Virus record (IMG/VR): IMGVR_UViG_2718217648_000002
Location: 62,001 to 125,351 of that record
Length of the DNA stretch: 63,351 nt
Reading direction: 5' to 3' (one strand)
Origin: an uncultured virus (IMG/VR IMGVR_UViG_2718217648_000002)
Taxonomy: Duplodnaviria > Heunggongvirae > Uroviricota > Caudoviricetes
The notes beneath the pieces were generated by a model. That model saw nothing but the letters and a program-made list of their open reading frames with translations, ran no database searches and was not told the origin of the DNA. Made by a program: the position numbers and the translations under genes. How positions within the stretch are numbered: the first letter of the stretch is position 1; each line of letters opens with the position of its first letter. Positions 1 to 63,351 of this stretch are shown in pieces.

Positions 1-127
1 ATCCTGGAAGACCTTTATCAGCAGCGGTTTGAGTATGTTGAATGGAAGCGGCTTTAAAAGTGTTGACAGAAATAAAAATACAACTGATGAGACATAAGAA
101 CCTGAAAAGTTACTAGGGGGCATTTTT

Positions 128-817
128 TTGGACAGCAGAAGTAAGATGAGATATATGCCAATTGAAGATTTTCCAAAGAAAGCTTATAAATACATGGAAG
201 CGAAATGGTTGAAAAAATTAATGAGGGACAAGAAACTTTTTGTAAATCACCTTAATAACTATCCAGAGTCAAGCTTAGGTGCGGATGTTGGAGATGACCA
301 AGAAGGTGTAGCAAACAGACATTTAAACATTAAAAAATATAAAACAGGAGACCATAATCCACACCTTCACAATGAACTACAAGAATGGTTTCCTGACTCA
401 ATAGTTAGACTTGAAGATGTGTCATTTCAAACCTCAATAATAAATAAAAATTTTTATGTTTATTGTTTAACTTTCAATTATGATAAAAATATTATGAGAA
501 AGTTTGGAGGTTCAGTAATGGTAATTAATGATTTTCCAAGTTTCGCATATTGGGTACACAATAAAATGAAAAAAAGAAATTGTGCCTTATATGCTGCGAA
601 TAATTGCATATATAGAGATTCAAGGAGCATTACTTTTAATGAGGAAAACACTGATTTTTATTTGGTGCCAGGCCTTATTAAAGATAGTAAGCATTCTGAA
701 CAAGAAGAGTTTAGATTTCTTTGGAGGAAAAACGATAATTCTTTAATAAACAGACCAATTAATGATCTTTATGTACCAGAAGCATTAAAGTTTTGCTCCT
801 TTGAAATTAATGAATAA
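128..817 (+). CDS. Hypothetical protein (start possibly ATG 146)
   Basis: 229-aa ORF, very AT-rich, no family recognised. Confidence 0.7.
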   Translation: MDSRSKMRYMPIEDFPKKAYKYMEAKWLKKLMRDKKLFVNHLNNYPESSLGADVGDDQEGVANRHLNIKKYKTGDHNPHLHNELQEWFPDSIVRLEDVSFQTSIINKNFYVYCLTFNYDKNIMRKFGGSVMVINDFPSFAYWVHNKMKKRNCALYAANNCIYRDSRSITFNEENTDFYLVPGLIKDSKHSEQEEFRFLWRKNDNSLINRPINDLYVPEALKFCSFEINE

Positions 818-921
818 AACTTTATATTGTTTTTATGGTTTACATACTACGTTCAATTATACGTATTGAATTTGCAAACTTTTTAAATGTATTTATAATC
901 TTCTTTAAGGAGTTGATTTAA

Positions 922-1332
922 ATGAATTGGGTATCTTACCCCTCAATTTTACACTATGCTAATGATGGTATTACAGTAACCTTCCCAGACCTTCCTGGTT
1001 GTATAACTTGTGGAGAAAATGATACAGAAGCAATTAGCATGGCTAAAGAAGCTTTAGGTCTTCATTTATACGGGTTGGAAATGGACGGAGAGAAGTATCC
1101 TAGTCCCTCACCGTTTTCGGAAATTAAGACAGGGGAAAACGAAGTTGTGTGTTTGATTGATGTGCCTATGCATGCATTTCGTGATGAGTATAGGCGTAAA
1201 TCAATTAAGAAAACATTAACTATTCCGGCTTGGTTAAATGAAGTGGCTGAAGAAAAGAACATTAATTTTTCCCAGGTGCTGCAGGATGCATTAAAAGATA
1301 AACTAGGACTAAATATCTTTAAGGCACAGTAA
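922..1332 (+). CDS. HicB-family antitoxin (orphan)
   Basis: VTFPDLPGCITCG..EAISMAKEAL N-domain plus KKTLTIPAWLN RHH-like C-terminus; RBS AAGGAG. Confidence 0.85.
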   Translation: MNWVSYPSILHYANDGITVTFPDLPGCITCGENDTEAISMAKEALGLHLYGLEMDGEKYPSPSPFSEIKTGENEVVCLIDVPMHAFRDEYRRKSIKKTLTIPAWLNEVAEEKNINFSQVLQDALKDKLGLNIFKAQ

Positions 1333-1402
1333 GGATTCTTATTGTGCCGGTTCATATAAAATACGAATTTTAAACAGATAAGGGTTCCTTAAAAAATAAT
1401 TA

Positions 1403-1452
1403 GAATAAAAATAAAATAAATACTTGTAATTCTGACAACTCTAATGTATATT
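1403..1452 (+). promoter_or_regulatory. sigmaA promoter of aimR with upstream SPBRE-like A-tract
   Basis: GAATAAAAATAAAAT at 1403; TTGTAA 1424-1429, 17 bp, TATATT 1447-1452. Confidence 0.7.
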
Positions 1453-1494
1453 ATAAACAAAGGGAACATTAGTTGGGAAGGGGTGTAGTAACCA

Positions 1495-2643
1495 ATGAAT
1501 CTTAAGCAGATGATTAAGAATGAATGTGAAAAAGACAACCAGCTCGCAGCGAAACTCTCAAAAATAGCAGGGTACAAAAAGGTTAATGGTTTTTACAAAT
1601 TCATCAACACCCCAGAGAAAGAAATGGACAACTTAGGCGGTTTAATTAATATTGTTAAAAGCTTGTTTCCTGATAATGAGGAGCAGCTTCTAAGTGATTA
1701 CTTCTTATCACTGGATCCCAACAAAAAATGTGCCAGACAATCTGTTGAATACTCAGATATTAATCAATGGGATACGTTAACAGACAAGATAGTGTCGAGG
1801 CTATCTAGCTCAAAAAACCTAGCAAGTCAAGAATGGGGCAATATATACAGTATACATAGAAGATTGAGCGAAAGTAAGATAAGTTTAACTGATGCAATAA
1901 GAGCAACCGGAAAGTGCAAAACAGATGAAATGTTATTTTTCTCAAATGCTATGCTGATGTATGAGTATTTGAAGGTAGGCGAATTTGGATTGATGAAAAG
2001 CACATTATCACTTCTCAATTTCAACGACTTACCCGAAGGCTTTGTGAAAGATTGCTATATGAATAGAATTTCATTATTAAATGCAAATATTTATTTAAAT
2101 GATAATGAAATTGAAAAATCTAGGTATTATTCAGAACAAGTTATTCAAAATTCAAATATAAATCGACTAAAAGTATTTGGGCATCTAACATATGGGAACA
2201 CATTAATTTTTGAAAGCTACTCTAAAGCCAAAGAGCAGTATCTTAAAGGATTGGAATTTGCTCGTGATAATGAACATCATAAATATAAGCTGCGATTAGC
2301 TCTTTGCTTTTTAAGCAACCTATGGAATAAGGATAATAAATGGCTTGACTTCGACACTGATAATATCCCTGATAAGATTGAGGTAGCATATTACTATACT
2401 AATAATAAGGAATTTAATAAAGCAGAGAAAGTAATAAATGAGCTTGAGAATATGGAATTGTACGAATATGATTCTGGGATTCTAGATTACATTAAGGGGA
2501 TTCTATACCAAAATAAGAATTATTTTTATGAAAGCACTGCAAAGTTGAAAAAATCTGGTGATAAATTATTTATCAATCTTCCATTAGCGGAGCTAAGGAA
2601 AATGGGCTGTGACGAAAAACTACTTGAATTAATCATGGTCTAA
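1495..2643 (+). CDS. aimR: Arbitrium receptor AimR (RRNPP, HTH + TPR)
   Basis: 382 aa, N-terminus NLKQMIKNECEKDNQLAAKLSKIAGY and CARQSVEY typical of AimR; immediately upstream of aimP. Confidence 0.95.
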   Translation: MNLKQMIKNECEKDNQLAAKLSKIAGYKKVNGFYKFINTPEKEMDNLGGLINIVKSLFPDNEEQLLSDYFLSLDPNKKCARQSVEYSDINQWDTLTDKIVSRLSSSKNLASQEWGNIYSIHRRLSESKISLTDAIRATGKCKTDEMLFFSNAMLMYEYLKVGEFGLMKSTLSLLNFNDLPEGFVKDCYMNRISLLNANIYLNDNEIEKSRYYSEQVIQNSNINRLKVFGHLTYGNTLIFESYSKAKEQYLKGLEFARDNEHHKYKLRLALCFLSNLWNKDNKWLDFDTDNIPDKIEVAYYYTNNKEFNKAEKVINELENMELYEYDSGILDYIKGILYQNKNYFYESTAKLKKSGDKLFINLPLAELRKMGCDEKLLELIMV

Positions 2644-2664
2644 AATTGAAGGGGGGTGAATTAA

Positions 2665-2805
2665 ATGAAAAATATTATTCTTGGAATAGTAATCTTGTTA
2701 GCAATGGCTGTTGGATTTGTTGCCGGACAGCAATCAATTGAGACAGCATCGGTAGACCATGTAGACCAGCCTGTAAAAGTTGCATCACCAAGCCGCGGGG
2801 CTTAA
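2665..2805 (+). CDS. aimP: Arbitrium pre-pro-peptide AimP, mature peptide SPSRGA
   Basis: Translated by hand: MKNIILGIVILLAMAVGFVAGQQSIETASVDHVDQPVKVASPSRGA; signal peptide and C-terminal xxxRGA; RBS GGGGGTG. Confidence 0.95.
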   Translation: MKNIILGIVILLAMAVGFVAGQQSIETASVDHVDQPVKVASPSRGA

Positions 2806-2831
2806 CTTCAAAGATAATACATAACTTGGCT

Positions 2832-2863
2832 AGACGTTTGATCCACTGGATCAGGCGTCTTTT
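2832..2863 (+). terminator. Intrinsic terminator between aimP and aimX
   Basis: AGACGTTTGATCC-act-GGATCAGGCGTCT-TTT hairpin. Confidence 0.85.
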
Positions 2864-2926
2864 CTAATTTTAAGAGAATGTTCCAGAAATTCATAATATA
2901 AAAAACAAGAACATGGGGGAATTAAA

Positions 2927-3082
2927 ATGAAAAAGCATTTCGGACAAGTACTTTCTTATGAGGATATGGCTAAGGGGTACATGGAAATGGGAGATATTAA
3001 TTTAGAAATTTCCCAGGAAGATAATCATCTTGAAAATGAAGCAGAAATGGTTAGATCAAAATATAAAGCAAAGGTATCCTAA
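2927..3082 (+). CDS. aimX: AimX, 51-aa MazE-like MazF-binding protein
   Basis: MKKHFGQVLSYEDMAKGYMEMGDINLEISQEDNHLENEAEMVRSKYKAKVS; position after aimP; GYMEMxxINL motif of the Bacillus MazE C-terminus. Confidence 0.88.
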   Translation: MKKHFGQVLSYEDMAKGYMEMGDINLEISQEDNHLENEAEMVRSKYKAKVS

Positions 3083-3145
3083 TGAAGATTAAAGACAAAT
3101 CAGCAGACATTTTAACACATACATAGGGGATGTGTTATTTGTCTT

Positions 3146-3195
3146 GAATAAAAATAAAATAAATTGTTGCATATTATTCTAGCAACATATATAAT
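3146..3195 (+). promoter_or_regulatory. sigmaA promoter of sro operon with SPBRE-like motif
   Basis: GAATAAAAATAAAAT 3146; TTGCAT 3167-3172, 17 bp, TATAAT 3190-3195. Confidence 0.75.
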
Positions 3196-3213
3196 GAAGT
3201 TACAAGATGAACG

Positions 3214-3444
3214 TTGTTGGGAGATGAAACAATGGAAACAACCAGTGCCACTCAAAAGGAAGAGTTGAAGATTACATCATTAAGACAATATCAATACATA
3301 AAACAACTAAAGAACTTCACACGAGTCAATCTCCACCTAGAGGATCCAGATGTGTTTACACCTAATAATGTAACTACAATGAGAAAAAATCATAAAGAAT
3401 ACAACCTCATTAAAGAACAAAAAAATTCTATAAAATGTATTTAA
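3214..3444 (+). CDS. Small protein, first gene of sro operon (start probably ATG 3232)
   Basis: ORF after promoter, position of sroA. Confidence 0.65.
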   Translation: MLGDETMETTSATQKEELKITSLRQYQYIKQLKNFTRVNLHLEDPDVFTPNNVTTMRKNHKEYNLIKEQKNSIKCI

Positions 3445-3458
3445 GGAGTAAAAATAAA

Positions 3459-3689
3459 ATGAATAATAAATATTATACAGAAGAAAACAAGGCTAAAGTT
3501 TGGAAAAAGCATATGATCGTTTTAAAGTTTCTAGAGCAGCCTGAGATAGCAGTAGCTTATAATGAGTTCCTACGAAGAGAAGCGACAAGTGATGAATGGG
3601 TTGGGTTCGAAGAGGAGCTTTATGAGGAATTGACGGGGATGCCAATTATAAACGTCTGTAAGGACGAGAGGGTAAATGTCCTAAACTGA
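3459..3689 (+). CDS. phi3T_93/SroB-like lysogeny factor (MazE-binding)
   Basis: MNNKYYTEENKAKVWKKHMIVLKFLEQP resembles phi3T_93 as recalled; RBS AAGGAG; synteny. Confidence 0.65.
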   Translation: MNNKYYTEENKAKVWKKHMIVLKFLEQPEIAVAYNEFLRREATSDEWVGFEEELYEELTGMPIINVCKDERVNVLN

Positions 3690-3727
3690 ATTTTATTATA
3701 GGATAAAAATAAATTAGGTGTGATAAA

Positions 3728-3892
3728 ATGAATGCAGACATCTTAATTAACGCTCTTAAAGAATACGACATGTTAAAGCAAATGGAAATCTGTAACGCCA
3801 ATATAATGCTGCTGAGTAATATTCAAGGTGAGAATGAATGGATTGTTGCGTGGAAAGAATTTGATCAATACTTAATGAAAAAAATGATATGA
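3728..3892 (+). CDS. 54-aa protein of sro operon
   Basis: MNADILINALKEYDMLKQ...KKMI; RBS AGGTG; fills gap before yopP. Confidence 0.7.
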   Translation: MNADILINALKEYDMLKQMEICNANIMLLSNIQGENEWIVAWKEFDQYLMKKMI

Positions 3893-3901
3893 GGTGTCAT
3901 T

Positions 3902-4960
3902 ATGGAAGCTCAAAAGAAAGCGTCAACACTAAGGGATTATTCAATATACAATAACATAAATAGGTGGTTTGATGAATTAGATTTAAGAAACAGGGATCGA
4001 GAAACTGGAGAAATTGAAAAGTCTAATACTAGAGCCACGTATGAAAGGCATATAAGAGAGTTTTTCAACCACTATGCTGCCAAGGATATTGAATATTTAA
4101 CTGAGAGTGACCTGGCGATTAAGAAGAGTGACCTGTATGATTATCGAACCCATTTGGCTAAAAATAAAAGCAACTCCAATTCAACAATTAACAATAAGAT
4201 TGCCGCACTGAAAAGTATGATTAAGTACCTTGAATCTGAACATGAGTGTGATGCATCTGTATTTAATTTTAGACCTCTTCCAACAGAAAAGAACCCAGCA
4301 GGCTCTTTTGAAGGAATATCTGAAGCTGATGAATTTGCTGAGGCAGCGTATGTTACTGAGCGTCAGAACAGATTAATGAAAAAGATGTTTATTTTGTTTA
4401 GTGCACGTACTGGTGGACGTAAATCAGAGGTACTTAGAGTTGGGTGGGATGATATTACTTATTCAGAAAAGCACCAATGCTATCTCGTCAACTTTAAAAA
4501 AACTAAGCAAAAAAAGGCTAGACCAGTTGGGATTTCCACTGCTTTTTATGAAGAGTTATTGCTGTTAAAGCAAGAGTATGGGGAACATGAGCTTTTATTT
4601 CATAAGTTAACAGTTGATTCAATACAGGATATGTGGAATCGCGTATGTAGAGTTATGGGCATTCCCAAAGAAAGAAAGATAACTCCGCATAGTTTACGCA
4701 ATACTGCAACAAACTTTTCTTACAGCATTAATGGTGATATTAAAAAAGTGGCAGCGTTCTCTGGCCACAGCAATATCAATACTTTAAATGACCATTATTT
4801 AGTCAATGAAAGGGATTATTCTCAAGATCCAGGGGTTTTGGTTGATCAAAAAGAAGACATGTCCTTTTTAGATGATGTTACCTTAGAGCAATATAAAGAA
4901 TTCTTTTTAAAATCAGACATGTATATACAGAATAAACTTAAAATGTTTTTGAACAAGTGA
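3902..4960 (+). CDS. yopP: Tyrosine recombinase-family protein YopP/SroD
   Basis: RTGGRKSEV, KTK, HSLR, SGH, HY motifs; synteny. Confidence 0.88.
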   Translation: MEAQKKASTLRDYSIYNNINRWFDELDLRNRDRETGEIEKSNTRATYERHIREFFNHYAAKDIEYLTESDLAIKKSDLYDYRTHLAKNKSNSNSTINNKIAALKSMIKYLESEHECDASVFNFRPLPTEKNPAGSFEGISEADEFAEAAYVTERQNRLMKKMFILFSARTGGRKSEVLRVGWDDITYSEKHQCYLVNFKKTKQKKARPVGISTAFYEELLLLKQEYGEHELLFHKLTVDSIQDMWNRVCRVMGIPKERKITPHSLRNTATNFSYSINGDIKKVAAFSGHSNINTLNDHYLVNERDYSQDPGVLVDQKEDMSFLDDVTLEQYKEFFLKSDMYIQNKLKMFLNK

Positions 4961-5036
4961 TACAAATAATCATATAAAAGCTTTACTTGCTTATGAAAAT
5001 AATGATAAATTTAATATGATTATGTGAGGTGATAAT

Positions 5037-6386
5037 GTGTCTGAAGTTTTGTTGACAACGGATAAACTTTATAAGTTAAAAACTGAAATAGAGAAAAATC
5101 TTAATGATATTAAAAATGATCCCAATATGGTGAAGGAATTAAAAGCCACAATGGCGGACAAATACAAGGCACTCCCTGGTTATATCCAAGAAATTTTAAA
5201 TAATAATGATAACAACGTACAGCGTTTAAACGAAAAAGAAGTGTACATTGTTTCAAAAGAGTTGTATTCAATTCTTGGGACGCAAGCTTTAGATCCGTCA
5301 AATTATTTTCCAACCAGATTGGCAAAAGAGCTTGAAGGTGGGAGAGTATTCGCCGGTGAAGAAGTAGTTAAGCTCCCCTACAAGTTTAAAAATGTGATTA
5401 AAATTAAAGAGGATAACTATGTCACTTCCATTACTGCCAAAGAACTGAGTGAGTTATATAATAGCTCCATCCTGCAGTACAATTACAACACTCAGCGAGA
5501 AGGAAAGTACATTAAGGGCAGCCTTATTCCTGTACCTAAAACAAACCCTAAATCAGTTGATGAGATCAAAGAATTGTTTATTAAAGGCGATTTAATTGTA
5601 TCAATGTTAACTTTTAACGCTCGTCTTGGAACATCTGATGGTGATGAAGAAGTTGAATATGATTCAAGCGACCAAACCCTCACTGTAACACGAGGAACCT
5701 TATTAGATGCTCTTGATGGATATCATCGAATTTCAGGTATTGTTAAGGCCATTGCTGAAGTCCCTGAATTAGATCAACCATTCATTTTAAATGTGCTCAA
5801 TTACGATGAAGAAAAGGCTAAGGTTCACTTTGCTCAAATGAATACAATTAACCCAGTTGAAAAATCCAGAATTGAAGAATTGGGTCAAAAACGGTATTCT
5901 TCAACCGTTGTCGAGCAGCTGAAATTTAAAAGTGAACTTAAAAATAAAATAAGCCCACAAAGTGAAATTGCTATTGATAGCAATTTTCTTGTAACATATT
6001 ATACTTTATCCGAAGCTATAGACGATGTATTTGAGTTGAAATCTCGAAAAGATGCGTTGAAAATTGCGAAATACTTGGTAGACTTTTTTGATAACCTTTT
6101 TTATGCATTCCCAGACGAATTTCTTGAAGATGATTTATCGTCCATTAGAAAGCAATCATACATTAATCATAACGTAATGTTTTACGGTTATGTTTATTTG
6201 GCCAAGAAGATGAAGGAAAACAATGTAGAACTAAACAAGCTTGAAAATATCCTTAATACGATTGACTTTAGTAAAAGCGGAAGAGTGTTTGAAGAATTAG
6301 GAAGACAAAATAATGAGAATCAACTAAAGAATATTATGAAGAAGAAACTTAAGCGAATGTTTTATGATGAAATTGCTGTTGTTTAA
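5037..6386 (+). CDS. yopQ: YopQ/SroE, DndB/ParB-like (DGQHR-type) protein
   Basis: LDGYHR motif, F..MN..NPV; synteny. Confidence 0.85.
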
Positions 6387-6406
6387 AGCCTAAAGGAGAA
6401 TTTAAT

Positions 6407-7390
6407 ATGAGTGAAATATATAATGCTGAATTGAAGGAAAAGTTTTTAGAGAAATACGAAAGTGAAGCAACAAGAAACCATTATTGGCTAAGGCTAAGGG
6501 ATTTCTCAGCTACAGAAAAAATACTTCAAAAAGACATATTTAATTTTTCTTTGGAAGAGCTGCGTACGTTATTTTTAGATTTAGATAGCAAATCTATAGA
6601 TTCACTAAGAGGAGCAAGAGCTGTAATTGGACAATACACAACCTGGGCAATGGAAAATGGCTTGGCAAACAGTAACATCAACAAAGTGTATCAGATACAG
6701 GATGGTGACTTAAAGCAGTTTATAGATAAAAACAAAAAAACACTATTCACCAATAAAGAAGTAGAAGAGTATGTTGATTTTATGGTTAATGATCAGGATA
6801 AAGCGATGATACAGGCTATTTATGAAGGCATAGATGGCTATCAGCATTCAGAGTTACTGAATTTAACAGGTGACGATTTACTTGATGATAACAAGGTAAA
6901 GCTGATAGATGATAAACACGGTGTAAGAATAATTACTGTAAGCGATAAATGTTATGAGTTGCTTAAGCGTGCTAATGATCAAACAACTTATCATCTTAGC
7001 AATGGTTCGCCAGATAGTGGTCTTAAAAACAAATTTGCTACATTAGTTAAAAGCAAAAACATTTTTAGGCTAAAATACAAGAGTTCTAATCAGAGTATGA
7101 AAGCTGACAAGTTTTTAGTTCACCGATCTTTTAGCCAGTTTCAAAAATTTTTAGAAGAACCCTTCTTTTCACCTAAGAACCTTATCAACTCAGGAAAGCT
7201 CAACATGGCGTATGAGATATACAAAGAGAAGGGTGAATTAAAAGTACCTGATTATAAAAAAATAACTCGACAATACGGGTTTCTGAATGAAGACGCGGAG
7301 TTTAATTCACAATCACTGAGGAAAGTAGTGAATATGGATAACTTAGAAAAATATTGTATCAAGTCTGAAGTAATTGAGACTAATTCTTAA
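6407..7390 (+). CDS. yopR: Master repressor YopR/SroF/MrpR (integrase-fold, degenerate catalytic motifs)
   Basis: [11 protein letters not shown]-terminus, [21 protein letters not shown]; synteny. Confidence 0.88.
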
Positions 7391-7408
7391 TCCCTGTTGC
7401 AGGGATTA
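7388..7408 (+). terminator. Hairpin after yopR
   Basis: TAATCCCTG-ttg-CAGGGATTA. Confidence 0.65.
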
Positions 7409-7611
7409 TCTTTACATAACTTTTAGAGTAAAAATAAAACATGTGCGGATAAACTCGTGATATTTTTTCGAAAAATATCAGGATTTTGTTCACATTTTTC
7501 AGAATTCGACAAAGTTAGACAGAGACAAATTTGTACATATGCAGTAAAATAGTTCTATACCCTAAAAAGGGTACAAGGAGGTTCGCTAGGCCAAACTCCC
7601 TAGCGATAAAG

Positions 7612-7833
7612 TCAATGTTTGATTTTCCATTCATAGAGATCTTCAATTGAACAGTTAAGGGCAATAGCAATGATTTTCGCTGTTTTTATATTCATAGAAG
7701 GTCTAAAGCCGTTTGCATAGTCACTTAATCTTTGCGTACTAATGCCTGTTCGCTTTGAAAGTTCTCCTAATGACATTCCTTTACTTTCGAGGAGAATGGA
7801 AATCAAACATTGTCCGATTTCAACCTCAAGCAT
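7612..7833 (-). CDS. yopS: XRE/Cro HTH regulator YopS
   Basis: HTH pattern LSKRTGISTQRLSDYANG; RBS AGGAGG before ATG 7833; antisense orientation as in SPbeta. Confidence 0.8.
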   Translation of the reverse strand: MLEVEIGQCLISILLESKGMSLGELSKRTGISTQRLSDYANGFRPSMNIKTAKIIAIALNCSIEDLYEWKIKH

Positions 7834-7910
7834 CGGACAACCTCCTGTTATAGTATTGCTTATCATACTATATCAATTCTTTCCAAGTTTTTAAATGAAA
7901 GAAAAAAGAT

Positions 7911-7968
7911 TTGCCACTAACTAGGTAAAAGGTTATAATTAAGTCAACAAAAAGGGAACATAAGTTCG
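7911..7968 (+). promoter_or_regulatory. sigmaA promoter with LexA (SOS/Cheo) box
   Basis: TTGCCA 7911, 17 bp, TATAAT 7934; GGAAC-ATAA-GTTCG 7955-7968 (consensus CGAAC-N4-GTTCG). Confidence 0.75.
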
Positions 7969-7997
7969 GTTAATTACTACCAGAGAGAGGGAAACGT

Positions 7998-8297
7998 ATG
8001 TCAGAAAAGGATTATTTTATTCAAGGGGAGCTGTGCATTCCTTTTTTTGGCAGGATAAAAGCCAAGAATGAAGAGGAAGCACTCTTGTTCGCATATCAAT
8101 CAATTAAAAAGAAATTAAGAAACAAAACAGGGAAAATGGGGTTTCTTCAAAAAGATCAAGAAAAATATGAGGCACTATTTGATGTAGACATCATGTGTAC
8201 AGAGGATGCTGAAATAACAACCTCTTATGCCGAAGAAATAGACGATTCGTTTGAAAATGAAGGCTATAAATCTTCTCAACTGTTATCAATAAAATAA
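7998..8297 (+). CDS. Hypothetical protein, probably SOS-regulated
   Basis: ORF with RBS directly downstream of LexA box. Confidence 0.7.
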   Translation: MSEKDYFIQGELCIPFFGRIKAKNEEEALLFAYQSIKKKLRNKTGKMGFLQKDQEKYEALFDVDIMCTEDAEITTSYAEEIDDSFENEGYKSSQLLSIK

Positions 8298-8371
8298 AAG
8301 CACATACACATCTTGTCAGTCATCATGAGACATAAAAAATTGGTGACTTTTTAGTCAGACTGGAGCATACA

Positions 8372-8617
8372 ATGGATTTTAATCTTGAAATTGACTTGAA
8401 AGACATTATGAGATCAGTTTCCATGAGTGTTGGTTCTAAGAACATACAAAGTGGAGAGTACTACATAGACATTATCTTTAAAAACAATGGGGATTGTTTG
8501 AGGATTAGAATGGATCATGCTTCAGTTTTAGAATTTAGAGACAAAATAAATGAAACTCTTTGGAAACTGGACGGCATGAAGACGTTTATGAAGACAGCAG
8601 CTTTACAGTATGAGTAA
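8372..8617 (+). CDS. Hypothetical phage protein
   Basis: ORF with GGAG RBS. Confidence 0.65.
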   Translation: MDFNLEIDLKDIMRSVSMSVGSKNIQSGEYYIDIIFKNNGDCLRIRMDHASVLEFRDKINETLWKLDGMKTFMKTAALQYE

Positions 8618-8641
8618 AGCTGATTTTTTTAAAATTATTTA

Positions 8642-8690
8642 GAATAAAAATAAAATAAGTATTTACAACATATGGTTGAGGTTATATAAT
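8642..8690 (+). promoter_or_regulatory. SPBRE-associated sigmaA promoter
   Basis: GAATAAAAATAAAAT 8642; TTTACA 8662, 17 bp, TATAAT 8685. Confidence 0.75.
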
Positions 8691-8725
8691 CGAATTAGAA
8701 TTAGGAAAGGAGATAGCTTTAATTA

Positions 8726-8950
8726 TTGATTAATGAACCAACTAATAATCAAATAAGAACCATGGTTTTAAAGAAATATGCAAAGCTCTTAGCGTCATGT
8801 GAAAGGTCATTGCGCAGCATAGAGAATAACGAAATAAGAATGGCAATTGGAGACCTAGATTTTGTTAAAGACAATTTAGAGGAAATACAATACATACTCC
8901 GTGATGTTGTGAATCAGCATGAATGTATTAAGAGTAAAAATAAAATTTAA
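8726..8950 (+). CDS. Hypothetical phage protein
   Basis: ORF, RBS AAGGAG, TTG start. Confidence 0.7.
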   Translation: MINEPTNNQIRTMVLKKYAKLLASCERSLRSIENNEIRMAIGDLDFVKDNLEEIQYILRDVVNQHECIKSKNKI

Positions 8951-8982
8951 GTTTTATAGAGATTAAGATAAGGGGGAATAAC

Positions 8983-9264
8983 ATGGGTGCATTAATCGCT
9001 AAGCAACCGAATGGACGGTACTGCCGATTTAGTTCAGTGGTAGACTGTCCAACGCACATAAATATGACGCGTGAAGACTATTTAAATAATTTTACTGGGA
9101 CAACAAAAGGAAGGGAAGATGCTGAAGATACACTTGCAAATTATCTCCGGCCGTTTCACGAAGTTATAAAGTGGTACACACCGCTGAACATGAGCGAAAA
9201 AGAGTTTGTGGAGGCGTTAAAAGAAATGTGTGACGAAAACCCAAAGGAGGCGCGGGAATTGTGA
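8983..9264 (+). CDS. Hypothetical phage protein
   Basis: ORF with RBS; QPNGRYCRFSSVVDCPTH motif typical of small phage proteins. Confidence 0.75.
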   Translation: MGALIAKQPNGRYCRFSSVVDCPTHINMTREDYLNNFTGTTKGREDAEDTLANYLRPFHEVIKWYTPLNMSEKEFVEALKEMCDENPKEAREL

Positions 9265-9671
9265 ACACAGCATACAGGGTGTGGGACGGCGAGCAGATGC
9301 ATTATTGGGATGATGAAGGGTTGAGCCTTACCATCAAAAATAACGGTGATTGGACTTTGAAACGTTTATACACAGATGTTTTGGTTCCCGTTGTAGACAG
9401 CACGAATAGAAACGCGGCTCTCATGTGGGGCACAGGGTTGAAGGATAAAAACGAAAAAATGATTTACGAGAAGGACGTCATAAAGTTTAAATCTGTCTAT
9501 TGCGAAAACAAGATTATAAAAGCAGTGGTCAAGTTTAGAGATTCTCTTGGGTCGTTTGTATTCAATAGGGGAGACGATCAAGACTTTTGGAGAATGGACG
9601 TATCCCTAAGTGAAATCGAAGTCATCGGAGACATTTATCAAAATCCTGAGTTATTGGAGGGCGCGGAGTGA
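9261..9671 (+). CDS. YopX-family protein
   Basis: YRVWD, TGLKDKN..IYEKD, EVIGDIYQNPELL. Confidence 0.9.
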   Translation: MNTAYRVWDGEQMHYWDDEGLSLTIKNNGDWTLKRLYTDVLVPVVDSTNRNAALMWGTGLKDKNEKMIYEKDVIKFKSVYCENKIIKAVVKFRDSLGSFVFNRGDDQDFWRMDVSLSEIEVIGDIYQNPELLEGAE

Positions 9672-9871
9672 ATGCTGAAGTAAAGCGTGTTGAATATAAG
9701 CTGTGGTACGAAGTTAAGTACGGATGGAAGCATCTCAGTTTCGGCGCCAATGATGATAAAACTGCATTGGAATACGCAGAGGAATACGCAAAAAATAACT
9801 ACCTCATAAATTATAAGGTGGAAAAAATAACGAATGAGAGATTGTTTTGGACTGAGGAGGGCGCGGAATGA
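9668..9871 (+). CDS. Hypothetical phage protein
   Basis: Translationally coupled ORF with GGAGG RBS. Confidence 0.7.
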
Positions 9872-10299
9872 GTAAGAGGTCTACCCTGTTATTAAGGAAT
9901 AGTGTGAAAGCAGGACAAAGAGAAAAATTCATTACAAATGGCATTCCCTATGATGAACTTGATACACAAATGATCAATTTAATTGATATTTTGAATTTCA
10001 TGATTGGATTGAAAACACGCCACTGTTGTTTTGGACATAAACCATATGAGGAAATTCAAGTAATGTTTGAAGAAGAAGTAAATTTAAAAGAAGATCAAAT
10101 TCTAGAGTTAGCGGAATTAGCAGGGAGAGAATGGAAAGGTCTTCAGTTAAGCTTTAGCAAATGGGCGAGATTTTCTCCATTGATGTTTAATTGGTCATTG
10201 GTACTATCGAAAAGATTTAGAGATCCAGAAGATCCAAATAAAAACCGTTAGCTAAGATCAGTTGAAGAATTCTTTGAGAGCTATGCTGCAAAGAAGTGA
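9868..10299 (+). pseudogene. Hypothetical protein with probable premature TAG at 10249-10251
   Basis: Frame continues LRSVEEFFESYAAKK to TGA 10297-10299, right before a junction motif. Confidence 0.5.
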
Positions 10300-10347
10300 T
10301 TAAAAGATGCATTTTAAACAAATAAAAATCAGAAAGGTTGATAGAAT

Positions 10348-12546
10348 TTGAGAACATTAGTGTTATTAAGAGGCTGCCCAGGAGTGGGGAAATCAACTTG
10401 GATCAAAGATAATGGACTTGAGCAATACACACTTTCTGCGGACAACATTAGGCTACTGTTTCAGTCACCTGTGTTAAACAAAAGTGGAAAATATGAAATC
10501 TCTCCGAAACACGATAACAAAGTGTGGGATTTATTAATGAAATTGCTTGAAGACAGGATGGATCGCGGCGAATTCACAATTGTCGATGCAACTCATTCAA
10601 AACAAAGTATGATTTCAAGATATAAGCCACTAGCTCAAAAATATAGATACCGTGTACATGTAGTTGATTTTTCTGATGTTGATGTTCGGAGAATCTTAAA
10701 AAGAAATAAAATGAGGGCTGAACATAAACATGTTCCTGAGAGTAGTATTCTAAATATTTATGAAAGAATGACAACAGAAAAAGTGCCATCTTGGGTAACT
10801 GTTCTAAAACCAGATGAGTTCGAAAACACGATGACTTATAAGCCAAGATGTTTTGACGATTATAAAAAGATCCATATTTTTGGAGATATTCATGGCTGCA
10901 ATACTGTGCTTCAAGAGTACTTAAACGGTGATTTAAATGAAAATGAACTATACATCTTTGTAGGAGATCTTATCGACAGAGGTATTGAAAATGCACAGCT
11001 GTTAGAATTCATGATCAAAATTAAAGATTATAAAAATGTGATTATTCTGGAAGGAAATCACGATAGATATATCAATATGTATGGGAATGATGAAGAAACA
11101 CCTAGCACCACATTTAACAACAAAACTAAACCTGAAATCGAACAATCCAACATTGATAAAAAAGACATTAGACAGTTGGCCAGGAAGTTTCATCAGTTAG
11201 CTTACTTTACATATAAAAACACTACATACATTGTAACTCATGGAGGAGTTTCAACCGTACCTGAAAATCTCTTGATGACCGCAACAACACAATTCATCAA
11301 TGGAGTTGGAGATTATTCAGACGATATTGATTATGAATTTGCAAATAATACTGCAGGTCAAAATGTTGTACAGATTCATGGACATAGAAACATGTACCGT
11401 CTGCCTGTGTTAGCAGCAGAAAGATCATATAACTTAGAAGGGCAAGTGGAAAGAGGAGGTCATCTTAGAGTCGTTACACTGTCTGAGAACGGAATTGAAA
11501 CGCATGAAGTGAAGAATAAAGTCTTTAAACAAATTTCAAGTGAAGTACAGAGTAACAGTGCAACTGTTGGAACAATTGATGAATTGATTTCACACTTACG
11601 TGGTCATGAATATGTGCAAGAGAATAAGATGCCAAACAATATCTCTTCATTTAATTTTACAAAGCAAGCATTTAGAAAGAAAAAGTGGGATGAAACAAAT
11701 ATTAAGGCAAGGGGATTGTTTATTAATACTGAGAGCAATGAAATTGTAAGCAGAAGCTATGATAAGTTCTTTAACATTGGGGAACGGTCTGAAACAAGAA
11801 TGCATCATCTCGTGGATACAATGAAGTTTCCAGTAACAGTCTTCGATAAGGCGAATGGATATTTAGGAACTGTAGGGTATGACTCTTTGTCAGATCAGTT
11901 GGTATTCACTTCTAAATCCTTTACGTCTCAATTAACAAGTGAACATGCAAAATGGGTTGAAGATATGTTTTTCAAGTCCTTTGATGAATTTAAAGTAAAT
12001 ATCATTAAAGATTATCTGAAGCTAAATAATGTTTCATTCGTTTTTGAAGTAACACTTCCAGAAAAAGATCCGCATATCATTGAATACAGTAAAGACAAAC
12101 TAGTCCTATTAGACATCGTAAAAAGGCAAATGACGTATGAAAAACTCCCTTATAGTGAAGTGAAGGCAGTTGCAGAGAGTCTTTCCATTGAGTGCAAAAA
12201 TCAAGTTGCAGAGTTTAGTAACTGGACAGATTTCTATAGATGGTATCTGGACGTGTCACAAGACTTTTCAATTGAGGAAGAGGGTTATGTAATTGAAGAT
12301 GATGCCGGCTTCATGACAAAACTTAAGCTCCCTTACTATAACTTTTGGAAACAAATGAGGGGATTAAAGCATAAGATCAGCAACAAACATGAGCATACGG
12401 TTAATACAGGAAGCCTTTACACTCCTTTGCATAATAGATTTTTTGCATGGGCTAAGACAAAGGACAGAGGATATCTAAAGTCAACCTCCATTATCAAGTT
12501 GAGAAATGATTTTGAAAAAGAAACTGTGGTAATGGAATCCAGATGA
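10348..12546 (+). CDS. Polynucleotide kinase-phosphoesterase-RNA ligase fusion (RNA repair)
   Basis: N-terminal P-loop GCPGVGKST; metallophosphoesterase GDIHG/GDLIDRG/GNHD/HGH; C-terminal SYDKFFN, KANG, EGYV (Rnl1-like ligase). Confidence 0.85.
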   Translation: MRTLVLLRGCPGVGKSTWIKDNGLEQYTLSADNIRLLFQSPVLNKSGKYEISPKHDNKVWDLLMKLLEDRMDRGEFTIVDATHSKQSMISRYKPLAQKYRYRVHVVDFSDVDVRRILKRNKMRAEHKHVPESSILNIYERMTTEKVPSWVTVLKPDEFENTMTYKPRCFDDYKKIHIFGDIHGCNTVLQEYLNGDLNENELYIFVGDLIDRGIENAQLLEFMIKIKDYKNVIILEGNHDRYINMYGNDEETPSTTFNNKTKPEIEQSNIDKKDIRQLARKFHQLAYFTYKNTTYIVTHGGVSTVPENLLMTATTQFINGVGDYSDDIDYEFANNTAGQNVVQIHGHRNMYRLPVLAAERSYNLEGQVERGGHLRVVTLSENGIETHEVKNKVFKQISSEVQSNSATVGTIDELISHLRGHEYVQENKMPNNISSFNFTKQAFRKKKWDETNIKARGLFINTESNEIVSRSYDKFFNIGERSETRMHHLVDTMKFPVTVFDKANGYLGTVGYDSLSDQLVFTSKSFTSQLTSEHAKWVEDMFFKSFDEFKVNIIKDYLKLNNVSFVFEVTLPEKDPHIIEYSKDKLVLLDIVKRQMTYEKLPYSEVKAVAESLSIECKNQVAEFSNWTDFYRWYLDVSQDFSIEEEGYVIEDDAGFMTKLKLPYYNFWKQMRGLKHKISNKHEHTVNTGSLYTPLHNRFFAWAKTKDRGYLKSTSIIKLRNDFEKETVVMESR

Positions 12547-12591
12547 ATTCAAGATAAAAGTAAAATTTTAAAGAGAAAGGTTGATGGGAAG

Positions 12592-12795
12592 ATGAAATTT
12601 GCACCAATGGATAAAGTTAAATTTAAAACAGCTAGCCATTTCAACAAACTTCGAACATTTAAAAAAAGAGTTCCTGAATTTGACGATCCTTTACTCGGTG
12701 ATTGCTGGGAATTTGAAGAAGATGGGTTAAAACAATTTGATTGGGAGGAGAATTACGAATTTGTCGCTAGGCCCAAACATTTTAATTGGGATTAA
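12592..12795 (+). CDS. Hypothetical phage protein
   Basis: ORF with RBS. Confidence 0.6.
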   Translation: MKFAPMDKVKFKTASHFNKLRTFKKRVPEFDDPLLGDCWEFEEDGLKQFDWEENYEFVARPKHFNWD

Positions 12796-12840
12796 AAATA
12801 GGATCTAATTGAGTTTTTAATGAAAAGGAGCTGTTATAAA

Positions 12841-13076
12841 GTGAAAGATATCCGAGTTGTTTATGACAGAAACAAAACTTTAGAAGCGGTCGTTGTCCAG
12901 TTTGGAGCTATATGTGTGAGCTAGTAGAATCGCAATTAATTGATGAAGAAACTAAAGAATTCGACGTACTTAATGATGAATATCAAGGAATTTGGAAATA
13001 TGAAAAAGGGCAACACTGCGAAGTCGAAATTTATGATGGGGTAGACAAGTGGGTTTGTCAAGCATTATTAAACTGA
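12841..13076 (+). pseudogene. Probable frameshifted small gene
   Basis: RBS AAGGAG + GTG frame stops at about 12924; another frame continues ELVESQLIDEE...QALLN to TGA. Confidence 0.4.
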
Positions 13077-13124
13077 ATAAAAAGTAAAATGTTCTTCAGA
13101 TGATATAAAGGAGGGGAAATAAAG

Positions 13125-13463
13125 ATGAGGGAATCACAATTAAGGGAAGAAAATGAAAATTTGAAAAGGCAAGTAGATCATATGAAAGAAGTCTATAAAG
13201 AAAATATGCATCTTCATATGGCAGTAAGACAAGGTGAACAGTTAAAAGCTAACCTACAAGCTTATTTACGACAAGATGACCGAGTATATAGTCCCCATTT
13301 CATTACACCAAAACAAAAACAATATATCGCAAATTTGTTCAAAAAACATGGCTTGTCTCCACTCAGTAAAGCAAAACGAAAAATAGTTAGGCGTTTTAAT
13401 GGGGGCGGTCTGCTTTCAGAGCACGAAGCACATCAAATTATACAAATGTATGAAAGAAAGTAA
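13125..13463 (+). CDS. Hypothetical phage protein
   Basis: ORF with GGAGG RBS. Confidence 0.75.
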   Translation: MRESQLREENENLKRQVDHMKEVYKENMHLHMAVRQGEQLKANLQAYLRQDDRVYSPHFITPKQKQYIANLFKKHGLSPLSKAKRKIVRRFNGGGLLSEHEAHQIIQMYERK

Positions 13464-13617
13464 TGTTAATCTTGACTTGGCTGGTTCAACTGTAAACAAG
13501 AAGGAAAGAGATTTTTAATTGTAGTTATACAGTCACAATAAAAAGACTGTTTTAAAGAAAGGGTGAGAACCGATAGTCACTTTCAAAAAACTTAGTGATC
13601 CTGAATATATTAAGCAG

Positions 13618-14244
13618 ATGGAAATTGAAAGAAATGAACGTGAGCGGATATATCAAAAAAAGGAGACTTTAAGAAAGAAAACGGTGTGCTTCACTGGTCA
13701 TAGGCCGAACAAATTGGGTGGATACGATATGAAAAATCCAACAATGCTTAAACTCAAAGATAAGCTGCTTGAAGTAATTGAAGAATTAATCACTAAGGAA
13801 AACAAGTCCAGTTTCATAACTGGTGGAGTGTTAGGAACTGATCAGGCTGCTTGCTGGTGTGTACATATTCTAAAGAAGAAATACCCACATATTAAAAACA
13901 TAATTGCAACACCTTTCAAAGAACAAGATAAAGTGTGGTCTGAAGAACAAAAAATGTGGTACAAACGTATGCTTGATGTGGCAGATGAGATTATTAATGT
14001 TGAAGAATTAGATAAATATAAAGTTAGTGGAGCTGTACCAGGTGAGTTTTCACCGGCTAAAATGCAAAAACGAAATGAATACATGATTGATCACAGTGAA
14101 GCAATAGTAGCTGTTTATGACGGAAGTATAAGTGGGACAAGGAACTGTCTGAATTACGCTAGGAAAACATACTTAGGACATCAAATTTGGAGGCTGCATC
14201 CGAAATGTGATTTTGAATTGGATATAAGCTATACGCCTGAATGA
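13618..14244 (+). CDS. SLOG/YspA (DUF1273)-family protein
   Basis: CFTGHRP, ITGG.LGTDQ, MQKRNEYMID, YDG..SGT motifs. Confidence 0.8.
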   Translation: MEIERNERERIYQKKETLRKKTVCFTGHRPNKLGGYDMKNPTMLKLKDKLLEVIEELITKENKSSFITGGVLGTDQAACWCVHILKKKYPHIKNIIATPFKEQDKVWSEEQKMWYKRMLDVADEIINVEELDKYKVSGAVPGEFSPAKMQKRNEYMIDHSEAIVAVYDGSISGTRNCLNYARKTYLGHQIWRLHPKCDFELDISYTPE

Positions 14245-14257
14245 GGAGGGATATAAC

Positions 14258-14521
14258 ATGAGTGAATTTAAAATTGTGAATTTAGATGGAGTTAATTGGG
14301 GATCGCATAATGACGACACGTTAGATTTCAAAGAATTGATTACAGGAGGAACGATTGCAGTAGGCGACGTTGTTAAAGTTGAAGGACGGGGCGATTGCCC
14401 ACTTCCTCTAAGGGAGAACCAACTTTGCATAACATTTAACAAAGAAAATGAGTTGTTTCTTGAAGAACCATTCACCCAAGAAGAATGCAAATCATTATTC
14501 GGATCAGATTTTAGCTACTAA
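14258..14521 (+). CDS. Hypothetical phage protein
   Basis: ORF with GGAGG RBS. Confidence 0.7.
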   Translation: MSEFKIVNLDGVNWGSHNDDTLDFKELITGGTIAVGDVVKVEGRGDCPLPLRENQLCITFNKENELFLEEPFTQEECKSLFGSDFSY

Positions 14522-14565
14522 GCAATTACTTTAAAAGGATTATTTCAATGAAATGAGGTGGGAAT

Positions 14566-14748
14566 TTGAGTGAGAACTATAAAGATCCGAGACAAGTTGC
14601 GCTTGAGCTTGTAAAGAAAGCAAGTGATCAGATTCGCTATACCAATGATGATGAATTTACATTTGAAGTGGTTGATAAATTGGAGGAAATTGAGGATATG
14701 CTTAAGAAAGATATTGATAAAGAAAAGAAGAATTCATTGAAAAATTAG
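14566..14748 (+). CDS. Hypothetical phage protein
   Basis: ORF with GAGGTG RBS. Confidence 0.65.
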   Translation: MSENYKDPRQVALELVKKASDQIRYTNDDEFTFEVVDKLEEIEDMLKKDIDKEKKNSLKN

Positions 14749-14906
14749 TTGAAAGGATGTCGTTAGCATAGGATACATCAAATACATAATTGATACAGCC
14801 TGGTTTAACTTAGTTTGGTTTAAGTGGCATCTTGGAGCGGATATAAGCATATTTGATGGCTGCGGATGGAATACATATAAATATTTAAAGGGTAAAAATA
14901 AAATAA

Positions 14907-15137
14907 GTGGAGGTTATAAAGATGATAAAGAGGAATCTGCTTAGCAACCACGTTGATGAGATTATTGGTGAATATTACGCTGCTAAAGGATATTCAGTCC
15001 ATAGCATTGACCGCCAGGAAAATGGACAACTGATCGTTGTTACAGAGCGAGTAGCAGAGGAGAAGGAACCGGCACAAGTCGATATTGCGTTTGATTTTGT
15101 ACATAGAAGACCACATAAGAAGAAGTATTTAGCTTAA
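14907..15137 (+). CDS. Hypothetical phage protein (start probably ATG 14922)
   Basis: ORF, GGAGG RBS; position of yoqN. Confidence 0.65.
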   Translation: MEVIKMIKRNLLSNHVDEIIGEYYAAKGYSVHSIDRQENGQLIVVTERVAEEKEPAQVDIAFDFVHRRPHKKKYLA

Positions 15138-15150
15138 AAACGGCAAAGAG

Positions 15151-15525
15151 TCAAAGCTCTTTACCATCAGGTGATTTCTTTAACCGATTCGCAATGTACT
15201 TCATTACGTTTACTGCAATCGACACTAATGCAATAATCAATGCTATTTCAAATAAGAGGATGTATCCAAAATTCACATTAAGCTTTTCAAAGTAATCGCT
15301 GGTAATAGAGAGGATTTTATAAATCCCTAGCATAAAAACAATAAAGGAAACACCTAAAATTACAAGTGACTTTATAGAATAATCTTTAGTATGTTCAAAA
15401 TTATAGATAATTATTGATACAAATAACAAACCCGTAGCAATCTTTTGGGTTAGCGAATCATCGGCCGAAAATGATTGCACTACTATGCTGATGATTAATC
15501 CAGCAATACCGATTGTTTTATTCAA
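15151..15525 (-). CDS. yoqO: YoqO-like membrane protein
   Basis: 124 aa from TTG, four hydrophobic segments, antisense orientation as in SPbeta. Confidence 0.65.
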   Translation of the reverse strand: MNKTIGIAGLIISIVVQSFSADDSLTQKIATGLLFVSIIIYNFEHTKDYSIKSLVILGVSFIVFMLGIYKILSITSDYFEKLNVNFGYILLFEIALIIALVSIAVNVMKYIANRLKKSPDGKEL

Positions 15526-15639
15526 GGAATCACCCACTCGTATGTAAGTTAGGTATGAGTTTACCAATTAAAGGGGATTTTCTCAAGGCAATACACATTA
15601 AAGTTAAATTAAAATGCTTTTTAAGAAAGGGGTGGAAAC

Positions 15640-15804
15640 ATGCTTGGTTATCAGAAAGGGCAGCAAGTAAGATGGCATGAAAATGGGGAAATGGGAATTA
15701 TATTGTGGGTGACAAATCAAGGCTCTGTAGGTGTTAAATGGAGCTCGGGTGAATACGGTGAATACAATTATAAAGTTGATGAGTTATTACTGTTAACAGA
15801 TTAG
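15640..15804 (+). CDS. 54-aa hypothetical protein
   Basis: MLGYQKGQQVRWHENG...; RBS GGGGTGG. Confidence 0.6.
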   Translation: MLGYQKGQQVRWHENGEMGIILWVTNQGSVGVKWSSGEYGEYNYKVDELLLLTD

Positions 15805-15893
15805 TATCTTACCCAAAAGTGTGAACGCATGACAGCAAGAAAAAGGTTTAGTCTACATAAAATCGTGATTTTAAACAGAATAGGAGGAAACGA

Positions 15894-16418
15894 ATGAATC
15901 AAGATATTCAGTTTTTAAAAGAACTTCAGCAAGAGTTGAAAAATCAAGACAACGACGGACAAGCTGCACCACGTTTCTGGACAGTTGGTGATTATGAATG
16001 GGTCGAAGCTCGAGAGGAAAATGCAGAACGGTATTCTGTATACCTGCCATATATTGCAGAAGCATATGTTTTAGATGATTATTTGGAAGATTTAAAAGAA
16101 GATAGTGAGCTATCTAAGGAAGCATTAACAGAGTTGAAAAATGACGACTTTGATGATCCTATTGAGTGGATTCAAAAATACATTGATGAAGAAGCAGAAT
16201 TAATTCCAGAAAGAAAGGTTCATATTGTACGGCCGGATACAATGTTTTTGACCAAAGAAGAAGCGAAGAGCCACATCAATTTGAACAAGCATCACTACAC
16301 TTCAGAAGCTCATACTTATGCAATGACAGCTTGGAGGGCACCAAAAGTAGAGCAGTTGCTTAACATACTTGAAACGTTTGATTGGAATTCAATTAAAGAC
16401 AGTCAATACAATCTATAA
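15894..16418 (+). CDS. Hypothetical phage protein
   Basis: ORF with GGAGG RBS; QDNDGQAAPRFW / HTYAMTAWRAP motifs. Confidence 0.8.
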   Translation: MNQDIQFLKELQQELKNQDNDGQAAPRFWTVGDYEWVEAREENAERYSVYLPYIAEAYVLDDYLEDLKEDSELSKEALTELKNDDFDDPIEWIQKYIDEEAELIPERKVHIVRPDTMFLTKEEAKSHINLNKHHYTSEAHTYAMTAWRAPKVEQLLNILETFDWNSIKDSQYNL

Positions 16419-16429
16419 GGGGTGGGAAA

Positions 16430-16738
16430 ATGAATACATATGTAGTTACAAAAGAAACTGAAAATTATCTATATGAAATAAATAAACAAATTGTTTATGC
16501 CGGTAATAATAAAGATGCTGCCTTTGGTCATAAACCTGAAACAAGTGAGAGCAGACTAATTTTAGACGTCTGGTTTAATGGCCTAATTGTTAAATCATTC
16601 AGCAGAAATCCTAATGGAAACTGGCGCGTTTTATTTGATAAAATGGCAATCGCGAAGAAAGAAGTTGAAGACTACAGCAGAAAATTAAACAAGGCACAAG
16701 AGCTTGTAGAGATGATAGAGAGAGCTGAACAAGTCTAG
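16430..16738 (+). CDS. Hypothetical phage protein
   Basis: ORF with RBS. Confidence 0.7.
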   Translation: MNTYVVTKETENYLYEINKQIVYAGNNKDAAFGHKPETSESRLILDVWFNGLIVKSFSRNPNGNWRVLFDKMAIAKKEVEDYSRKLNKAQELVEMIERAEQV

Positions 16739-16778
16739 ATAAAAGATAATTTTTAATCAGTTATTAGGAGGAAACGAA

Positions 16779-17282
16779 ATGAACGTAAATATTAAACGGT
16801 TATCACCGGACGCACAGATTCCGGCTTATGCGCACGCAACGGACGCCGGCTTCGATTTAGTGGCGTCAGAGGACGTTATTATCGAACCGGGCTGGGCAGA
16901 GCTTGTGCCGACGGGTTTGGCGTTCGAGATTCCGGAGGGATACGAAATGCAAATCCGTCCGCGATCAGGCATTACGCTGAATACTAGACTGCGTGTGCAA
17001 CTCGGAACAGTTGATTCGGGCTATCGAGGAGAGGTCGGAGTAATCGTCGACAATATAAATCGTTATACAGATATTGAAAAGGACTTTCTTTTCGATATCA
17101 GAGATAAAATCGTCAGTGCTCTCGATTACCTCGGAGCTTGGGATCATTTTGCGAAAGGTTCGTACATCATCCGAAAAGGCGATCGCATCGCGCAAGCCGT
17201 TATCAAGCCGGTCGAGCAGGTGGTATTTACGGAAGTCATTACGCTCGGCGATAGCGATCAGAATACGAGTCAGTTAATTTAA
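16779..17282 (+). CDS. dut: Trimeric dUTPase lacking C-terminal motif V
   Basis: AGFDL, PRSG, GTVDSGYRGE, GDRIAQ present; RGxGGFGS absent. Confidence 0.85.
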   Translation: MNVNIKRLSPDAQIPAYAHATDAGFDLVASEDVIIEPGWAELVPTGLAFEIPEGYEMQIRPRSGITLNTRLRVQLGTVDSGYRGEVGVIVDNINRYTDIEKDFLFDIRDKIVSALDYLGAWDHFAKGSYIIRKGDRIAQAVIKPVEQVVFTEVITLGDSDQNTSQLI

Positions 17283-17431
17283 AGTCTGAATCGACGCTTT
17301 TCCTCAAAGTCTTCGGGATACTCATTCTGCTTTGACTTGGACTTGAATACAAACCAAATTATAGCACCTAGTGAATAATCCATGACTTTATCAAAAATCC
17401 AAGTTGTGAAGAGATCCATAAGAATTTTCAT
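17279..17431 (-). CDS. 50-aa small membrane protein (YoqT-like)
   Basis: MKILMDLFTTWIFDKVMDYSLGAIIWFVFKSKSKQNEYPEDFEEKRRFRL; RBS GGGAGGTGA. Confidence 0.7.
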   Translation of the reverse strand: MKILMDLFTTWIFDKVMDYSLGAIIWFVFKSKSKQNEYPEDFEEKRRFRL

Positions 17432-17737
17432 TGCATTTCACCTCCCGAGACAAAAATGTCCTATCTCTCTTAGATGGCATGTGTATGACACGCATCTATT
17501 AATAAAAGAGTGAAAAGTAATATGAAAATCAAAAAAGAATTGAAAAAAATAAAAAAGAGGTGAAAAAATGATCAAACAAGAACGAGAAGATTATATAAGC
17601 AGGCTTGATGAATATGGATTGACAGAAGAAGGGGATGAGGGAATGACGAATATTTTGAATGATTTTGTAGGCTATGACATTTGGTGATTATTTATGAATA
17701 AAAATAAAATAGTTATTTATAGAAGGGAAGGGCGCAG

Positions 17738-18145
17738 ATGGCAACAGCAGAGCAATTGAAACGAATGAACGACATAAACGATTTGATCAAGCTTATCGCA
17801 AGTATTGATAGATGTACTTTCTACTGTAAGTCAAAGAATCGGATAGCGTATTTCAGATTTAAGAAAAAACTGTTCTTCGTTGATGATTACACGGGCGCTG
17901 ACGTTTACCCATATGAATTGGGATACGGGCGTGCAAATGGTTTTTCGCATGGGGGCAACATGTGGCAACTAGTCAACAGCTTCAGAAAATTCATCATAAC
18001 AGGGAAATACGGCGAGCTGAGGGATTATAAAGAAATATGGGCTTACAGCTATGAAGGTTGTATGAAAATCCGTCAGAAGGCGAAGGAGATCGGTTTCATT
18101 GAAAGTGTTGATTACCCCTACAGCTTTGCTGAATGGGCAAGTTAA
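17738..18145 (+). CDS. Hypothetical phage protein (YoqU-like)
   Basis: ORF, convergent with ligB as in SPbeta. Confidence 0.75.
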   Translation: MATAEQLKRMNDINDLIKLIASIDRCTFYCKSKNRIAYFRFKKKLFFVDDYTGADVYPYELGYGRANGFSHGGNMWQLVNSFRKFIITGKYGELRDYKEIWAYSYEGCMKIRQKAKEIGFIESVDYPYSFAEWAS

Positions 18146-18218
18146 ACTAATTGATTCATGTACTAAATTTTCATCAAAATTAATTAACTTTGAGCTAAGG
18201 AATTATGTAACGGAGAGA

Positions 18219-19031
18219 TTAGACTCTCCAGGATTCAAAGGAAGGTATGCGGAGTTTACCATGCTTAGTCTTAAATCTGTGCTTAACCTTACATAAGATC
18301 GGTTCTACAAATATATATTCGTCAGTTTCAGACTTTACATGTTTCATAGAGTGGAATTTACTTCGTTCTGCGTTCGGCATGAATTCCATTATTCCGGCTG
18401 CAGTACCATCAGGATAAGACAGAAGAAATTTTATATCCTCTTTGGTGTAGCCGGTGATAAGCACATCTGTGTAATCATAATTAATCACTTTCAGCCAGCT
18501 ATGGGAACGTTTATTGATTTCATAAGGGGAGTTAGCTTTCTTTAGTACGATTCCTTCAAGATGCTTTTCTTTGGCCAGATTAAAGTAAGCTAATCCGTTT
18601 CCTTGTAGACCTTCGATTACAAATACATTATCATGGTCAAGGTTTAGGTCTGAAAGCATACTCTTACGTTCAGTGAGTGGCTTAGTAGCGATTGAATGAC
18701 CATCAATATAAACTACATCGAATACACAGTAAACCACCTTATGAGCTGATTTCTTAGACATAAAGCGTTCCATAACAGCTTCGAAATCTGGAGCACCGCC
18801 TGGGGCAGCTACAATGATTTCACCATCTAAAACAGTTCCATTGGGTATATTAAGATCTAACAGTTCTGGGAACTTGCTTGTTACTTCGTTGTTGTGACGA
18901 GTATAAAGCTTTATCTGATCATTAAACTTGGAGAGGATCAGTCTAATTCCATCAAACTTCAGCTCGGTAATATAATCATCGTCATCAAATGGTTCTTTGA
19001 TTGAATGCAATAACATTGGCGATACAAACAA
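18219..19031 (-). CDS. ligB: ATP-dependent DNA ligase
   Basis: ELKFDGIR, LDGE, EGIVLK motifs; 270 aa. Confidence 0.92.
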   Translation of the reverse strand: MFVSPMLLHSIKEPFDDDDYITELKFDGIRLILSKFNDQIKLYTRHNNEVTSKFPELLDLNIPNGTVLDGEIIVAAPGGAPDFEAVMERFMSKKSAHKVVYCVFDVVYIDGHSIATKPLTERKSMLSDLNLDHDNVFVIEGLQGNGLAYFNLAKEKHLEGIVLKKANSPYEINKRSHSWLKVINYDYTDVLITGYTKEDIKFLLSYPDGTAAGIMEFMPNAERSKFHSMKHVKSETDEYIFVEPILCKVKHRFKTKHGKLRIPSFESWRV

Positions 19032-19100
19032 AATATCACCTCCTACTTAGAACATAATAGCTAAGCGAAGGTGATATATAAAGCAAAATGACTGTGGTAC

Positions 19101-19775
19101 TTAATGGGATTCAATCAGTTCCGGTGAGTTGTTTTTAGGCGAGTTAACTAAGGATGAAACTTGATAAGCTTCCATGTCATCAGCATCATACGGAAGCAGT
19201 AAGCTTTGAAGATAATCAGGATCGGTGTTTTTGGGGTTTAGCCATTCCTTTTCGTTCTTGTCAGTAAGAATGACCGGCATCCGATCATGGATGTCCTCCA
19301 TCAACTCATTGGGTTTTGTAGTAATGATTGTGCAGGTATATAGCGGATTGCCTTCTGGCGTATTCCACTTTTCATATAAGCCGGCAAATGCAAAGAGGTT
19401 GGATGATTTAAGTTTAATCCTCATAGGAACCTTAGTCTTTGGGTCAAGACGCTTCCATTCATAAAAACTGTCCGCAGGGATGATGCAACGTTTGCTAACA
19501 AGCGGTTTTCTGAAGCAAAGTTTCTCGGCCAATGTTTCAGCTCGAGCATTGATCATTTTATAGCCGATCTTTTCATCTTTAGCCCAAGGAGGGATAAGAC
19601 CCCATCTTAGCTTACCCAGACGGTTGTTTGATCCATCATTAATGATTGTCAGGATGTTCTGTGAAGGAGCTACATTATAACTTGGATGGTATGCGTCTTC
19701 AGACAAAAATTGATCTATATTGAACTGTTCGATGATGTCGTCAAACTCAGAAAATAAAGTGAACCTGCCACACAT
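19101..19775 (-). CDS. yoqW: SRAP/HMCES-family abasic-site protein
   Basis: MCGRF start, INARAET, FYEW, IHDRMP. Confidence 0.92.
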   Translation of the reverse strand: MCGRFTLFSEFDDIIEQFNIDQFLSEDAYHPSYNVAPSQNILTIINDGSNNRLGKLRWGLIPPWAKDEKIGYKMINARAETLAEKLCFRKPLVSKRCIIPADSFYEWKRLDPKTKVPMRIKLKSSNLFAFAGLYEKWNTPEGNPLYTCTIITTKPNELMEDIHDRMPVILTDKNEKEWLNPKNTDPDYLQSLLLPYDADDMEAYQVSSLVNSPKNNSPELIESH

Positions 19776-19846
19776 GTTCATCATCCTTTAGGGTTTTTTG
19801 AATATTGTACAGGCTTGATACACGAAAATCAAAAAGGAGGAATGTG

Positions 19847-20092
19847 ATGCAGCGGCAAACAGTTGAGGTAAAAGAAGTTGTAGTGTTGATCAGAGGGATA
19901 TGGACAAAGAAGAAGTTCACGGATATTGAAAAGGGGCAAACCTTTAAGATTGTGGAGAATGGAAGAGTAAAGAAATACATAGCAAGAACAGATCCTTATT
20001 GGGATGAGATGTACGAAGCCTACATAATTGATTTATTTGATAAAAATAAAATAAGTGGATGTGAGAATAATGGCGATCAATTTAAAGATTAG
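19847..20092 (+). CDS. Hypothetical phage protein
   Basis: ORF with AGGAGG RBS. Confidence 0.65.
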
Positions 20093-20369
20093 AAAGAACA
20101 AAGCAGATAAGCCAAAGGTGAAAGATTTAGAGGACGGGTACTTCATTAAAATAGATGATGCTGATGTATACATTGTTAGAACACTAGACAGAGAGTATGC
20201 CGCTAAAGATAAACATGAAGTTATTCTTATCGATCTGAGCACCTTGCAAATAGCGCCATACAAGGATATGAAGGAATTAAAAAGTAGGCTGTCTAACAGA
20301 GGTAGCACAGTTGAAGTTATCAGACCTAAACAAGCAAACGTTAATATCGGTTTTGAGTGGAGACAATAA
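20055..20369 (+). CDS. Hypothetical phage protein
   Basis: ORF in operon. Confidence 0.65.
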
Positions 20370-20375
20370 AAGGAG

Positions 20376-20864
20376 GTGGAGAGAATGAGAGATATTAAAT
20401 TTCAGGCGTTGGTAGTTAAACATACATTAAGCAATTTGGGTTCTAATATGCATTGGGCAGGTATAGACAGTTACGAAGAAATTATTGATGTTCATGACAT
20501 TTCTTTTGATAACGGAAAAATAGATTACGTTACAGATAAAGACGGTGATGAATTTTCGTTTGCTGATAAAAGTTTGAAATCGGTTCGACAATACACCGGA
20601 TTGAAGGACAATAACGGCAAGGAGATTTATGAAGGGGATATAATTCGGATTACTTTCGACACCACATGGGCTGAAGAACCTTATTACGTTGGAGAAGTTA
20701 AATTCTTGGATAGCGAAAACTATCCAGCATTTGATTTAAGGCCTTGGATTGATTGTGAGATGAATGCTTTGAGTTGGTTAAAAAGCGAATCAGACCCGAC
20801 TGTCATCAGTTATGAAGTAATCGGTAATATTTACGAAGATACTGAGCTTTTCGAATCTAAATAA
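20376..20864 (+). CDS. YopX-family protein
   Basis: MRDIKF, QYTGLKD..GKEIYEGDI, EVIGNIYE. Confidence 0.9.
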   Translation: MERMRDIKFQALVVKHTLSNLGSNMHWAGIDSYEEIIDVHDISFDNGKIDYVTDKDGDEFSFADKSLKSVRQYTGLKDNNGKEIYEGDIIRITFDTTWAEEPYYVGEVKFLDSENYPAFDLRPWIDCEMNALSWLKSESDPTVISYEVIGNIYEDTELFESK

Positions 20865-20909
20865 AACAGAGATTTTATAAGGATAAAAATAAAATTAAAA
20901 AGGGGAAAT

Positions 20910-21800
20910 TTGATGAAGCTAATTGGTATTAAAACAAGTAACTGTTTTTTGGTGTCTGACAATATTGAAGGAAAGAAATATTTTCATAGTCAATTAGATG
21001 AATTGTTTTTCGATGGGAAACGAGCAACTGAAACGTATAAATCAGACTGGTTTAAGCTTGATAAGGAGCCAAGTGTTATTGAAAAACAAATGCCTGCTAA
21101 AAAAATCAATCATAGGTATGAATTAAAAGAGGGGTTCCAGGAAACTGATTTGACGCCACAAGTAATTAAAACTTCTTACATAGGTGAAGACAGTGAATAC
21201 TATGAAGTGAAGGGTCTATATAATTTAAAATTTGAAGAAGTCCCGCAACAGAATCAAAAAATTGAGTTTGAAATGAATGTAATTGAAGAAATTGACGGAG
21301 AACTTAAGTTGCAAAGCCATAATTTTAACTTGAATTATAACTTACTGGATAGAATTCAAACTCATCCAATGCTTCTTGAAACAAAGCCGTGTTACTTGTC
21401 CCGAGAAGAAAGCTATAAGATTATCAGAAACCATATAAAAGCCAATATAAACCCTAAGTTTGCAAGAATCACGAGTGATTATGATTTCTGTTTAACTGTG
21501 GTCAAAGTTTTGGAGCTTTGCAAACCTCAAGAGTACGTAGTTGATCTAAATACAATGTACAAACGTAGAAAGCCTAAACTTGAGAAAAGATTTCAAACAA
21601 AGCGGGAAGTTGAAATTTACAATGTTGCACCTAAAGCCTATCAGAGCTACCCAATTGTAGAACCGTTTAGTGGCAAAGATGTTGAGGATTTAAAGGGCAA
21701 TATTAAGAAATTTCTAGATGATCTAATGGATAAAATTAATGAGCCTTTAGTCGAATGTAAATGCTGCGAAGGAAGAGGGGTTATCTTAAGTGAAAATTAA
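20910..21800 (+). CDS. Hypothetical phage protein (C-terminal CxxCxGxG)
   Basis: 296-aa ORF; ARITSDYDFC motif. Confidence 0.8.
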   Translation: MMKLIGIKTSNCFLVSDNIEGKKYFHSQLDELFFDGKRATETYKSDWFKLDKEPSVIEKQMPAKKINHRYELKEGFQETDLTPQVIKTSYIGEDSEYYEVKGLYNLKFEEVPQQNQKIEFEMNVIEEIDGELKLQSHNFNLNYNLLDRIQTHPMLLETKPCYLSREESYKIIRNHIKANINPKFARITSDYDFCLTVVKVLELCKPQEYVVDLNTMYKRRKPKLEKRFQTKREVEIYNVAPKAYQSYPIVEPFSGKDVEDLKGNIKKFLDDLMDKINEPLVECKCCEGRGVILSEN

Positions 21801-22062
21801 ATTGGACAAAGATTACATGGTAAATGAATTGCGGCTGCCTGAATCCTCAATTTTAGAAGAAATCACTGATACGTCTAGGTGGAGTATTCATTATCGTATT
21901 GTGTTTGCATATCAAGACAAGTTTTATGAGACAACTTACAGGGAAGGCGCTACAGAGTTACAAGAGGAGAGACCATGGGAATACGATGACCAGGTTGAGT
22001 GTTTTGAAGTTGAGCTTAAGGAAGTTAAGGTTAGAAAATGGGTAAGAAAAGAATCTAAATAA
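21790..22062 (+). CDS. Hypothetical phage protein
   Basis: SRWS...GATELQE motif; coupled ORF. Confidence 0.75.
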   Translation: MKIKLDKDYMVNELRLPESSILEEITDTSRWSIHYRIVFAYQDKFYETTYREGATELQEERPWEYDDQVECFEVELKEVKVRKWVRKESK

Positions 22063-22079
22063 TAAATGGAGGCGGAAGA

Positions 22080-22532
22080 ATGAGAGAAATCAAGTTTCGA
22101 GGAATGGGCATCAACGGAGAATGGTATTACGGCAATTTATCAATCATTAAGCAAAGAATCAAGAGTATGGGTATTGATCCTGGTTCTTATATCTCTAATA
22201 AAGCTGGTGTTCCATTTGCTTACAGTGTCAGGCCGGAAACAGTTGGGCAATACACCGGATTAAAAGACAAAAACGGCCGAGAGATTTATGAGGGGGATAT
22301 TTTAAAAAGAACAGTCACGGTTGTCATGTACGGTTCAGGCAAACCACCTAAAGATATTGATGAATACTTAGAAGTTGAGTATCGGGAAGATTATGCGGGC
22401 TTCTATATCGGAGAAAGGCCACTGTTTGCTTATGTGGACAATACTCGTGATGTCGATACTGGCTGCAGATGCAGCAAAGCAGAAGTCATCGGCAACATTT
22501 ACGAAGATCCTGAGCTTATAGAGTCTAAATAA
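22080..22532 (+). CDS. YopX-family protein
   Basis: MREIKFRG, PETVGQYTGLKDKNG, EVIGNIYE. Confidence 0.9.
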   Translation: MREIKFRGMGINGEWYYGNLSIIKQRIKSMGIDPGSYISNKAGVPFAYSVRPETVGQYTGLKDKNGREIYEGDILKRTVTVVMYGSGKPPKDIDEYLEVEYREDYAGFYIGERPLFAYVDNTRDVDTGCRCSKAEVIGNIYEDPELIESK

Positions 22533-22565
22533 AAACGATATTTAACCAGATAGGGAGATGTTTAA

Positions 22566-22943
22566 ATGACTTCAGAAGAAGCAAGAAATTATTTTGTGCA
22601 AAAGGGACTTAGTTATGAAGACATTACGGAGGGAGATATTTGTGCTTTAGTTATGCTACTCAATAAGCATGTTAAACAGGCAGTTAAAGCACATACAATG
22701 TCTGTTGATACAATGAGAATGAGTCAGAAAATAAAAAGCAAATACAAAACAAATGGAACTTTAAAAAGTTGTTATCTTTACATAAACAGTCACTATTTTA
22801 CTCAAAGAGAAGCAATTAGTTTTAATCCAGATGGTTTTATTGGTTTCGCAGGGTGGGCAGATTCAGGCAATAGACAACCTATAATTAGTGCTTTTACTGA
22901 ATGGGTTGATTATATGAGTGAACAGTTAAGACAAATCAGTTAA
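22566..22943 (+). CDS. Hypothetical phage protein
   Basis: YFTQREAISFN.DGFIGFAGWAD motif. Confidence 0.8.
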   Translation: MTSEEARNYFVQKGLSYEDITEGDICALVMLLNKHVKQAVKAHTMSVDTMRMSQKIKSKYKTNGTLKSCYLYINSHYFTQREAISFNPDGFIGFAGWADSGNRQPIISAFTEWVDYMSEQLRQIS

Positions 22944-23039
22944 AAGTAATTTTTTATTTAAGGGGGTGATAACGATGTGATCGATTTATATGATTTGAGT
23001 TTTAAAAATAAAACAAAAATAAAAAGGAGTGGTTATTAA

Positions 23040-23864
23040 TTGTTGAGGATTAAAAACAAAATAGAGGAATTGCTAAAAAAGACTAAAGGAGCAGAAAAGA
23101 GAGACTTTGGACGGTACACTCTAATCTGCACACTTCGCAAGGTTACGAAGCTATTAAAGTATATCACAGAAAAGAAGTCTTTTCCAGTATTGGTGACAGC
23201 ATTGGTTTCGTTCATGAATCCAATCAGTATCTTAGCAGCGGACAAGTATCGGAACTTTGAAGAGCTTAAAGCGAATGAATCACCGTTCAATTTTAGCGTG
23301 TTCTCAAAAGAGCAAGACACTGATGTATTAATTCTTGCTCCCCATGGAGGTGGCATAGAAGGGGGAACAAGCGAGCTTGCAAAGGAATTAAGCGAAACAT
23401 ACTCTACATATCTTTTTGAAGCTTTAAAGACACCAGGAGCCTTTGATTTGCATTTAACCAGTACGAATTTTGATGAACCACAAGCACTTGAAATGTTGAA
23501 GGGGCATGAGTTCACATTGTCACTTCACGGTTATGCAAGTAATGATCAACATGTTCTAGTTGGCGGCACAGACCGGGACAAAGCTGAAGCGATAACAAGT
23601 ACATTAAATAATGCCGGCTACTCTGCAGAGCTTCTAGATGAGGGTACGAGGCTATCCGGTAGCAGTCCAAATAACGTGGCCAATAAAAATAAAACAGGAA
23701 AGAGCATTCAACTGGAATTGAGCACTGGACTACGCAAATCAATGTTCAACACCTTTTCTCTGAAAGGACGCTCTGGTACAAGAAATGAGACTTTTTATAA
23801 CTTCATTGACACTCTATCAGGGTTTCTCAATGAAAATGTAGAAGGGAAGGGTTTGACAACATGA
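23040..23864 (+). CDS. yoqZ: Poly-gamma-glutamate hydrolase (PghP/YoqZ family)
   Basis: APHGGGIEGGTSE, LHLTSTNFDEP, SLHG, QLELS. Confidence 0.9.
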   Translation: MLRIKNKIEELLKKTKGAEKRDFGRYTLICTLRKVTKLLKYITEKKSFPVLVTALVSFMNPISILAADKYRNFEELKANESPFNFSVFSKEQDTDVLILAPHGGGIEGGTSELAKELSETYSTYLFEALKTPGAFDLHLTSTNFDEPQALEMLKGHEFTLSLHGYASNDQHVLVGGTDRDKAEAITSTLNNAGYSAELLDEGTRLSGSSPNNVANKNKTGKSIQLELSTGLRKSMFNTFSLKGRSGTRNETFYNFIDTLSGFLNENVEGKGLTT

Positions 23865-25603
23865 ACATGCAACAGCCCTTATACTATTTTGTTGATGCTC
23901 TGGATTGGGGAATTGATGATAAAGGGTCAAATGCAATTGAAACAACAGAAGGATTAAACCGAGCTTTAGAGTATGCATGCTCAAAATCATTCTATAAAGT
24001 ATATGTTCCAAAAGGTATCTACCTAATTGATGCAGTGAATACGTCAAAGCGGTTACCTGAATTCGGTGGAGGTATCAATGTTCCTTCGAATATTGAGCTA
24101 ATACTTCATCCAGAGGCTATATTTAAAGTGCAGCCAAATGATTATCAGGGTTACTCCTGTTTTTATATCGGCCAAGCAAGTAATGTTACGATTCGTGGCG
24201 GTCAAATTATTGGGGATCGACATGAGCATGATTATTCAAAAATTACCTCAATTAAGAAGACGCATGAATGGGGCTTTGGTATCCATGTTAATGGAAGTAG
24301 CAATGTGCTAATTGAAAATGTACAAGTTTCTGACTGTATTGGAGACAACATTTGGATAGCGGCTGATGGAATGATGAACACTTCAGGAACATATACGCCT
24401 TCAAAGAATGTAACCGTTCGAAAGTGTACGCTTTTAAGAGGAAGAAGAAATAATCTGGCTACCAATGGTTGTGAAGGTCTTCTTGTCGATGACTGTGATA
24501 TAGAGGAAGCTGGAGGAGATACAATTGGGCCACAATTAGGAATTGATTTAGAGGGCTTTGGAGAAAACGGAATTAAATACGATCACCCGTATAAATTAAC
24601 TGTGCGAAACTGCAGATTTAAAAACAATGGACGTGGATCTGTTACAGCTCACACAAGCGGCAAGGTAATTATTGAAGGAAACTACAGCGACCATGTTATT
24701 TCCTATGGATATAGCACGGATGTCAGTATCAAAAATAACAAGATCATCAATGAAAATGAAATTAAGACTTATGGAATTGACTCGGTAGGTGTTTCAAGTA
24801 CTGAGTCTGGAAACAGAGTTCAAATTGATGGCAATACGATTAGTGGCTTTGAAGTGGGCATTTGTGTAAGAGGAAAGGGTGGCACAGTATCAAATAATAC
24901 TTTTGAAAAAATAAAAGCATGCCCTATTGCAACACATCAAGCAGAGGACTTTTTAATTACGGACAACAGGATAGAAAACAGTGATTGTGTTCAAGTCCAG
25001 GTTAGAAACTCAAATGATATTAAGGTTGTGAATACCAAAGGAAAAGGAACGAGCTCGTCTTATGCTGCAAAGATAATGGACTCTACCCGAATCAGTCTCG
25101 TTAATAATGAGTTTGCTAATGTATATGGTGGAATTTATTGCGAAAGGTCTCAGTCAGTTCGTTTAAAGGGAAATGACTTGTTGTTAAGTGGGAGTGGATA
25201 CGGCATCTTTTGGGATAAAGACTCTTCTGTCTCACTGCATCGAAATGAAATTCATGAGCCTAGGAATGTTGCAATTAAAGGCACCCCTGAGAAATACAGT
25301 TGCCAGATTAGTGAGAATCAGGTTTATTTCTGTAAATCATTAATCGCCATCCAACTGACTGGTGGTTCAGAACATATATTAAAGGATAATGAGATCATGT
25401 TCAATCGTTCAGCAGACCAAGGATATGGTGTTTATTTGGAGAATACAAACAAGGTACGTCTCGTAAGAAACGATGTGCGCGGAATTGGTGGCAAGTTATT
25501 ATCCCACCCATATTGCACAGATAAAGCAAAGAATACAACCTTAATTTATAACACATATGACAGTGGAACACTGAAGACTGCAGAAGGAGATATTGTGGTC
25601 TAA
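23861..25603 (+). CDS. yorA: Right-handed beta-helix (pectin lyase-like) protein YorA
   Basis: VPKGIY start, repeated NVxIxN beta-helix rungs, GIDLE; synteny. Confidence 0.8.
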   Translation: MNMQQPLYYFVDALDWGIDDKGSNAIETTEGLNRALEYACSKSFYKVYVPKGIYLIDAVNTSKRLPEFGGGINVPSNIELILHPEAIFKVQPNDYQGYSCFYIGQASNVTIRGGQIIGDRHEHDYSKITSIKKTHEWGFGIHVNGSSNVLIENVQVSDCIGDNIWIAADGMMNTSGTYTPSKNVTVRKCTLLRGRRNNLATNGCEGLLVDDCDIEEAGGDTIGPQLGIDLEGFGENGIKYDHPYKLTVRNCRFKNNGRGSVTAHTSGKVIIEGNYSDHVISYGYSTDVSIKNNKIINENEIKTYGIDSVGVSSTESGNRVQIDGNTISGFEVGICVRGKGGTVSNNTFEKIKACPIATHQAEDFLITDNRIENSDCVQVQVRNSNDIKVVNTKGKGTSSSYAAKIMDSTRISLVNNEFANVYGGIYCERSQSVRLKGNDLLLSGSGYGIFWDKDSSVSLHRNEIHEPRNVAIKGTPEKYSCQISENQVYFCKSLIAIQLTGGSEHILKDNEIMFNRSADQGYGVYLENTNKVRLVRNDVRGIGGKLLSHPYCTDKAKNTTLIYNTYDSGTLKTAEGDIVV

Positions 25604-25641
25604 ATAAAACTGTAGTTTTAACAAGTTTAGGAGATGGATAT

Positions 25642-26019
25642 ATGGCCAATATTTTAACCAAAGAACAAGATGAAGCAATCCGGTATTTCAAGAACAAGCT
25701 GAACATATCTGAAAAACTGTACATATCCCTGATTAATTTTAATCTGCTTAGAGATAAACACGAAGACTTTGGTAATAGACTATATGAGCTTTATAAGACA
25801 GACCCTTATCTGTATATCAGAGCGCTTAAAGAAGGTTATGTGGTTGATCAGCCAATTGAATTTAATGAAGCAATTGTGCGGTTCTATGATGGTGAAGAAC
25901 TTGCTGTGATCCATAAGACTACTGGGAAGAGATACAATGTGAATGTTAAAATGAAAAAGCTTCCTGATGGGTTTACGCTGCAAACAATGAACATGTGGTC
26001 TTGGAGTGAGGTTATTTGA
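25642..26019 (+). CDS. Hypothetical phage protein (YorC-like)
   Basis: ORF with AGGAG RBS; synteny. Confidence 0.7.
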   Translation: MANILTKEQDEAIRYFKNKLNISEKLYISLINFNLLRDKHEDFGNRLYELYKTDPYLYIRALKEGYVVDQPIEFNEAIVRFYDGEELAVIHKTTGKRYNVNVKMKKLPDGFTLQTMNMWSWSEVI

Positions 26020-26040
26020 TTATTCAAACTCCTTTGTAAA

Positions 26041-26049
26041 TGGTATAAT
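26041..26049 (+). promoter_or_regulatory. Extended -10 sigmaA promoter for micro-ORF pair
   Basis: TG-G-TATAAT 26041-26049; weak -35 TATTCA at 26021. Confidence 0.65.
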
Positions 26050-26072
26050 TGAATTAATAAAGGAGTGGTATT

Positions 26073-26099
26073 ATGTCCATCAATTCTATTGGAGGCTGA
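26073..26099 (+). CDS. Micro-ORF MSINSIGG (candidate RRNPP-ligand mimic)
   Basis: RBS AAGGAG 26060-26065, ATG..TGA, after own promoter. Confidence 0.5.
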   Translation: MSINSIGG

Positions 26100-26102
26100 G
26101 TC

Positions 26103-26126
26103 ATGGGAGTTAGAGTGGGAGGCTAA
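26103..26126 (+). CDS. Micro-ORF MGVRVGG (candidate RRNPP-ligand mimic)
   Basis: GGAGG RBS formed by the Gly-Gly codons of the previous micro-ORF, 7 nt before ATG. Confidence 0.5.
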   Translation: MGVRVGG

Positions 26127-26141
26127 TAAGATAAACATTTT

Positions 26142-26169
26142 GAGTTGCTATTTAAGCGGCTCTTCTTTT
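26142..26169 (+). terminator. Terminator closing micro-ORF transcript
   Basis: GAGTTGCT-attta-AGCGGCTC-TTCTTTT. Confidence 0.7.
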
Positions 26170-26210
26170 ATGAGGTATTCTAAAAAATATCGTCGATAAA
26201 GGAGAAACTG

Positions 26211-26594
26211 ATGAATTTCTTAACAGCAAAAAACGAGTACGGTGAAACGGTTTACTTTAAAACTCTTAATAGAAGGCCTCGATTGGGTGATTTTGTGAAA
26301 CCAATCGATACACGACCTGTAGACATTGATGGCAATAGAATTAAAGAAAGTGGCAATAGCGCAAATAAATATGATGATCTAGATATCAACTCTTTTTATG
26401 AAGTATACAGGATATTTAATGTTAAGCATGTAATCATTAAAGATAAACTCGGTCATAAAGTTCAATTAGATTCAAGTCAATACCAATTAGCAAAGAAAAT
26501 CACTAAAGAGGAATATACGAATTTTAATGAAAAACTTCATTTATTAAAACATATTGATAACAACCTTAAAAGGATTAGCAACTTTTCCAGCTAA
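26211..26594 (+). CDS. Hypothetical phage protein
   Basis: ORF with AAGGAG RBS. Confidence 0.7.
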   Translation: MNFLTAKNEYGETVYFKTLNRRPRLGDFVKPIDTRPVDIDGNRIKESGNSANKYDDLDINSFYEVYRIFNVKHVIIKDKLGHKVQLDSSQYQLAKKITKEEYTNFNEKLHLLKHIDNNLKRISNFSS

Positions 26595-26650
26595 ATAAAA
26601 GCACTTTGTCGAGCTGCAGATAGTAGCTCAACTCTTTTTAAAACTTTTGA

Positions 26651-26699
26651 GAATAAAAATAAAATAGTTATTGACCGATCCGTTTTGGTGATGTAAGAT
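26651..26699 (+). promoter_or_regulatory. SPBRE-associated promoter of replication operon
   Basis: GAATAAAAATAAAAT 26651; TTGACC 26671, 17 bp, TAAGAT 26694. Confidence 0.75.
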
Positions 26700-26732
26700 T
26701 AAGTTATCCCAAAGAGAGAAAGGAGGAAAGAG

Positions 26733-27107
26733 ATGAAAAAGGAATTAAAGATACTGAAAGTATCTGTCGAAGCCTTACATACCTACAAAAATGATGTCAA
26801 AAGGAATTACGACATTGACGAAGACCAAGCAAGAAGAAAGTTAACCAGGAATGTGATGTTGGTAAAGGAATTTAAACCAAGAGGAATTAAAAGAGGTCTT
26901 TTTTCTAAAACATACTCATATGGAAACTTAAAGATCACAATTCGACATGGAACAGTAATAAGGATTGAAAATGTAAAAGGTGATCCTGAACCTTGGGACT
27001 TTCCAAAAAAGAGATACATAGAATTAAACAAGCTACTTGGTATCAAGGATTGTAAGTTTAGTAGCAAGTCTCATTATAGGCATTTTAAGAATAAAAATAA
27101 AATATAA
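26733..27107 (+). CDS. Hypothetical protein (YorE-like)
   Basis: First ORF of replication operon, AGGAGG RBS. Confidence 0.75.
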   Translation: MKKELKILKVSVEALHTYKNDVKRNYDIDEDQARRKLTRNVMLVKEFKPRGIKRGLFSKTYSYGNLKITIRHGTVIRIENVKGDPEPWDFPKKRYIELNKLLGIKDCKFSSKSHYRHFKNKNKI

Positions 27108-27126
27108 TATTAACGGAGGCGTTATA

Positions 27127-28368
27127 TTGAGCAAACTTTATAATACATTTGAATTTATCGGTAACCTATTTATTTCAAACAATAAAGAGAAATTCCATGA
27201 AATTAAGGAATATGACAGCGGATGGGTTAAGGAAAGATTAAGCTTCGCAGTTCAAGAGTCAAAAACAAACAGTGTTTTTGTTGAGATTGAAGGTGGTTAC
27301 TCAAAAAGCAAACAAAATAAAGTGTTTTCATTCAGCAAGGGTACAGAAAATGAAAAAGGATCAAGACTCGAAATTCCATGGGAAGATCGGTTGAAAGAAG
27401 AAACAGTAAACATGGTTGCTGATTTTTCTAAGATCCTAATTAACTTAAACGATGAGTCAACAAAAACCAAATTAAATGAATTGAAGTTTAAAATTAGAGG
27501 GTTGGAAATGAAAGACTCTCTTACTGAAGAAGAAAATAAAACTTTATCTACTCTCAAGGGAGAATATAAACAATTAAACATAAACGGTGCAGAATTCATT
27601 CATGAATACGATGCTATTCAGTACTTATCCCAAAATCTCGAAAAGCATAAAGACAATAAATTTAAAATTACAGGTAATATTGAATACAATTCATGGAATG
27701 GACGGAATTTTAGAAAGTTCAAAATCAAAACCATTGAAATTGTAAGTAGTGATACACCATCTCAACTAAGAGCCACAATGGATGTATTTTTCACAAGTGA
27801 ATCTTTAGATGAATCGTCATTTGAAGAAGAAAAAAGGTACTTTGTTGATGCATATGTGCTTAGCTATGATAATCAGGCAAAAAAAGATCGATTTTTTCCT
27901 CAGCAATTAGTCATTAATGCACAAAAATTGGACTTTGAAAATGATTTACATATGAAACGATTAAATCTCTTGAAAAACTTCTTTAAAGTTGAAAATGATG
28001 AAGTATATCACCTTCAATGGGTTGTGAATATTTTCAGGGGTGCTGATGAGATTGAGTTTACCGAAGAGGAACTCACGGAAAGTCAAAAGGAAATGATTGC
28101 TTTAGGTTTAAACACACTAGATGACTTTAAACCTAAAGGAGGGCTATTGGGCGAAAATCGTGAAGAAAATAGACTTTTAAAACCTATTTTAAAAAAGATT
28201 AATGATTCTAATGATTTTACAGAAGGTGCTGCAACATCTACATATGAAATTGAAGATCTTACATATATTCCACAACAGATTCAAAATTCTACACCACCCG
28301 TAGAAAAAGAAGAACCTAAAGTGACTGAAGAAGAAAAAGATAATGCATTTGATGATTTATTTGCTTGA
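27127..28368 (+). CDS. Replication-module protein (YorF position; acidic tail, possibly SSB-like)
   Basis: TTG start after GGAGG; ends DNAFDDLFA. Confidence 0.7.
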   Translation: MSKLYNTFEFIGNLFISNNKEKFHEIKEYDSGWVKERLSFAVQESKTNSVFVEIEGGYSKSKQNKVFSFSKGTENEKGSRLEIPWEDRLKEETVNMVADFSKILINLNDESTKTKLNELKFKIRGLEMKDSLTEEENKTLSTLKGEYKQLNINGAEFIHEYDAIQYLSQNLEKHKDNKFKITGNIEYNSWNGRNFRKFKIKTIEIVSSDTPSQLRATMDVFFTSESLDESSFEEEKRYFVDAYVLSYDNQAKKDRFFPQQLVINAQKLDFENDLHMKRLNLLKNFFKVENDEVYHLQWVVNIFRGADEIEFTEEELTESQKEMIALGLNTLDDFKPKGGLLGENREENRLLKPILKKINDSNDFTEGAATSTYEIEDLTYIPQQIQNSTPPVEKEEPKVTEEEKDNAFDDLFA

Positions 28369-28423
28369 TTTGAAAAGACCTAACTGACATTTATTTAAAA
28401 ACAATAAGGAGATGTTTATCCAT

Positions 28424-29539
28424 ATGGCAAGAAAATTTGGTAAAAAGAATAAAATTAAAGTTAATCCTCTCGATTATAACACTGGAATTATTGGTGAATC
28501 GGGGATCGGTAAAACAACTTTAGCTAAAGAAGTTTGCGAAGAATTAGTCGGAGCAGATGGGTATATAATCTTGAATATTGGTAAAGAGGATGGCATCGAT
28601 GCCATCCCAAATGCCTCCTATGAAGATGTTCCTGATTGGACAACCTTTAATGAAATTACTAAAGATATTATTAAAAACAGAACAACAGATTATGCAGATT
28701 TAAAGGTTTTAGTATATGACACATTTGATGAGTTAATTAAAATTACAGAACCAGAAGTTATTCGACTACATAATAAAGCTAATCCTGAAAAAAGAGTGAA
28801 TACAATTAAAGCAGCGTTTGGTGGTTTCCAGGCAGGAGAAGACAAAGTTATTGAGTTAATTCTTGAGAAGATGTGGGAACTTAAAAAGGTCGGTATTAGC
28901 ATGTTTATTTTAGGTCATACGAAGAAAAGAACAATGACAGACGTAGTTACGGGTTTGGAATACGACATGCTGACAACCAATATGACACATAAATACTTCA
29001 ATGCGATTAAAACCAAGCTGCACGTTTTAGGAGTAGCATCTATTAATCGGTCGATTGAAAAGAAAACAGTAAAACAAAAAATTGGGCCTGACAAAACAGT
29101 GGGAACAGTTGTTGATGAATCAAGAATCATCACTTTTAGAGATGACAACTTTAATATTGATTCAAAGTCAAGATTCTCCGATATCACACCATCAATTCCA
29201 TTAGATCCGAATGAATTTATTAAAGCAATTGAACAAGCTATCCATGTGGCTTTTGATAAACAAAAAAATAATACAAATAACATTGAAGAAGAAAGAAAAG
29301 AACAAGAGCAAATTAAAGAAATTCAAATTCACAACGAAGTTAACAACTCATCTTTTATTGATAAAGAAGAGAATGAGAGGTTGGCCGAAGAGATTAAGAC
29401 ACTATTCCCTAATGCAACTGCCGAAGCTAAGGGTGAAATGAAGAAAATTATGGATCAATTTAATATGAAAGATTTTAAAGGTGTAGACATTGTACCAACT
29501 ACAGCATTCGAGAAGATAGTCGAAGCATTATCTAACTGA
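28424..29539 (+). CDS. yorG: AAA_24/Sak4-like P-loop ATPase YorG
   Basis: GESGIGKTT, VYDT, ILGH. Confidence 0.8.
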   Translation: MARKFGKKNKIKVNPLDYNTGIIGESGIGKTTLAKEVCEELVGADGYIILNIGKEDGIDAIPNASYEDVPDWTTFNEITKDIIKNRTTDYADLKVLVYDTFDELIKITEPEVIRLHNKANPEKRVNTIKAAFGGFQAGEDKVIELILEKMWELKKVGISMFILGHTKKRTMTDVVTGLEYDMLTTNMTHKYFNAIKTKLHVLGVASINRSIEKKTVKQKIGPDKTVGTVVDESRIITFRDDNFNIDSKSRFSDITPSIPLDPNEFIKAIEQAIHVAFDKQKNNTNNIEEERKEQEQIKEIQIHNEVNNSSFIDKEENERLAEEIKTLFPNATAEAKGEMKKIMDQFNMKDFKGVDIVPTTAFEKIVEALSN

Positions 29540-29586
29540 AGGAAAAGAGGGGGGAGTCTCCCCCTTATCAATAGGAGAGGGTATTC

Positions 29587-30138
29587 TTGGCCAGAAGATG
29601 TGTATGTCAAATATGTAAAGCTAATGGAACTGTTGATACTTTTTTCAGGGTTTCTGATGATAAGGGGAAAAATAAATACTACTGTACTAAGGATGAATAT
29701 GAAACCTATATCAATGATAAGGTGAAACGAAAAAACCTCTTAAACTACATAGCGAAAGATGTCTTGAATTATAGAGAGGGTCAAGTCATTCCTCCAATTT
29801 TTCTAAAAAAGATAGCTGAACTAAAAAGATTTTATGATTATGAAGTGATACAAATTTGCTTTGAGAAGAACCAACAAACAATTCAATATTGGTTAACTAA
29901 TAAAGAGTTTTACAACGAGTATGGGATGATTAGCTATATTTTTAAGATTGTTGAAAGTAACATCAATGATGTTTATAAGGAATGGCTGCATGAACAAAAT
30001 CAGAGAATGATTGAAAAAAATCATAATCTTGATATTGCAATTGTAAATCAAACTAATATCGTTGATTCCACATCTTTAAAACAAAACAATTCACCAAAAA
30101 ATATAACAGAGTTTCTGGATGGGGAGGACGAGTATTGA
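29587..30138 (+). CDS. Zn-finger replication protein (YorH-like)
   Basis: CxCQIC...YYC; upstream of helicase. Confidence 0.7.
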   Translation: MARRCVCQICKANGTVDTFFRVSDDKGKNKYYCTKDEYETYINDKVKRKNLLNYIAKDVLNYREGQVIPPIFLKKIAELKRFYDYEVIQICFEKNQQTIQYWLTNKEFYNEYGMISYIFKIVESNINDVYKEWLHEQNQRMIEKNHNLDIAIVNQTNIVDSTSLKQNNSPKNITEFLDGEDEY

Positions 30139-31616
30139 ACAACTTAGATTCTTATCCAAAGGAATTAGTTGAAAACAGGGGACAAATTGAAGGAAGCTTT
30201 ATATTTTGTTTATGGAAAAACCCTGATTTGTATGAGGATTATAAAGACCACGTGAGGGCGGATAGAGATTTTCTAACAGAAGACGGGAAATTTTATTACT
30301 CTCTAGGTTTAGAACTGAGCAACATGAATTATAAGAGCTTTGATGATGCGAGTGTTTTCAGCTACATAGAAGGTAAAGAAACATTAAAAAATGGTTTTAT
30401 TCGGCGAGGTGGAATGAAAACCATTGATGAACTCAAGCACGTACTAAACGATGAAAATGTTGAGACATACTATGATGAACTAATTAAATTTAACATGATA
30501 CTAAAGCTTCATGATAAGGGATTCAATGTTTCGAACGAGCTTGATAAATTCAAGAAGATGACGAGTCAACAATTGTACAGTTACTTTGAATTTCAATTAG
30601 ATAATGTTTTTCTAGGTCGCGGTTCAGGAGTGAAAATTGAGGATCTTGATTTGAATGAAGAGTTTGTCGAATCAATTGAAAACGGGGAAGAAATGGGATT
30701 AAGCTATTCAGCTGCATGTCCATTATTGAATTATCACACGCTTGGACTTCATAAATCTAATGTTCAAATTTTTGCTGGATTTAGTGGGACAGGGAAAACA
30801 AGTTTTTGTGTTTCTTCTTATATCATGTCAATTTTAGATCAGGGTGAAAAGGTAACAATTATCGCCAATGAAATGAATAAAAGGGCTTGGCAACATATTT
30901 TTATGGCAACAATTTTAAGTCATAAACTTGGTTATTATGGTTTGCCAAGAAAGAAACAAAAAATGGGCAACCTAAAGCATGAGCAAAAGGAAATGTTACA
31001 AAAGGCAATTGAATATTATGAGAAGCATTACAAGGGGCGTATCAAATTTGCCAAGATATATGATTACAGCATTAATGATGTAAAGAGAATAATGAGAAGA
31101 ATGGCAAAACAAGGCTTCGGTTATATGCTTTACGATACATTTAAAGCTGAAGATGCGGCTTCAACCAATGTAACAGGTGAGCTAATTGAAGCCTCAAAAC
31201 AGTTATTGCAAGTTGCGGAAAAAGAGGATATTTGCATCATCATTACAATGCAGTTGGCCATTTATATGGAGAATACGAGATATCTAACAGCGTCTTGTTT
31301 ATCAAATGCCAAAGCAGTTAAGGAGATTGTTTCAGAGTTAGTTCTAACAAGACCTTTATGGGAGGATGAATTCCCAGGAGGAAAATTCGATGTTAAACCC
31401 TATAGATTCAAAAAAGACTCGTCGGGAAAATTTACAAACATTAAAGAAGAAATTCAGTTAGACCCAAATAAGAAGTATAGATTATTCTTTTTGAATAAGA
31501 CACGGAATGACGAAGGCGATACAGTGTTGTTATACCAATTTGACGGTGCATGGAATAAATGGAATGAGCTCGGTTATTGTACTCCTAAACATCAGAGAAC
31601 TACAGAGCGGACATGA
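30135..31616 (+). CDS. yorI: DnaB-like replicative helicase
   Basis: AGFSGTGKT, IANEM, YDTFK, TMQL, KTRN. Confidence 0.85.
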   Translation: MNNLDSYPKELVENRGQIEGSFIFCLWKNPDLYEDYKDHVRADRDFLTEDGKFYYSLGLELSNMNYKSFDDASVFSYIEGKETLKNGFIRRGGMKTIDELKHVLNDENVETYYDELIKFNMILKLHDKGFNVSNELDKFKKMTSQQLYSYFEFQLDNVFLGRGSGVKIEDLDLNEEFVESIENGEEMGLSYSAACPLLNYHTLGLHKSNVQIFAGFSGTGKTSFCVSSYIMSILDQGEKVTIIANEMNKRAWQHIFMATILSHKLGYYGLPRKKQKMGNLKHEQKEMLQKAIEYYEKHYKGRIKFAKIYDYSINDVKRIMRRMAKQGFGYMLYDTFKAEDAASTNVTGELIEASKQLLQVAEKEDICIIITMQLAIYMENTRYLTASCLSNAKAVKEIVSELVLTRPLWEDEFPGGKFDVKPYRFKKDSSGKFTNIKEEIQLDPNKKYRLFFLNKTRNDEGDTVLLYQFDGAWNKWNELGYCTPKHQRTTERT

Positions 31617-31637
31617 TTACCAAGGGACGGTGAAATC

Positions 31638-32654
31638 ATGGACGTATATGATCTTAAGAATCACATTATTGAAAAGCCAGAGTACATAGTACTTATTTTA
31701 GAACAGACGGGGTTTTACAATGTTGATGAACGCGGGAATGAGTACAGATGTGCGAGAAAAAAAGGAAGAAATCCGACTTCAGTAAAAGTAAATAAAACCA
31801 CTTTAGGTGCAACCTGTTTTTCAACCAACTTAAAAGGTGACTTGATAACACTTGTTCAAAATAAATTGGGTTTATCTTTTCCCAAAACAATCAAAAGGAT
31901 ATCTGAAATAGTTGATTATAAAAGTGAAGAAGAATATAAACCACCTGAGTTACCATTCGGAGGTTTTTATAAGAATATAAGAAGACTAAGTAATCCAATG
32001 GATTTGGATCTAGAAACGTATTCCGATGACATTTTAGATCAATTTGTATCTGTTCCAAATAAGTTGTTTTATGAGGATGGAATATTACCTTTAACTCAAT
32101 CTTTGTTCCAGGTTGGTTACGATAGTGTTTCCGGAAGAATAACGGTGCCATGGAAATCTCTTAGTGGTGAATTGTGTGGTGTAATGGGGCGTCTTAATAA
32201 GAAGGAAGTTAATGATGAGGAAACAAAATGGCTGCCTATTATTTCATTTCCCAAGTCCAAAACGCTATACGGGTTTGTTGAAAATTACAGTTCAATTAGA
32301 GAAAAGAGCATTGTTATGATCGGGGAATCCGAAAAACATTCAATGGCCTTAGCAAGTAAGGGATTGAATGTTGGAGTTTCTTTAGGAGGCAGCTTTTTAA
32401 GTGAAATTCAAGCAAATCACATAAAATCAATGTTTCCGAAAAAGTCATTAGTCATGATGGATGAAGGATTAGGTGAAGAACATAGCGTAGAAATTGCCAA
32501 CAGCCTAAAGTTTGAAAATTTCTTTGAAAATGAAGTTGGGTACATATTTGATCGTGAAAACAAGTATCTGCCTAAGGGATCAAAAATGGCACCAGCAGAC
32601 CTTGATAAAAGCACTCTACACCGTCTAATCAGAGACTGTACAGTTTGGATATGA
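31638..32654 (+). CDS. yorJ: DNA primase (TOPRIM)
   Basis: RITVPW, GVMGR, IGESEK, MMDEG. Confidence 0.85.
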   Translation: MDVYDLKNHIIEKPEYIVLILEQTGFYNVDERGNEYRCARKKGRNPTSVKVNKTTLGATCFSTNLKGDLITLVQNKLGLSFPKTIKRISEIVDYKSEEEYKPPELPFGGFYKNIRRLSNPMDLDLETYSDDILDQFVSVPNKLFYEDGILPLTQSLFQVGYDSVSGRITVPWKSLSGELCGVMGRLNKKEVNDEETKWLPIISFPKSKTLYGFVENYSSIREKSIVMIGESEKHSMALASKGLNVGVSLGGSFLSEIQANHIKSMFPKKSLVMMDEGLGEEHSVEIANSLKFENFFENEVGYIFDRENKYLPKGSKMAPADLDKSTLHRLIRDCTVWI

Positions 32655-32669
32655 AAAGGAGATGATTGA

Positions 32670-33737
32670 TTGAAAGAAACATTAAATGAATTGAGACAAC
32701 AAGGGAAAAACATTTATTCCTTTTCAAAGCTTGGAACCTTTAATAACTGTGAATATGAATACTACAATACATACGTTTTGAAAAAGAAAGGCATAGATAA
32801 TATTTACACCCTTATGGGTTCTGAATTACATAACGGAATTGAACAGATTTATAAAAATGAATTAGACATTGGTGAATTTAAAAAGGGATTTGAAAATAGA
32901 TTAATTGAATTAGAGCTGAATGGAGTCAACTTTCCGAGTGACTCAATCGGAGACAGCTGGAAAGCAGACATTGGTCATTTCCTAAACAATTTTAATAAAA
33001 TTGACAGCAAAATGGTTTTAGAGAAGCTGCTTGTATTTGAAATATCAGATGGGATTTATCTTCAAGGATATGTAGATGCAATCCTTCCCAGTGAAAAAGG
33101 AAAACCATACGTTAGTATTTATGACTGGAAGACATCAAGTAAGTTTGCCGGCAAGAAATTAAATGAAGCAGGAAGACAGCTATTGATGTACAAGCTTGCA
33201 TTGGAGCAAACAACTGACTTAAAAGTAGATAAAATACTATGGTTCATGGTGAAATACGTTTATGTATGTACCCAAGGAAAAACCAAAGTGAAAAAGAAAA
33301 TGTGTAACAGAGGTAAGTGGGTAAAGGAAATACGAATGAAACTAGAAAAAGAGATGCGCACTTTGGAGTATGATGATTTCGAAATTGACCTATTGTTAGA
33401 TAACGCAGTAAAAGAAAATAGCATTGACTGCTTACCTGCCGAGATTAGAAATAAGTATTGGCTTGAAGATTGTTTAGTTGAATACGAAGTTACTGAAGAG
33501 AAAATTAATGAACTGAAAGATTATATTACTGGTACTGTTAAAAAGATTGAAAATAAAGACCGTGAAGATGAAACCCAATGGGAACCAGTGAAAATAGATA
33601 AATACAATTCCTTTTATTGCAGTGTCTTATGTGGTCACCGAAAAACATGCAAGTTTTATAAGGATTTTTTAAATAAATCATCAAATAAATTTAAGAAAAA
33701 GGATAAGACCGATTTGTTTGATAACCTATTTTCTTAG
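32670..33737 (+). CDS. PD-(D/E)XK nuclease, Cas4/AddB-like
   Basis: SFSKL...C, GSELH, E..GYVD..DWKT, QLLMY, C-terminal C..LC.HR..C. Confidence 0.8.
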   Translation: MKETLNELRQQGKNIYSFSKLGTFNNCEYEYYNTYVLKKKGIDNIYTLMGSELHNGIEQIYKNELDIGEFKKGFENRLIELELNGVNFPSDSIGDSWKADIGHFLNNFNKIDSKMVLEKLLVFEISDGIYLQGYVDAILPSEKGKPYVSIYDWKTSSKFAGKKLNEAGRQLLMYKLALEQTTDLKVDKILWFMVKYVYVCTQGKTKVKKKMCNRGKWVKEIRMKLEKEMRTLEYDDFEIDLLLDNAVKENSIDCLPAEIRNKYWLEDCLVEYEVTEEKINELKDYITGTVKKIENKDREDETQWEPVKIDKYNSFYCSVLCGHRKTCKFYKDFLNKSSNKFKKKDKTDLFDNLFS

Positions 33738-33743
33738 GGGGTA

Positions 33744-35468
33744 ATGATGAGGAAGATATTCTATGACTTTGAAGTTTTTAAACATAACTGGATGGTTGTG
33801 CTGATCGATTATGATACTAAAAAGGGTAAGGTTATTGTAGATGATGTTGATGAACTGAAACGATTCTATAAGATGTTTAAAGATGATATTTGGATTGGTT
33901 ACAACTCTAGAATGTACGACCAATACATTTTAAAGGGAATCCTGTTAGGAATGAATCCTTATTATATTAGTTCAAGAATTATTAATGATAATGTAAAGGG
34001 ATTTAATGTTGTTAGAGAAGGTTATAAGATCCCACTGAATAACTTTGACATAACAACTGGTTTCCACAGCTTAAAGCAGCTAGAAGGCTTTATGGGTTCA
34101 AGGATTAAGGAGTCATCAGTACCATTTGATATCGCAAGAGCATTAACAGAAAAAGAAATTAAGGAAGTTGTTGAGTACTGTATTCACGATGTGAAACAAA
34201 CAATTGAAGTGTTTGATAATAAAAAAGAGGAATTCGAAAGTCAATTGGCTTTAATTGAAGCCTTTGATTTAGAAATGTCTATGTTTACAAAGACAAAAGC
34301 CCAATTATCTGCATTTATCTTGGGGGCTGAAAAGCAAGGAAACAGGGGAGATGAGTTTGAACTTAGATTTCCTAATACATTAAAAATTGAAAAATACAAA
34401 CACATTGTTGATTGGTATAGAAATCCTGAAAATCTAGATTATAAAAAAAACTTAAAGGTTGATGTTGCAGGTGTACCTCATATTTTTGCCTGGGGAGGTT
34501 TACATGGGGCATTACCAAAGTATAAAGATGAAGGGATAATTTTATGTTGTGATGTTGCATCTCTATATCCTTCAATCATGATTGAATATGATTACATCAG
34601 TCGTAACGTGAAAAACCCTTTGAAATATACTGAAATCAGAGATACACGGTTAGAATTAAAACGCAAAAAAGATCCTAAGCAGGCTCCCTACAAGATCGTC
34701 CTAAACTCAACGTATGGAGCAATGAAAGATCAGTATAATCCACTTTATGACCCGTTAATGGCCAATAACGTATGTTTAGCCGGGCAGCTGTTGTTATTAG
34801 ATTTGATCGAGAAAATTGAACCGTATTGTAAACTGATTCAGTCAAATACTGATGGGTTGTTTATGAAAGTTGAGAAAGAATCTGATATTGATTTAATTAA
34901 GGAAGTGGCGAAGGAGTGGGAAACCAGAACACGATTAGATTTAGAGTGGGATGTTTATGAGAAGATTTATCAGAAGGATGTAAACAACTATATAATCATT
35001 GATAAAGACCAGAAGTATAAATCTAAAGGTGCTTATGTTAAAAAACTAAACAACCTGGATTATGACTTACCAATTGTTAATAAAGCTATGATTGAGTATT
35101 TTACAAAAGATATTCCAGTTGAAAAAACCATCAATGAATGTGATCAGTTAAGAGAATTTCAAAAGATATCAAAGGTTTCAAACAAATATATGTACGCTCT
35201 CTATGGAGAAGAAAGGCTACCTGAAAAAGTTTTAAGAGTTTTTGCTTCTAATGATGAAGATGCTAAAGGTGTTTTCAAGGTTAAAACAGAAGAACGAATT
35301 GAAAAAATCGGAAATACTCCACCGCGCTGCTTTATAAATAATGATAACGTTATTGATTTAAAAGTTCCTGATTATCTTGATAAGGAATATTACATAGAGA
35401 TAGCCAAAAAACGAATAAATGATTATTTAGGAATATCGAATAGAAAGAAAACAAAGAAGGAGAAGTGA
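33744..35468 (+). CDS. Family-B DNA polymerase with 3'-5' exonuclease
   Basis: YDFE, GYN..YD, YC..D exonuclease motifs; DVASLYPS, KIVLNSTYG, NTDG polymerase motifs. Confidence 0.85.
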   Translation: MMRKIFYDFEVFKHNWMVVLIDYDTKKGKVIVDDVDELKRFYKMFKDDIWIGYNSRMYDQYILKGILLGMNPYYISSRIINDNVKGFNVVREGYKIPLNNFDITTGFHSLKQLEGFMGSRIKESSVPFDIARALTEKEIKEVVEYCIHDVKQTIEVFDNKKEEFESQLALIEAFDLEMSMFTKTKAQLSAFILGAEKQGNRGDEFELRFPNTLKIEKYKHIVDWYRNPENLDYKKNLKVDVAGVPHIFAWGGLHGALPKYKDEGIILCCDVASLYPSIMIEYDYISRNVKNPLKYTEIRDTRLELKRKKDPKQAPYKIVLNSTYGAMKDQYNPLYDPLMANNVCLAGQLLLLDLIEKIEPYCKLIQSNTDGLFMKVEKESDIDLIKEVAKEWETRTRLDLEWDVYEKIYQKDVNNYIIIDKDQKYKSKGAYVKKLNNLDYDLPIVNKAMIEYFTKDIPVEKTINECDQLREFQKISKVSNKYMYALYGEERLPEKVLRVFASNDEDAKGVFKVKTEERIEKIGNTPPRCFINNDNVIDLKVPDYLDKEYYIEIAKKRINDYLGISNRKKTKKEK

Positions 35469-36190
35469 TATGCATCGCCATTAAGAGTAAAAATAAAATT
35501 AAAACACACATTTTCAAGTCTGTTTATGGTATGATGATTTTGATTCCCTTAACCACTTTTTCTTACATAAGTTATGAGCAACATTTACATAAAACAGAGG
35601 GAAATGAAGACTCAATAAAAGAATCATTTTATAAGAAGCCTAGACAGATTAGGATACCATCAAGTGAGAATATTGTCTTACGGCTATTTAAAAAAGCTCA
35701 AACTAACAAAGAACAGCAATTAAAAAGGCATACAGAGAAGATTATCTCAGCAAAACTCATTAAACCTAAGCAAAGTAAAAAAAGGCACAGGAAGGGAGGT
35801 GAGACGGTAAAGCATAAACTTTTTAAGAGTAAAAATAAAATTAGTATTAAAGAAAAAGAAAACAAGCCACCGGCCGCAAAGAAAACCATCCAGGTTAAGC
35901 TGAGTGCTTATATTGCCCACTGCCAAGAAGGATGCACAGGAACAACTAGAACAGGTGTTGATGTCACTCAATCAATCTATTACAAAGGGTATCGTGTTAT
36001 TGCAACCGACCCTAGTGTTATTCCCTTGAATTCAATAGTTGAAGTAAGCATTGGTGGGAAAAAGTTCAAAGCAATTGCAATTGATACTGGAGGAGCAATT
36101 GTTGGAAATAAAGTGGACTTGCTTGTAGCAACCGAGCGTGACGCAATTAATTTTGGCAAGCAAAAGGGGACAATCTCAATTATTAGTTAG
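35465..36190 (+). CDS. yorM: 3D-domain (lytic transglycosylase-like) protein YorM
   Basis: SAY..C.GC.GTT.TG, IATDPSVIPL, DTGGAI.GNKVD. Confidence 0.85.
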   Translation: MICIAIKSKNKIKTHIFKSVYGMMILIPLTTFSYISYEQHLHKTEGNEDSIKESFYKKPRQIRIPSSENIVLRLFKKAQTNKEQQLKRHTEKIISAKLIKPKQSKKRHRKGGETVKHKLFKSKNKISIKEKENKPPAAKKTIQVKLSAYIAHCQEGCTGTTRTGVDVTQSIYYKGYRVIATDPSVIPLNSIVEVSIGGKKFKAIAIDTGGAIVGNKVDLLVATERDAINFGKQKGTISIIS

Positions 36191-36201
36191 GAGGCGATTA
36201 A

Positions 36202-36405
36202 TTGCCGAAGTTTTGGTCTTATCCAGAAGGGTTAAAAGTCATCATAAATGAGAATGCAAAGAACGCTTGTCCTCATCATGTTGGACGGGAAGGGAAAATT
36301 ATTGAGCTGCTACACTCTGCCACATATGATTACGCAGTCAGTGATGAAACAGGTGATATTACATTCTTCAAGGAGCATGAATTAAATCCAGCTAAAGGAG
36401 GTTGA
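36202..36405 (+). CDS. yorP: YorP-family protein
   Basis: MPKFWSYPEGLKV...CPHHVGREG. Confidence 0.8.
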   Translation: MPKFWSYPEGLKVIINENAKNACPHHVGREGKIIELLHSATYDYAVSDETGDITFFKEHELNPAKGG

Positions 36406-36409
36406 TTGT

Positions 36410-36568
36410 ATGTTTAAAAAGGGAGAGAAGGTGATTGCTGGTTTCACAGGAGAGATTGGTGTTGTTGCACAAGTTGATAAAGGACATGAGCAATTAGAAG
36501 TTGAGTATCCAGACGGCTCATATAGAGTGATTGGCTTCAGCAATGTAAGAAGGGTGGAAGATAAATGA
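36410..36568 (+). CDS. 52-aa protein (YorQ-like)
   Basis: MFKKGEKVIAGFTGEIG...; GGAGG RBS. Confidence 0.7.
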   Translation: MFKKGEKVIAGFTGEIGVVAQVDKGHEQLEVEYPDGSYRVIGFSNVRRVEDK

Positions 36569-37092
36569 CGATGATTATTTTAGAAGGCACTGACTGCTGC
36601 TACAAATCAACAGTAGCAGATAAGCTAAGCAAAGAACTCGGATATCCGGTAATAAAAGGATCCAGCTTTGAATTAGCTAAGAGCGGTAATGAGAAGCTGT
36701 TTGAACACTTTAGCAAGCTGGCTGATGAGGACAATGTAATTATTGACCGATACATATATTCAAATTTAGTTTATGCGAAGAAGTTCAAGGATTACTCAAT
36801 CTTAACGGAAGAGCAACAAAGGGTCATCGAGGAGAAGATTAGGGATAAAGCCAAGGTGATCTACTTACATGCTGATCCGAAAGTTATTAAGCAGCGTTTA
36901 CTTGAACGTGGTGACGAATACATAAATGATCGTGATATTGAGCCGGTATTAGGATTATACAGAGAAGTAATGAGCGATGTTGGGTTACATACATATTCAT
37001 GGGATACAGAACAGTGGTCTAGCGAAGAAATTGCTAAAGGCATAATCTTTTTAACGGATGGGGTGATTTATGAAGAAAGTAATTGCAATTGA
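36565..37092 (+). CDS. yorR: Nucleotide kinase YorR
   Basis: EGTDCCYKST P-loop variant, IIDR. Confidence 0.8.
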   Translation: MTMIILEGTDCCYKSTVADKLSKELGYPVIKGSSFELAKSGNEKLFEHFSKLADEDNVIIDRYIYSNLVYAKKFKDYSILTEEQQRVIEEKIRDKAKVIYLHADPKVIKQRLLERGDEYINDRDIEPVLGLYREVMSDVGLHTYSWDTEQWSSEEIAKGIIFLTDGVIYEESNCN

Positions 37093-37588
37093 CATGGATC
37101 AAGTTTTAGCCGATTTACTAAGTGATTGGGTAGCCTACATTAACACCTATGATGATCCTTTTCTAAAAGAGGAAGATATACTGTGCTGGGATATTAGCAA
37201 ATATTCAAATACCCAAAACAATGTTTACAGGCATTTGGATTACGAATTATTCAGAAATCTGGATGTTATAGAAGGAAGTCAGAGAGCAGTTAAGGAGCTG
37301 GCGAAGAAATATGAAGTATATGTTGTTACTACAGCAACAAACCATCCAGAATCCCTTAAAGCAAAGTTAGAATGGCTCACAGAGCATTTTCCATATATTC
37401 CACATAGTAATGTTGTGCTTTGTGGCAATAAAAACATAATTAAAGCAGACATCATGATTGATGACGGAGTGCATAACTTAGAAACATTTGATGGAATGAA
37501 GATACTATTTGATGCACCGCATAACAGGAATGACAATAGATTTATTCGTGTTATGAATTGGGAGGAGATTGAACGGAAATTACTTTAA
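37070..37588 (+). CDS. yorS: 5'(3')-deoxyribonucleotidase (HAD)
   Basis: IAIDMDQVLAD, K.EWL.EHFP, IDD. Confidence 0.88.
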   Translation: MKKVIAIDMDQVLADLLSDWVAYINTYDDPFLKEEDILCWDISKYSNTQNNVYRHLDYELFRNLDVIEGSQRAVKELAKKYEVYVVTTATNHPESLKAKLEWLTEHFPYIPHSNVVLCGNKNIIKADIMIDDGVHNLETFDGMKILFDAPHNRNDNRFIRVMNWEEIERKLL

Positions 37589-37650
37589 AATATCATTATA
37601 TTTAGAGTGAAAATAAAGTTAAAAGGAGTGAATTAACACTCCTTAGTAAA

Positions 37651-37998
37651 CTAACGTGCTTCTACTGTAATTTTATAAATCACATAATTGTCGTTAATGT
37701 CATACGCGTAAACCAATGCTGTGCCCAAAGTTGAATGAGAGGATACGACACCACTGGAACTAATGCTTATAAGGTTGCTTCCAGATACAATTTCCCATCG
37801 GGTGTAGCCTTTTAATAGAGATACGTTAGAATTCCTCAGCATGTGAAAATCAACTGTACCAAGCGGATCACCTAGCTGCTTAACTTGATCAATTGATTTG
37901 ACAGGGGTTAAAGCAGAAGCCTGTGATGTGAATGCAGGGAGTGCTAGTGCTGTAAGCAATAGAGCAGAAACAATCAATCCTTTGTAAAACTTTTTCAT
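37651..37998 (-). CDS. Secreted protein with Ig-like domain (moron)
   Basis: Sec signal ending ASA; W.IVSG...ISSSGVV. Confidence 0.75.
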   Translation of the reverse strand: MKKFYKGLIVSALLLTALALPAFTSQASALTPVKSIDQVKQLGDPLGTVDFHMLRNSNVSLLKGYTRWEIVSGSNLISISSSGVVSSHSTLGTALVYAYDINDNYVIYKITVEAR

Positions 37999-38123
37999 AA
38001 GAATTACCTCCTAGGTTTTGATTGTGATTACATCTCCAGTCTAGCATGTTAAATATTTGAAATGTGTGAAGTGTTTGTGAAACTGTTTAAAATATCTCTT
38101 TTAAAGAGAAAGGGGAGACTGTA

Positions 38124-38675
38124 ATGGGTTATAGACATTATATGTATAAAATCAGCAAGGAACTTGTAAACGAAATAAAATCAATGAATTACAATGAATT
38201 GTCCAAAAAGTTCGGTGCAATAGGAGAAGAAGGTTATTTCTATATAGGTAACCTGCCTAAAGAGGAAATTTGGGAGTTTGGGAAGTTGTATTGGGATGAT
38301 ACAGCCGACCGCATTTATTCAAAGGGACACCCTCTCTTTGAAAGAGAAGAAGTTATGAATGAATTATCGGATTATGTTCCATATATTGTTGGTAAAGAAG
38401 GGCTTGAAGAAGCTATTGAAATTTATAAAAACAAAGTCATTGCAATGTACGAGAACTTGCTTATTGATGATAAAAATGGAACTGCTTCAGTAAAACAAGA
38501 GCAGCATATTAAGAACAACTTATCTGAGTGGACTAGAGGATGGGCGTTAAATACGGATATTAATGATTCATGGCTAACATCTTCTTGGAAATATGAATAC
38601 AGTATTTTTGAGCTGGTCAGATTATTAAAAACCATAGATTTTGAGAAAGAGACAATATTATTTTACGGTTGGTGA
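38124..38675 (+). CDS. Hypothetical phage protein
   Basis: ORF with RBS between two junction motifs. Confidence 0.8.
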   Translation: MGYRHYMYKISKELVNEIKSMNYNELSKKFGAIGEEGYFYIGNLPKEEIWEFGKLYWDDTADRIYSKGHPLFEREEVMNELSDYVPYIVGKEGLEEAIEIYKNKVIAMYENLLIDDKNGTASVKQEQHIKNNLSEWTRGWALNTDINDSWLTSSWKYEYSIFELVRLLKTIDFEKETILFYGW

Positions 38676-38715
38676 TCTAAATAAAAGATCAATTTTATCG
38701 AAATGAGGGTGTGAA

Positions 38716-38994
38716 ATGGAAGTTAGATGGTTAGTTATTTTTAATGATTGTAAAACCGGCAGTTCTTTGAGTGAGCTTACATATAGTAAGGATGGGGAAG
38801 GAAACCACCTAAGATTAGAGTCAATGGTGCCTCGTACAGGTGACTATATTGTAGGAGGAGATCTGTCATCAGATATAAATGATAAGAGGTGCTTTATTGT
38901 GAAAAATGTCTTCTGGAATCTAGATAGGAGAGATATAGAGGTTTATCTAGATGAGGTTGACAGGACTGTTTTTCCTTTATATAAATCGCTATAA
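38716..38994 (+). CDS. Hypothetical phage protein
   Basis: ORF between two junction motifs. Confidence 0.7.
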   Translation: MEVRWLVIFNDCKTGSSLSELTYSKDGEGNHLRLESMVPRTGDYIVGGDLSSDINDKRCFIVKNVFWNLDRRDIEVYLDEVDRTVFPLYKSL

Positions 38995-39031
38995 AATTTG
39001 TCTTTTAAAGAGTAAAAATAAAATATAAGAG

Positions 39032-39259
39032 GTGGAGTCTGTAGTGAACTACCCAGAAAGCTTAAAAGAGGAAGCCGAAAAAATTAAAGATGAAGTAAGA
39101 AGCGGCAAATTAGACGAGGGGAAAATAAAAGCCATTGCTAAGTCTGCAGTTGAGTTTTTAAGATCTCAAGAAAAGAGTCATGCTCATTGTGCAGAAGTTG
39201 CTGGAGCGATTGCTGCAAACCTAGATGAGTTCTTCAAGTCTTATCTAAAAGAAGATTAA
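39032..39259 (+). CDS. Hypothetical phage protein
   Basis: ORF with GAGGTGG RBS (start may be GTG 39044). Confidence 0.65.
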   Translation: MESVVNYPESLKEEAEKIKDEVRSGKLDEGKIKAIAKSAVEFLRSQEKSHAHCAEVAGAIAANLDEFFKSYLKED

Positions 39260-39296
39260 TACAACAAGATAACAAGAAAGGATAAAGGGATGTTTA

Positions 39297-39524
39297 TTGA
39301 AAAGGTACTATGTTAGATGTAAAGATCACAAAGGCGAAAACGCGTCTTTGGTAATTGAAGCAATGTCTACAGAAGAGGCTAAACGGAAGGCATTAGACAT
39401 ACATAAGGTAAAGACTGTTTATAACGTGAGCATTGGGGAAGGTAGGGGGACAAATTGCCTTCAGAGAAAACATTCGCCGTACATAAAGAATGACAACGGG
39501 AAAGCTATAATCATATTCTCGTAG
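39297..39524 (+). CDS. Hypothetical phage protein
   Basis: ORF, TTG start. Confidence 0.65.
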   Translation: MKRYYVRCKDHKGENASLVIEAMSTEEAKRKALDIHKVKTVYNVSIGEGRGTNCLQRKHSPYIKNDNGKAIIIFS

Positions 39525-39536
39525 AGGAGGTATCGG

Positions 39537-39722
39537 ATAATTAGGGATACTGCCAGGGATATCATTAATAATGACGTTGATGAGATTGAGGAAATATTAG
39601 ATAAGCTTTGGGTTTATTTAGAGAACAATTTAAGGCCAGAGGATAACCGTATATGGAAGAGGTGTGATTCGGATATTTTGGCAGCAACAGTAAAGCTAAG
39701 AAATTTAAAAGAAACTTTTTAA
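39537..39722 (+). CDS. 61-aa protein with ATA/ATT start
   Basis: GGAGG RBS then IIRDTARDIINNDVDEIEEILDKLW...KETF. Confidence 0.55.
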   Translation: MIRDTARDIINNDVDEIEEILDKLWVYLENNLRPEDNRIWKRCDSDILAATVKLRNLKETF

Positions 39723-39771
39723 GAATAAAAATAAAATAGTTGTTGATTGTTTGAGAGAATGCGAGTATATT
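39723..39771 (+). promoter_or_regulatory. SPBRE-associated sigmaA promoter
   Basis: GAATAAAAATAAAAT 39723; TTGATT 39743, 17 bp, TATATT 39766. Confidence 0.7.
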
Positions 39772-39797
39772 AGAAATATAAGAATCGAGGTGATGCA

Positions 39798-39983
39798 TTG
39801 GAGTGTGTTAAATGCAAGGATCACATTGGCGAAATCGTTTATTACATAAGAATAGCTGACAACAAAGAATATAAGGAATTCGCGGTACATAAAGAATGCG
39901 GAGAAGCAATCAAGAAAGAATGCATTGAAAATTGTAAAGACATGAAATTAGAAAAGACATTGGATTACTTGCAGTTACTTTAA
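39798..39983 (+). CDS. Small Cys/His protein
   Basis: CVKC...HKEC; GAGGTG RBS. Confidence 0.7.
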   Translation: MECVKCKDHIGEIVYYIRIADNKEYKEFAVHKECGEAIKKECIENCKDMKLEKTLDYLQLL

Positions 39984-40029
39984 GAGTAAAAATAAAATAT
40001 TCCTTTTATCGAGAATGGAGAGATGCTAA

Positions 40030-40254
40030 ATGGATAAATTGAAAGTTTGTTTACATAAAAAAGGTGCTCATACGTTAGAAAGAACTGTTAATGGAGGCTG
40101 GATATTAGATTCAAAACCAATTACTCAGGATCAAGCAATTAATGAACTAGTTGAAGCGGTTAGTGATTTAGGATATTGGTGCCAAGTAGCAAAGGATGTT
40201 TTAGATAATGAAGACTTTAATGCAGTTCAAGAGGCGTATGAATACCATGAGTAA
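40030..40254 (+). CDS. Hypothetical phage protein
   Basis: ORF with GGAG RBS. Confidence 0.65.
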   Translation: MDKLKVCLHKKGAHTLERTVNGGWILDSKPITQDQAINELVEAVSDLGYWCQVAKDVLDNEDFNAVQEAYEYHE

Positions 40255-40286
40255 TAATCTAGTCCATTATAAGAAGGGAGAATGAA

Positions 40287-40457
40287 ATGTCATATTTGGT
40301 GCTGGGACTAATCTTGTTCGGTTCAATATTCATAGGTAATGGACTTACAAGTTTAGTTGAGAATAAAAACTTTAAAGAAGCCTTGCCATTTTATCTCACT
40401 GTTTTCTTAATGGGAGCTTGCTCGCTCCTTATCGGATTTATTCTTACAGTGATATGA
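40287..40457 (+). CDS. 56-aa two-TM membrane protein
   Basis: MSYLVLGLILFGSIFIG...; GGGAG RBS. Confidence 0.6.
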   Translation: MSYLVLGLILFGSIFIGNGLTSLVENKNFKEALPFYLTVFLMGACSLLIGFILTVI

Positions 40458-40574
40458 ACAAGATGAAGGGAAATAGTGAAAGGAAATATAAATGATTTCC
40501 TGGGAAAGCGCAGTATGCGACAAATTGGAACAAATGATGTCTTTAGGTGATAAACAAAAAAGGAGCATAGAGCC

Positions 40575-41048
40575 ATGGAAACATTAGATGCACCAATTTA
40601 TGAGATTAAGCAAGAAAGCAATTGGTATAAAACTGAGAAGAAACGAAGAGAAGATATTAACAAATTCTTTGATGAATTCGAAGCAACATACGGAATTAAG
40701 AATGGTTTTTCGTTCTATCATTCCGAGTATTTCGGAGTACGCGCAGGAACAGAAGCATATGACTTCTTTAAAGATGAAGTGGTGAAAAACCCCACAAAAG
40801 CTGGCTTCTATGCATTTAAAAAACGTTCTAAGTATTTCACAGACATAAGGTCTATGCTAGAGAAAATAGAAGAGGCAAATCCTTTCAAAGGCCATGATGT
40901 GTTCGGGAGAAATAATATAACTGCAAGCCAGTGGGTAGGTGATAGATGGTTTTTTGGCGTAAGAGATGAGAAACGTGTAGAAGGTGAAGAAGCTGTAGCT
41001 ATTGACTTCAAAGATTATCTTAAAATTATCTTGGAGAAATTAGGTTAA
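40575..41048 (+). CDS. Hypothetical phage protein
   Basis: ORF with AAGGAG RBS. Confidence 0.75.
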   Translation: METLDAPIYEIKQESNWYKTEKKRREDINKFFDEFEATYGIKNGFSFYHSEYFGVRAGTEAYDFFKDEVVKNPTKAGFYAFKKRSKYFTDIRSMLEKIEEANPFKGHDVFGRNNITASQWVGDRWFFGVRDEKRVEGEEAVAIDFKDYLKIILEKLG

Positions 41049-41079
41049 AATTCAATTTTTATAAAGAAAGGAGAAAAAC

Positions 41080-41259
41080 ATGAGAGACATTACATCCGAA
41101 TTCACATTGAGAGGAGTAAACAGAAAAACTCTGAAACTCCTGGCAACTAAGAGTATTGATTATCCAGATACATGGGTAAAGGTTCAAATTGGAGATCAAA
41201 TAGCAGAAGTTGAGGCAAAGCAACTGTTGGTGGCAATAACGGCATTTAATGAAATGTGA
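41080..41259 (+). CDS. 59-aa hypothetical protein
   Basis: MRDITSEFTLRGVNRK...; AAGGAG RBS. Confidence 0.65.
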   Translation: MRDITSEFTLRGVNRKTLKLLATKSIDYPDTWVKVQIGDQIAEVEAKQLLVAITAFNEM

Positions 41260-41275
41260 GAAGGAAGAAACTAAC

Positions 41276-41725
41276 ATGGAGAAGTGTAGAGCAGTATTTA
41301 AAGGCAAGAAAATAGAAAAGATTTACCTTTTCAGGGCATATCCATCGTGTTTTCATGGCGTCCATGCGAAACGAAAGCCACCAGCTATTGACCACGAGTA
41401 TTTAGATATATCTACTGAAACTTTTTATGAGGATGAAATTAATTTTGAAGTTAACTGTGGTGACACTCTTTACATAAATGAACTTGATGAAAATGTTCAT
41501 ATAGAAAAAAAGGTCAAAATGCTTGATGGGGGATGGATTTACTTCACTGATTATGTCATTAGCACAGTCGAGAATAAGGAGAGTAAAATTCAAGCTGAAA
41601 AACAATTAAGGGAGTATTTAGACGAAAGTAAAGTAAAAGAAAAGCATGATAATCAGCTAGGAAATAAAAGGATATCATTTTGGCAACATTTGAAACATGC
41701 TTTTAAGAAAGAGATGCAACAGTAG
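41276..41725 (+). CDS. Hypothetical protein, paralogous-looking to next gene
   Basis: RAVFKGK...W.Y.TD.VI.T.E.KES pattern shared with 41737..42147. Confidence 0.7.
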   Translation: MEKCRAVFKGKKIEKIYLFRAYPSCFHGVHAKRKPPAIDHEYLDISTETFYEDEINFEVNCGDTLYINELDENVHIEKKVKMLDGGWIYFTDYVISTVENKESKIQAEKQLREYLDESKVKEKHDNQLGNKRISFWQHLKHAFKKEMQQ

Positions 41726-41736
41726 GAGGTGAATAA

Positions 41737-42147
41737 GTGGGACGACATAAAGCAACATTTGAAGGGAAGGTAATTAAGAAAAGTTGGACATTAGGCTTGT
41801 GTGATGCCCTTGTCCCAATCGAGCAGCAATGTGAGTATCAGACATTTTTTGAAGGGAACATCGACTTAGACCCAATTGAAGTCGGAGGGAAAGTGTATAT
41901 CCCAGGGTTTAACGAATACGTAGTCGTAACAGACAGGCAACGCAACACAAAAAATGAATGGACATATCAGACTGACAAGGTCATTAAAACAATTGAGGAT
42001 AAAGAGAGCCTTGAAAAAGCAATTCAAAAACAAGAAAAAATAGAGAAATGGAATCAGCAAGTTAAACAAGACTATGAACGCTTTAAAGAGCAAGAAAAGA
42101 AACGTAAAACTTCCTGGTGGAAGAGGCTAATCACTAAAAAAGACTAA
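41737..42147 (+). CDS. Hypothetical phage protein (YosD-like)
   Basis: GGAGGTG RBS; SWWKRL tail. Confidence 0.75.
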   Translation: MGRHKATFEGKVIKKSWTLGLCDALVPIEQQCEYQTFFEGNIDLDPIEVGGKVYIPGFNEYVVVTDRQRNTKNEWTYQTDKVIKTIEDKESLEKAIQKQEKIEKWNQQVKQDYERFKEQEKKRKTSWWKRLITKKD

Positions 42148-42161
42148 AGGAGAGATATTTA

Positions 42162-42509
42162 TTGAATAAGGATACAAAAGATATTTGGAACGGTTTCTTT
42201 ATCGGATCAGGTTCTCTGATTGTAGTGGGGTTACTCATTTTTGTTGAAGCAGTGACTATGTCACTAGTTGTCTATTATGGATTGAATCATGTGTTAAACC
42301 CATTGCTTATTGATACATACAACATTCAAAATACCCATATCACTTTACCTCATGCATTTGTGATTGGTGTTTTACTCAACGTATTTGTCAAAGGTGTAAA
42401 ACGGTCAGATCAGGAAAAAGATGAGAACATTTTCAAGAAAGCCGGTAAGTCTTTACTTCATTCAGCTTTTGCATTGATTGTTCTGTATGTCAGTACATTG
42501 TTTATTTAA
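42162..42509 (+). CDS. Membrane protein (YosE-like)
   Basis: 115 aa with hydrophobic segments. Confidence 0.7.
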   Translation: MNKDTKDIWNGFFIGSGSLIVVGLLIFVEAVTMSLVVYYGLNHVLNPLLIDTYNIQNTHITLPHAFVIGVLLNVFVKGVKRSDQEKDENIFKKAGKSLLHSAFALIVLYVSTLFI

Positions 42510-42527
42510 CGAAGGAGGAATCTGAAT

Positions 42528-42725
42528 ATGATTAAATCGCAGCAAGTTAAAGTTTTTAGAGAGACGTTACATTGTGATGAATGCGAAGAAGCTCCAGAGC
42601 TTGTGTTTTCAAATATGATGCTCACATCAAACCCACCGAAATATCCGTTTCAATGCCCATTGTGCATGAAAAAAGTTTATATGAAAACAACCTATCCAAA
42701 GGTTAGATACCAATCAGTTGATTGA
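42528..42725 (+). CDS. Small Zn-ribbon protein
   Basis: CDEC...LTSNPP.Y...CPLC. Confidence 0.75.
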   Translation: MIKSQQVKVFRETLHCDECEEAPELVFSNMMLTSNPPKYPFQCPLCMKKVYMKTTYPKVRYQSVD

Positions 42726-42767
42726 AGTCTAAATGAAAGTTTTATTTTATTGAAAGGATGAAGAAGA

Positions 42768-43061
42768 ATGAAAATGAGAAATGTAAAACTGTACAAAACG
42801 ACTGAAAACGTTTTTCTTCCAAATGAAAAAACATTGGTAGGGACTTTTGATGATTGTGAAATGTATGAAGGAGAAAGGAGTGTATTCTTAGAGATTGCAA
42901 ATAAAGATGATCTTAAACCAAGTGACTCTAGTATTCATATAGAAGATCCTACGATTTTAGAAATCACAACTTGTCAAGGCAAAACAAAGACTATTAGGAC
43001 AAGGAAAAGGTTAACTGACATTTCTTCTGATTTAATTAAAATTGAATTCACAGTTCTGTAG
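42768..43061 (+). CDS. Hypothetical phage protein
   Basis: ORF between two junction motifs. Confidence 0.7.
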   Translation: MKMRNVKLYKTTENVFLPNEKTLVGTFDDCEMYEGERSVFLEIANKDDLKPSDSSIHIEDPTILEITTCQGKTKTIRTRKRLTDISSDLIKIEFTVL

Positions 43062-43105
43062 GTCGTAATAAAAGGATGATTTTAGAGAGAAAAGGAGGAA
43101 TAGCT

Positions 43106-43297
43106 ATGGCTTATGATGAGATCAATGGGAAATTAATTAATCCTAAAGTTAGCGATGTAATTAAAGCGCTACAAGACCAACTTGATTTTAACGGAGATAC
43201 ACCAATTCAATTCAGAATTGATGGTGAAGAAACAAGCAATGAAATTCAATTAGATCCATATAAAAATGTTCTTGTGTTTCATTTAGATGAAGTTTAA
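43106..43297 (+). CDS. Hypothetical phage protein
   Basis: AGGAGG RBS before MAYDEING. Confidence 0.7.
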   Translation: MAYDEINGKLINPKVSDVIKALQDQLDFNGDTPIQFRIDGEETSNEIQLDPYKNVLVFHLDEV

Positions 43298-43311
43298 GGA
43301 GGAAAGCTACA

Positions 43312-43497
43312 ATAGACACATTTGTTTTATCGGTTGTCAGGATAGACATTATAAAGGCGGTTTATATATGGTTATTGGAGAAGCAGTTCACACTGAAACA
43401 GAAGAAAAGTTGGTTACATATGAAGGCCAAGACGGTGTTCTTTGGAAAAGTGATTATTGATGGGAAAGAGATCAAGAGATTCACAAAAGTAAAATAA
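43312..43497 (+). pseudogene. DUF1653-like pseudogene
   Basis: RHYKGGLYMVIGEAVHTETEEKLVTY..DGVLW in one frame, FFGKVIIDGKEIKRF in another. Confidence 0.6.
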
Positions 43498-43505
43498 AAG
43501 GAGAA

Positions 43506-43979
43506 TTGGCTATGGGGATTAAAGCAGCAGTTTTTGAAATAAAAGCAACTTGTTACGCTCATGAGGGATTTAATAACGAAAGTGAATCTGTTCAAGGGGC
43601 TGCGTTAGAACAGCTAGGAAAGGATATCGTAGATAATTTACTCGAAAACGGTGTTGATGATGTAAAAATCAAAGGCGATTACGTTGAGGAATTGGGAGTT
43701 GAGAAGCCCGTTATGAAGTACTTCGAAGTGAGCGATCCCTATTATGCGTTAATTAAAGCTTACTCAAAAGAAAAGGCAATGAAGTTATATACAAAAGAAG
43801 TTGCTGATGATGACGGGGAATTAAGTGATGAGATGACTGAAGTTGGACAAGTTTATGCGGCAATACGACAAGGAAGGGTTCCGGGAGAAGGTGAAGAGCT
43901 TATGCCATTTAAGCAGGTTCTTGAAGAGATTTCTAATGATGAAGAAATGGTATTACTAATCGAGGGCAGTTTACTTTAA
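43506..43979 (+). CDS. Hypothetical acidic phage protein
   Basis: YFEVSDPYYALIKA motif; RBS. Confidence 0.75.
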   Translation: MAMGIKAAVFEIKATCYAHEGFNNESESVQGAALEQLGKDIVDNLLENGVDDVKIKGDYVEELGVEKPVMKYFEVSDPYYALIKAYSKEKAMKLYTKEVADDDGELSDEMTEVGQVYAAIRQGRVPGEGEELMPFKQVLEEISNDEEMVLLIEGSLL

Positions 43980-44041
43980 CGGATAAAAATACAAGGAGGT
44001 GAATTCATCTGGGAATAAGTCAAAGACAGGGCAAATATATC

Positions 44042-44254
44042 ATGGAATCGATTAATGAAACAAATTCAATTGCAGAAATAATTGGTCATGATAAAGCTAT
44101 CAGTGAAGTGTTGCTTCTATTAAGGGAAAGAGTGTTGTTTCTTCAAAGTCGATATGATTTTGAAGAAGTGGAAATAAGATTAAATGAGCTCATGAAGCTG
44201 TATGAAAGTATCAATAAACTTCAAAGACCACGAAAGGATGATGAAAATGAATAA
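44042..44254 (+). CDS. Hypothetical protein (possible CTG start at 44009)
   Basis: GGAGGTG RBS precedes an in-frame CTG. Confidence 0.6.
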   Translation: MESINETNSIAEIIGHDKAISEVLLLLRERVLFLQSRYDFEEVEIRLNELMKLYESINKLQRPRKDDENE

Positions 44255-44390
44255 AAAATACGGACTTTATTGCATGGGAACACTTGTTAACACTTATGAT
44301 GACGCTATTGAGGCTCATAATGATGCTGTGTATGCTCAAGAAGAAAGTGGAGTGCCGCATGAAGTAAGAGAAATCAGAAAAGGAGAGTAG
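44247..44390 (+). CDS. Small hypothetical protein
   Basis: MNKKYGLYCMG... Confidence 0.6.
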   Translation: MNKKYGLYCMGTLVNTYDDAIEAHNDAVYAQEESGVPHEVREIRKGE

Positions 44391-44395
44391 ATAGG

Positions 44396-44758
44396 ATGGA
44401 ATACACTAAGTATGGAAATCTTGTAGAAGGCTATATAACATTCAATCTTTATTTTGAGACATTTGAATACAAAGAAGATAGCTTATTAGAACAAGTAAAA
44501 TTCACCACAGTTAAAGAGTTATTCAACATGATGCAGCCAGACTATGTTGAAGAACTAAAGCAAGAAAACGGTGCAGATCAGGTTGACGTTCATGATATCA
44601 CGTTTAGCGCTAAAGAAGATGACACTGAGGCTTTCATCACAATGTATGACAACTCAGGAAACTATCGAATCTCAACAAATCTTGATGTAAGTGGCTTGGA
44701 TAGCGAGTACAAGCAAACATTAAAAAGCATTAAAGGTATTATAGATAAGAAACTTTGA
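44396..44758 (+). CDS. Hypothetical phage protein
   Basis: ORF in operon. Confidence 0.7.
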   Translation: MEYTKYGNLVEGYITFNLYFETFEYKEDSLLEQVKFTTVKELFNMMQPDYVEELKQENGADQVDVHDITFSAKEDDTEAFITMYDNSGNYRISTNLDVSGLDSEYKQTLKSIKGIIDKKL

Positions 44759-44772
44759 GAGTAAAGTAAAGG

Positions 44773-45048
44773 ATGATGAAAATGAATATTAGAGAGTTTA
44801 TTGCTGAGCAGAGAAAAGACGAAAAGTTCTTGGGTTTGAGATCAAAATTAAGGGAACTAATTGAACACAGAAGACTTGAACTTGTTGAAATGCTTGGATA
44901 TAAAATCGATAGTTTGAATCAAGAGCAACTTATAGAATTCAAAGAAAAATTCAGTGAATTAACTGCATTTAAAGAAAAGGTAGGTAATGATCCTTTCAGC
45001 ATTAGTCTGGATGAACTTGGCGAACTTCTATGTTTCCAAAAAAAATAA
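44773..45048 (+). CDS. Hypothetical phage protein
   Basis: ORF in operon. Confidence 0.65.
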   Translation: MMKMNIREFIAEQRKDEKFLGLRSKLRELIEHRRLELVEMLGYKIDSLNQEQLIEFKEKFSELTAFKEKVGNDPFSISLDELGELLCFQKK

Positions 45049-45172
45049 GGAAGGTAGATACAAAACTCTGGAGTATGTTTTGAGTAAAACGATTGATCCA
45101 TACATTGATAAACCAAAACAGGCTACAGTTATTTCTAGATAAAATCACAGTTTCAAAGGAAGGGGAAGCAAA

Positions 45173-45322
45173 ATGAGTGCAGCAAGAAAGTGGAGAGATT
45201 TGAGAAGCAAATTAATTGGATATAAGGTCTACGGTAAGTTCAGCGATGTTGTTATTGACCATATTCTAAATGATATGGATAAGTTAGACGTAAGACATGA
45301 CAAAGATAAAAACAAAAAATAA
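45173..45322 (+). CDS. 49-aa hypothetical protein
   Basis: MSAARKWRDLRSKLIG...; AAGGGG RBS. Confidence 0.6.
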   Translation: MSAARKWRDLRSKLIGYKVYGKFSDVVIDHILNDMDKLDVRHDKDKNKK

Positions 45323-45340
45323 AGAAAAGGGAGTTGTGGA

Positions 45341-45691
45341 ATGGGAGCTGCTAAACAGTTATACGTTAAGCGCAGTCACTTTGTAACCTTGGATGAAGCA
45401 AAAGAAAATACGCAAGTACATATGAAGAATGGTGGTTCATACACTGCTTTAAAAGGAGAGCTGATTGCGACTAATCTTGAAGGGGATCAAATGGTTATCA
45501 CACAAGAGCAGAAGGATAACTACATTCCAGTACCAATGACAGAGTTATCAGATTATGAAGCTCAAATGGCCAAAGGCTATGCTGAAATGGGAGACATTAA
45601 TTTAGAAATGTCTGAAGCTTTTCATCATGCTGAAAATGAAGCAGAAACAACCACCAACAGTTTGGTTAACGGAGAATATAAAGAATATTGA
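45341..45691 (+). CDS. yosL: YosL, MazE-like antitoxin mimic
   Basis: C-terminal MAKGYAEMGDINLEMSEAFHHAENEAETT like MazE/AimX; upstream of nrdI. Confidence 0.85.
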   Translation: MGAAKQLYVKRSHFVTLDEAKENTQVHMKNGGSYTALKGELIATNLEGDQMVITQEQKDNYIPVPMTELSDYEAQMAKGYAEMGDINLEMSEAFHHAENEAETTTNSLVNGEYKEY

Positions 45692-46074
45692 TTATTACAT
45701 ATGAAAGCAAGACAGGCAATGTGAAAAGGTTTGCTCAAGCTTTACAAAGGGAGTTAAACTTCGATGTCATTGAAATTACAGATGACTTAATCATTGAAGA
45801 AGAATTTATACATATTACATATACGATAGGCTTTGGGGAAGTACCTGAAAGGACTTTAAACTTTATTATTAAGAATAAAAATAAAATAAAAGGAGTTGTT
45901 GTGAGTGGTAACAAGGTTTGGGGTGATAACTATGGTTTAGCTGGGGACAAGCTCTCAGCAATGTTCCACGTACCATTGTTATTAAAGTTTGAACTAAGCG
46001 GAACAAAACAAGATTTGCAGAAGATTAATCGGGAGGTACAACTTATTGACAAACACAATACCAAAGTGGATTAA
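45688..46074 (+). CDS. nrdI: Flavodoxin NrdI
   Basis: YESKTGNV.RF, SGNKVWG, FELSG. Confidence 0.92.
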   Translation: MIITYESKTGNVKRFAQALQRELNFDVIEITDDLIIEEEFIHITYTIGFGEVPERTLNFIIKNKNKIKGVVVSGNKVWGDNYGLAGDKLSAMFHVPLLLKFELSGTKQDLQKINREVQLIDKHNTKVD

Positions 46075-49000
46075 GCTCAATAATGAGATCATGATTCAGA
46101 AAGACGGTAAGTTTCAATTTGAGAAGGATAAGGAGGCAGTACACAGCTACTTTGTTGATTACATTAATCAGAACACAGTCTTTTTCCATGACTTAAAAGA
46201 GAAACTGGATTATCTGACTAAAAATGATTATTACGAAGAAGAATTCTTAAGCGAATACACATTTGAGCAGATTAAATCGATTTTTAAGATTGCTTACAGT
46301 TACAAATTCAGATTCCCTTCTTTCATGAGTGCCTTTAAGTTCTACAATGACTATGCATTGAAGACAAACGACAAAACAAAGATATTGGAGAGATATGAGG
46401 ATCGTGTCTCAATTGTAGCTTTATATTGTGCAGATGGTGATTATGAAAAGGCTATTGAGGAAGTACACGCCATGATGAAACAAGAGTATCAGCCGGCAAC
46501 GCCTACTTTCCTTAATGCAGGACGTAAGCGAAGAGGTGAAATGGTAAGTTGCTTCCTACTTGAAGTGGGAGACAGTTTGAATGACATCTCTCGTGCAATT
46601 GACATTTCAATGCAGCTGTCTAAATTAGGCGGTGGTGTAGCATTAAACCTAAGCAAATTACGAGCCAAGGGTGAAGCGATTAAAGACGTAGAGAATGCAA
46701 CTAAAGGTGTCGTAGGTGTTATGAAGCTATTGGATAATGCTTTTAGATATGCAGATCAGATGGGACAAAGACAAGGGTCTGGAGCAGCTTATCTAAGCGT
46801 ATTCCACCCAGACATCACAGACGTCCTTGATACCAAAAAAATCTCAGCAGATGAAGATGTCCGAGTTAAAACACTGTCTATTGGTGTAGTTCTCCCTGAT
46901 AAATTTATTGAATTGGCAAGAGAAGATAAGGATTTTTACATGTTCTATCCTCACTCAGTCTACAAAGAATATGGGAAGTATCTTGATGAGATGGAAATCA
47001 ATAAAATGTATGATGAGCTTGTTGAAAACCCTAAAGTTAGAAAAGCAAAGGGAAATGCTCGAAAACTGTTAGAGCAATTGGCCATTCTAAGAAGCGAATC
47101 AGGATATCCGTATATCATGTTTGCTGACAATGTAAATAAAGTGCATCCAAATGAACATATTTCAAAAGTGAAGTTTTCTAATTTGTGCGTTACTGGAGAA
47201 ACACTTCTTTTAACTGAGAATGGATATGAAAAAGCAGCTGATCTTTACAAAAAGCAGAATGAGCTTAAAGTGGTCATTGATAATAGAACAAAAGATTTTG
47301 CAGTTGGCAGCAAAGGTACTTCAATAGTAGATGCAATTCCAATGCAATTGACTAAAAAAGATGCGGAAATATTTAAAGTCAAAACGAAGCAAGGATATGA
47401 AATAAGGACAACTGAGTGGCACAAATTCTATGTGAAAAGGGACGGTGAAATTCAAAAGCTCCAATTGAATCAGCTAAAAACGGGCGATAAATTATTAGTT
47501 CAATCAGGTGAGGGAGCATACGGCGACATTCATGAGCCAGATCTTGCTTACATCATGGGCATTATAGCTGGGGATGGAACCATTACTGAAAAAACTGCCA
47601 AGATTTATTTATACGATAACAAAAAAGTTCTTGAGCAGAAAGTTACTGATGCAGTTCACCGTATTATTCAAAAACACAAGCTCGATCGTGCTTATAAACA
47701 CAATACATCACTGGCTCCAACATTTAATATGGCTAATCCAGAAAAACAAGATTTACTCTACATGAATAGTACAGTCTTATTTGACATCTTGAAGAAGTTC
47801 GGTATGGACAAAGAAACTAAAACAAGAGTCCCAGAATTCATTTTTCAAGCTAATAAGGAAACGCAAGCAGCTTATTTATCAGGTTTATTCCAGACTGATG
47901 GGTGTGTAAATGCAAATCATAAAGCCAAAGCATTAACAATTGAGTTAACATCCATTCACTATGAGAGCCTTCAGGACGTTCAGAAGCTATTACTAAACAT
48001 GGGTGTTTATACAACGATCTATTCTAACAATAAGCGTTCACAAGAACTCCTTCCTGACGGGAAAGGTGGTTCTAAGCTGTACAATGTAAAGCCAACTCAC
48101 AAAATCAGTATTCAAGATAGAAACTCAAGAGAGTTGTTTATGAGCATTGTTGAAATGAAAGAATACGATATTTATAAATTCAATTTGCTAACTGAGACAT
48201 TGCAACCTTCTTCAAGAAAGCCAAAGCATGATTTTACGGCTGAAATTATTAGTATTGAAGAAGATGGTGTTGAGGATGTTTATGATACAACACAAGAAGA
48301 CTATCACTCTCTGATTTTCAATGGGATTGTTACTGGCAACTGTTCAGAGGTGCTCCAAGCATCACAAGTCTCAGTTTATACAGATTACGATCAGGAAGAC
48401 GAAATTGGTTTAGATATCTCATGTAATCTTGGATCCATGAACATTGTAAACGTAATGAGCAATCAATCAATTGCTTCCACGGTTAGAATAGCAATTGACT
48501 CACTAACGACTGTTACAAGGAAAACAAACATTGTAAATGCCCCAGCTGTTGCGAGAGCAAATACACTAATGCGATCAATTGGTCTTGGGCAGATGAATCT
48601 ACATGGTTTTTTAGCTCAAAATAAAATTGCTTATGAAAGTGAAGAAGCTAAGGACTTTGCAAATACATACTTTATGATGGTTAACTTCTACTCCCTGCAA
48701 CGTTCAATGGAAATTGCAAAAGAAACAGGGGAGACGTACTACAAGTTTCACGGATCAACTTACAAATCAGGCGAGTATTTTGATAAGTACGTGACAATTG
48801 ATTATAGCCCTAAATATGAAAAGGTTAAAAGCCTGTTTGGAGATCAACATATTCCTAACATTGAAGATTGGATGAAGCTTAAAGAGGATGTTATGAAATA
48901 TGGGTTGTATCATTCGTATAGGCAAGCTGTTGCACCTACTGGAAGCATCTCATATGTTCAATCATCTACAGCCGGTGTAATGCCGATTATGGAGAGAATC

Positions 49001-49300
49001 GAGGAACGTACATACGGAAACAGTAAGACATATTATCCAATGCCAGGTTTATCGGCTCAGAATTGGTTCTTTTATAAGGAAGCATACGACATGGATATGT
49101 TTAAGGTAGTTGATCTTATTGCCACTATTCAGCAGCACGTCGATCAAGGGATTTCATTTACGCTGTTCTTGAAAGATACGATGACAACGCGCGATCTGAA
49201 CCGGATTGATTTATACGCGCATCATCGTGGCATTAAAACGTTGTATTATGCGCGGACGAAAGATACCGGCCAGGATTCGTGCTTGAGTTGCGTAGTTTAA
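46046..49300 (+). CDS. nrdE: Class Ib ribonucleotide reductase alpha subunit with intein
   Basis: ATPTFLN, SCF, SNL|C...GN|CSE, APTGS, LYY, C-terminal CxxC. Confidence 0.95.
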   Translation: MTNTIPKWIKLNNEIMIQKDGKFQFEKDKEAVHSYFVDYINQNTVFFHDLKEKLDYLTKNDYYEEEFLSEYTFEQIKSIFKIAYSYKFRFPSFMSAFKFYNDYALKTNDKTKILERYEDRVSIVALYCADGDYEKAIEEVHAMMKQEYQPATPTFLNAGRKRRGEMVSCFLLEVGDSLNDISRAIDISMQLSKLGGGVALNLSKLRAKGEAIKDVENATKGVVGVMKLLDNAFRYADQMGQRQGSGAAYLSVFHPDITDVLDTKKISADEDVRVKTLSIGVVLPDKFIELAREDKDFYMFYPHSVYKEYGKYLDEMEINKMYDELVENPKVRKAKGNARKLLEQLAILRSESGYPYIMFADNVNKVHPNEHISKVKFSNLCVTGETLLLTENGYEKAADLYKKQNELKVVIDNRTKDFAVGSKGTSIVDAIPMQLTKKDAEIFKVKTKQGYEIRTTEWHKFYVKRDGEIQKLQLNQLKTGDKLLVQSGEGAYGDIHEPDLAYIMGIIAGDGTITEKTAKIYLYDNKKVLEQKVTDAVHRIIQKHKLDRAYKHNTSLAPTFNMANPEKQDLLYMNSTVLFDILKKFGMDKETKTRVPEFIFQANKETQAAYLSGLFQTDGCVNANHKAKALTIELTSIHYESLQDVQKLLLNMGVYTTIYSNNKRSQELLPDGKGGSKLYNVKPTHKISIQDRNSRELFMSIVEMKEYDIYKFNLLTETLQPSSRKPKHDFTAEIISIEEDGVEDVYDTTQEDYHSLIFNGIVTGNCSEVLQASQVSVYTDYDQEDEIGLDISCNLGSMNIVNVMSNQSIASTVRIAIDSLTTVTRKTNIVNAPAVARANTLMRSIGLGQMNLHGFLAQNKIAYESEEAKDFANTYFMMVNFYSLQRSMEIAKETGETYYKFHGSTYKSGEYFDKYVTIDYSPKYEKVKSLFGDQHIPNIEDWMKLKEDVMKYGLYHSYRQAVAPTGSISYVQSSTAGVMPIMERIEERTYGNSKTYYPMPGLSAQNWFFYKEAYDMDMFKVVDLIATIQQHVDQGISFTLFLKDTMTTRDLNRIDLYAHHRGIKTLYYARTKDTGQDSCLSCVV
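47186..48340 (+). mobile_element. 385-aa intein with LAGLIDADG homing endonuclease
   Basis: Starts CVTGET, ends IVTGN before Cys; MGIIAGDG and LSGLFQTDG motifs. Confidence 0.93.
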
Positions 49301-49319
49301 ACGAAGGGGAGGCGGAGTC

Positions 49320-49640
49320 GTGAAGTTAGAAATCGGTCAAGAGTGGGTCAGTGAAAAGCACCCACATGAAAACTTTAGGATCTACGGAGGAGTAGTGGAT
49401 ACTTGTGCAGACTCATTTAAGGACGAAAGCATAACATTCGATGAGCAGCCGGAATGGGCTAAAATTTTCTTCTGGGAGCGGGCGGATTATGCGAGTTTCG
49501 ATAAATACGTCGAATCAAAGCTAGGAAGGAATCGAGATAGTACGTATCCTTTCGCTAGATGTGGAGAGACGAAGAAGTCCGGATTAGTAGCAAAAATCAA
49601 AAAATTCAATATGGTCGTTAAAGAGAAGGAGGATGAATAA
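49320..49640 (+). CDS. Hypothetical protein inserted between nrdE and nrdF
   Basis: GGAGG RBS; GC-richer codons. Confidence 0.7.
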   Translation: MKLEIGQEWVSEKHPHENFRIYGGVVDTCADSFKDESITFDEQPEWAKIFFWERADYASFDKYVESKLGRNRDSTYPFARCGETKKSGLVAKIKKFNMVVKEKEDE

Positions 49641-50627
49641 TTGACGCAATATACAGCAGCAAACTGGTCAAAGCATGAAGATGATTTCACCCAAATGTTT
49701 TACAACCAAAACGTAAAGCAGTTTTGGCTTCCGGAAGAGATCGCATTAAACGGCGATCTTCTTACTTGGAAGTATTTGGGTAAAAATGAGCAGGATACGT
49801 ACATGAAGGTGCTCGCCGGCCTGACACTGCTTGATACAGAGCAGGGGAACACGGGCATGCCGATTGTGGCCGAGCACGTCGAGGGCCATCAGCGAAAAGC
49901 GGTTCTTAATTTCATGGCGATGATGGAAAACGCGGTGCACGCAAAATCTTACAGCAACATCTTTCTTACATTAGCTCCAACAGAGCAGATCAACGAAGTG
50001 TTTGAATGGGTTAAAAACAATAAATTTCTTCAAAAGAAAGCAAGAACAATTGTTTCAATTTATGAAGCAGTTCAGAAAAACGATGATATTTCCTTATTCA
50101 AAGCAATGGTAGCGTCCGTGTTTTTGGAGAGTTTCTTGTTTTACTCAGGGTTTTATTATCCACTTTACTTTTATGGACAAGGGAAGCTCATGCAGAGCGG
50201 GGAAATTGTAAATTTAATTATCCGTGACGAGGCGATACACGGCGTTTATGTCGGATTGTTAGCTCAAGAGATATATAAGAAACAAACTCTTCAGATGCAA
50301 AAAGAATTGTTTGAATGGGCTTTAAGCTTGTTGCAGGAGCTTTATGAAAATGAATTGGAGTATACAGAAGATGTTTATGATCAGGTTGGTTTAGCTCCAG
50401 ATGTAAAGAAATTCATCAGATACAACGCAAATAAAGCATTAAACAATCTGGGCTTTGATCATTGGTTTGAAGAAGAGGATGTTAATCCAATCGTTATTAA
50501 TGGATTGAGCACAAAGACTAAATCACATGACTTCTTTTCAATGAAAGGCGTTGGCTATAAAAAAGCAACGGTTGAACCATTAAAGGATTCTGATTTCATT
50601 TTCGATAGCAAAGGAGTTATTTCATGA
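49641..50627 (+). CDS. nrdF: Class Ib RNR beta subunit (no intron)
   Basis: [34 protein letters not shown]. Confidence 0.95.
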
Positions 50628-50863
50628 GACTGATTAAATTAGAACAACCGAATTGCAATCCTTGCAAAATGGTATCCAATTATTTAAACGAAGCAGGAGT
50701 CGAATATGAGACATTTGATGTAACACAGAAGCCAGAAGTGGCAGCGCAATTTGAGGTAATGAGTGTACCGGTGACTATACTGCTGAATGAGCAAGAAGAA
50801 GTAAAGCGTAGTGTTGGATTTAAGCCTGAAGAACTTGATGAACTACTAAAGGGATTACAATAA
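50624..50863 (+). CDS. yosR: Thioredoxin/NrdH-like redoxin
   Basis: CNPC, SVP. Confidence 0.85.
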
Positions 50864-50892
50864 AAGATAATTTCCTTAGGGGAGGGCTAACC

Positions 50893-51069
50893 ATATTCGG
50901 TTGGAATATTAACGAGATTTCATGGTGGAAGTACATACTGCTTTTAATTTTTTTAATTACTGTAATACCTTTGTTGATAATGGATTGGATAACCTTCTGT
51001 AAGATTAAGCATATTGACTGGATTATTCAACGATATTCATGTTGGGCGGCCTATTTAATTTTTGGATAG
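50893..51069 (+). CDS. Small membrane protein with ATA start
   Basis: GGGAGG RBS; IFGWNINEISWWKYILLLIFLI... Confidence 0.45.
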   Translation: MFGWNINEISWWKYILLLIFLITVIPLLIMDWITFCKIKHIDWIIQRYSCWAAYLIFG

Positions 51070-51104
51070 ATTTTTCACATAATAAAACAAAAGGAGAATG
51101 TTAA

Positions 51105-51719
51105 ATGGGGAAAATGGATGAAGTAATTGTTGTAGCACCTAGAGATAAAGTATTTGATAATGAAGAACTAGTCTTTCAAGGAATTGAATCTGATCTAGGC
51201 AAGGTTGATCAAATAATCGAAAATCTCGCTGAAAGCATGATCACTATGAATAGGGGAGATGCTGAGAGGGATCAAAGCTGTAAGCAACCAATTCCCTATG
51301 CCATTTTACAAAAAGGAGACCGAGTATTTGCATACGAGCGGTTAAGAAAAAGCGGGGAAAAGAGGCTTCATGATCAATTATCAATTGGTGTTGGCGGGCA
51401 CATGAATTTAACTGAAGCAACAAATTTTTGGGAAGCTATTGATGAGAACTTAAGGAGAGAGCTTTCAGAAGAGGTGTTTATCTCAACTTCCAATTTAAAT
51501 TTAGAAGTTGTGGGGTTGATAAACGATGACTTAAATGAAGTGGGGAAAGTTCATTTAGGCATAATGATTATTGTTAAACTGCCTGAAAATGCAGAGGTAT
51601 CTGTAAGAGAAACAGATCAATTAAAAGGCTTTTGGTTAAATAAACAAGATTTTGATAATCCATTAGTATTTAATCGTTTAGAATCTTGGTCTAAATACGT
51701 GGCAGATATTATTTATTAG
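51105..51719 (+). CDS. NUDIX-family phosphoesterase
   Basis: KQPIPY, GE.RLH..SIGVGGH, RELSEE, VGKVHLG. Confidence 0.85.
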   Translation: MGKMDEVIVVAPRDKVFDNEELVFQGIESDLGKVDQIIENLAESMITMNRGDAERDQSCKQPIPYAILQKGDRVFAYERLRKSGEKRLHDQLSIGVGGHMNLTEATNFWEAIDENLRRELSEEVFISTSNLNLEVVGLINDDLNEVGKVHLGIMIIVKLPENAEVSVRETDQLKGFWLNKQDFDNPLVFNRLESWSKYVADIIY

Positions 51720-51828
51720 TTTAAACCCCTGGCTTTGATCATGATGTTTGTCAGTGGAGGGTCTCAGCCAGGGTACAACTTAAAATACTCAAAAAACTCA
51801 ACAATTATGCCTACAAAGGAGATGCTGG

Positions 51829-51993
51829 ATGAAAAAAAGATTACGCAAAAAGGCGTGGATGACAGGGAATATAAAACAGGGCGAATTCATGTTTAATGTA
51901 ATTGATAAGGTAAATGCAGATGGACATGTATATTATCCAAAAGGACACTATCATGTAGACAGGAAAGGGAATATGTACAAGTTCAAAATTTAG
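51829..51993 (+). CDS. 54-aa basic protein
   Basis: AAGGAG RBS; MKKRLRKK... Confidence 0.55.
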   Translation: MKKRLRKKAWMTGNIKQGEFMFNVIDKVNADGHVYYPKGHYHVDRKGNMYKFKI

Positions 51994-52115
51994 AAACAAG
52001 CGAAATTGTGATGACTAAAGTTGATAAAGATCTTAGGGATACCAAAGGGTGTCGATTGAACGAACATCTCTATAAAAGAAGACTTTTATTTAAAATAAAG
52101 AGGAGGAAACAGACC

Positions 52116-52316
52116 ATAAACAATAACAGTCATAAAGATTTGCAAGCAAAGTATGATGATATGCTCTTCAGAAACGGACTTTGTTTGGGGTTTATTCAAA
52201 AACAAGGGCTTGCAGATGTGTTTTTGGAGCATATGAAACAAGTTGCAGCTTATGAAGAAGACCAAAGGTATAGAGTTGCAGCAGTTAATTTTTTGAGTTT
52301 ATTAGAATCAAATTAA
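52116..52316 (+). CDS. Hypothetical protein (probable ATA start)
   Basis: GAGGAGG RBS precedes ATA AAC in the 52008..52316 frame. Confidence 0.55.
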   Translation: MNNNSHKDLQAKYDDMLFRNGLCLGFIQKQGLADVFLEHMKQVAAYEEDQRYRVAAVNFLSLLESN

Positions 52317-52330
52317 AACAAAAAGGAGAT

Positions 52331-52645
52331 TTGAAAATGAAAATTTCAATTAAAACAAGGCTAAATCCTACTGATCAATATAAGGTTGACGACTTTATTA
52401 ATGCATTTAAGAACTTGCCGCCAGAAATAAGAATTCAGCTTTCTATGGACAACGGGAACAGTTGGCTGTTAGAACAAGTGTCAGTGAAAACAGAAAGAAT
52501 CCTTCTTGATTGTTTACAAGAAGAAATTAAAAATATTGATAATCACCCTCTTTATTCTCATGCCACTTCATTAGGGCAAACTGTATTCCACAATACTCAT
52601 GAAATTGTCGATGTTGTCAAAGAGTATGTGAAGAAAAATGGATAA
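52331..52645 (+). CDS. Hypothetical phage protein
   Basis: ORF with AAGGAG RBS. Confidence 0.65.
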   Translation: MKMKISIKTRLNPTDQYKVDDFINAFKNLPPEIRIQLSMDNGNSWLLEQVSVKTERILLDCLQEEIKNIDNHPLYSHATSLGQTVFHNTHEIVDVVKEYVKKNG

Positions 52646-52937
52646 ACATATAGAGAAAATACAAGCCCATCTAAAAGAAATAGAAAATTTTAAACAAGGC
52701 CTCCAATTATTCAGTGAAGATGAAGAAGAATACATAAGCTTATTAGCTAAGATTCAACATCAGTTTGATTTAATTTCAGACGAATCAATGGAAGGGTTTA
52801 AAGAATTAACTTTACATATAAGAAATACAGGTCAGAAAAGAATCCAACGGAGAATTGATCAGTTACCTCACACAATCAAAGAAAGTGTAAGTGAAGAAAT
52901 TAAAGACATGAAGAGAGCCGGCGAGCTTTTTGATTGA
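52638..52937 (+). CDS. Hypothetical phage protein
   Basis: Overlapping ORF in operon. Confidence 0.65.
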   Translation: MDKHIEKIQAHLKEIENFKQGLQLFSEDEEEYISLLAKIQHQFDLISDESMEGFKELTLHIRNTGQKRIQRRIDQLPHTIKESVSEEIKDMKRAGELFD

Positions 52938-53039
52938 TATTTAAATTTTAAACATGGCTATATAAACAGTGACAAGTATCGATTGGGTGTGAACTTAAAT
53001 ACAATACATTGAAAACTGTGAAGAACTGGAGGTTTTAAT

Positions 53040-53222
53040 GTGTTTAGACAATATCCAATATGGTACACACCGTCGCTGCATACTTTGAATTACTTGCCAC
53101 AATTTACACCATACATTGCCCACTTTAATAGTGCTGAACGATGTTTTCAACGATGTATGTACCAAACGCATGGCAATGTTGAATGGTGCCATAGAAACTG
53201 CTACGACCCGATCTATCAATAA
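53040..53222 (+). CDS. 60-aa Tyr/Pro/Cys-rich small protein
   Basis: GGAGG RBS; CxxxC...CxxxC; followed by hairpin about 53231-53259. Confidence 0.65.
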   Translation: MFRQYPIWYTPSLHTLNYLPQFTPYIAHFNSAERCFQRCMYQTHGNVEWCHRNCYDPIYQ

Positions 53223-53281
53223 ATTTAACCAGAGCAGTTGGATTTAATTCCTCTGCTCTAAAAAATAAAATAGGGGGATGT

Positions 53282-53698
53282 ATTATAATTACATACTTTA
53301 CGTTAATACTTGCAGCATACTTATTTGCACTAAACATTAATGAAATTAGATTAATTACTCGAGGGGAACAGAACGTATACGCTAAAGTCACACATTTGCT
53401 TTCTAACTCACCATATAAAGAACTGAAGAAGAATAAGAACTTAGTGTATGTCATGACATTGTTCAAGGGGATTTCGTTCATTATCCCCTTGGCTACTATT
53501 GGACTGATTACGCATGGTAACTTGCTAATGTTAGCTTGAACAGCTTTTGCTTTAATATATACCGGTTTAACAATGTTTAAAATTCTTGATGTTTTGGACG
53601 GTGACTCAAACAATAAACAAAACAAGTTCGTGTACATGCTTTTTGTTTGCGGTAATATTGTCTTCGTGGTTAACTTTATTATCAGTTGGTTTAGATAA
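53282..53698 (+). pseudogene. Multi-TM membrane protein with in-frame TGA at 53537
   Basis: GGGGG RBS, ATT start, hydrophobic frame continuing past a single stop to TAA 53696. Confidence 0.55.
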
Positions 53699-53712
53699 AG
53701 GAGAATAGAATT

Positions 53713-54552
53713 ATGACTCAGTTTGATATGCAGTACAACACAATCATAAATGACATAATTAATAATGGGGCATCTGACGAAGAATTCGATGTCAGAACCA
53801 AGTGGGATACAGATGGAACACCAGCACATACATTAAGTGTAATCAGTAAGCAAATGCGCTTTGATAATTCCGAAGTACCGATTTTAACGACTAAAAAAGT
53901 TGCTTGGAAAACGGCAATCAGAGAATTACTTTGGATATGGCAGCTTAAATCAAATGATGTTGACGAATTAAACAAGATGGGCGTACATATCTGGGATCAA
54001 TGGAAACAAGAAGACGGTACAATCGGCAAAGCATATGGATATCAGCTTGGTAAGAAGAACAGAATGCTAAACGGTGAAAAGGTTGACCAGGTTGATTATC
54101 TTCTTCATCAGTTGAAAAATAATCCATCATCACGCAGACATATTACAACGCTTTGGAATCCTGATGAATTAGACTCAATGGCATTGACTCCCTGTGTCTA
54201 TGGTACTCAATGGCTTGTAAAAGGCGGGAAGTTGCATTTAGAAGTTTTCTGTCGCAGTAATGATCTCGCACTCGGGAATCCGTTTAATGTGTTCCAGTAC
54301 AATGTATTGCAGCGTATGATTGCTCAAGTTACTGGCTATGAGCTAGGTGAGTATATCTTCAATATCGGAGACTGTCATGTATATACTCGTCATATAGACA
54401 ATTTAAAGATTCAAATGGACAGAGAGCAGTATGAAGCACCTGAGTTATGGATTAATCCAGATGTAAAAGATTTTTATGATTTCACAATTGATGATTTCAA
54501 ATTGGTTAATTATAAGCATGGAGACAAGCTTTACTTTGAGGTAGCAGTATAA
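53713..54552 (+). CDS. thyA: Thymidylate synthase (ThyP3/ThyA type)
   Basis: PILTTK, ELLW, AYG.Q, SRR, LTPC, RSND..LG.PFN, HVY. Confidence 0.95.
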   Translation: MTQFDMQYNTIINDIINNGASDEEFDVRTKWDTDGTPAHTLSVISKQMRFDNSEVPILTTKKVAWKTAIRELLWIWQLKSNDVDELNKMGVHIWDQWKQEDGTIGKAYGYQLGKKNRMLNGEKVDQVDYLLHQLKNNPSSRRHITTLWNPDELDSMALTPCVYGTQWLVKGGKLHLEVFCRSNDLALGNPFNVFQYNVLQRMIAQVTGYELGEYIFNIGDCHVYTRHIDNLKIQMDREQYEAPELWINPDVKDFYDFTIDDFKLVNYKHGDKLYFEVAV

Positions 54553-55058
54553 TGCTATCTCTTATTGCTTGCTGCGATAAATCAATGGCCATTGGGTATG
54601 AAAATAATTTGCTTTACCATATTCCTGAAGACATGAAACGTTTTAAAGAACTCACTACAGGAAAGTTGTGTATTCAGGGGAGACTTACATACGCTTCAAT
54701 CGTAAACATTACAAGAAAGCCACTTCAGAACCGAAAGAATATCATATTGACTAAAAATAAGGATTTCAAGCCTGATCACTCTTCATTTGTTTATCATTCG
54801 ATTGATGATGTATTAAAGCTTATAAGAGGACAATTGGATAAAGATGAAGAAGTAATGGTAATTGGAGGAGGTGCTATATACGAGGCATTCTTACCACATG
54901 CTGATAAGGTTTATTTGACGATTGTTGATTCAGTTGCTGAGAAGGCAGATTCATATTTTCCCAGGTTAAATGATGACTGGAGAGTAATTGAAAAGGATCA
55001 CAGGAAAGCAGACAACAATACCACATTTAATTATTCATTTGTGACTTACTCAAAATAA
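54552..55058 (+). CDS. dfrA: Dihydrofolate reductase
   Basis: LIAC..AIG..N.L, EDMKRFK, PL.NR.NI, IGGG.IY. Confidence 0.93.
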   Translation: MLSLIACCDKSMAIGYENNLLYHIPEDMKRFKELTTGKLCIQGRLTYASIVNITRKPLQNRKNIILTKNKDFKPDHSSFVYHSIDDVLKLIRGQLDKDEEVMVIGGGAIYEAFLPHADKVYLTIVDSVAEKADSYFPRLNDDWRVIEKDHRKADNNTTFNYSFVTYSK

Positions 55059-55063
55059 TTTTA

Positions 55064-55142
55064 GAATAAAAATAAAATAGTTATAGACTTTTTAGAAGTT
55101 GAATGATAAGATAAAGACAAGTTAAAAGCTTGTCTTTTTTTT
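55064..55142 (+). promoter_or_regulatory. SPBRE-associated promoter overlapping the thyA-dfr terminator
   Basis: Motif 55064; TAGACT 55084, 17 bp, TAAGAT 55107; AAAGACAAG/CTTGTCTTT hairpin plus T-run 55114-55142. Confidence 0.65.
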
Positions 55143-55187
55143 ACATACTTTTAGAATAAAAATAAAATAATAAATAGGAGTGGCGAT

Positions 55188-55553
55188 ATGAAAACTGCAA
55201 CAGATTATCTTGTTTCCATTTCCAAACCTCTTGTTGCAATTGAGGAGACTAAACAACGACTTCAAAATGAAATTGATAACCTTTATAAAGAGCTAGGGAA
55301 AGTTGATAAAGAGCTCAATGAATTTTATCACAAGCTAGAAGAGGACAAATTTAATGCTTCAGAGGGATATCACCTTTCGTTGAAAGGTCAAAAGATATTG
55401 AGAAAGCGAAGAAGCTTAAAACAAGAGCTCCAATTACTGAACACGCTTTTCGGAAGTTTAAACAATAATGGATGGACTCTTGAATCACTGAAGATTGCAG
55501 AATATAAAATTAGCAAAAAGAAAAACAAGCATTTACAGTATGAATCGGTTTAA
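55188..55553 (+). CDS. Coiled-coil phage protein
   Basis: YH.LE...FNASEGY motif. Confidence 0.75.
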   Translation: MKTATDYLVSISKPLVAIEETKQRLQNEIDNLYKELGKVDKELNEFYHKLEEDKFNASEGYHLSLKGQKILRKRRSLKQELQLLNTLFGSLNNNGWTLESLKIAEYKISKKKNKHLQYESV

Positions 55554-55604
55554 AAACAAGCCTACATAATTAAATAAAAAAGAGAGGGAAGCCCTCTCAA
55601 TGTA

Positions 55605-56135
55605 TTAGTAATTATAATCCCAATAAACATCAACATTAACTTTTACTTGAGCTACACTGTCATTGTTATGTGCTCGGACATACAATTGTTTTCCTGAAAT
55701 AAGTGATGTGTTTACGCTAAATACTTTGTAAAATTGTTCACTAATATAATTTCCGCCACTCGGTGTAACAGAAGCCAGCACAGTGCCATCTGACTTCATT
55801 AATTCATAAGTCACATTTGCACTTCTACTTCCTGTCCCTGTTGACCATTGTTTCCCCATGATGGAAATCTTGGTTACGTTGTTTGGTGTAAAGCTAGTGA
55901 CTACTGTTGCGTAAGATGCAGGGCCTGAAGTAGATCTACCTATGTTGACTTCACCAACACCATTTTTAACGTGAGTATCAGTCCCAAGAGCATGAAAACT
56001 ACCGGTGTTTGTTAAGACCTCAAGATTATTTTGAGGGGCGGCAACCGGCTCACTTTTAGCAGTAGCATTCGCTGACGCAGCTACACCAGTAAGACCAATA
56101 GTTGAAACTAATAAAGCAATTGCTGTTTTCTTCAT
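55605..56135 (-). CDS. Secreted beta-rich protein (moron)
   Basis: Sec signal MKKTAIALL...ANA; own -10 TATAAT; hairpin about 55582-55598. Confidence 0.75.
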   Translation of the reverse strand: MKKTAIALLVSTIGLTGVAASANATAKSEPVAAPQNNLEVLTNTGSFHALGTDTHVKNGVGEVNIGRSTSGPASYATVVTSFTPNNVTKISIMGKQWSTGTGSRSANVTYELMKSDGTVLASVTPSGGNYISEQFYKVFSVNTSLISGKQLYVRAHNNDSVAQVKVNVDVYWDYNY

Positions 56136-56281
56136 TAAAAGCATCTCCCTTGGTTTAGGTATGTAATACAACTATATTATAACAATTAATTTTGAAATAA
56201 ATGGAGAATGTTGTGAATATATGGTGAATTTTCTGAATGGAGTGTGAATTTCTTCGGTGAGAACTTTAAGGAGGTGATATA

Positions 56282-56602
56282 TTGCAACAAAAAGAGCAAG
56301 AATTGCTGTCAAAGAAAGAACAGCTTGAAATTGATGTTTTAGAAAAGGAAGCAGCTTTACTCCGGCTAGAAGTGGAACAAGAAGATTCCAATCTCCACAA
56401 AATTGGGGAGATCGGTGTACTTAAAGAATTTCTTTTATACATAAAGAAATACAGATCAATGTTTACTGTGCAGCAAGCAGAAGAATTTAGAAATATGGAT
56501 GACCGAATGAAAGAAATCATCAAAGTCCAGGTTGGACAAGTAATGGTTGATGAAGAAGCTTTAGAGGGATTTATTGAGGAAATTGAGAATCAAATTAATT
56601 GA
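56282..56602 (+). CDS. Hypothetical phage protein
   Basis: GGAGGTG RBS. Confidence 0.7.
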   Translation: MQQKEQELLSKKEQLEIDVLEKEAALLRLEVEQEDSNLHKIGEIGVLKEFLLYIKKYRSMFTVQQAEEFRNMDDRMKEIIKVQVGQVMVDEEALEGFIEEIENQIN

Positions 56603-56618
56603 AAGTGGGAGATGAGGA

Positions 56619-56954
56619 ATGAATGAAAAATTAACGAAAGATCAACTCGAAGAAATCCGTCAACGTATGGAAGCGACAACCAAAGGATTTTGGCATGCAA
56701 ACATTCACCATGAATGGCCAGGGAACGAAAATCTTCGTTATTGGATAGTTACTCTTGAGGATGGTTTAGCAGCTGCAGTAACTAAAGAAGACGCGGACTT
56801 CATCGCAAACGCTCGGCAAGACATTCCTAGGCTTCTCGATTATATAACTGAGCTTGAAAGGAAACTTCAGAAAAAAGAATATGAACTTACAGAGTGTAAT
56901 CGTGTCTATTTAGAGCTGTTGAGTAAACAAGAGTTCAAAACAACTGAAATCTAA
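56619..56954 (+). CDS. Hypothetical phage protein
   Basis: AT.G.W ... DADFIANARQDIPRLL motif common in phages. Confidence 0.75.
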   Translation: MNEKLTKDQLEEIRQRMEATTKGFWHANIHHEWPGNENLRYWIVTLEDGLAAAVTKEDADFIANARQDIPRLLDYITELERKLQKKEYELTECNRVYLELLSKQEFKTTEI

Positions 56955-57093
56955 GTAAAATCTGTATTTTAAAGAGAAGGTGATGCAGTGAAAGAGTCGT
57001 TGAAGAATGATTTTCAAGAGTTTATGAGTATTGCAAAAAGCTTTCTTGCTGTTTCTGGAGCAGTCTTTTGGTTATTGATAATTTCACTCGTTT

Positions 57094-57300
57094 TTGCTGG
57101 GGGCTATTAAAATGAATCAATCATATAAAGTTAGTCTAGAAAAATTACCAATTGAAAGCTTAGAGAGACTGAAAACAGACATACAAAATAGAATTAATGA
57201 TGGATTGCGTACCGATAACAATGCATACATAAAAGACCAAAGAAGAAAACTTCAAATCGTTTTAAACGAGCTGGTTAGACGAAGTACATTTGTTCACTAA
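57094..57300 (+). CDS. Hypothetical phage protein (start probably ATG 57112)
   Basis: ORF in operon. Confidence 0.6.
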   Translation: MLGAIKMNQSYKVSLEKLPIESLERLKTDIQNRINDGLRTDNNAYIKDQRRKLQIVLNELVRRSTFVH

Positions 57301-57314
57301 AGGAGGTGAATACA

Positions 57315-57353
57315 ATGCCAGTAGTACTTTATGGATTTGGAAGAGGAGCATAA
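57315..57353 (+). CDS. Micro-ORF MPVVLYGFGRGA ending in arbitrium-type hexapeptide GFGRGA
   Basis: Perfect RBS AAGGAGGTG 57300-57308; ATG..GGA TTT GGA AGA GGA GCA TAA. Confidence 0.7.
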   Translation: MPVVLYGFGRGA

Positions 57354-57376
57354 AAAGAGAGGGGAGTAATCCCCTC
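57352..57376. terminator. Hairpin between micro-ORF and sspC
   Basis: AAAAA...GAGGGGA-gtaa-TCCCCTC. Confidence 0.7.
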
Positions 57377-57381
57377 ATACA

Positions 57382-57594
57382 TTAATGAAATTGGCCATTC
57401 ATGCTTTGTTGGGCTAGGCGAACTAAACGTTTTGTGATTTCTCCACCTACTGAACCGTTTGCTCGGCTAGTTGTCTCAGGCCCTAAGTTCACACCGAACT
57501 CAGAAGCAATTTCATACTTCATTTGTTCAAGGGCACCAGCAGCTTGAGGCACAAGTAATTCATTGCTGTTGTTTGATCTGTTTTGTTGAGCCAT
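57382..57594 (-). CDS. sspC: Alpha/beta-type small acid-soluble spore protein
   Basis: [30 protein letters not shown]. Confidence 0.93.
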
Positions 57595-57638
57595 ATGATC
57601 ATCTCCTAAAGTTGTATGTAAACAAGCTTGTTCAATTG

Positions 57639-57667
57639 TATTGTGTGGAGATGTTTTGTAAATATAC
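57639..57667 (-). promoter_or_regulatory. sigmaG-type promoter of sspC
   Basis: Minus strand GTATA-17-CACAATA. Confidence 0.7.
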
Positions 57668-57694
57668 ACATTAATTTAAAGTGAGGGGATTTAA

Positions 57695-57718
57695 ATGTCA
57701 ATTGGTCATGGAGCATGA
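57695..57718 (+). CDS. Micro-ORF MSIGHGA (arbitrium-type hexapeptide SIGHGA after Met removal)
   Basis: RBS GAGGGG 57683-57688; ATG TCA ATT GGT CAT GGA GCA TGA. Confidence 0.65.
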   Translation: MSIGHGA

Positions 57719-57752
57719 ATTAACACGTACTTAAACAAAGAAGGGGGATAAA

Positions 57753-58583
57753 ATGAAAATCGATTATGTTTCAGATCTGCATATTAATCACTGGATACCT
57801 TGGGACAATGACCAAATTAAATGGGAAAGGCGAACAAGGGAGATTATTAGAAGGCTGATATCGAATGGAAATGGAGAGGTATTAATCATTGCCGGTGATT
57901 TTACTGAGTGGAATCAACAGACACTGTGGGTACTTGATGAAGTAGCAAAGCAGTATGAAAAGGTTTACTTCACATATGGTAATCATGATCTTTATTTACT
58001 CAGTAAAAATCAGCAACGAAAATATTCCGATTCATTGGGAAGGGTGAATGATTTAATTCAGAAGGCTACAGACATCAATAATGTCACTCCATTAATAAAG
58101 TCTACGGATACATACAAAGGGAAAGTCTTTGCAGGAGATGTTATGTGGTATCTTCCAAAAGGAAATGAAGGATGGGATTTCTTCAAAGGTGTCTCTAATG
58201 ATTCAAACTATATCAGCCTTAATGGATACAGCAAAGAAGATGGGGTACGAGCAATGTGGAAAGAATCAATGGGCTGGTATGACACTCTTGAAAACTCTCA
58301 CATTGATGTATTTGTCTCACATGTTCCACCTGTTCACAATCCTTATTCTCCGTTTGAGCCTAACAGCTGCTATATGGTTGATGTCCCGTTCATTAACGCA
58401 AAACATTGGGTTTGTGGTCATGATCATTTACAAGCTGAGTTTGACAATGATGGAACGAGCTTTCACATGAACTGCATTGGATATCCATATGACTATGATA
58501 TGTATCCTAGAGTAAATGAGATACCAGGTAAGCAAGTTGATACGTATAAAACGTTTGAGCTGAAGACATTTGAAATCAAATGA
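57753..58583 (+). CDS. yotB: Calcineurin-like metallophosphoesterase
   Basis: SDLH, AGD, GNHD, SH.PP, GHDH. Confidence 0.85.
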
Positions 58584-58616
58584 AATTCTAATTTTATACA
58601 GAAGGGAGAAAGTAAA

Positions 58617-58829
58617 ATGTCTAATGTGAAAATTAAATATGTTACAGACTGTCATGACAAAGAGTTTACATTAAATAAAAAATATGATTTTCGTATAACC
58701 GATGATGGTATTGAAATCATTGATGATTTAGGTGAAGAACATATCATTGCAACTAAAGACAATGAATATGGGGCTTATGAACACGATGAATTTTTCAGAT
58801 CAAGATTTGAATTTGTTGATACTGAATAA
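58617..58829 (+). CDS. Hypothetical phage protein
   Basis: ORF between two junction motifs. Confidence 0.7.
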   Translation: MSNVKIKYVTDCHDKEFTLNKKYDFRITDDGIEIIDDLGEEHIIATKDNEYGAYEHDEFFRSRFEFVDTE

Positions 58830-58861
58830 AATGTTGATTTCATTTAGAAGGGATAAGTTCA

Positions 58862-59017
58862 ATGAAAGAGATTGAATTTGATGAAGTTAAGAAATTTGTT
58901 GAAGTAATGTCTAGAGAATTTAGATCAACAAAGATGATGAAAATTAAAATTAGCTATGCTGAATGGTTAGTTGATGAAGTTGAACGATTAAGGGGGTTAG
59001 TCAAAAGTGAGCAATAG
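58862..59017 (+). CDS. 51-aa hypothetical protein
   Basis: MKEIEFDEV...WLVDEVERL. Confidence 0.55.
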   Translation: MKEIEFDEVKKFVEVMSREFRSTKMMKIKISYAEWLVDEVERLRGLVKSEQ

Positions 59018-59552
59018 TTTAGAGAGAAAGATTAATATTCATTTCAGTAATGGCTCACATATCGAGTCTAAACAACTTTCTAATAAACTAAGGGGGTACA
59101 ATAGCAATTTCTTATGGGAGCAAATGCAAGAGAGTATCACAAAGGAACTTAAATGGTGGGGAGTCACTCTAACTGGAAATCAGAAAACTGTAAAAGCTTT
59201 AAGTGAGCTAATGACCATTAACAAAACATTGTTTGAGAACCTTTATAAGGTGCAATCAGACACCATAGAAGAGCTTGCAAACAAATTATATGAACAGGTT
59301 CCTGAGTATGAGAAGAAGTTTTTGAAGTTTGTCAATGAACAGATACCTAATCTGAGGATGTGCCTACAGTTCGAGCTACCTTATAATCCTCAACTAATAT
59401 CCAGCATAGAATATGAAATTTACATATCCGGTGCCGAAATTGATTGCGAATACCCACATGATGCTAGGGATTGCATTATTACTTTCTTTCAACGGATACC
59501 AGAAATAATCGGTTCATACAAGGAGGAATTAGATGAAGAATACAGAGTTTAA
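59007..59552 (+). CDS. Hypothetical phage protein
   Basis: ORF in operon. Confidence 0.7.
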   Translation: MSNSLERKINIHFSNGSHIESKQLSNKLRGYNSNFLWEQMQESITKELKWWGVTLTGNQKTVKALSELMTINKTLFENLYKVQSDTIEELANKLYEQVPEYEKKFLKFVNEQIPNLRMCLQFELPYNPQLISSIEYEIYISGAEIDCEYPHDARDCIITFFQRIPEIIGSYKEELDEEYRV

Positions 59553-60081
59553 GGTAACAAGTTTATTAGAGGAGTATAAACGAAGAGATGAGGAACGTAG
59601 GGAATTCATCATTCATGAAGGCTACAGAGCTATCGAAGAGATCATTAAAGAAGTGAACCAAAGAGGATCACTAAATGAAGCAGATATTTATTATGGAACA
59701 CCTAAACCACAGTTAAGCTTCTCGGACGTCGAATTAGGCTACATGCTTACTTCTATGATGGAATATGCTACAAATCATGTTGGAAATCCAGTTGATGAGG
59801 AATGTGAACTTGAAAATAAGCTGGCTTACTTTGAGCATAAGGACGAAATTGTTCAAGTTTTTGAAGTATATGGACAAGGTACTGACAGCTGGTTTTTGAA
59901 ACCAAGTGACGATACCGTTTATAAATTGAATAACACAGCTTACGGAGTGTATTTAAACCAGTTCGATGATTTCATTAATTACACTAAAAATAAAGACAAT
60001 GAGAGTAAAAAGGTTTCTTATGGTACCACGATCTTAAATGACATTGCCGGCGGATATACAGTTGGAAGAGGTTCTAAGTAG
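59533..60081 (+). CDS. Hypothetical phage protein
   Basis: AGGAGG RBS; YGQG motif. Confidence 0.75.
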   Translation: MKNTEFKVTSLLEEYKRRDEERREFIIHEGYRAIEEIIKEVNQRGSLNEADIYYGTPKPQLSFSDVELGYMLTSMMEYATNHVGNPVDEECELENKLAYFEHKDEIVQVFEVYGQGTDSWFLKPSDDTVYKLNNTAYGVYLNQFDDFINYTKNKDNESKKVSYGTTILNDIAGGYTVGRGSK

Positions 60082-60252
60082 ATGATCGTTACAGCTTGGA
60101 TTTTGTTTGTTGCATTTGGGCTTGTTTTGTTAGCAAGAATGGATTCCGAAGGGAATCTTAAATTTGCAGTGTATATTGGTGTAATTAAATTTGTTTCAGT
60201 TTTCATTGTTGCCATTGCAGCAGGAGTGATTTGGGGAGGGTTATTTCAATGA
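60082..60252 (+). CDS. 56-aa membrane protein
   Basis: [14 protein letters not shown]...IWGGLFQ. Confidence 0.6.
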
Positions 60253-60413
60253 TAAAGAGGATTATGAGTTTTAAGTTTGACGACTGGAGACATATTTTCT
60301 ACTTATTAAAAAGTGTAGCGAAGAATTTCTTTAAAGGTGATTTTCATGAAGCGAGCGATGCACTTTATTGGATACGGGTACACTTGTCTTTTGAATCAAA
60401 TAAGGTGAAGTGA
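60249..60413 (+). CDS. Small hypothetical protein
   Basis: ATGA-coupled to previous gene; GGGAGG RBS. Confidence 0.55.
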
Positions 60414-60479
60414 ACATTAGATAAAATCGGTCATTTATTTAGAGTAAAAATAAAATTAGATGATTAGAGGTGGAGAGTA

Positions 60480-60665
60480 ATAACTGAGTACATTAAGAAC
60501 ATTCAAATACTGTTCAACAAAATGGAAAGACAAATGGGTACGGTGAAAGAAGCTCTCGAGAACAAAGAATACGAAAGAGCCCACCGTAACCTAATCAACC
60601 TTTCGGATAATAATGAAGAATTGATGCAGGAAATCAGATGGGCTCGGAAAGGGATTAAGATTTAA
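60480..60665 (+). CDS. 61-aa protein (YotK position) with ATA start
   Basis: GAGGTGGAG RBS then ITEYIKNIQILFNKMERQ...KGIKI. Confidence 0.55.
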   Translation: MTEYIKNIQILFNKMERQMGTVKEALENKEYERAHRNLINLSDNNEELMQEIRWARKGIKI

Positions 60666-60912
60666 CTTTTCTTCTTTCTTCGTGGTTCCATTCGTACAGC
60701 TCTTCAATTGAGCAACCAATGGCATCAGCAAAAGTCATGCCAGTAGCTAAGTTCATATTTGCTTTAGCTCCACTTATATAATCGTGGATACGTTGTCTGG
60801 GGTATCCTGTACGTTTGAAAAGGTCATCAACTGTGAGGTCATATTCAAACATTAATTCATTTAAACGAGGGCGCAGGGGTGTCCATTGCTTCATTTCGAA
60901 CACTTCTTTCAA
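60655..60912 (-). CDS. yotL: XRE HTH regulator (YotL-like)
   Basis: LFKRTGYPRQRIHDYISG...IGCSIEELYEW; paralogue of yopS. Confidence 0.75.
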   Translation of the reverse strand: MKEVFEMKQWTPLRPRLNELMFEYDLTVDDLFKRTGYPRQRIHDYISGAKANMNLATGMTFADAIGCSIEELYEWNHEERRKVKS

Positions 60913-60991
60913 TATTAATTAACATAAAACAGTGTAGCAAAGGTTTATTCTAATTTCAATTTTAGTTTCAATATTTTAGGAGAGTGATTGA

Positions 60992-61546
60992 TTGGGAGGT
61001 ACAAACCAAGGCAAGGTTTTTGAAGCAAATATAGAAAAATCAGCTGCAGGTCAAAAGCTGTTCTTCTATAGAATTAAAGATGTTAATCCAGTGTTTTTAA
61101 AAAGGGGAGCTGCAGTATCAAAAAACAAATATGATTGCTTCTTGCACTTTAAGGGGTACTTATTCCCATTAGAGCTTAAATCAACAAAGGATAAGTCTAT
61201 TGCCTTTCAAGAGAAGATTATAAAGCCGCAGCAGATAAAACACTTAAAAGAGGCTACGCAATATCCAAACGTAATCCCTGGGTTTCTATTTCAATTTAGA
61301 GAGCCGGAAAATAAAGTTTATTTCGTACATATTAATGATTTCCTTACATATAAGAACATAGCTGAAAAACAATTGAAACATACATATAAGAATAAAGTAA
61401 ACAAAGCCAGCATTCCAATTGCAATTTGTGAAGAGATCGGCACAGAAGTCCGTTCGATGAAGAAAAAAGTTAACTATACATATTACTTGAATAAGCTTTG
61501 CGATGATTTGATTAAAAAAGAACAGCAGAGTGTGAGCGCTGTATGA
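60992..61546 (+). CDS. yotM: RecU-like Holliday junction resolvase
   Basis: NQGKVFE, YDC, ELKST, IKPQQ. Confidence 0.8.
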   Translation: MGGTNQGKVFEANIEKSAAGQKLFFYRIKDVNPVFLKRGAAVSKNKYDCFLHFKGYLFPLELKSTKDKSIAFQEKIIKPQQIKHLKEATQYPNVIPGFLFQFREPENKVYFVHINDFLTYKNIAEKQLKHTYKNKVNKASIPIAICEEIGTEVRSMKKKVNYTYYLNKLCDDLIKKEQQSVSAV

Positions 61547-61707
61547 GTGAATTCGTTAAATCATCTTCAAAGCAATCGTTTGAAATAGAAAAATATCATA
61601 TAACGATTGAAAGCATAAATCAACCATCAGCTGAAGCAATTAAGAAAGTCAACCTAAAAGTGAATGAAGTAATGTCTAATTTATTAGCAAAAGAAAAGAG
61701 CCATTAA
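61543..61707 (+). CDS. 54-aa terminal protein, positional candidate recombination directionality factor (SprB position)
   Basis: ATGA overlap with yotM; last phage gene before att. Confidence 0.55.
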   Translation: MSEFVKSSSKQSFEIEKYHITIESINQPSAEAIKKVNLKVNEVMSNLLAKEKSH

Positions 61708-61722
61708 GCCGGCTCTTTTTTT
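61694..61722 (+). terminator. Terminator at prophage end
   Basis: AAAAGAGCC...GGCTCTTTTTTT. Confidence 0.8.
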
Positions 61723-61724
61723 GT

Positions 61725-61752
61725 TGTACTTAAACTATAATACTTGTGACGA
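61725..61752. other. Prophage-host junction (att site)
   Basis: AT-rich phage end joins TTGTGACGATTATCGGG, the V-T-I-I-G codons of PbuX; exact core not resolvable without the other end. Confidence 0.75.
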
Positions 61753-62663
61753 TTATCGGGATGACCTTAATGCCGGTCGCGATGAATCATATTGCCGGCG
61801 GGGAAGGCAGCAAGGATTTCGGTGATCCGGCTAACCTTGCCCTCGGATTTACGGTGCTTGTCATCATCGTGCTGCTTTATCGGTTTACAAAAGGATTTTT
61901 GAAATCCATTTCAATTTTAATCGGCATTGTCATCGGGACGGCCATCGCATATTTTATGGGAAAAGTGCAATTTGACAATGTGGCGAATGCTGACGCCATT
62001 CAAATGATTAAACCGTTTTATTTCGGGACGCCGACATTTCATGCGGCACCGATTATTACGATGTCAATCGTTGCCATTGTCAGCCTTGTTGAATCAACCG
62101 GCGTCTATTTCGCTCTCGGTGACCTGACAAACAGGCGCCTGTCTGAACGTGATTTAGCAAAAGGCTACCGCGCGGAAGGTCTGGCGGTGTTCATCAGCGG
62201 CATTTTCAATGCTTTTCCGTATACGGCCTATTCCCAAAACGTCGGCCTCGTGCAGCTGACGGGGATTAAGAAAAACGCGGTCATCGGTGTCACGGGCGCA
62301 CTTTTAATGCTATTCGGCCTTTTTCCGAAAATCGCAGCCTTCACGACCATCATCCCGTCTTCAGTACTGGGAGGCGCGATGGTGGCCATGTTCGGCATGG
62401 TCATTTCCTACGGCATTAAAATGCTCAGTCAAATTGACTTTAAAAAGCAGGAAAATCTTCTGATCGTCGCGTGTTCGGTCGGATTGGGACTCGGTGTAAC
62501 TGTCGTTCCCGATATGTTTAAGCACCTGCCGTCTTACTTAAATCTGCTGACCACAAACGGAATCGTCGCCGGAAGCTTTACCGCCGTCCTTTTGAATATT
62601 GTTTATAATATGATTCCTAAAACGAAAAAAACCCTTGATGTGACAAGGGTTCAAGAGGGTTAG
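61746..62663 (+). pseudogene. pbuX: 3' part of xanthine permease interrupted by prophage
   Basis: NAT/NCS2 signature (YSQNVGLVQLTG), ESTG; begins mid-protein at VTIIG with no RBS. Confidence 0.9.
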
Positions 62664-62724
62664 TTATCCGTTTTTCTTAAAAAAATAACATTTTAATAAC
62701 ATTTCTTTATGAAATCCCGAGATC

Positions 62725-62777
62725 GAGGATGCTTCCGAAAGTTTGCTGAACTTTTTGTGAGGCATCCTCTTTTTTTA
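62725..62777 (+). terminator. Host terminator after pbuX
   Basis: GAGGATGCTT...AGGCATCCTC-TTTTTTT. Confidence 0.7.
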
Positions 62778-63075
62778 TTAGTTTCATTGTTTGAAAAGAA
62801 ATAAATTGAGTGATGCGGCATCCGCCTTATTTCGCCGAACAACCGTCCCGAACTATATGTACGTGAACATATGACTGAATGTAAGAAAAAAAGGAGAATG
62901 GGGGATCATATCATAAACGAATATCATTGTTCGGACGGTGATGACACGAAACTTGGTTTAGACATGGAATGAAATGCCTGATGCCGAAGTGCAACTGCAG
63001 AATGGGCGCTGAGGGGGAGTGTCTTGTGCACGGATCCTTACAAAAGAGAGTGAAAAGAAGGGGAAGCCCCTTCTT

Positions 63076-63351
63076 TTAATTAATCCATCCTTCAAAAGTT
63101 GCGCGATAGAACCCTTCGATTATCTCTACTTTCTTAAGGTAATAAGTAACACCATTTTTAACAGTTGTATTTGGGATATCCCATCTATGAAGGTAATCCA
63201 TTGTAAAAGAATCTTTGATCGCTTGTGTCGAAATTTTTGTTTCAGTTGAGTCGCTATTTGTATTGCCAGGGCTGGATGCAAAAGCAGGGGAAGCGGAAAC
63301 GAGTAAAGCGAGAGACAAGGCAGAACCAGTTAAAACTTTTTTCAATTTCAT
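63076..63351 (-). CDS. LCI-family secreted antimicrobial peptide precursor (host)
   Basis: Signal MKLKKVLTGSALSLALLVSASPAFA nearly matches the Bacillus LCI leader; aromatic beta-rich C-domain; terminator about 63055-63077. Confidence 0.7.
   Translation of the reverse strand: MKLKKVLTGSALSLALLVSASPAFASSPGNTNSDSTETKISTQAIKDSFTMDYLHRWDIPNTTVKNGVTYYLKKVEIIEGFYRATFEGWIN

What the first reader, a model, noticed from the sequence alone, without database searches (positions are those of the whole stretch)
1357..60437. About 26 TRAAA-N6-TTTYA palindromes at accessory-gene junctions: possible integron-like cassette array
Seen: 19 perfect and 7 one-mismatch copies, almost all between an upstream stop (often the TAA/TGA is the left arm: 20862, 22530, 22941, 38992, 41046, 58581, 58827) and the next RBS. 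They often have TCTA[A/G/C]A to the left and AAGAGAAAGG-like sequence to the right. The 6-bp spacers all differ (TACGAA, TTTAAG, GATGCA, GTAAAA, AGACTG, TCGTGA, GATAAT, CAGAGA, GTAATT, CTGTAG, TATCTC, GATCAA, TTTGTC, TATTCC, TTCAAT, GGATGA, GAAGAC, TCTGTA...). Several single genes are bracketed on both sides (10348, 22566, 38124, 38716, 42768, 58617). I saw none at junctions of the aim/sro, replication or nrd operons; one copy is inside yorM (35616). A rough independent-base estimate (about 35% A, 30% T) gives about 1 perfect copy by chance. Established: inverted arms around a 6-8 bp spacer is the tyrosine-recombinase core layout, and Tn916-type integrases tolerate non-matching 6-bp coupling sequences. 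Inference: these are crossover scars of site-specific cassette insertion that diversifies the accessory genome.
Basis: partly seen in the sequence, partly recalled or inferred. Interest (0 to 1): 0.85.

Follow-up and report, generated by a model that had tools for sequence, protein, structure and literature searches.

The report
Addressed gene-junction palindromes in SPbeta-like phage
A short mirror-image DNA word sits between many accessory genes of this SPbeta-like Bacillus phage, each copy with its own six-base centre, and related phages have swapped gene blocks at these copies, so they look like built-in joints for gene exchange rather than an integron.

Summary
TRAAA-N6-TTTYA occurs 26 times in the window against 2.8 expected. 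The exact arms are enriched only at a spacing of 6: 20 copies, against 0-4 at every other spacing.

The palindrome extends to TCTnnnTAAAA-N6-TTTTAnnnAGA, an 11-6-11 layout. Its mirrored outer positions do not co-vary and it folds weakly. It therefore reads as a double-stranded site for a paired protein, not a hairpin.

It is not the SroF/MrpR operator. A second repeat in the window, TTAAGAATAAAAATAAAAT, matches the published phi3T SroF box.

Relatives keep each copy's six-base centre in the same order while neighbouring genes differ. Homology blocks end at the dyad edges. Dyad junctions are block boundaries in 75% of informative comparisons, against 47% for adjacent and 31% for distant junctions. 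One address shows 16 left/right flank combinations in 17 prophages.

Still, 70-77% of junction boundaries lie at dyad-free junctions. Gene families stay at their address, and no enzyme is shown. The verdict is crossover joints, not an integron. This scan reached the same reading on at least eight other SPbeta-like genomes.

The parts
1357..1372 (.). dyad, centre TACGAA, upstream of the aimR promoter region
   Evidence: The address is found only in G among the 7 genomes. HSPs with 17 close relatives start at 1335-1356.
8941..8956 (.). dyad, centre TTTAAG; overlaps a SroF-type box on its left
   Evidence: HSPs with 21 close relatives end at 8961-8994.
10301..10316 (.). dyad, centre GATGCA
   Evidence: The address is present in 7 of 7 genomes. 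Both flanks are unrelated in L064.
12555..12570 (.). dyad, centre GTAAAA
   Evidence: The address is in 6 of 7 genomes. Against L064 the left flank is 64/70 identical and the right flank 28/70.
13539..13554 (.). dyad, centre AGACTG
   Evidence: The address is in 7 of 7 genomes. Against L068 the left flank is 67/70 identical and the right flank 25/70.
14532..14547 (.). dyad (right arm TTTCA), centre GGATTA
   Evidence: Shared with BUCT082. HSP starts fall at 14530-14532.
15858..15873 (.). dyad, centre TCGTGA
   Evidence: Shared with BUCT082. A boundary cluster lies at 15850-15878.
16740..16755 (.). dyad, centre GATAAT
   Evidence: The other genomes carry the one-base variant GATAGT next to the same upstream gene family.
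20862..20877 (.). dyad, centre CAGAGA; its TAA is the stop of ORF 20385-20864; followed by a SroF-type box
22530..22545 (.). one-mismatch dyad (right arm TTTAA), centre ACGATA
   Evidence: The same address is a perfect dyad in SPBc2, Goe11, Goe13 and BUCT082.
22941..22956 (.). dyad, centre GTAATT; its TAA is the stop of ORF 22566-22943
   Evidence: The address is in 5 of 7 genomes.
25605..25620 (.). dyad, centre CTGTAG
35616..35631 (.). dyad, centre GAATCA, inside the yorM-like ORF as called; two SroF-type boxes lie beside it (35488, 35830)
   Evidence: Shared with BUCT082.
38088..38103 (.). dyad, centre TATCTC
   Evidence: The address is also in phi3T and SPR.
38682..38697 (.). dyad, centre GATCAA
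   Evidence: The address is in 6 of 7 genomes, and both flanks are unrelated in all 5 comparisons. In IMG/VR, 17 SPbeta-like loci show 16 left/right flank combinations.
38992..39007 (.). dyad, centre TTTGTC; its TAA is the stop of ORF 38716-38994; followed by a SroF-type box
   Evidence: In SPBc2 the pair GATCAA/TTTGTC brackets mtbP instead of a 92-aa ORF.
39706..39721 (.). dyad, centre GAAACT, followed by a SroF-type box and a promoter-like site
39993..40008 (.). dyad, centre TATTCC, overlapping a SroF-type box on its left
   Evidence: The address is in 7 of 7 genomes.
41046..41061 (.). dyad, centre TTCAAT; its TAA is the stop of ORF 40575-41048
   Evidence: The address is in 7 of 7 genomes.
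42734..42749 (.). dyad (left arm TGAAA), centre GTTTTA
   Evidence: The address is in 7 of 7 genomes, and both flanks are unrelated in all 6 comparisons.
43069..43084 (.). dyad, centre GGATGA
   Evidence: The address is in 6 of 7 genomes.
45140..45155 (.). dyad (right arm TTTCA), centre TCACAG
52073..52088 (.). dyad, centre GAAGAC, followed by a strong Shine-Dalgarno sequence
   Evidence: It falls 'inside' an ORF only by my rough start-codon call.
56326..56341 (.). pattern match inside ORF 56282-56602 without the flank consensus; probably a chance copy
56956..56971 (.). dyad, centre TCTGTA
   Evidence: The address is in 5 of 7 genomes.
58581..58596 (.). dyad (left arm TGAAA, which is the stop of ORF 57753-58583), centre TTCTAA
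   Evidence: The address is in 6 of 7 genomes.
58827..58842 (.). dyad (right arm TTTCA), centre TGTTGA; its TAA is the stop of ORF 58617-58829
   Evidence: The address is in 4 of 7 genomes.
60422..60437 (.). one-mismatch dyad (right arm ATTTA), centre TCGGTC, followed by a SroF-type box
   Evidence: The address is a perfect dyad in the 6 other genomes.

Best explanation
The TAAAA-N6-TTTTA elements are a real family of about 35-40 sites per SPbeta-like genome. Their arms extend to an 11-6-11 dyad. They lie on double-stranded DNA in the gap between a stop codon and the next ribosome-binding site.

The shared arms and strict spacing point to a paired (dimeric) DNA-binding protein that has not been identified. 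Each junction keeps its own six-base centre, so each copy offers 16-22 bp of sequence unique to that junction but shared by all related phages.

My committed reading is that these copies act as fixed crossover joints, or module linkers. When two related phages or prophages meet, exchange between same-address copies swaps the gene block between two joints without breaking genes or changing gene order.

I take the exchange itself to be short-homology recombination or annealing at the conserved island, possibly helped by the bound protein. This is the way PeSLs work in T4-type phages.

**Shown:** the family, its geometry, its conservation and its coincidence with block boundaries.

**Inferred:** that a protein binds, that crossovers occur inside the dyad, and which machinery performs them.
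For: **Enrichment.** Enrichment is confined to spacing 6. The same holds in all 5 relatives tested by pattern, with 34-40 copies against 2-5 for a reversed control. It also holds in all 13 further IMG/VR loci, with 9-14 copies at spacing 6 against 0-3 at other spacings.

**Protein-site character.**
- The TCT/AGA outer symmetry is present.
- Mirrored positions show no pairwise complementarity above shuffles. The mean RNA fold of the 28-mers is -1.6 kcal/mol.
- In 128 collinear pairs the arms are 98.6-98.8% identical and the centre 97.9%, against 92-95% for the flanks.

**Addresses.**
- Seven genomes carry 81 distinct centres, none twice within a genome, in syntenic order.
- Of 71 window-versus-relative pairs sharing a centre, 50 have no detectable similarity in either 150-nt flank, 20 on one side only, and 1 on both.
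- By neighbouring protein family the split is 39/22/1 of 62.

**Boundaries.**
- Perfect-dyad junctions are homology boundaries in 477 of 639 informative junction-genome pairs (75%).
- The figure is 486 of 1044 (47%) for the junctions next to them and 1110 of 3568 (31%) for distant ones.
- Junctions with only a SroF box, a longer conserved repeat, reach 83 of 181 (46%). Dyad-only junctions reach 432 of 586 (74%).
- Of 287 blocks arriving from the left, 130 end at +11 to +27. Of 311 leaving to the right, 185 start at -12 to +4.

**Close relatives.** Blocks at 94-98% identity are bounded by dyads inside a 71-72% backbone.

**One address at scale.** For the address at 38682, 17 SPbeta-like IMG/VR loci show 9 left classes, 9 right classes and 16 combinations.

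**Short homology is feasible.** One of 9 crossovers in laboratory phi3Ts x SPbeta hybrids maps to a 39-bp shared stretch.
Against: - Most block boundaries at gene junctions are not at dyads. The share is 1596 of 2073 (77%) with perfect dyads and 1442 of 2073 (70%) allowing one mismatch.
- Among 28 close relatives, 143 of 395 boundaries lie at dyads, 177 at other junctions and 66 inside genes.
- Sixteen to 22 bp is very short for homologous recombination.
- None of the 9 crossovers in laboratory hybrids can be placed in an isolated dyad. All lie in shared stretches of 39 bp to 18 kb, although several of those stretches begin or end at a dyad.
- No binding protein is identified.
- The junction-genome pairs are phylogenetically dependent, so the P values overstate the evidence.
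- Gene calls are my own rough model.
- Short-homology exchange alone does not easily explain why the centre is conserved above flank level.
Confidence: 0.45

Rival explanations
1. The dyads are core-type sites of a conservative site-specific recombinase of the tyrosine type. Candidates are phage YopP, the recombinase at the yomM locus, or the host Xer pair. Two subunits bind the 11-bp arms, and strands are exchanged across the 6-bp centre, which must match between partners. Each centre then acts as an orthogonal address, and related phages undergo a natural form of recombinase-mediated cassette exchange.
For: - The layout is 11-6-11 with strictly 6 bp between the arms.
- The centre is conserved above flank level.
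- No centre occurs twice in a genome.
- Islands of 16 bp sit amid unrelated DNA on both sides.
- Dyads are stronger boundary marks than the longer SroF boxes.
- Every genome examined encodes tyrosine-recombinase homologues of unknown role.
  - YopP matches PF00589 at E 3e-14.
  - G's allele has R, H-x-x-R, H and Y by my reading of the alignment.
  - A second PF00589 protein lies at G:19763-20740.
Against: - YopP alleles at 100/76/33/32% identity go with identical arms.
- SPbeta-type YopP and YomM carry Lys where the second catalytic Arg is expected.
- G has no YomM orthologue.
- A 5-N6-5 dyad is equally typical of ordinary dimeric regulators (recalled, not tested).
- Uniqueness of 38 centres is expected by chance, with roughly 0.3 duplicates expected by my estimate.
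- Laboratory hybrids give no crossover resolved to a dyad.
- Many boundaries lie elsewhere.
Confidence: 0.25
2. The dyads are only operators or organising sites for a phage or host DNA-binding protein, for example the ParB/Srx-like second repressor YopQ/SroE. On this reading their coincidence with block boundaries is a by-product. They sit in the variable regions, and selection keeps only recombinants that break between genes.
For: - The geometry and lack of pairing co-variation fit a dimeric site.
- The arms are under purifying selection.
- YopQ matches DndB. Brady et al. call it ParB_N_Srx-like (passages of PMC8612738).
- A preprint calls SroE a second repressor with unknown action (passages).
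- Boundaries are common at dyad-free junctions too.
Against: - This does not explain why a copy keeps its own centre when the genes on both sides are replaced.
- It does not explain why blocks end at the dyad's far edge from both sides.
- It does not explain the excess over immediately adjacent junctions and over SroF-box junctions.
- The dyad is not tied to a gene family. Only 52% of copies of families that ever have it at the 5' side carry it, and 58% at the 3' side.
Confidence: 0.15
3. This is the first reader's reading: an integron-like array in which single-gene cassettes are inserted by a recombinase. The palindromes are the scars, and non-matching coupling sequences are tolerated as in Tn916.
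For: Several single genes are bracketed by two copies. In SPBc2, mtbP lies between the same two addresses that bracket a 92-aa ORF here.
Against: - The centres match between phages at each junction.
- Families stay at their address.
- There is no attC-like folding or co-variation.
- Copies are dispersed on both strands over 125 kb.
- No empty, tandem or circular forms were seen. I had no data that could show circles.
Confidence: 0.03
4. The element acts in RNA, as a small hairpin, an RNase site or a translation signal just upstream of the Shine-Dalgarno sequence.
For: The element sits 16-36 nt before start codons in 19 of 26 copies. It is co-oriented with genes in the late region as well.
Against: - There are no compensatory changes. 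TGAAA never pairs with TTTCA in the window.
- Mirrored outer positions are not complementary above chance, and folding is weak.
- There is no Rfam match.
- Contigs from two RNA libraries run across six dyads, but contigs cannot show RNA ends.
- Gene families occur with and without the dyad.
Confidence: 0.04

Closest known systems
PeSLs (promoter-early stem-loops) of T4-type phages (Arbiol et al. 2010, PMC2839356; abstract read)
   Same: Both are short conserved elements between non-essential genes in the variable regions. Both mark where related phages have inserted, deleted or replaced genes, so exchange between copies shuffles modules.
   Different: - PeSLs are a sigma-70 promoter plus a terminator stem-loop. 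These dyads have neither: there is no stable fold and RNA-library contigs run through them.
- PeSL copies resemble one another, so nearby copies can recombine into mini-circles.
- Here every copy has a private centre, so only the same junction in another genome matches.
dif/pdif sites and dif modules of Acinetobacter plasmids (Mindlin et al. 2019, PMC6449649; abstract read)
   Same: Both are 28-bp sites with 11-bp arms and a 6-bp centre (the dif layout is recalled). Multiple copies lie in accessory regions and flank adaptive genes.
   Different: - pdif arms are two different half-sites for XerC and XerD (recalled). Here the arms are symmetric.
- pdif modules move between plasmids. Here genes stay at their address.
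- Dependence on Xer was not tested here.
Integron attC sites and gene cassettes
   Same: Both involve imperfect palindromes at the borders of mostly single, promoter-less genes.
   Different: - attC sites are 57-141 bp and conserved in folded structure (recalled). These are 16-28 bp and conserved in sequence, with no pairing co-variation.
- There is no attI-integrase platform.
- There is no cassette mobility between positions.
Heterospecific lox/FRT sites used for recombinase-mediated cassette exchange (recalled; no paper read)
   Same: Arms are identical while centres differ and are mutually incompatible. Only like centres recombine, and a segment between two different sites is exchanged as a cassette.
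   Different: That is an engineered use of Cre and Flp. No recombinase is shown to act here.
SPBRE / SroF (MrpR, YopR) operator of SPbeta-like phages (PMC10516654, passages; bioRxiv 10.1101/2025.11.27.690993, passages)
   Same: Both are multi-copy intergenic elements of the same phages. One often lies directly beside a dyad.
   Different: - The operator is a different sequence: a 24-26-bp asymmetric box read by a monomer.
- In this window it is the repeat TTAAGAATAAAAATAAAAT. The exact core TAAAAATAAAA occurs 25 times on the + strand and never on the - strand.
- It is a weaker boundary mark than the dyad.
Botstein's module 'linker' sequences and lambdoid boundary sequences (recalled; not read)
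   Same: The idea is the same: short conserved sequences between functional modules guide exchange among related phages.
   Different: Those were postulated, or are sporadic homologies. Here there is one strict palindromic family with about 80 distinguishable addresses.

Membership tests
Integron (attC/attI/IntI) | One array of cassettes downstream of an integrase gene with attI and a common promoter | tested here: not met
   The 38 copies are spread over the whole 125-kb genome on both gene orientations. There is no copy inside the aimR-to-yopR block that holds the XerC-like gene.
Integron (attC/attI/IntI) | attC is a long imperfect palindrome conserved as a folded single strand | tested here: not met
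   The core is 16 bp, or 28 bp extended. Mirrored positions outside the 5-bp arms are complementary no more often than in shuffles. The mean fold is -1.6 kcal/mol.
Integron (attC/attI/IntI) | Cassettes are mobile: the same gene is found at different positions | tested here: not met
   38 of 46 downstream and 32 of 44 upstream gene families always sit at the same address. Most exceptions are one-base variants of the address.
Tyrosine-recombinase core site (lox/FRT/dif type) | Inverted arms of about 11-13 bp around a 6-8-bp centre | tested here: met
   The consensus is TCTnnnTAAAA-N6-TTTTAnnnAGA. The spacing is strictly 6.
Tyrosine-recombinase core site (lox/FRT/dif type) | Partner sites share the centre sequence | tested here: met
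   The same centre is at the same junction in up to 7 of 7 genomes. The centre is 97.9% identical in collinear pairs against 93-95% for flanks. This is a correlation only.
Tyrosine-recombinase core site (lox/FRT/dif type) | A cognate recombinase binds and cleaves the site | not testable with these tools
   Candidate genes exist. Their divergence does not track the arms. Some alleles have Lys at the second Arg.
PeSL (T4-type) | Promoter plus terminator stem-loop | tested here: not met
   There is no stable hairpin. Promoter-like sites are not enriched in 36-46 kb: 25 against 35.8 in shuffles. Contigs from RNA libraries span six dyads.
PeSL (T4-type) | Marks insertion, deletion and replacement boundaries between related phages | tested here: met
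dif module (Xer-dependent) | Asymmetric XerC and XerD half-sites; similarity to the host dif | not tested
   The arms are symmetric in consensus.
SPBRE / SroF operator | Matches the published box sequence | tested here: not met
   The SPbeta promoters named in PMC10516654 share a different motif. The phi3T box printed in the preprint is the reverse complement of the window's other repeat.

The most novel reading that the evidence does not exclude
The dyads are sites of a conservative site-specific recombinase whose 6-bp overlap must match. Roughly 80 different centres would then form an orthogonal address code, and SPbeta-like phages would practise natural recombinase-mediated cassette exchange. 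Any two relatives could swap the block between two addresses precisely, even when the surrounding DNA is unrelated. The enzyme would be an orphan tyrosine recombinase of the phage (YopP or the yomM-locus gene) or the host Xer pair.
Probability: 0.25. Interest if true: 0.9.

Novelty: new variant of a known kind. Interest (0 to 1): 0.7.

Why it matters
How phages trade genes without breaking them is an old question. Modular-evolution theory postulated linker sequences at module borders, but clear examples are few; PeSLs are the main one.

Here a strict, easily recognised element marks dozens of junctions in SPbeta, a genetically tractable model phage of Bacillus subtilis. Each copy carries a private centre that is kept across the whole phage group. 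That makes the question directly testable with crosses, centre mutations and gene deletions.

If an enzyme reads the centres, this would be a natural addressed cassette-exchange system. It would also be a source of orthogonal recombination sites.

I found no description of the element in print.
- Four full-text searches found nothing.
- Term searches inside two SPbeta overviews found nothing.
- The original 1999 genome paper is not in the library and I could not check it.
- The SPBc2 record annotates none of the copies as such. Two annotated stem-loops overlap copies: 2622-2651 and 116406-116431.

Tried and rejected
- **SPBRE/MrpR operator.** Rejected. The ten SPbeta promoters named in PMC10516654 share AAATACAAAwAATATGTATA-like sequence, not the dyad.
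- **YonO promoter.** Rejected. YonO transcribes the late genes from one start upstream of yonK (passages of PMC5467207).
- **Known RNA family.** There are no Rfam matches at gathering score in the window.
- **Hairpin.** There is no co-variation and the folds are weak.
- **RNA evidence.**
  - Two RNA libraries (X1, X2) hold an identical prophage as contigs. Single contigs span the dyads at 38682, 38992, 41046, 42734, 43069 and 45140. Contigs cannot show RNA ends, and DNA carry-over is not excluded.
  - The two raw-read runs (X21, X24) laid no read, so there is no test.
  - The two joints reported there (39027>39717, 39998>45866) link copies of the SroF-type repeat with 20-nt sides. I take them as assembly artefacts.
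- **PDB sequence search with YopP.** No match at E 0.001.
- **Host or cellular genomes.** The genome-contig scan with a YopP alignment confirmed no relative. So I tested neither host-chromosome background nor similarity to the host dif.
- **Co-variation between YopP clade and arm sequence.** None was found, because the arms are the same in all clades reached. No relative below 32% identity was found.
- **Laboratory hybrids.** The crossovers are not resolvable to dyads.
- **Chance hits in IMG/VR.** Of 79 loci with the 16-mer of 38682 and full flanks, 62 are unrelated viral contigs. These are chance occurrences and I left them out of the flank count.
- **Not run.** I did not run structure prediction, complex prediction or the large protein searches. 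None could show DNA binding.

Full report
**What the window is.** The window is bases 62001-125351 of a 125,351-bp phage genome, G000. It is related in mosaic fashion to Bacillus phage SPbeta/SPBc2, phi3T and their kin, at about 80% identity over a third or less of a 10-kb probe. It runs from the arbitrium/sro block through the accessory, replication and nrd regions. That block holds AimR, a XerC-like YopP, a DndB-like YopQ and an MrpR-like protein.

- TRAAA-N6-TTTYA matches 26 times, against 2.83 (sd 1.64, maximum 8) in dinucleotide shuffles.
I conditioned on every TAAAA (347) and TTTTA (197) in the window and varied the gap. Gap 6 gives 20 pairs, and gaps 0-30 otherwise give 0-4. SPBc2 gives 34 against 0-5.
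- One-mismatch copies as a class are at background, with 19 at gap 6 against 8-35 elsewhere. About eight are intergenic with the right flanks, including 22530 and 60422.
- The whole genome has 38 copies. The late-region copies have flanks in the opposite orientation, following the genes.

**Anatomy.**
- A position-by-position count shows that the palindrome is longer than 16 bp. T, C, T at -6 to -4 mirror A, G, A at +19 to +21. The first centre base is T or G in 23 of 26 copies.
- The unit is therefore 11-6-11, or 28 bp.
- By my own rough gene model, 19 of 26 copies end 16-36 nt before the next start codon. Sixteen of 26 begin within -7 to +13 of the upstream stop, and 6 use the stop as the left arm.
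- In effect the intergenic gap is the dyad plus the Shine-Dalgarno sequence. The 'AAGAGAAAGG' on the right is that ribosome-binding site.

**DNA site, not a hairpin.**
- Over 87 distinct oriented addresses from seven genomes, none of the twelve mirrored position pairs outside the arms is complementary more often than in column shuffles. Two are significantly less so.
- The three centre pairs are at chance. The 28-mers fold at a mean of -1.6 kcal/mol, and 41% are above -1.
- TGAAA never co-occurs with TTTCA in the window.
- A symmetric consensus without site-wise pairing is what two identical protein subunits reading double-stranded DNA would give.
- There is no Rfam match.

**Not the known repressor operator.**
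- The MrpR (YopR/SroF) paper identifies SPBRE at ten promoters (passages). Those promoters share a different sequence.
- While checking spacings I found a second repeat, TTwAGAr-TAAAAATAAAAT. Its exact core occurs 25 times on the + strand of the window and never on the - strand.
- A 2025 preprint prints the 26-bp box of phi3T SroF. Its reverse complement is this repeat.
- G's SroF is 77% identical to phi3T's and 31% to SPbeta's. G, phi3T and BUCT082 carry 26, 20 and 19 such boxes, against 4-6 in SPbeta-type genomes.
- That explains the second repeat and several of the 'TTTAGAG/AAGAG' right flanks. It also leaves the dyad without a known binder.

**Addresses.**
- I assembled six further genomes: SPBc2, phi3T, SPR, Goe11, Goe13 and BUCT082. 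The five scanned by pattern have 34-40 copies against 2-5 for a reversed control, and SPBc2 has 36.
- Together with G there are 81 different centres. No centre occurs twice in a genome, and shared centres are in the same order.
- Fourteen of G's centres recur in SPBc2, often as 16-bp islands.
- I scored 150-nt flanks by local alignment against the 99th percentile of 1474 random flank pairs. All 492 same-centre pairs split as follows: 174 alike on neither side, 169 on one side and 149 on both. The 71 pairs involving the window split 50/20/1.
- By the protein family of the neighbouring genes, the window pairs split 39/22/1 of 62.
- An unbiased search for exact words of 16 nt or more shared with unrelated flanks recovers two classes apart from scattered chance words: the dyads and the SroF boxes.

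**Are the dyads where blocks break?**
- I used blastn blocks between all genome pairs and classed every gene junction as spanned, boundary or absent.
- Perfect-dyad junctions are boundaries in 477 of 639 informative cases (75%).
- Junctions immediately next to them are boundaries in 486 of 1044 (47%), and all others in 1110 of 3568 (31%).
- Junctions carrying only a SroF box reach 46%, against 74% for dyad-only junctions. So a conserved intergenic repeat is not enough by itself.
- Block ends pile up at the far edge of the dyad from both sides. The dyad therefore belongs to both neighbouring blocks.
- Twenty-eight close relatives from IMG/VR have YopP 76-100% identical. Among them, 143 of 395 block ends (19 of 79 clusters) fall at dyads, 177 at other junctions, 66 inside genes and 9 at SroF boxes.
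- Examples from that set:
  - Against L068 the sequence is 67/70 identical up to 13539 and 25/70 after it.
  - Against L064 it is 64/70 identical before 12555 and 28/70 after.
  - The copy at 10301 is intact in L064 with both flanks unrelated.
  - Blocks 10324-12576 and 12548-13562 are 94-98% identical to relatives whose backbone is 71-72% identical.
- For one address (38682), 17 SPbeta-like IMG/VR loci show 9 left classes, 9 right classes and 16 combinations. Sixty-two other hits were chance occurrences in unrelated contigs and were left out.

**What speaks against a special mechanism.**
- Most boundaries at junctions lie at dyad-free junctions: 70-77%.
- Some dyad-free junctions recur in many relatives, for example 14742-14774 in 20 loci and 9851-9900 in 14.
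- Four laboratory hybrids of phi3T(s) and SPbeta show nine parental switches. All lie within stretches identical in both parents, of 39 bp to 18 kb.
- Several of these stretches start or end at a dyad, among them a 1404-bp dyad-to-dyad mtbP block. No switch can be pinned to an isolated dyad.
- The pair counts are not phylogenetically independent.

**Not an integron.**
- Gene families keep their address: 38 of 46 and 32 of 44. Most exceptions are one-base variants of the centre, which shows that centres drift with their surroundings.
- A family that has a dyad in one genome has it in only 52% (5' side) or 58% (3' side) of its copies. The dyad is a property of the junction, not of a cassette.
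- In 128 collinear pairs the flanks are 92-95% identical, the arms 98.6-98.8% and the centre 97.9%. This suggests that the centre matters too, but the events are few and dependent.

**Candidate proteins.**
- YopP is a XerC-like protein of unknown role and a core gene of the group (passages).
- G's allele has the Arg, His-x-x-Arg, His and Tyr expected of an active enzyme. The SPbeta-type allele, 33% identical, has His-x-x-Lys. These assignments are my reading of the alignment, not a structural test.
- YomM also has Lys there. G lacks a YomM orthologue but has another PF00589 protein at the same place, outside the window.
- Loci with YopP at 100, 76, 33 and 32% identity all carry the same arms and many of the same addresses.
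- The binder is therefore more likely a conserved phage protein or a host protein than a fast-evolving sro-operon allele.
- YopQ/SroE is ParB/Srx- or DndB-like and is called a second repressor with unknown action. It is another candidate.

**RNA.** Two RNA libraries hold an identical prophage. Their contigs cross six dyads, which fits polycistronic read-through but cannot show ends. Raw-read runs laid nothing.

**Verdict.**
- The family, its geometry and its link to block boundaries are real.
- I read the dyads as protein-bound junction linkers at which same-address copies recombine (0.45).
- A true site-specific, address-reading recombinase is the bolder alternative (0.25).
- A purely regulatory site is third (0.15).
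- The integron reading (0.03) and the RNA reading (0.04) are unlikely.
- This scan noted the same element on at least eight other SPbeta-like genomes and came to a similar reading.
  - the adjacent-junction and SroF-box controls;
  - the laboratory-hybrid test;
  - the identification of the second repeat;
  - the lack of co-variation with YopP.

Noticed in passing
window, 25 sites on the + strand, e.g. 1406, 3149, 8645, 26654, 35488, 35830, 39013, 39726, 55067, 55157, 60445: The repeat TTwAGAr-TAAAAATAAAAT is the reverse complement of the published 26-bp SroF box of phi3T. It sits upstream of -35/-10-like hexamers at some sites (aimR, sro operon, yorE-like). At others it lies directly before a Shine-Dalgarno sequence with no promoter. 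G has 26 boxes against 4-6 in SPbeta-type genomes.
   Followed up: partly
window 37651-37998 (- strand): This 115-aa ORF has no Pfam match. Its bin (37671-38004) has by far the highest contig depth in two RNA libraries of a strain carrying an identical prophage. The depths are 6659 and 17114, against 2-500 in the surrounding bins. It may be a gene expressed from the prophage.
   Followed up: no
G000 C1 19763-20740 (- strand), outside the window: A 325-aa tyrosine recombinase (PF00589, E 5e-21, with H-x-x-R and Y) occupies the place of SPbeta yomM beside the dyad with centre GAGGGA. It is not an orthologue of YomM.
   Followed up: partly
window 3902-4960 and SPBc2 yopP: YopP, YopQ and SroF each come in two allele classes, phi3T-type and SPbeta-type, that are 31-41% identical. 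The SPbeta-type YopP and YomM have Lys where the second catalytic Arg of tyrosine recombinases is expected.
   Followed up: partly
window 9634-9671 and 9851-9900: A different short junction sequence covers the overlap of ribosome-binding site, stop and start (GGAGGGCGCGGAGTGA). It is shared with four genomes amid unlike flanks. Blocks end there in 14 close relatives, so dyad-free linkers exist too.
   Followed up: no
window 2004 and 2809-2827: In six close relatives homology breaks inside aimR and resumes after aimP. This looks like a swap of the receptor end and peptide (arbitrium specificity).
   Followed up: no
window 26733-35468: The replication block has no ORF near the size of SPbeta yorL (3918 bp). 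The largest ORFs here are 573 and 493 aa. I did not check what replaces it.
   Followed up: no
SPBc2 113664-115059 versus phi3Ts: A 1404-bp block holding the methyltransferase mtbP is identical in SPbeta and phi3Ts. It is bounded by the dyads GATCAA and TTTGTC, while the DNA outside differs. In the window the same two dyads bracket a 92-aa ORF.
   Followed up: partly

What the first reader, a model, noticed from the sequence alone, without database searches (positions are those of the whole stretch)
26021..26169. Stand-alone transcript of about 110 nt with two tandem Gly-Gly-terminated micro-peptides (MSINSIGG, MGVRVGG)
Seen: extended -10 promoter (TGGTATAAT), RBS AAGGAG, ORF1 MSINSIGG, whose GGA GGC codons are the RBS of ORF2 MGVRVGG, then an intrinsic terminator. 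No SPBRE-like operator lies nearby, so it may be expressed in the lysogen. After Met removal the products would be SINSIGG and GVRVGG. Established (from memory): short Gly-ending peptides are ligands of RRNPP receptors, for example other arbitrium peptides ending in GG or VGA and PhrI DRVGA of ICEBs1. Inference: a compact, expandable array of cytoplasmic mimics targeting AimR or Rap receptors of other mobile elements, belonging to the same system as the 57.3-57.7 kb micro-ORFs.
Basis: partly seen in the sequence, partly recalled or inferred. Interest (0 to 1): 0.85.

Follow-up and report, generated by a model that had tools for sequence, protein, structure and literature searches.

The report
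Phage cassette of tiny Gly-Gly peptide genes
SPbeta-family Bacillus phages carry a conserved, never-annotated mini-cassette with two or three 5-8-codon genes for peptides ending in Gly-Gly, probably made directly inside the cell, whose target is still unknown.

Summary
Window 26041-26169 holds TGGTATAAT, an RBS, MSINSIGG (26073-26099), MGVRVGG (26103-26126) and a hairpin with a T-run.

It is not chance. The same cassette follows yorC in 20 of 24 Spbetavirus GenBank records (phi3T, Goe11-14, SPbetaL2-8). There it has three units: MVFGG, (GTG)INIIGG and M[G/E]VRVGG. No record annotates it.

In 21 unique phi3T-type copies the two conserved ORFs vary at 4 of 48 columns, against 62 of 111 in the flanks (p=6e-9). 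Seven of 10 variable ORF sites are synonymous (p=0.004). The two lineages supply in-frame starts from unrelated 5' sequence. The body has no stable fold.

Best reading (about 0.45): a stand-alone gene for leaderless micro-peptides. Transcript ends and translation are not shown.

The "RRNPP-mimic" function is plausible but untested. Real signals do end in GG (EIKPGG, DPGRGG, KPGIGG, SHP DIIIIVGG), and PhrI ADRVGA resembles GVRVGG. None of these peptides is in the one AimP catalogue I could search, and no receptor gene is adjacent.

Supporting context: leaderless micro-ORFs beside sspC end in exact foreign arbitrium signals (GFGRGA here, SASRGA in SPbeta).

Rivals: a G-rich sRNA, a translated leader/attenuator, a minigene effect.

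The parts
25642..26019 (+). yorC-like gene (125 aa). The cassette always follows its stop codon.
   Evidence: PHROG 20815, unknown function.
26041..26049 (+). Extended -10 promoter box TGGTATAAT. The -35 is weak (TATTCA, 26021-26026, 3 of 6).
   Evidence: TGnTATAAT is kept in both lineages. Not listed by the consensus scan. Promoter activity is inferred.
26059..26065 (+). Shine-Dalgarno AAAGGAG, 7 nt upstream of the ORF1 start.
26073..26099 (+). Micro-ORF 1, MSINSIGG, stop TGA. Homologous to (GTG)INIIGG of phi3T-type phages.
   Evidence: The in-frame start is supplied by non-homologous 5' sequence in the two lineages.
26091..26095 (+). GGAGG. It forms the Gly-Gly codons of ORF1 and is also the Shine-Dalgarno of ORF2, 7 nt before its ATG.
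   Evidence: It varies GGAGG/GGGGG in relatives, which is synonymous.
26103..26126 (+). Micro-ORF 2, MGVRVGG, stop TAA (then TAA). M[G/E]VRVGG in relatives.
   Evidence: 3 of 24 columns vary among 21 phi3T-type copies.
26118..26122 (+). Terminal GGAGG with no start codon behind it. Invariant in all 23 unique copies.
   Evidence: It is explained by the Gly-Gly codons or by an RNA-level role, not by translational coupling.
26142..26169 (+). Hairpin (26142-26162) plus T-run TTCTTTT: an intrinsic-terminator-like end.
   Evidence: The hairpin is kept in 21 aligned copies through one-sided changes. The T-run is poor in phi3T-type copies.
26211..26594 (+). Downstream 127-aa gene of unknown function (context). 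It starts 42 nt after the T-run with no promoter-like site between, and is followed by its own terminator at 26611-26629.
   Evidence: No Pfam or PHROG match. Linked to the cassette only in window-type loci.
26650..26666 (+). Nearest exact copy of the SPBRE-like repeat (context), in front of the yorE-like promoter.
   Evidence: The yorE promoter is an MrpR/SPBRE site in SPbeta (PMC10516654, passages).

Best explanation
This is a self-contained, unannotated gene cassette of SPbeta-family phages. It sits in the variable cargo slot between yorC and the repressor-controlled yorE promoter.

Proposed mechanism:
- An extended -10 promoter drives a short, unstructured mRNA.
- Ribosomes load at a strong RBS and translate ORF1.
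- ORF1's last two codons (GGA GGN) form the RBS of ORF2, so ribosomes pass to ORF2 by translational coupling.
- A hairpin ends the unit.

The products are leaderless micro-peptides made directly in the cytoplasm. By the N-terminal methionine excision rule these would be SINSIGG and GVRVGG here, and Met-INIIGG and Met-EVRVGG or GVRVGG in phi3T-type phages.

What is shown: conservation, selection on the ORFs, and initiation signals. What is inferred: transcription limits, translation and the peptides themselves.

The most likely role is as small intracellular ligands. The best candidate targets are peptide-binding RRNPP-type receptors (AimR, Rap or Rgg-like) of rival mobile elements or of the host. 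I put that last step at about 0.2 on its own. The target is unknown.
For: Distribution.
- The phi3T-type cassette is in 20 of the 24 Spbetavirus records that hold yorC.
- It is in 17 of 25 phi3T-type yorC loci of IMG/VR.
- The window-type is in 4 of 25 window-type yorC loci.
- One hit in 185,579 species genomes: Bacillus rugosus.
- No decayed copy was seen among the 50 yorC loci read by eye.

Constraint falls on the ORFs.
- ORF2 plus ORF3 vary at 4 of 48 columns. Leader, post-stop spacer and downstream sequence vary at 62 of 111. Fisher p=6e-9.
- Between window-type and phi3T-type only the ORF core aligns. The flanks do not.

The variation looks like coding sequence.
- 7 synonymous against 3 non-synonymous sites, with 0.26 expected synonymous (binomial p=0.004).
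- By codon position the variable sites fall 1/2/7 (p=0.02).
- Stop codons change TAA to TGA in frame.

Initiation signals are kept.
- The two lineages provide the in-frame start of the INxIGG ORF from unrelated sequence: ATG-TCC here, GTG in phi3T.
- Each start has GGAGG or AGGAG 7-10 nt upstream.

It does not behave like a structured RNA.
- Fold z-scores are -0.02 and +0.24. Only the terminal hairpin is stable.

It does not depend on the next gene.
- Three different downstream contexts occur (5, 8 and 17 of 30 loci). In the largest group the next gene, yorE-like, starts about 190 nt on.

Precedents.
- The 8-aa SIP peptide is made from a 24-bp ORF and binds RopB (PMC10518010, passages).
- Met-tagged SHP peptides expressed inside cells activate Rgg2/3, and changing the last Gly abolishes activity (PMC13692066, passages).

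Context.
- The same phages carry leaderless micro-ORFs that end in exact foreign arbitrium signals.
Against: - There is no direct evidence of a transcription start, a 3' end or translation. RNA-library contigs from three studies cover the region only as parts of 0.9-28 kb contigs. The one raw Ribo-seq run had no reads of the phage.
- The counts are small. The variable sites are not phylogenetically independent.
- The first Gly codon of the last unit is GGA in all 23 unique copies, so a nucleotide-level constraint on GGAGG cannot be excluded.
- Unit 1 of phi3T-type copies keeps its G-rich motif while losing its frame or its start codon (16 of 21). This shows that part of the conservation is at RNA/RBS level.
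- The peptides match no entry of the clade-2 AimP table.
- The phage's own signals are different: AimP SPSRGA, and a Phr ending AERAET.
- No receptor gene lies next to the cassette.
- In window-type loci the cassette is also the 5' leader of the 127-aa gene.
Confidence: 0.45

Rival explanations
1. A non-coding small RNA. The repeated single-stranded G-rich motifs (UUGGRGGNU) are the active part. They could sponge C-rich or pyrimidine-rich RNAs or a GGA-binding protein, or titrate 30S subunits. On this view the ORFs are incidental.
For: - Three motifs of the form GGRGG+N+stop occur per phi3T-type copy.
- The last one has no start codon behind it, yet it is invariant.
- Unit 1 keeps its motif in 21 of 21 copies although its ORF is lost or shifted in 16.
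- The body is unstructured, so the motifs would be accessible.
Against: - This view does not predict the excess of third-position and synonymous changes.
- It does not predict the in-frame starts supplied from unrelated sequence in the two lineages, nor the optimal RBS-start spacings.
- It does not predict the conservation of the non-G-rich codons (ATT AAT ... ATT, GTT AGA GTN).
- There is no Rfam family at gathering score.
- Predicted pairing with the host C-rich sRNA RoxS is no better than for shuffled sequences: 0.15 to 0.93 of shuffles do as well in 4 variants.
- The covariation term is only -0.35 kcal/mol.
Confidence: 0.2
2. A translated 5' leader acting as a ribosome-dependent attenuator. 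Translation or stalling on the Gly-Gly-stop micro-ORFs, which end 10-16 nt before the hairpin, would set how much transcription reads through into the downstream gene. The peptides themselves would have no role.
For: - In window-type loci the 127-aa gene starts 42 nt after the T-run, with no promoter-like site between.
- The promoter aligns with the one SPbeta uses for yorD at the same place.
- A ribosome terminating on the last micro-ORF would reach the foot of the hairpin in phi3T-type copies. This is read from the sequence.
Against: - In 17 of 30 loci the cassette is the only cargo, and the next gene (yorE-like) starts about 190 nt on. In 8 others the next gene starts about 120 nt on. In phi3T a TGGTAATAT box lies in that spacer.
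- No conserved alternative (antiterminator) pairing was found.
- The peptide sequences are conserved beyond the Gly codons.
- The weak preQ1-II riboswitch match over 26127-26213 (25.4 bits against 47) breaks two of its three helices.
Confidence: 0.15
3. A minigene acting through translation itself. Very short ORFs with strong RBSs would release peptidyl-tRNA (here tRNA-Gly) or tie up ribosomes, as lambda bar minigenes do in hosts short of peptidyl-tRNA hydrolase. The bar example is recalled, not checked.
For: Strong RBSs, 5-8 codons, and a Gly codon always last before the stop.
Against: - Bar effects are known only in hydrolase-defective hosts (recalled).
- This view does not explain conservation of the internal codons, or the G/E polymorphism being the only non-synonymous change in ORF3.
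- It was not testable here.
Confidence: 0.05
4. No function. RBS-like debris and chance ORFs left behind by gene turnover in a recombination-prone cargo slot.
For: - The slot is highly variable. 21 of 25 window-type and 8 of 25 phi3T-type yorC loci carry other cargo.
- GG-stop micro-ORFs can arise simply from an RBS. One example is MTLPPIFYGG, at G000 2716-2748 on the minus strand.
Against: - The core is kept at 44 of 48 invariant columns while its flanks vary at 62 of 111.
- It persists across lineages whose yorC is only 76-79% identical.
Confidence: 0.05

Closest known systems
Leaderless communication peptides (LCP; SIP/RopB of Streptococcus pyogenes and relatives), PMC10518010
   Same: An ultrasmall ORF with its own RBS encodes the mature 7-10-aa peptide directly. 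There is no signal peptide and no processing site. The peptides are rich in aliphatic residues (INIIGG, VFGG).
   Different: - LCP genes sit next to their RopB-clan receptor gene. No receptor gene is adjacent here.
- LCPs are 8-10 aa and strongly hydrophobic or aromatic and do not end in GG. Here there is a tandem, translationally coupled array on a phage.
- Export and re-import are unknown here.
Arbitrium AimP peptides, including the GG-ended ones (EIKPGG/TIKPGG of Wbeta/J5a phages, PMC8878798; DPGRGG and KPGIGG, Table S2 of PMC13220667)
   Same: Short peptides with Gly at the fifth position and G/A at the last. GVRVGG would be a hexapeptide of that form. KPGIGG shares IGG with SINSIGG and INIIGG. 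The host clade and phage family are the same.
   Different: - AimP is a 35-50-aa secreted pro-peptide encoded right after aimR.
- This phage's own AimP (window 2665-2805, ending SPSRGA) lies 23 kb away.
- None of these peptides occurs in the clade-2 table.
SHP pheromones of Rgg regulators (precursors end in DILIIVGG / DIIIIVGG; PMC3257209 listing, PMC13692066)
   Same: Ile/Val-rich peptides ending in Gly-Gly. The last Gly is essential. Met-tagged versions act when made inside the cell.
   Different: SHPs are cut from 22-23-aa precursors, start with Asp or Glu, are encoded next to rgg, and are known from streptococci, not Bacillus phages.
PhrI of ICEBs1 (DRVGA / ADRVGA inhibit RapI; PMC3601965)
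   Same: GVRVGG and ADRVGA share R-V-G at positions 3-5 and have small residues at both ends.
   Different: - The residue before Arg is Val, not Asp, and the last is Gly, not Ala.
- PhrI is a secreted, processed pro-peptide encoded after rapI.
- Binding was not tested.
Leaderless arbitrium-type micro-ORFs beside sspC in the same phages
   Same: RBS-led ORFs of 7-12 codons without a signal peptide, unannotated, in SPbeta-family phages.
   Different: - Those end in exact known signals of other phages: GFGRGA and SASRGA, and SIGHGA close to GFGHGA.
- They are single rather than tandem.
- The GG peptides match no known signal.

Membership tests
Arbitrium AimP | Encoded immediately downstream of aimR | tested here: not met
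   AimR (Pfam PF22871, E 8e-83) is at window 1495-2640, with its AimP at 2665-2805. The cassette is 23 kb away, between yorC and an unknown gene.
Arbitrium AimP | Pro-peptide with N-terminal signal peptide | tested here: not met
   The ORFs have 8 and 7 codons.
Arbitrium AimP | Mature C-terminal hexapeptide with Gly at position 5 and Gly or Ala at position 6 | tested here: inconclusive
   GVRVGG fits the form. SINSIGG is 7 residues. RVGG, IIGG, SIGG and VFGG each have 0 occurrences in the AimP tables of PMC13220667. The all-clade catalogue of Stokar-Avihail 2019 is not held.
Arbitrium AimP | Binds an AimR and releases it from DNA | not testable with these tools
   The complex predictor needs chains of 30 residues or more.
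Leaderless communication peptide (LCP) | Ultrasmall ORF encoding the mature peptide without secretion or processing sequences | tested here: met
   24-27-bp ORFs with a strong RBS at 7 nt. Definition from PMC10518010.
Leaderless communication peptide (LCP) | Adjacent RopB-clan (RRNPPA) receptor gene | tested here: not met
   The five ORFs from 23861 to 28365 have no TPR or HTH receptor domain.
Leaderless communication peptide (LCP) | 8-10 aa, highly hydrophobic (aliphatic/aromatic) | tested here: inconclusive
   The peptides are 5-8 aa. INIIGG and VFGG are hydrophobic. GVRVGG carries Arg, and all end in GG.
SHP/Rgg pheromone | Precursor of about 22 aa next to an rgg gene; mature peptide starts with Asp or Glu | tested here: not met
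   There is no precursor part and no rgg-like neighbour. Only the Ile/Val-rich ...GG end is shared.
Ribosome-dependent leader-peptide attenuator | Short ORF, then terminator, then regulated gene, with an alternative antiterminator fold | tested here: inconclusive
   The ORF-terminator-gene order is met in window-type loci. It is not met in the 17 of 30 loci where the cassette stands alone. No conserved alternative fold was found.
Known RNA families (Rfam 15) | Match at the gathering score | tested here: not met
   0 matches in the whole window. The best sub-threshold match is preQ1-II at 25.4 of 47 bits, with two helices broken.

The most novel reading that the evidence does not exclude
SPbeta-family phages run a signal-forging system of leaderless micro-genes. 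This cassette would supply GG-ended peptides made directly in the cytoplasm. They would occupy peptide receptors (AimR-, Rap- or Rgg-type) of rival phages, of ICEs such as ICEBs1, or of the host. That would override the rivals' quorum decisions without any secretion. The single micro-genes beside sspC, which end in exact foreign arbitrium signals (GFGRGA, SASRGA), would be part of the same system. The tandem, RBS-in-codon design would let units be added or lost quickly.
Probability: 0.17. Interest if true: 0.85.

Novelty: new variant of a known kind. Interest (0 to 1): 0.6.

Why it matters
If the peptides are made, these would be among the smallest phage genes under selection, and all current annotations of a model phage family miss them. 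Arbitrium research now centres on cross-talk between phages (PMC13220667; bioRxiv 10.1101/2025.10.13.681967). Cytoplasmic, secretion-free peptides would add a private route of interference that assays of conditioned medium cannot see. The test is simple in phi3T or Goe11 with Bacillus subtilis 168 derivatives. Even if the function turns out to be cis-regulatory or RNA-based, the cassette is a clean case for telling peptide-level from RNA-level selection on 7-codon ORFs.

Tried and rejected
- Rfam at gathering score: nothing in the window.
- Weak preQ1-II hit over 26127-26213: rejected. Only the first hairpin and the RBS align, and helices 2 and 3 are broken.
- Structured sRNA: fold z-scores are about 0. 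RNAalifold supports only the terminal hairpin.
- RoxS sponge: RoxS was taken from the Bacillus rugosus genome. Duplex energies are no better than for shuffled sequences. This is a crude test, made with duplexfold on whole RNAs.
- Decayed longer gene: the 44-aa overlapping frame found no longer homologue (weak evidence by the tool's own note).
- Expression: RNA-run contigs X1, X5 and X13 cover the phi3T-type locus only within long contigs. The raw Ribo-seq run X24 had no phage reads. So there was no test of a separate transcript or of translation.
- Relatives of the virus record cannot be drawn.
- Literature: no paper in the held library pairs arbitrium with these peptide endings or with leaderless or small ORFs. 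A gene-name search returned only noise. The phi3T lysogen paper PMC12361552 has no transcriptome terms.
- MTLPPIFYGG (G000 2716-2748, minus strand) is not a third member. Its GGAGG is simply the RBS of the next gene.
- Complex prediction was not run, because the peptides are below its 30-residue floor.

Full report
**What is there.**
- The window is the right part of a 125-kb SPbeta-like provirus.
  - TGGTATAAT at 26041-26049.
  - AAAGGAG at 26059-26065.
  - ATG at 26073 opening MSINSIGG, with stop TGA at 26097-26099.
  - ATG at 26103 opening MGVRVGG, with stop TAA at 26124-26126 and a second TAA.
  - A hairpin at 26142-26162, followed by TTCTTTT.
- Both starts lie 7 nt behind a strong RBS. 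The RBS of ORF2 is the GGA GGC of ORF1.
- The hairpin is listed as terminator-like.
- The promoter is not listed by that scan, because its -35 matches only 3 of 6. It is an extended -10 type.
- These are the only two RBS-led ORFs of 4-12 codons ending in GG in the window.
- In the whole provirus 4 of 269 RBS-led micro-ORFs end in GG, against 0.42 expected.

**Relatives.**
- BLAST of the window stretch against 50,697 phage records finds only the yorC end in 24 Spbetavirus records.
- Reading phi3T behind yorC showed the same design with three units:
  - ATG GTT TTT GGA GGT TAA.
  - GTG ATT AAT ATT ATT GGA GGA TGA.
  - ATG GAA GTT AGA GTC GGA GGC TGA.
  - Then a hairpin.
- BLAST with that 170-nt piece finds it at 85-100% identity in 20 Bacillus phage records: phi3T and its hybrids, Goe11-14, BUCT082/083 and SPbetaL2-L8. 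The 3 other hits are 25-27-nt chance matches.
- SPbeta itself (two records), SPbetaL1 and SPR lack it. SPbeta has yorD directly behind a homologous promoter.
- No record annotates anything in the cassette.
- In IMG/VR, searches seeded on yorC do not depend on the cassette's own sequence. They give 4 of 25 window-type loci and 17 of 25 phi3T-type loci with the cassette.
- All the other loci carry unrelated cargo. I saw no decayed copy.
- Pattern scans added a few more copies and one genome hit, Bacillus rugosus SPB7. Those scans fix the Gly codons and stops, so I did not use them for the counts below.

**Coding or not.** Taken over the BLAST- and yorC-derived loci, there are 23 unique copies, 21 phi3T-type and 2 window-type.
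- Both conserved ORFs are intact in all 23.
- Within the phi3T type the variable columns are as follows.

| Region | Variable columns |
|---|---|
| INIIGG ORF | 1 of 24 |
| M[G/E]VRVGG ORF | 3 of 24 |
| Leader | 33 of 57 |
| Post-stop spacer | 6 of 9 |
| Downstream | 23 of 45 |
| Two ORFs together | 4 of 48 |
| Flanks together | 62 of 111 (Fisher p=6e-9) |

- Between the two lineages only the ORF core aligns.
- Over both lineages the ORFs show 7 synonymous sites: ATC/ATT, TCC/TCA, GGA/GGG, GGC/GGA, GTT/GTA, GTG/GTC and GGC/GGT.
- They show 3 non-synonymous sites: TCT/ATT, which counts twice, and GGA/GAA.
- The expected synonymous share is 0.26 (p=0.004). Sites by codon position fall 1/2/7 (p=0.02).
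- Stops change TAA/TGA in frame.
- The start of the INxIGG ORF comes from unrelated sequence in the two lineages: ATG-TCC here, GTG in phi3T. Each has an RBS at 7-8 nt.
- The RNA body has no fold beyond chance (z -0.02 and +0.24).
- RNAalifold keeps only the terminal hairpin, through one-sided changes.

Together this favours translation and selection on the peptide sequence. These limits apply:
- The numbers are small and the sites are not independent.
- Unit 1 of the phi3T type is a GG peptide in only 5 of 21 copies. It is frameshifted to MVLGVKK-like in 12 and has no ATG in 4. Its GGRGG, which is the RBS of unit 2, is always kept.
- The last GGAGG has no ORF behind it. Its first Gly codon never varies. 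An RNA-level role for it cannot be excluded.

**Transcription unit.**
- The TGnTATAAT box is kept in both lineages.
- The repeat AGAATAAAAATAAAATA is shared by the aimR and yorE-like promoters. It occurs 31 times in the window, all on the + strand, against 3.8 expected. None lies between 23697 and 26649.
- In SPbeta the aimR and yorE promoters are MrpR/SPBRE sites (PMC10516654, passages).
- So the cassette lies outside the nearest repressor-bound promoter and could be expressed in lysogens. That is an inference.
- Downstream contexts differ:
  - the 127-aa gene in 5 of 30 loci;
  - a 208/219-aa gene in 8;
  - yorE-like directly in 17.
- So the cassette is not just the leader of one gene. In window-type loci, however, the 127-aa gene has no promoter of its own and must be read through the hairpin.
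- Public RNA libraries from three studies contain the phi3T-type locus, but only within long contigs. The raw Ribo-seq run lacked the phage. Expression limits therefore remain unshown.

**Function.**
- The phage's own receptors are AimR (signal SPSRGA) and, at the left end of the record, a Rap with a Phr ending AERAET. The micro-peptides resemble neither.
- GG-ended peptide signals are real:
  - EIKPGG and TIKPGG (PMC8878798, passages).
  - DPGRGG and KPGIGG (Table S2 of PMC13220667).
  - SHP precursors ending in DILIIVGG and DIIIIVGG (listing).
- PhrI ADRVGA/DRVGA inhibits RapI (PMC3601965, passages) and shares R-V-G with GVRVGG.
- Peptides translated directly can work:
  - SIP is made from a 24-bp ORF (PMC10518010, passages).
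  - Met-tagged SHPs made inside cells switch Rgg2/3 (PMC13692066, passages).
- However, RVGG, IIGG, SIGG and VFGG are absent from the clade-2 AimP tables.
- The near-invariance of the peptides across phages with different AimPs argues for a common target rather than a cognate one.

**Context beside sspC.**
- The window has RBS-led MPVVLYGFGRGA (57315-57353) and MSIGHGA (57695-57718).
- SPbeta and Goe11 have MVQTLHSASRGA.
- SPbetaL1 has both MVQTLHSASRGA and MPLVLYGFGRGA.
- Goe11 and BUCT082 have MSIGHGA.
- phi3T has the first ORF broken by a 1-nt deletion.
- GFGRGA and SASRGA are real AimPs of other phages, and GFGHGA is one too.
- Two earlier notes of this scan report similar leaderless arbitrium-type micro-ORFs in other SPbeta-like genomes. 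I treat them as leads only.
- This raises the prior that the family uses leaderless peptides. It does not show what the GG peptides bind.

**Verdict.**
- The cassette is a real, conserved and unannotated element.
- The best reading is a stand-alone operon of leaderless Gly-Gly micro-peptides (about 0.45). The receptor-mimic function stands at about 0.17-0.2.
- Rivals are a G-rich sRNA (0.2), a translated attenuator (0.15), a minigene effect (0.05) and no function (0.05).
- It works most like leaderless communication peptides, but it fails their defining receptor adjacency. It is not an AimP, SHP or Phr gene.
- Not seen, and possibly relevant:
  - the all-clade arbitrium catalogue (PMC6986904, not held);
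  - bioRxiv supplements (closed);
  - Rap-Phr catalogues.

Noticed in passing
window 57315-57353 (+); L124 ~417; L117 ~486; L118 ~342: RBS-led 12-codon ORF MPVVLYGFGRGA, just before the sspC terminator. It ends in GFGRGA, a real arbitrium signal of other phages, while this phage's own signal is SPSRGA. SPbetaL1 has MPLVLYGFGRGA. phi3T has the ORF frameshifted by a 1-nt deletion. SPbeta, Goe11 and SPbetaL1 carry a different one, MVQTLHSASRGA, ending in the real signal SASRGA. None is annotated.
   Followed up: partly
window 57695-57718 (+); L123 ~798; L126 ~724: RBS-led 7-codon ORF MSIGHGA on the other side of sspC, also present in Goe11 and BUCT082. After Met removal it would be SIGHGA, close to the real AimP GFGHGA of the B. 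pumilus group.
   Followed up: partly
window, 31 sites, e.g. 1402, 8641, 26650, 27088, 39722, 45872, 55063, 55153: The 17-nt repeat AGAATAAAAATAAAATA occurs 31 times with up to 3 mismatches, all on the + strand, against 3.8 expected. It sits upstream of the aimR and yorE-like promoters. It is probably this phage's SPBRE-type repressor operator.
   Followed up: partly
G000 1-1277 (outside the window; L119): A Rap receptor (386 aa, with RapH_N and TPR domains) and a 39-aa Phr pro-peptide (ending AERAET) lie at the very left end of the provirus record.
   Followed up: partly
G000 2716-2790, minus strand (L119): Behind the amidase gene, an RBS (AGGAGGT) faces a complementary ACCTCCT inside a 10-codon upstream ORF (MTLPPIFYGG). 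That ORF's GGAGG is the RBS of the next gene. It may be an RBS-sequestering or coupling device.
   Followed up: no
L047 1-194 (SPbetaL2), about 1 kb upstream of yorC: Gad1, annotated in the record as the anti-Gabija protein, lies just upstream of the yorB/yorC/cassette region. The cassette therefore sits in a neighbourhood that holds counter-defence cargo.
   Followed up: no
window 26127-26213 (+): Sub-threshold Rfam match to the preQ1-II riboswitch (25.4 bits against a gathering score of 47). Only the first hairpin and the RBS align, so it is judged a chance match.
   Followed up: yes

Follow-up and report, generated by a model that had tools for sequence, protein, structure and literature searches.

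Short open reading frames ending in non-self arbitrium signals flank sspC in an SPbeta-like provirus and may forge the signals of rival phages

Arbitrium is a model for virus-virus communication, and the described genes that come closest to those reported here are the clade-2 aimP genes of SPbeta, phi3T and their relatives. The AimP precursors (about 40-50 aa) carry a Sec signal peptide and a pro-region and end in the signalling hexapeptide with the stop codon directly after it; the gene lies in an aimR-aimP-aimX module, and the signal is cognate to the AimR of the same element. The Phr peptides of the Rap-Phr systems, including those borne by phages, are likewise small Bacillus signalling peptides that belong with the same receptor superfamily, and their precursors have signal peptides, yield pentapeptides and adjoin a rap gene. 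Among the streptococcal RRNPP pheromones, SHP and ComS/XIP have very short precursors that lack a Sec signal and whose C-terminal part is the active ligand of a cytoplasmic TPR receptor, and ComS has been reported to act inside the cell; each of these is encoded next to its own receptor, Rgg or ComR, and serves self-signalling. In addition, work from 2025-2026 has shown that one phage can be manipulated by another through accidental cross-talk: according to the accessible parts of these sources, the secreted, non-cognate AimP of one phage alters the lysis-lysogeny choice of a second phage, and the emitter gains (PMC13220667; bioRxiv 10.1101/2025.10.13.681967).

The window (63,351 nucleotides) makes up the right half of an SPbeta-like provirus of 125,351 bp. 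An earlier note on this DNA had drawn attention to two tiny ORFs, each with its own ribosome-binding site, on either side of sspC. Their coordinates, translations and Shine-Dalgarno sites were all reproduced, and the neighbourhood is as follows.

57112..57300, + strand: ORF of 62 aa, immediately 5' of micro-ORF1; homologue of phi3T_186
57299..57308, + strand: Shine-Dalgarno sequence of micro-ORF1, AAAGGAGGTG, overlapping the stop codon of the 62-aa ORF
57315..57353, + strand: micro-ORF1, MPVVLYGFGRGA and stop, 12 aa, a six-residue leader followed by exact GFGRGA
57359..57376, - strand: intrinsic terminator hairpin of sspC; its T-run (57358-57349, minus strand) overlaps the stop codon of micro-ORF1
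57382..57594, - strand: sspC, alpha/beta-type small acid-soluble spore protein of 70 aa (Pfam SASP, E 1.5e-21; annotated as sspC in relatives)
57683..57688, + strand: Shine-Dalgarno-like GAGGGG of micro-ORF2, 6 nt before the ATG; GAGGTGAT in several relatives
57695..57718, + strand: micro-ORF2, MSIGHGA and stop, 7 aa, Met followed by exact SIGHGA
57753..58583, + strand: yotB-like metallophosphoesterase, the next gene downstream (Pfam Metallophos, E 1.3e-17; yotB in SPBc2)

Micro-ORF1 is written ATG CCA GTA GTA CTT TAT GGA TTT GGA AGA GGA GCA TAA, and micro-ORF2 ATG TCA ATT GGT CAT GGA GCA TGA. The GGAGG core within AAAGGAGGTG ends 8 nt 5' of the micro-ORF1 ATG. AAGGAGG occurs at 29 sites in the provirus, the site of micro-ORF1 among them, and 18 of the 29 precede ORFs of at least 40 aa. 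The arbitrium module of the phage itself lies at the other end of the window.

1495-3082: own arbitrium module
1495..2643, + strand: aimR (Pfam AimR, E 8e-83), the sole AimR homologue in the provirus
2665..2805, + strand: aimP, pre-pro-peptide of 46 aa with a signal sequence and the cognate SPSRGA as its C-terminal end

Compared with these described systems, the two micro-ORFs share with AimP the identical C-terminal hexapeptide, a known arbitrium signal in both cases, with the stop codon directly after it. They differ from it in that they encode 12 and 7 aa in total, without a signal peptide, as had been claimed, and without a [VM]-A pro-site; in that they are sited at 57.3-57.7 kb, about 55 kb from aimR, flanking sspC instead of occupying a place in the aimR-aimP-aimX module; in that they are non-cognate to the sole AimR, since the phage's own signal is SPSRGA; and in their codons. 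Unlike Phr, they are not signal-peptide precursors adjoining a rap gene; a TPR_12 search of the provirus found one Rap-like gene in all, at its left end (G000:C1:120-1280), with a Phr-like ORF of its own. The resemblance to SHP and ComS/XIP, namely a very short precursor without a Sec signal and an active ligand at the C-terminus, is offset by the fact that the minigenes are receptor-less in the phage. Searches of the provirus with an AimR protein query and with Pfam PF22871 returned the known aimR alone, and a second receptor for the micro-ORF peptides was therefore rejected. Finally, in secreted AimP cross-talk, as far as the accessible parts of those reports describe it, the effect is a by-product of the resemblance of the emitter's own signal, whereas here a separate leaderless gene carries the exact signal of a rival.

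The endings were compared by eye with the mature AimP peptides published in 2026 in Cell, where Table S2 gives 26 such peptides among 281 clade-2 systems (PMC13220667). GFGRGA is the commonest of these (56 of the 281 systems), and the same table has SASRGA in 42, NPGRGA in 13, SIGHGA in nine, SPSRGA in eight and TIGRGG in five systems. The endings of both micro-ORFs are thus exact, listed mature AimP peptides, and neither equals the phage's own SPSRGA, a point on which the earlier note was right. It had also named GFGRGA as a mature AimP peptide, which the table confirms, and had recognised the arbitrium form of SIGHGA, unaware that this hexapeptide is itself a listed signal. Because both belong to the listed peptides, the match is far beyond chance. 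Moreover, all five hexapeptides that end such minigenes in SPbeta-like phages fall within the 26 peptides of the table: GFGRGA, SASRGA and NPGRGA occur as 12-mers, and SIGHGA and TIGRGG as Met plus six residues. The genuine precursors, both in the accessible part of Table S1 and in the loci that we fetched, are 38-47 aa long with a hydrophobic N-region.

Full-text literature searches with the peptide strings returned no paper on such ORFs, and SIGHGA appeared in no main text. A search of the arbitrium literature for leaderless or decoy AimP-like genes gave nothing relevant, and such genes were not found mentioned in the accessible parts of the Cell 2026 paper (PMC13220667), a 2026 review and the 2025 preprint (bioRxiv 10.1101/2025.10.13.681967). 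The earlier author knew of no description, and our searches agree for what is in print, with the proviso that supplements could still contain one.

The micro-ORFs recur in SPbeta-like genomes, as the earlier proposal supposed. From IMG/VR, 71 loci around SspC relatives were fetched, 40 of which are SPbeta-like (L004-L037, L069-L074); at least one intact micro-ORF is present in 22 of these 40, and the intact micro-ORFs number 28 in total. GFGRGA 12-mers occur in 11 of the 40 loci, with the leaders MPVVLY, MPVVFY or MPEVLY, and SASRGA 12-mers (MVQTLH or MVQTLY) in three, placed some 50 nt 5' of the GFGRGA site, while the NPGRGA 12-mer, with the leader MGQVLH, is represented by a single copy. MSIGHGA was found in 11 of the 40 loci, and in two others its site is occupied by MTIGRGG. 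Among the 11 phage records examined, out of 24 with a match, five hold intact copies: SPBc2/SPbeta (SASRGA 12-mer), SPbetaL1 (SASRGA, plus GFGRGA as MPLVLY...), Goe11 (SASRGA and MSIGHGA), Goe14 (GFGRGA) and BUCT082 (MSIGHGA). The micro-ORFs are left unannotated in all 11 of these GenBank records. Since the carriers are close relatives, the copies are not independent. As SPbeta (of B. subtilis 168), Goe11, Goe14, SPbetaL1 and BUCT082 are standard laboratory phages, any function of these copies is directly testable, and genes of 7-12 codons, below every annotation cut-off, can hold specific biology.

Broken and divergent copies were also seen. SPbetaL5 has a shortened MTIGRG followed by stop, and in phi3T and two IMG/VR proviruses a 1-nt deletion causes a frameshift in the minigene. 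SPR is without a copy, and in SPbetaL4, L6 and L8 it is absent or degenerate. One copy in SPBc2 has lost its ATG and decayed, with an ATA start and the reading ...YGFREDLKK, and elsewhere the homologous 35-nt segment gives ends outside the published peptides: ...GFGKGV or ...GLGKGV (where it closes a longer ORF), YGFRKGA and MTGFRRGA.

Genome-wide scans showed how closely such endings are restricted to this site. The whole 125,351-bp provirus contains 15,768 six-frame stops, eight of which have [RHVN]G[AG] in front of them; the phage's own AimP and the two micro-ORFs account for three of the eight. There are 216 ORFs of 6-15 aa preceded by a Shine-Dalgarno sequence, five of them ending in G[AG]. 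When four further whole proviruses (122-173 kb) were scanned, the short ORFs with a Shine-Dalgarno sequence and an AimP-like end in the five proviruses comprised the cognate AimP, the sspC-flanking minigenes and two other kinds, one Phr-like ORF and an unrelated GTG micro-ORF ending in YGG that occurs in two proviruses. Across IMG/VR, GFG[RS]GA followed by TAA was found in 55 stretches: 12 are full-length aimP genes on contigs of 28-95 kb distinct from the sspC contigs, 14 are adjacent to sspC (11 intact, two frameshifted and one with ATC) and 29 are unrelated. Genuine SIGHGA aimP genes gave two matches in IMG/VR with an AGY serine and no match with a TCN serine. In 596 Gb of species-representative genomes, Y-GFGRGA-TAA had 17 matches, none in Bacillus, and these represent background only.

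Taken together, these observations suggest that the micro-ORFs are translated minigenes from which the mature arbitrium signals of rivals, GFGRGA and SIGHGA, are produced inside the infected or lysogenic cell, and that these silence the AimR of the rival, a proposal to which we give an even chance. As the exact signals of rivals are encoded without an export leader, the phage probably counterfeits them and so pushes the rivals into dormancy. What we infer in this proposal is that the minigenes are translated, that their products are processed and bound, and that rivals are affected. Methionine aminopeptidase removes Met before Ser or Thr, and its trimming of MSIGHGA and MTIGRGG would yield exact SIGHGA and TIGRGG in the cytoplasm. 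The 12-mer MPVVLYGFGRGA may be a short pro-form that some protease would cleave behind its conserved [LF][YH] pair; the 12-mers do not fit AimR uncut, and such a position is unlike the [VM]-A at which real pro-AimPs are processed. The mature peptides would then engage the AimR of any rival with matching specificity, whether co-infecting or co-resident, aimX of the rival would be turned off, and the rival would be held in or pushed into lysogeny, with the phage's own SPSRGA-type AimR left untouched. As published, Q299 and E300 of AimR hold the bound hexapeptide by its free N-terminal amine, and R228 holds it by its C-terminal carboxylate (PMC6458997). The stop codon directly after the hexapeptide would supply that free carboxylate, and the grip on both ends matches ORFs that stop after the hexapeptide and begin with Met-Ser or Met-Thr.

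Two published observations bear on this proposal, both taken from sources accessible in part. Cross-talking peptides push the receiving phage to early lysogeny and raise the fitness of the emitter, and the benefit extends to a prophage facing a superinfecting phage (bioRxiv 10.1101/2025.10.13.681967). In addition, induction of SPbeta, phi3T and Goe11 was not blocked when SASRGA or GFGRGA was added (PMC13220667), indirectly indicating that a phage's own AimR is spared by these two peptides. The known effects of cross-talk, combined with the inertness of SASRGA and GFGRGA towards SPbeta, phi3T and Goe11, favour forged signals that act within the same cell. If true, dedicated counterfeit-signal genes would turn cross-talk into deliberate interference, and they would help to explain why few peptide 'dialects' are common to unrelated elements.

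The same forged signals might alternatively act outside the cell: released by lysis or an unknown exporter, the 12-mers would be trimmed by extracellular subtilisin-type proteases and the peptides imported through Opp into neighbours, where rivals would be driven into premature lysogeny on the scale of the population. Maturation of the 12-mers requires a cut C-terminal to Tyr or His, and subtilisin-type proteases, which mature Phr peptides, favour Tyr/His-like P1 residues. Real AimPs also use this path, and in the accessible parts of the cross-talk reports secreted peptides manipulate receivers in other cells to the benefit of the emitter. However, the design of Met plus six residues yields the exact hexapeptide without any step outside, and the loss of the signal peptide makes no obvious sense if export is intended. 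We consider this route unlikely on the whole, and release by lysis with extracellular action, although the main variant of the forged-signal proposal, has a rather small share of our confidence.

Whether the micro-peptides avoid the phage's own signal was assessed in the 26 phages with intact micro-ORFs for which the cognate AimP was determined; the cognates are SAIRGA, SASRGA, SIIRGA, SPSRGA, GMPRGA, GFTVGA, GIVRGA or GVVRGA. The minigene peptide equals the own cognate in none of the 34 intact copies of these 26 phages, as the earlier note had anticipated; only SASRGA occurs both as a cognate and as a minigene peptide, chance expects about one match (p about 0.3 by our own estimate), and the non-self pattern is thus statistically uninformative and carries little weight. 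The genuine GFGRGA and SIGHGA systems were found on contigs of 26-95 kb and never on the sspC-bearing ones; in these hosts the rivals would mostly be elements of 26-95 kb and not SPbeta-like phages. In six of 14 cases, a genuine GFGRGA or SIGHGA locus shares its source genome or sample prefix with an SPbeta-like provirus. Four genomes have a genuine GFGRGA element, and in these an intact GFGRGA minigene is present in two SPbeta-like proviruses and absent in two. The two proviruses that hold it beside the genuine element show that the opportunity exists; the few available cases gave no pattern of an allele-specific link between minigene and co-resident target element.

A different possibility is that the minigene peptides serve the phage itself, engaging its own AimR with weak agonist activity or as an internal timer. 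The AimR of phi3T, according to the accessible part of the report, responds to SIIRGA, SASRGA, SPSRGA and GVVRGA (PMC13220667), an instance of cross-talk between clade-2 peptides and non-cognate receptors. The inert additions of SASRGA and GFGRGA described above count against it, the more so as SPbeta and Goe11 themselves carry the SASRGA minigene. In addition, the minigenes end in the exact signals of other systems and not in near-cognate variants, and one and the same GFGRGA minigene is common to phages with six different cognates. Action on the own receptor is therefore improbable.

The transcriptional setting is relevant to a further explanation, in which the micro-ORFs are cis-acting leader or upstream ORFs, or small regulatory elements, that tune read-through or downstream translation while the peptide is irrelevant. 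The hairpin at 57359-57376 has no T-run on its + side, and no + strand promoter was predicted from 56961 to 58654; thus, both micro-ORFs are probably transcribed by + strand read-through that comes from the small-gene operon upstream and reaches yotB, and micro-ORF1 would probably share this transcript with the 62-aa ORF. Contigs from RNA libraries of runs X1 and X2, which belong to one study, span 55800-59200 in single contigs of more than 10 kb with zero differences; because these contigs are strand-less and DNA carry-over is possible, they are no proof of expression. Run X5 gave partial cover of the same interval, and the 1-nt deletion of phi3T type, at 57328, was seen in an RNA contig of another study. 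A cis-acting role would accord with the position of the micro-ORF1 stop codon, which falls within the T-run of the sspC terminator, 5 nt ahead of the hairpin, and with that of micro-ORF2, directly upstream of the next gene and 35 nt before yotB. It leaves unexplained the five exact signal matches, the synonymous-only variation and the exact ORF ends. A cis-acting leader, in which translation matters and not the peptide, is tied to one downstream gene, but across relatives micro-ORF2 stands before three different, unrelated genes, and no Rfam family matched 56800-58000 at E values up to 1. We regard this explanation as quite improbable.

Variation among the copies points to selection on the peptide, and the check on peptide-level conservation that the earlier note had proposed came out in its favour. 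The genuine aimP genes encode GFGRGA as GGT TTT GGA CGT GGT GCG, SASRGA as TCA GCT AGC AGA GGA GCA and SIGHGA as AGC ATT GGA CAC GGT GCG, whereas the minigenes have GGA TTT GGA AGA GGA GCA, AGT GCA AGT CGA GGA GCT and TCA ATT GGT CAT GGA GCA, respectively. Because the codons differ, the shared hexapeptides are not inherited DNA, and captured aimP fragments were rejected as the source. Within peptide classes, all eight variable sites of the hexapeptide codons are synonymous (neutral expectation 0.30, P = 7e-5), a count that is partly circular because the copies were grouped by peptide. The leaders show five synonymous and four non-synonymous differences. The stop codon alternates between TGA and TAA among copies, which is independent of the grouping, and the exact endings are kept. 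Two further checks are equally free of that grouping: between the two haplogroups of MSIGHGA the ORF is 88% identical and the flanks 57-75%, and copies without the ATG, as in SPBc2, have decayed. Judged from these patterns, selection would appear to act on the peptide.

The reading of the micro-ORFs as untranslated relics or chance products, that is, the tail of an old gene or captured aimP fragments persisting through close kinship, could draw on those phages in which the homologous segment is the C-terminal end of a longer ORF, on the many broken copies and on the close relationship of all carriers, but it is very improbable in view of codons unlike those of genuine aimP genes, five different ends that all appear among the 26 peptides of the published table, strong Shine-Dalgarno sites retained at the right spacing, and changes that fall at third positions or swap TGA and TAA while copies without ATG decay.

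Returning to the reading in which the minigenes forge the signals of rivals, its fullest form is that of a receptor-less, leaderless and fast-turning arsenal beside sspC that locks the AimR of a rival off in the same cell; to this we attach a probability somewhat below even. As the earlier note proposed, peptides made in the cytoplasm would bypass both secretion and uptake through Opp. If this reading holds, the forger would replicate while its co-infecting or co-resident competitor is forced to stay dormant, or an invader would lysogenise instead of killing the lysogen. The switches from SIGHGA to TIGRGG and from SASRGA to NPGRGA would then track local rivals, which would amount to an arms race waged by counterfeiting. 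Each of these between-class shifts leads from one listed signal to another; at the 7-mer site the two classes differ by S/T, H/R and A/G, and SASRGA and NPGRGA differ in three residues.

The window and phi3T share 98.6% identity up to a sharp break, which coincides with the initiation codon of micro-ORF2, the MSIGHGA reading frame beside sspC (window ~57697; position 2196 of the phi3T locus, L001). Among relatives, micro-ORF2 is linked to the sspC side and three different genes are found downstream of it; micro-ORF2 therefore lies at a mosaic junction. In SPbetaL5 (L175), the micro-ORF at the 7-mer site downstream of sspC reads MTIGRG before its stop codon, which is MTIGRGG minus one residue; the published AimP peptide list (PMC13220667) also contains ATIGRG. 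The AimR of SPbetaL5 is interrupted by stop codons, as is that of the provirus bearing L010.

The segment of micro-ORF1, which ends in GFGRGA (window 57315-57353), was also found in other states. Its homologue in four loci (L009, L010, L014 and L015) reads MIWVFG[FL]GKGV before the stop and continues the frame of a longer ORF that begins upstream (...KIYKWLREE...), and in L013, L017 and L069 a stop codon follows MI. Such an arrangement may be the ancestral state of the segment or an alternative one.

A further pair of micro-ORFs was observed near 26 kb, in what is possibly, from its sequence, a stand-alone mini transcription unit:

Window 26036-26170, +, candidate unit as a whole
Within 26036-26170, +, promoter-like ttgtaa..tggtataat, upstream of the pair
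26073-26099, +, SD-preceded micro-ORF, MSINSIGG then stop
26103-26126, +, SD-preceded micro-ORF, MGVRVGG then stop
Within 26036-26170, +, hairpin with T-run, 3' of MGVRVGG

Four SPbeta-like contigs of IMG/VR also carry the pair, differing by a single synonymous substitution, and it was absent from the 24 phage records. No full-length AimP with such an end was found, and neither end is among the 26 mature peptides of the clade-2 AimP list.

Other short ORFs were noted in these proviruses. Two of them conserve a GTG-initiated micro-ORF behind an SD site, MTLPPIFYGG (G000:C1:2716-2748, -, the provirus containing the window; G001 ~119,568, +). An ORF of 40 aa that ends ...AERPVGG and carries a signal peptide (~116.8 kb, +, in G003, the provirus of L021) resembles a Phr-type precursor and is unrelated to the micro-ORFs. 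Finally, the left provirus end, outside the window, encodes a 387-aa Rap-like TPR protein and, 3' of it, a Phr-like ORF that has a signal peptide and is truncated by the contig end (G000:C1:4-1280, -); the phage with the sspC-flanking micro-ORFs thus also carries a classical Rap-Phr cassette.
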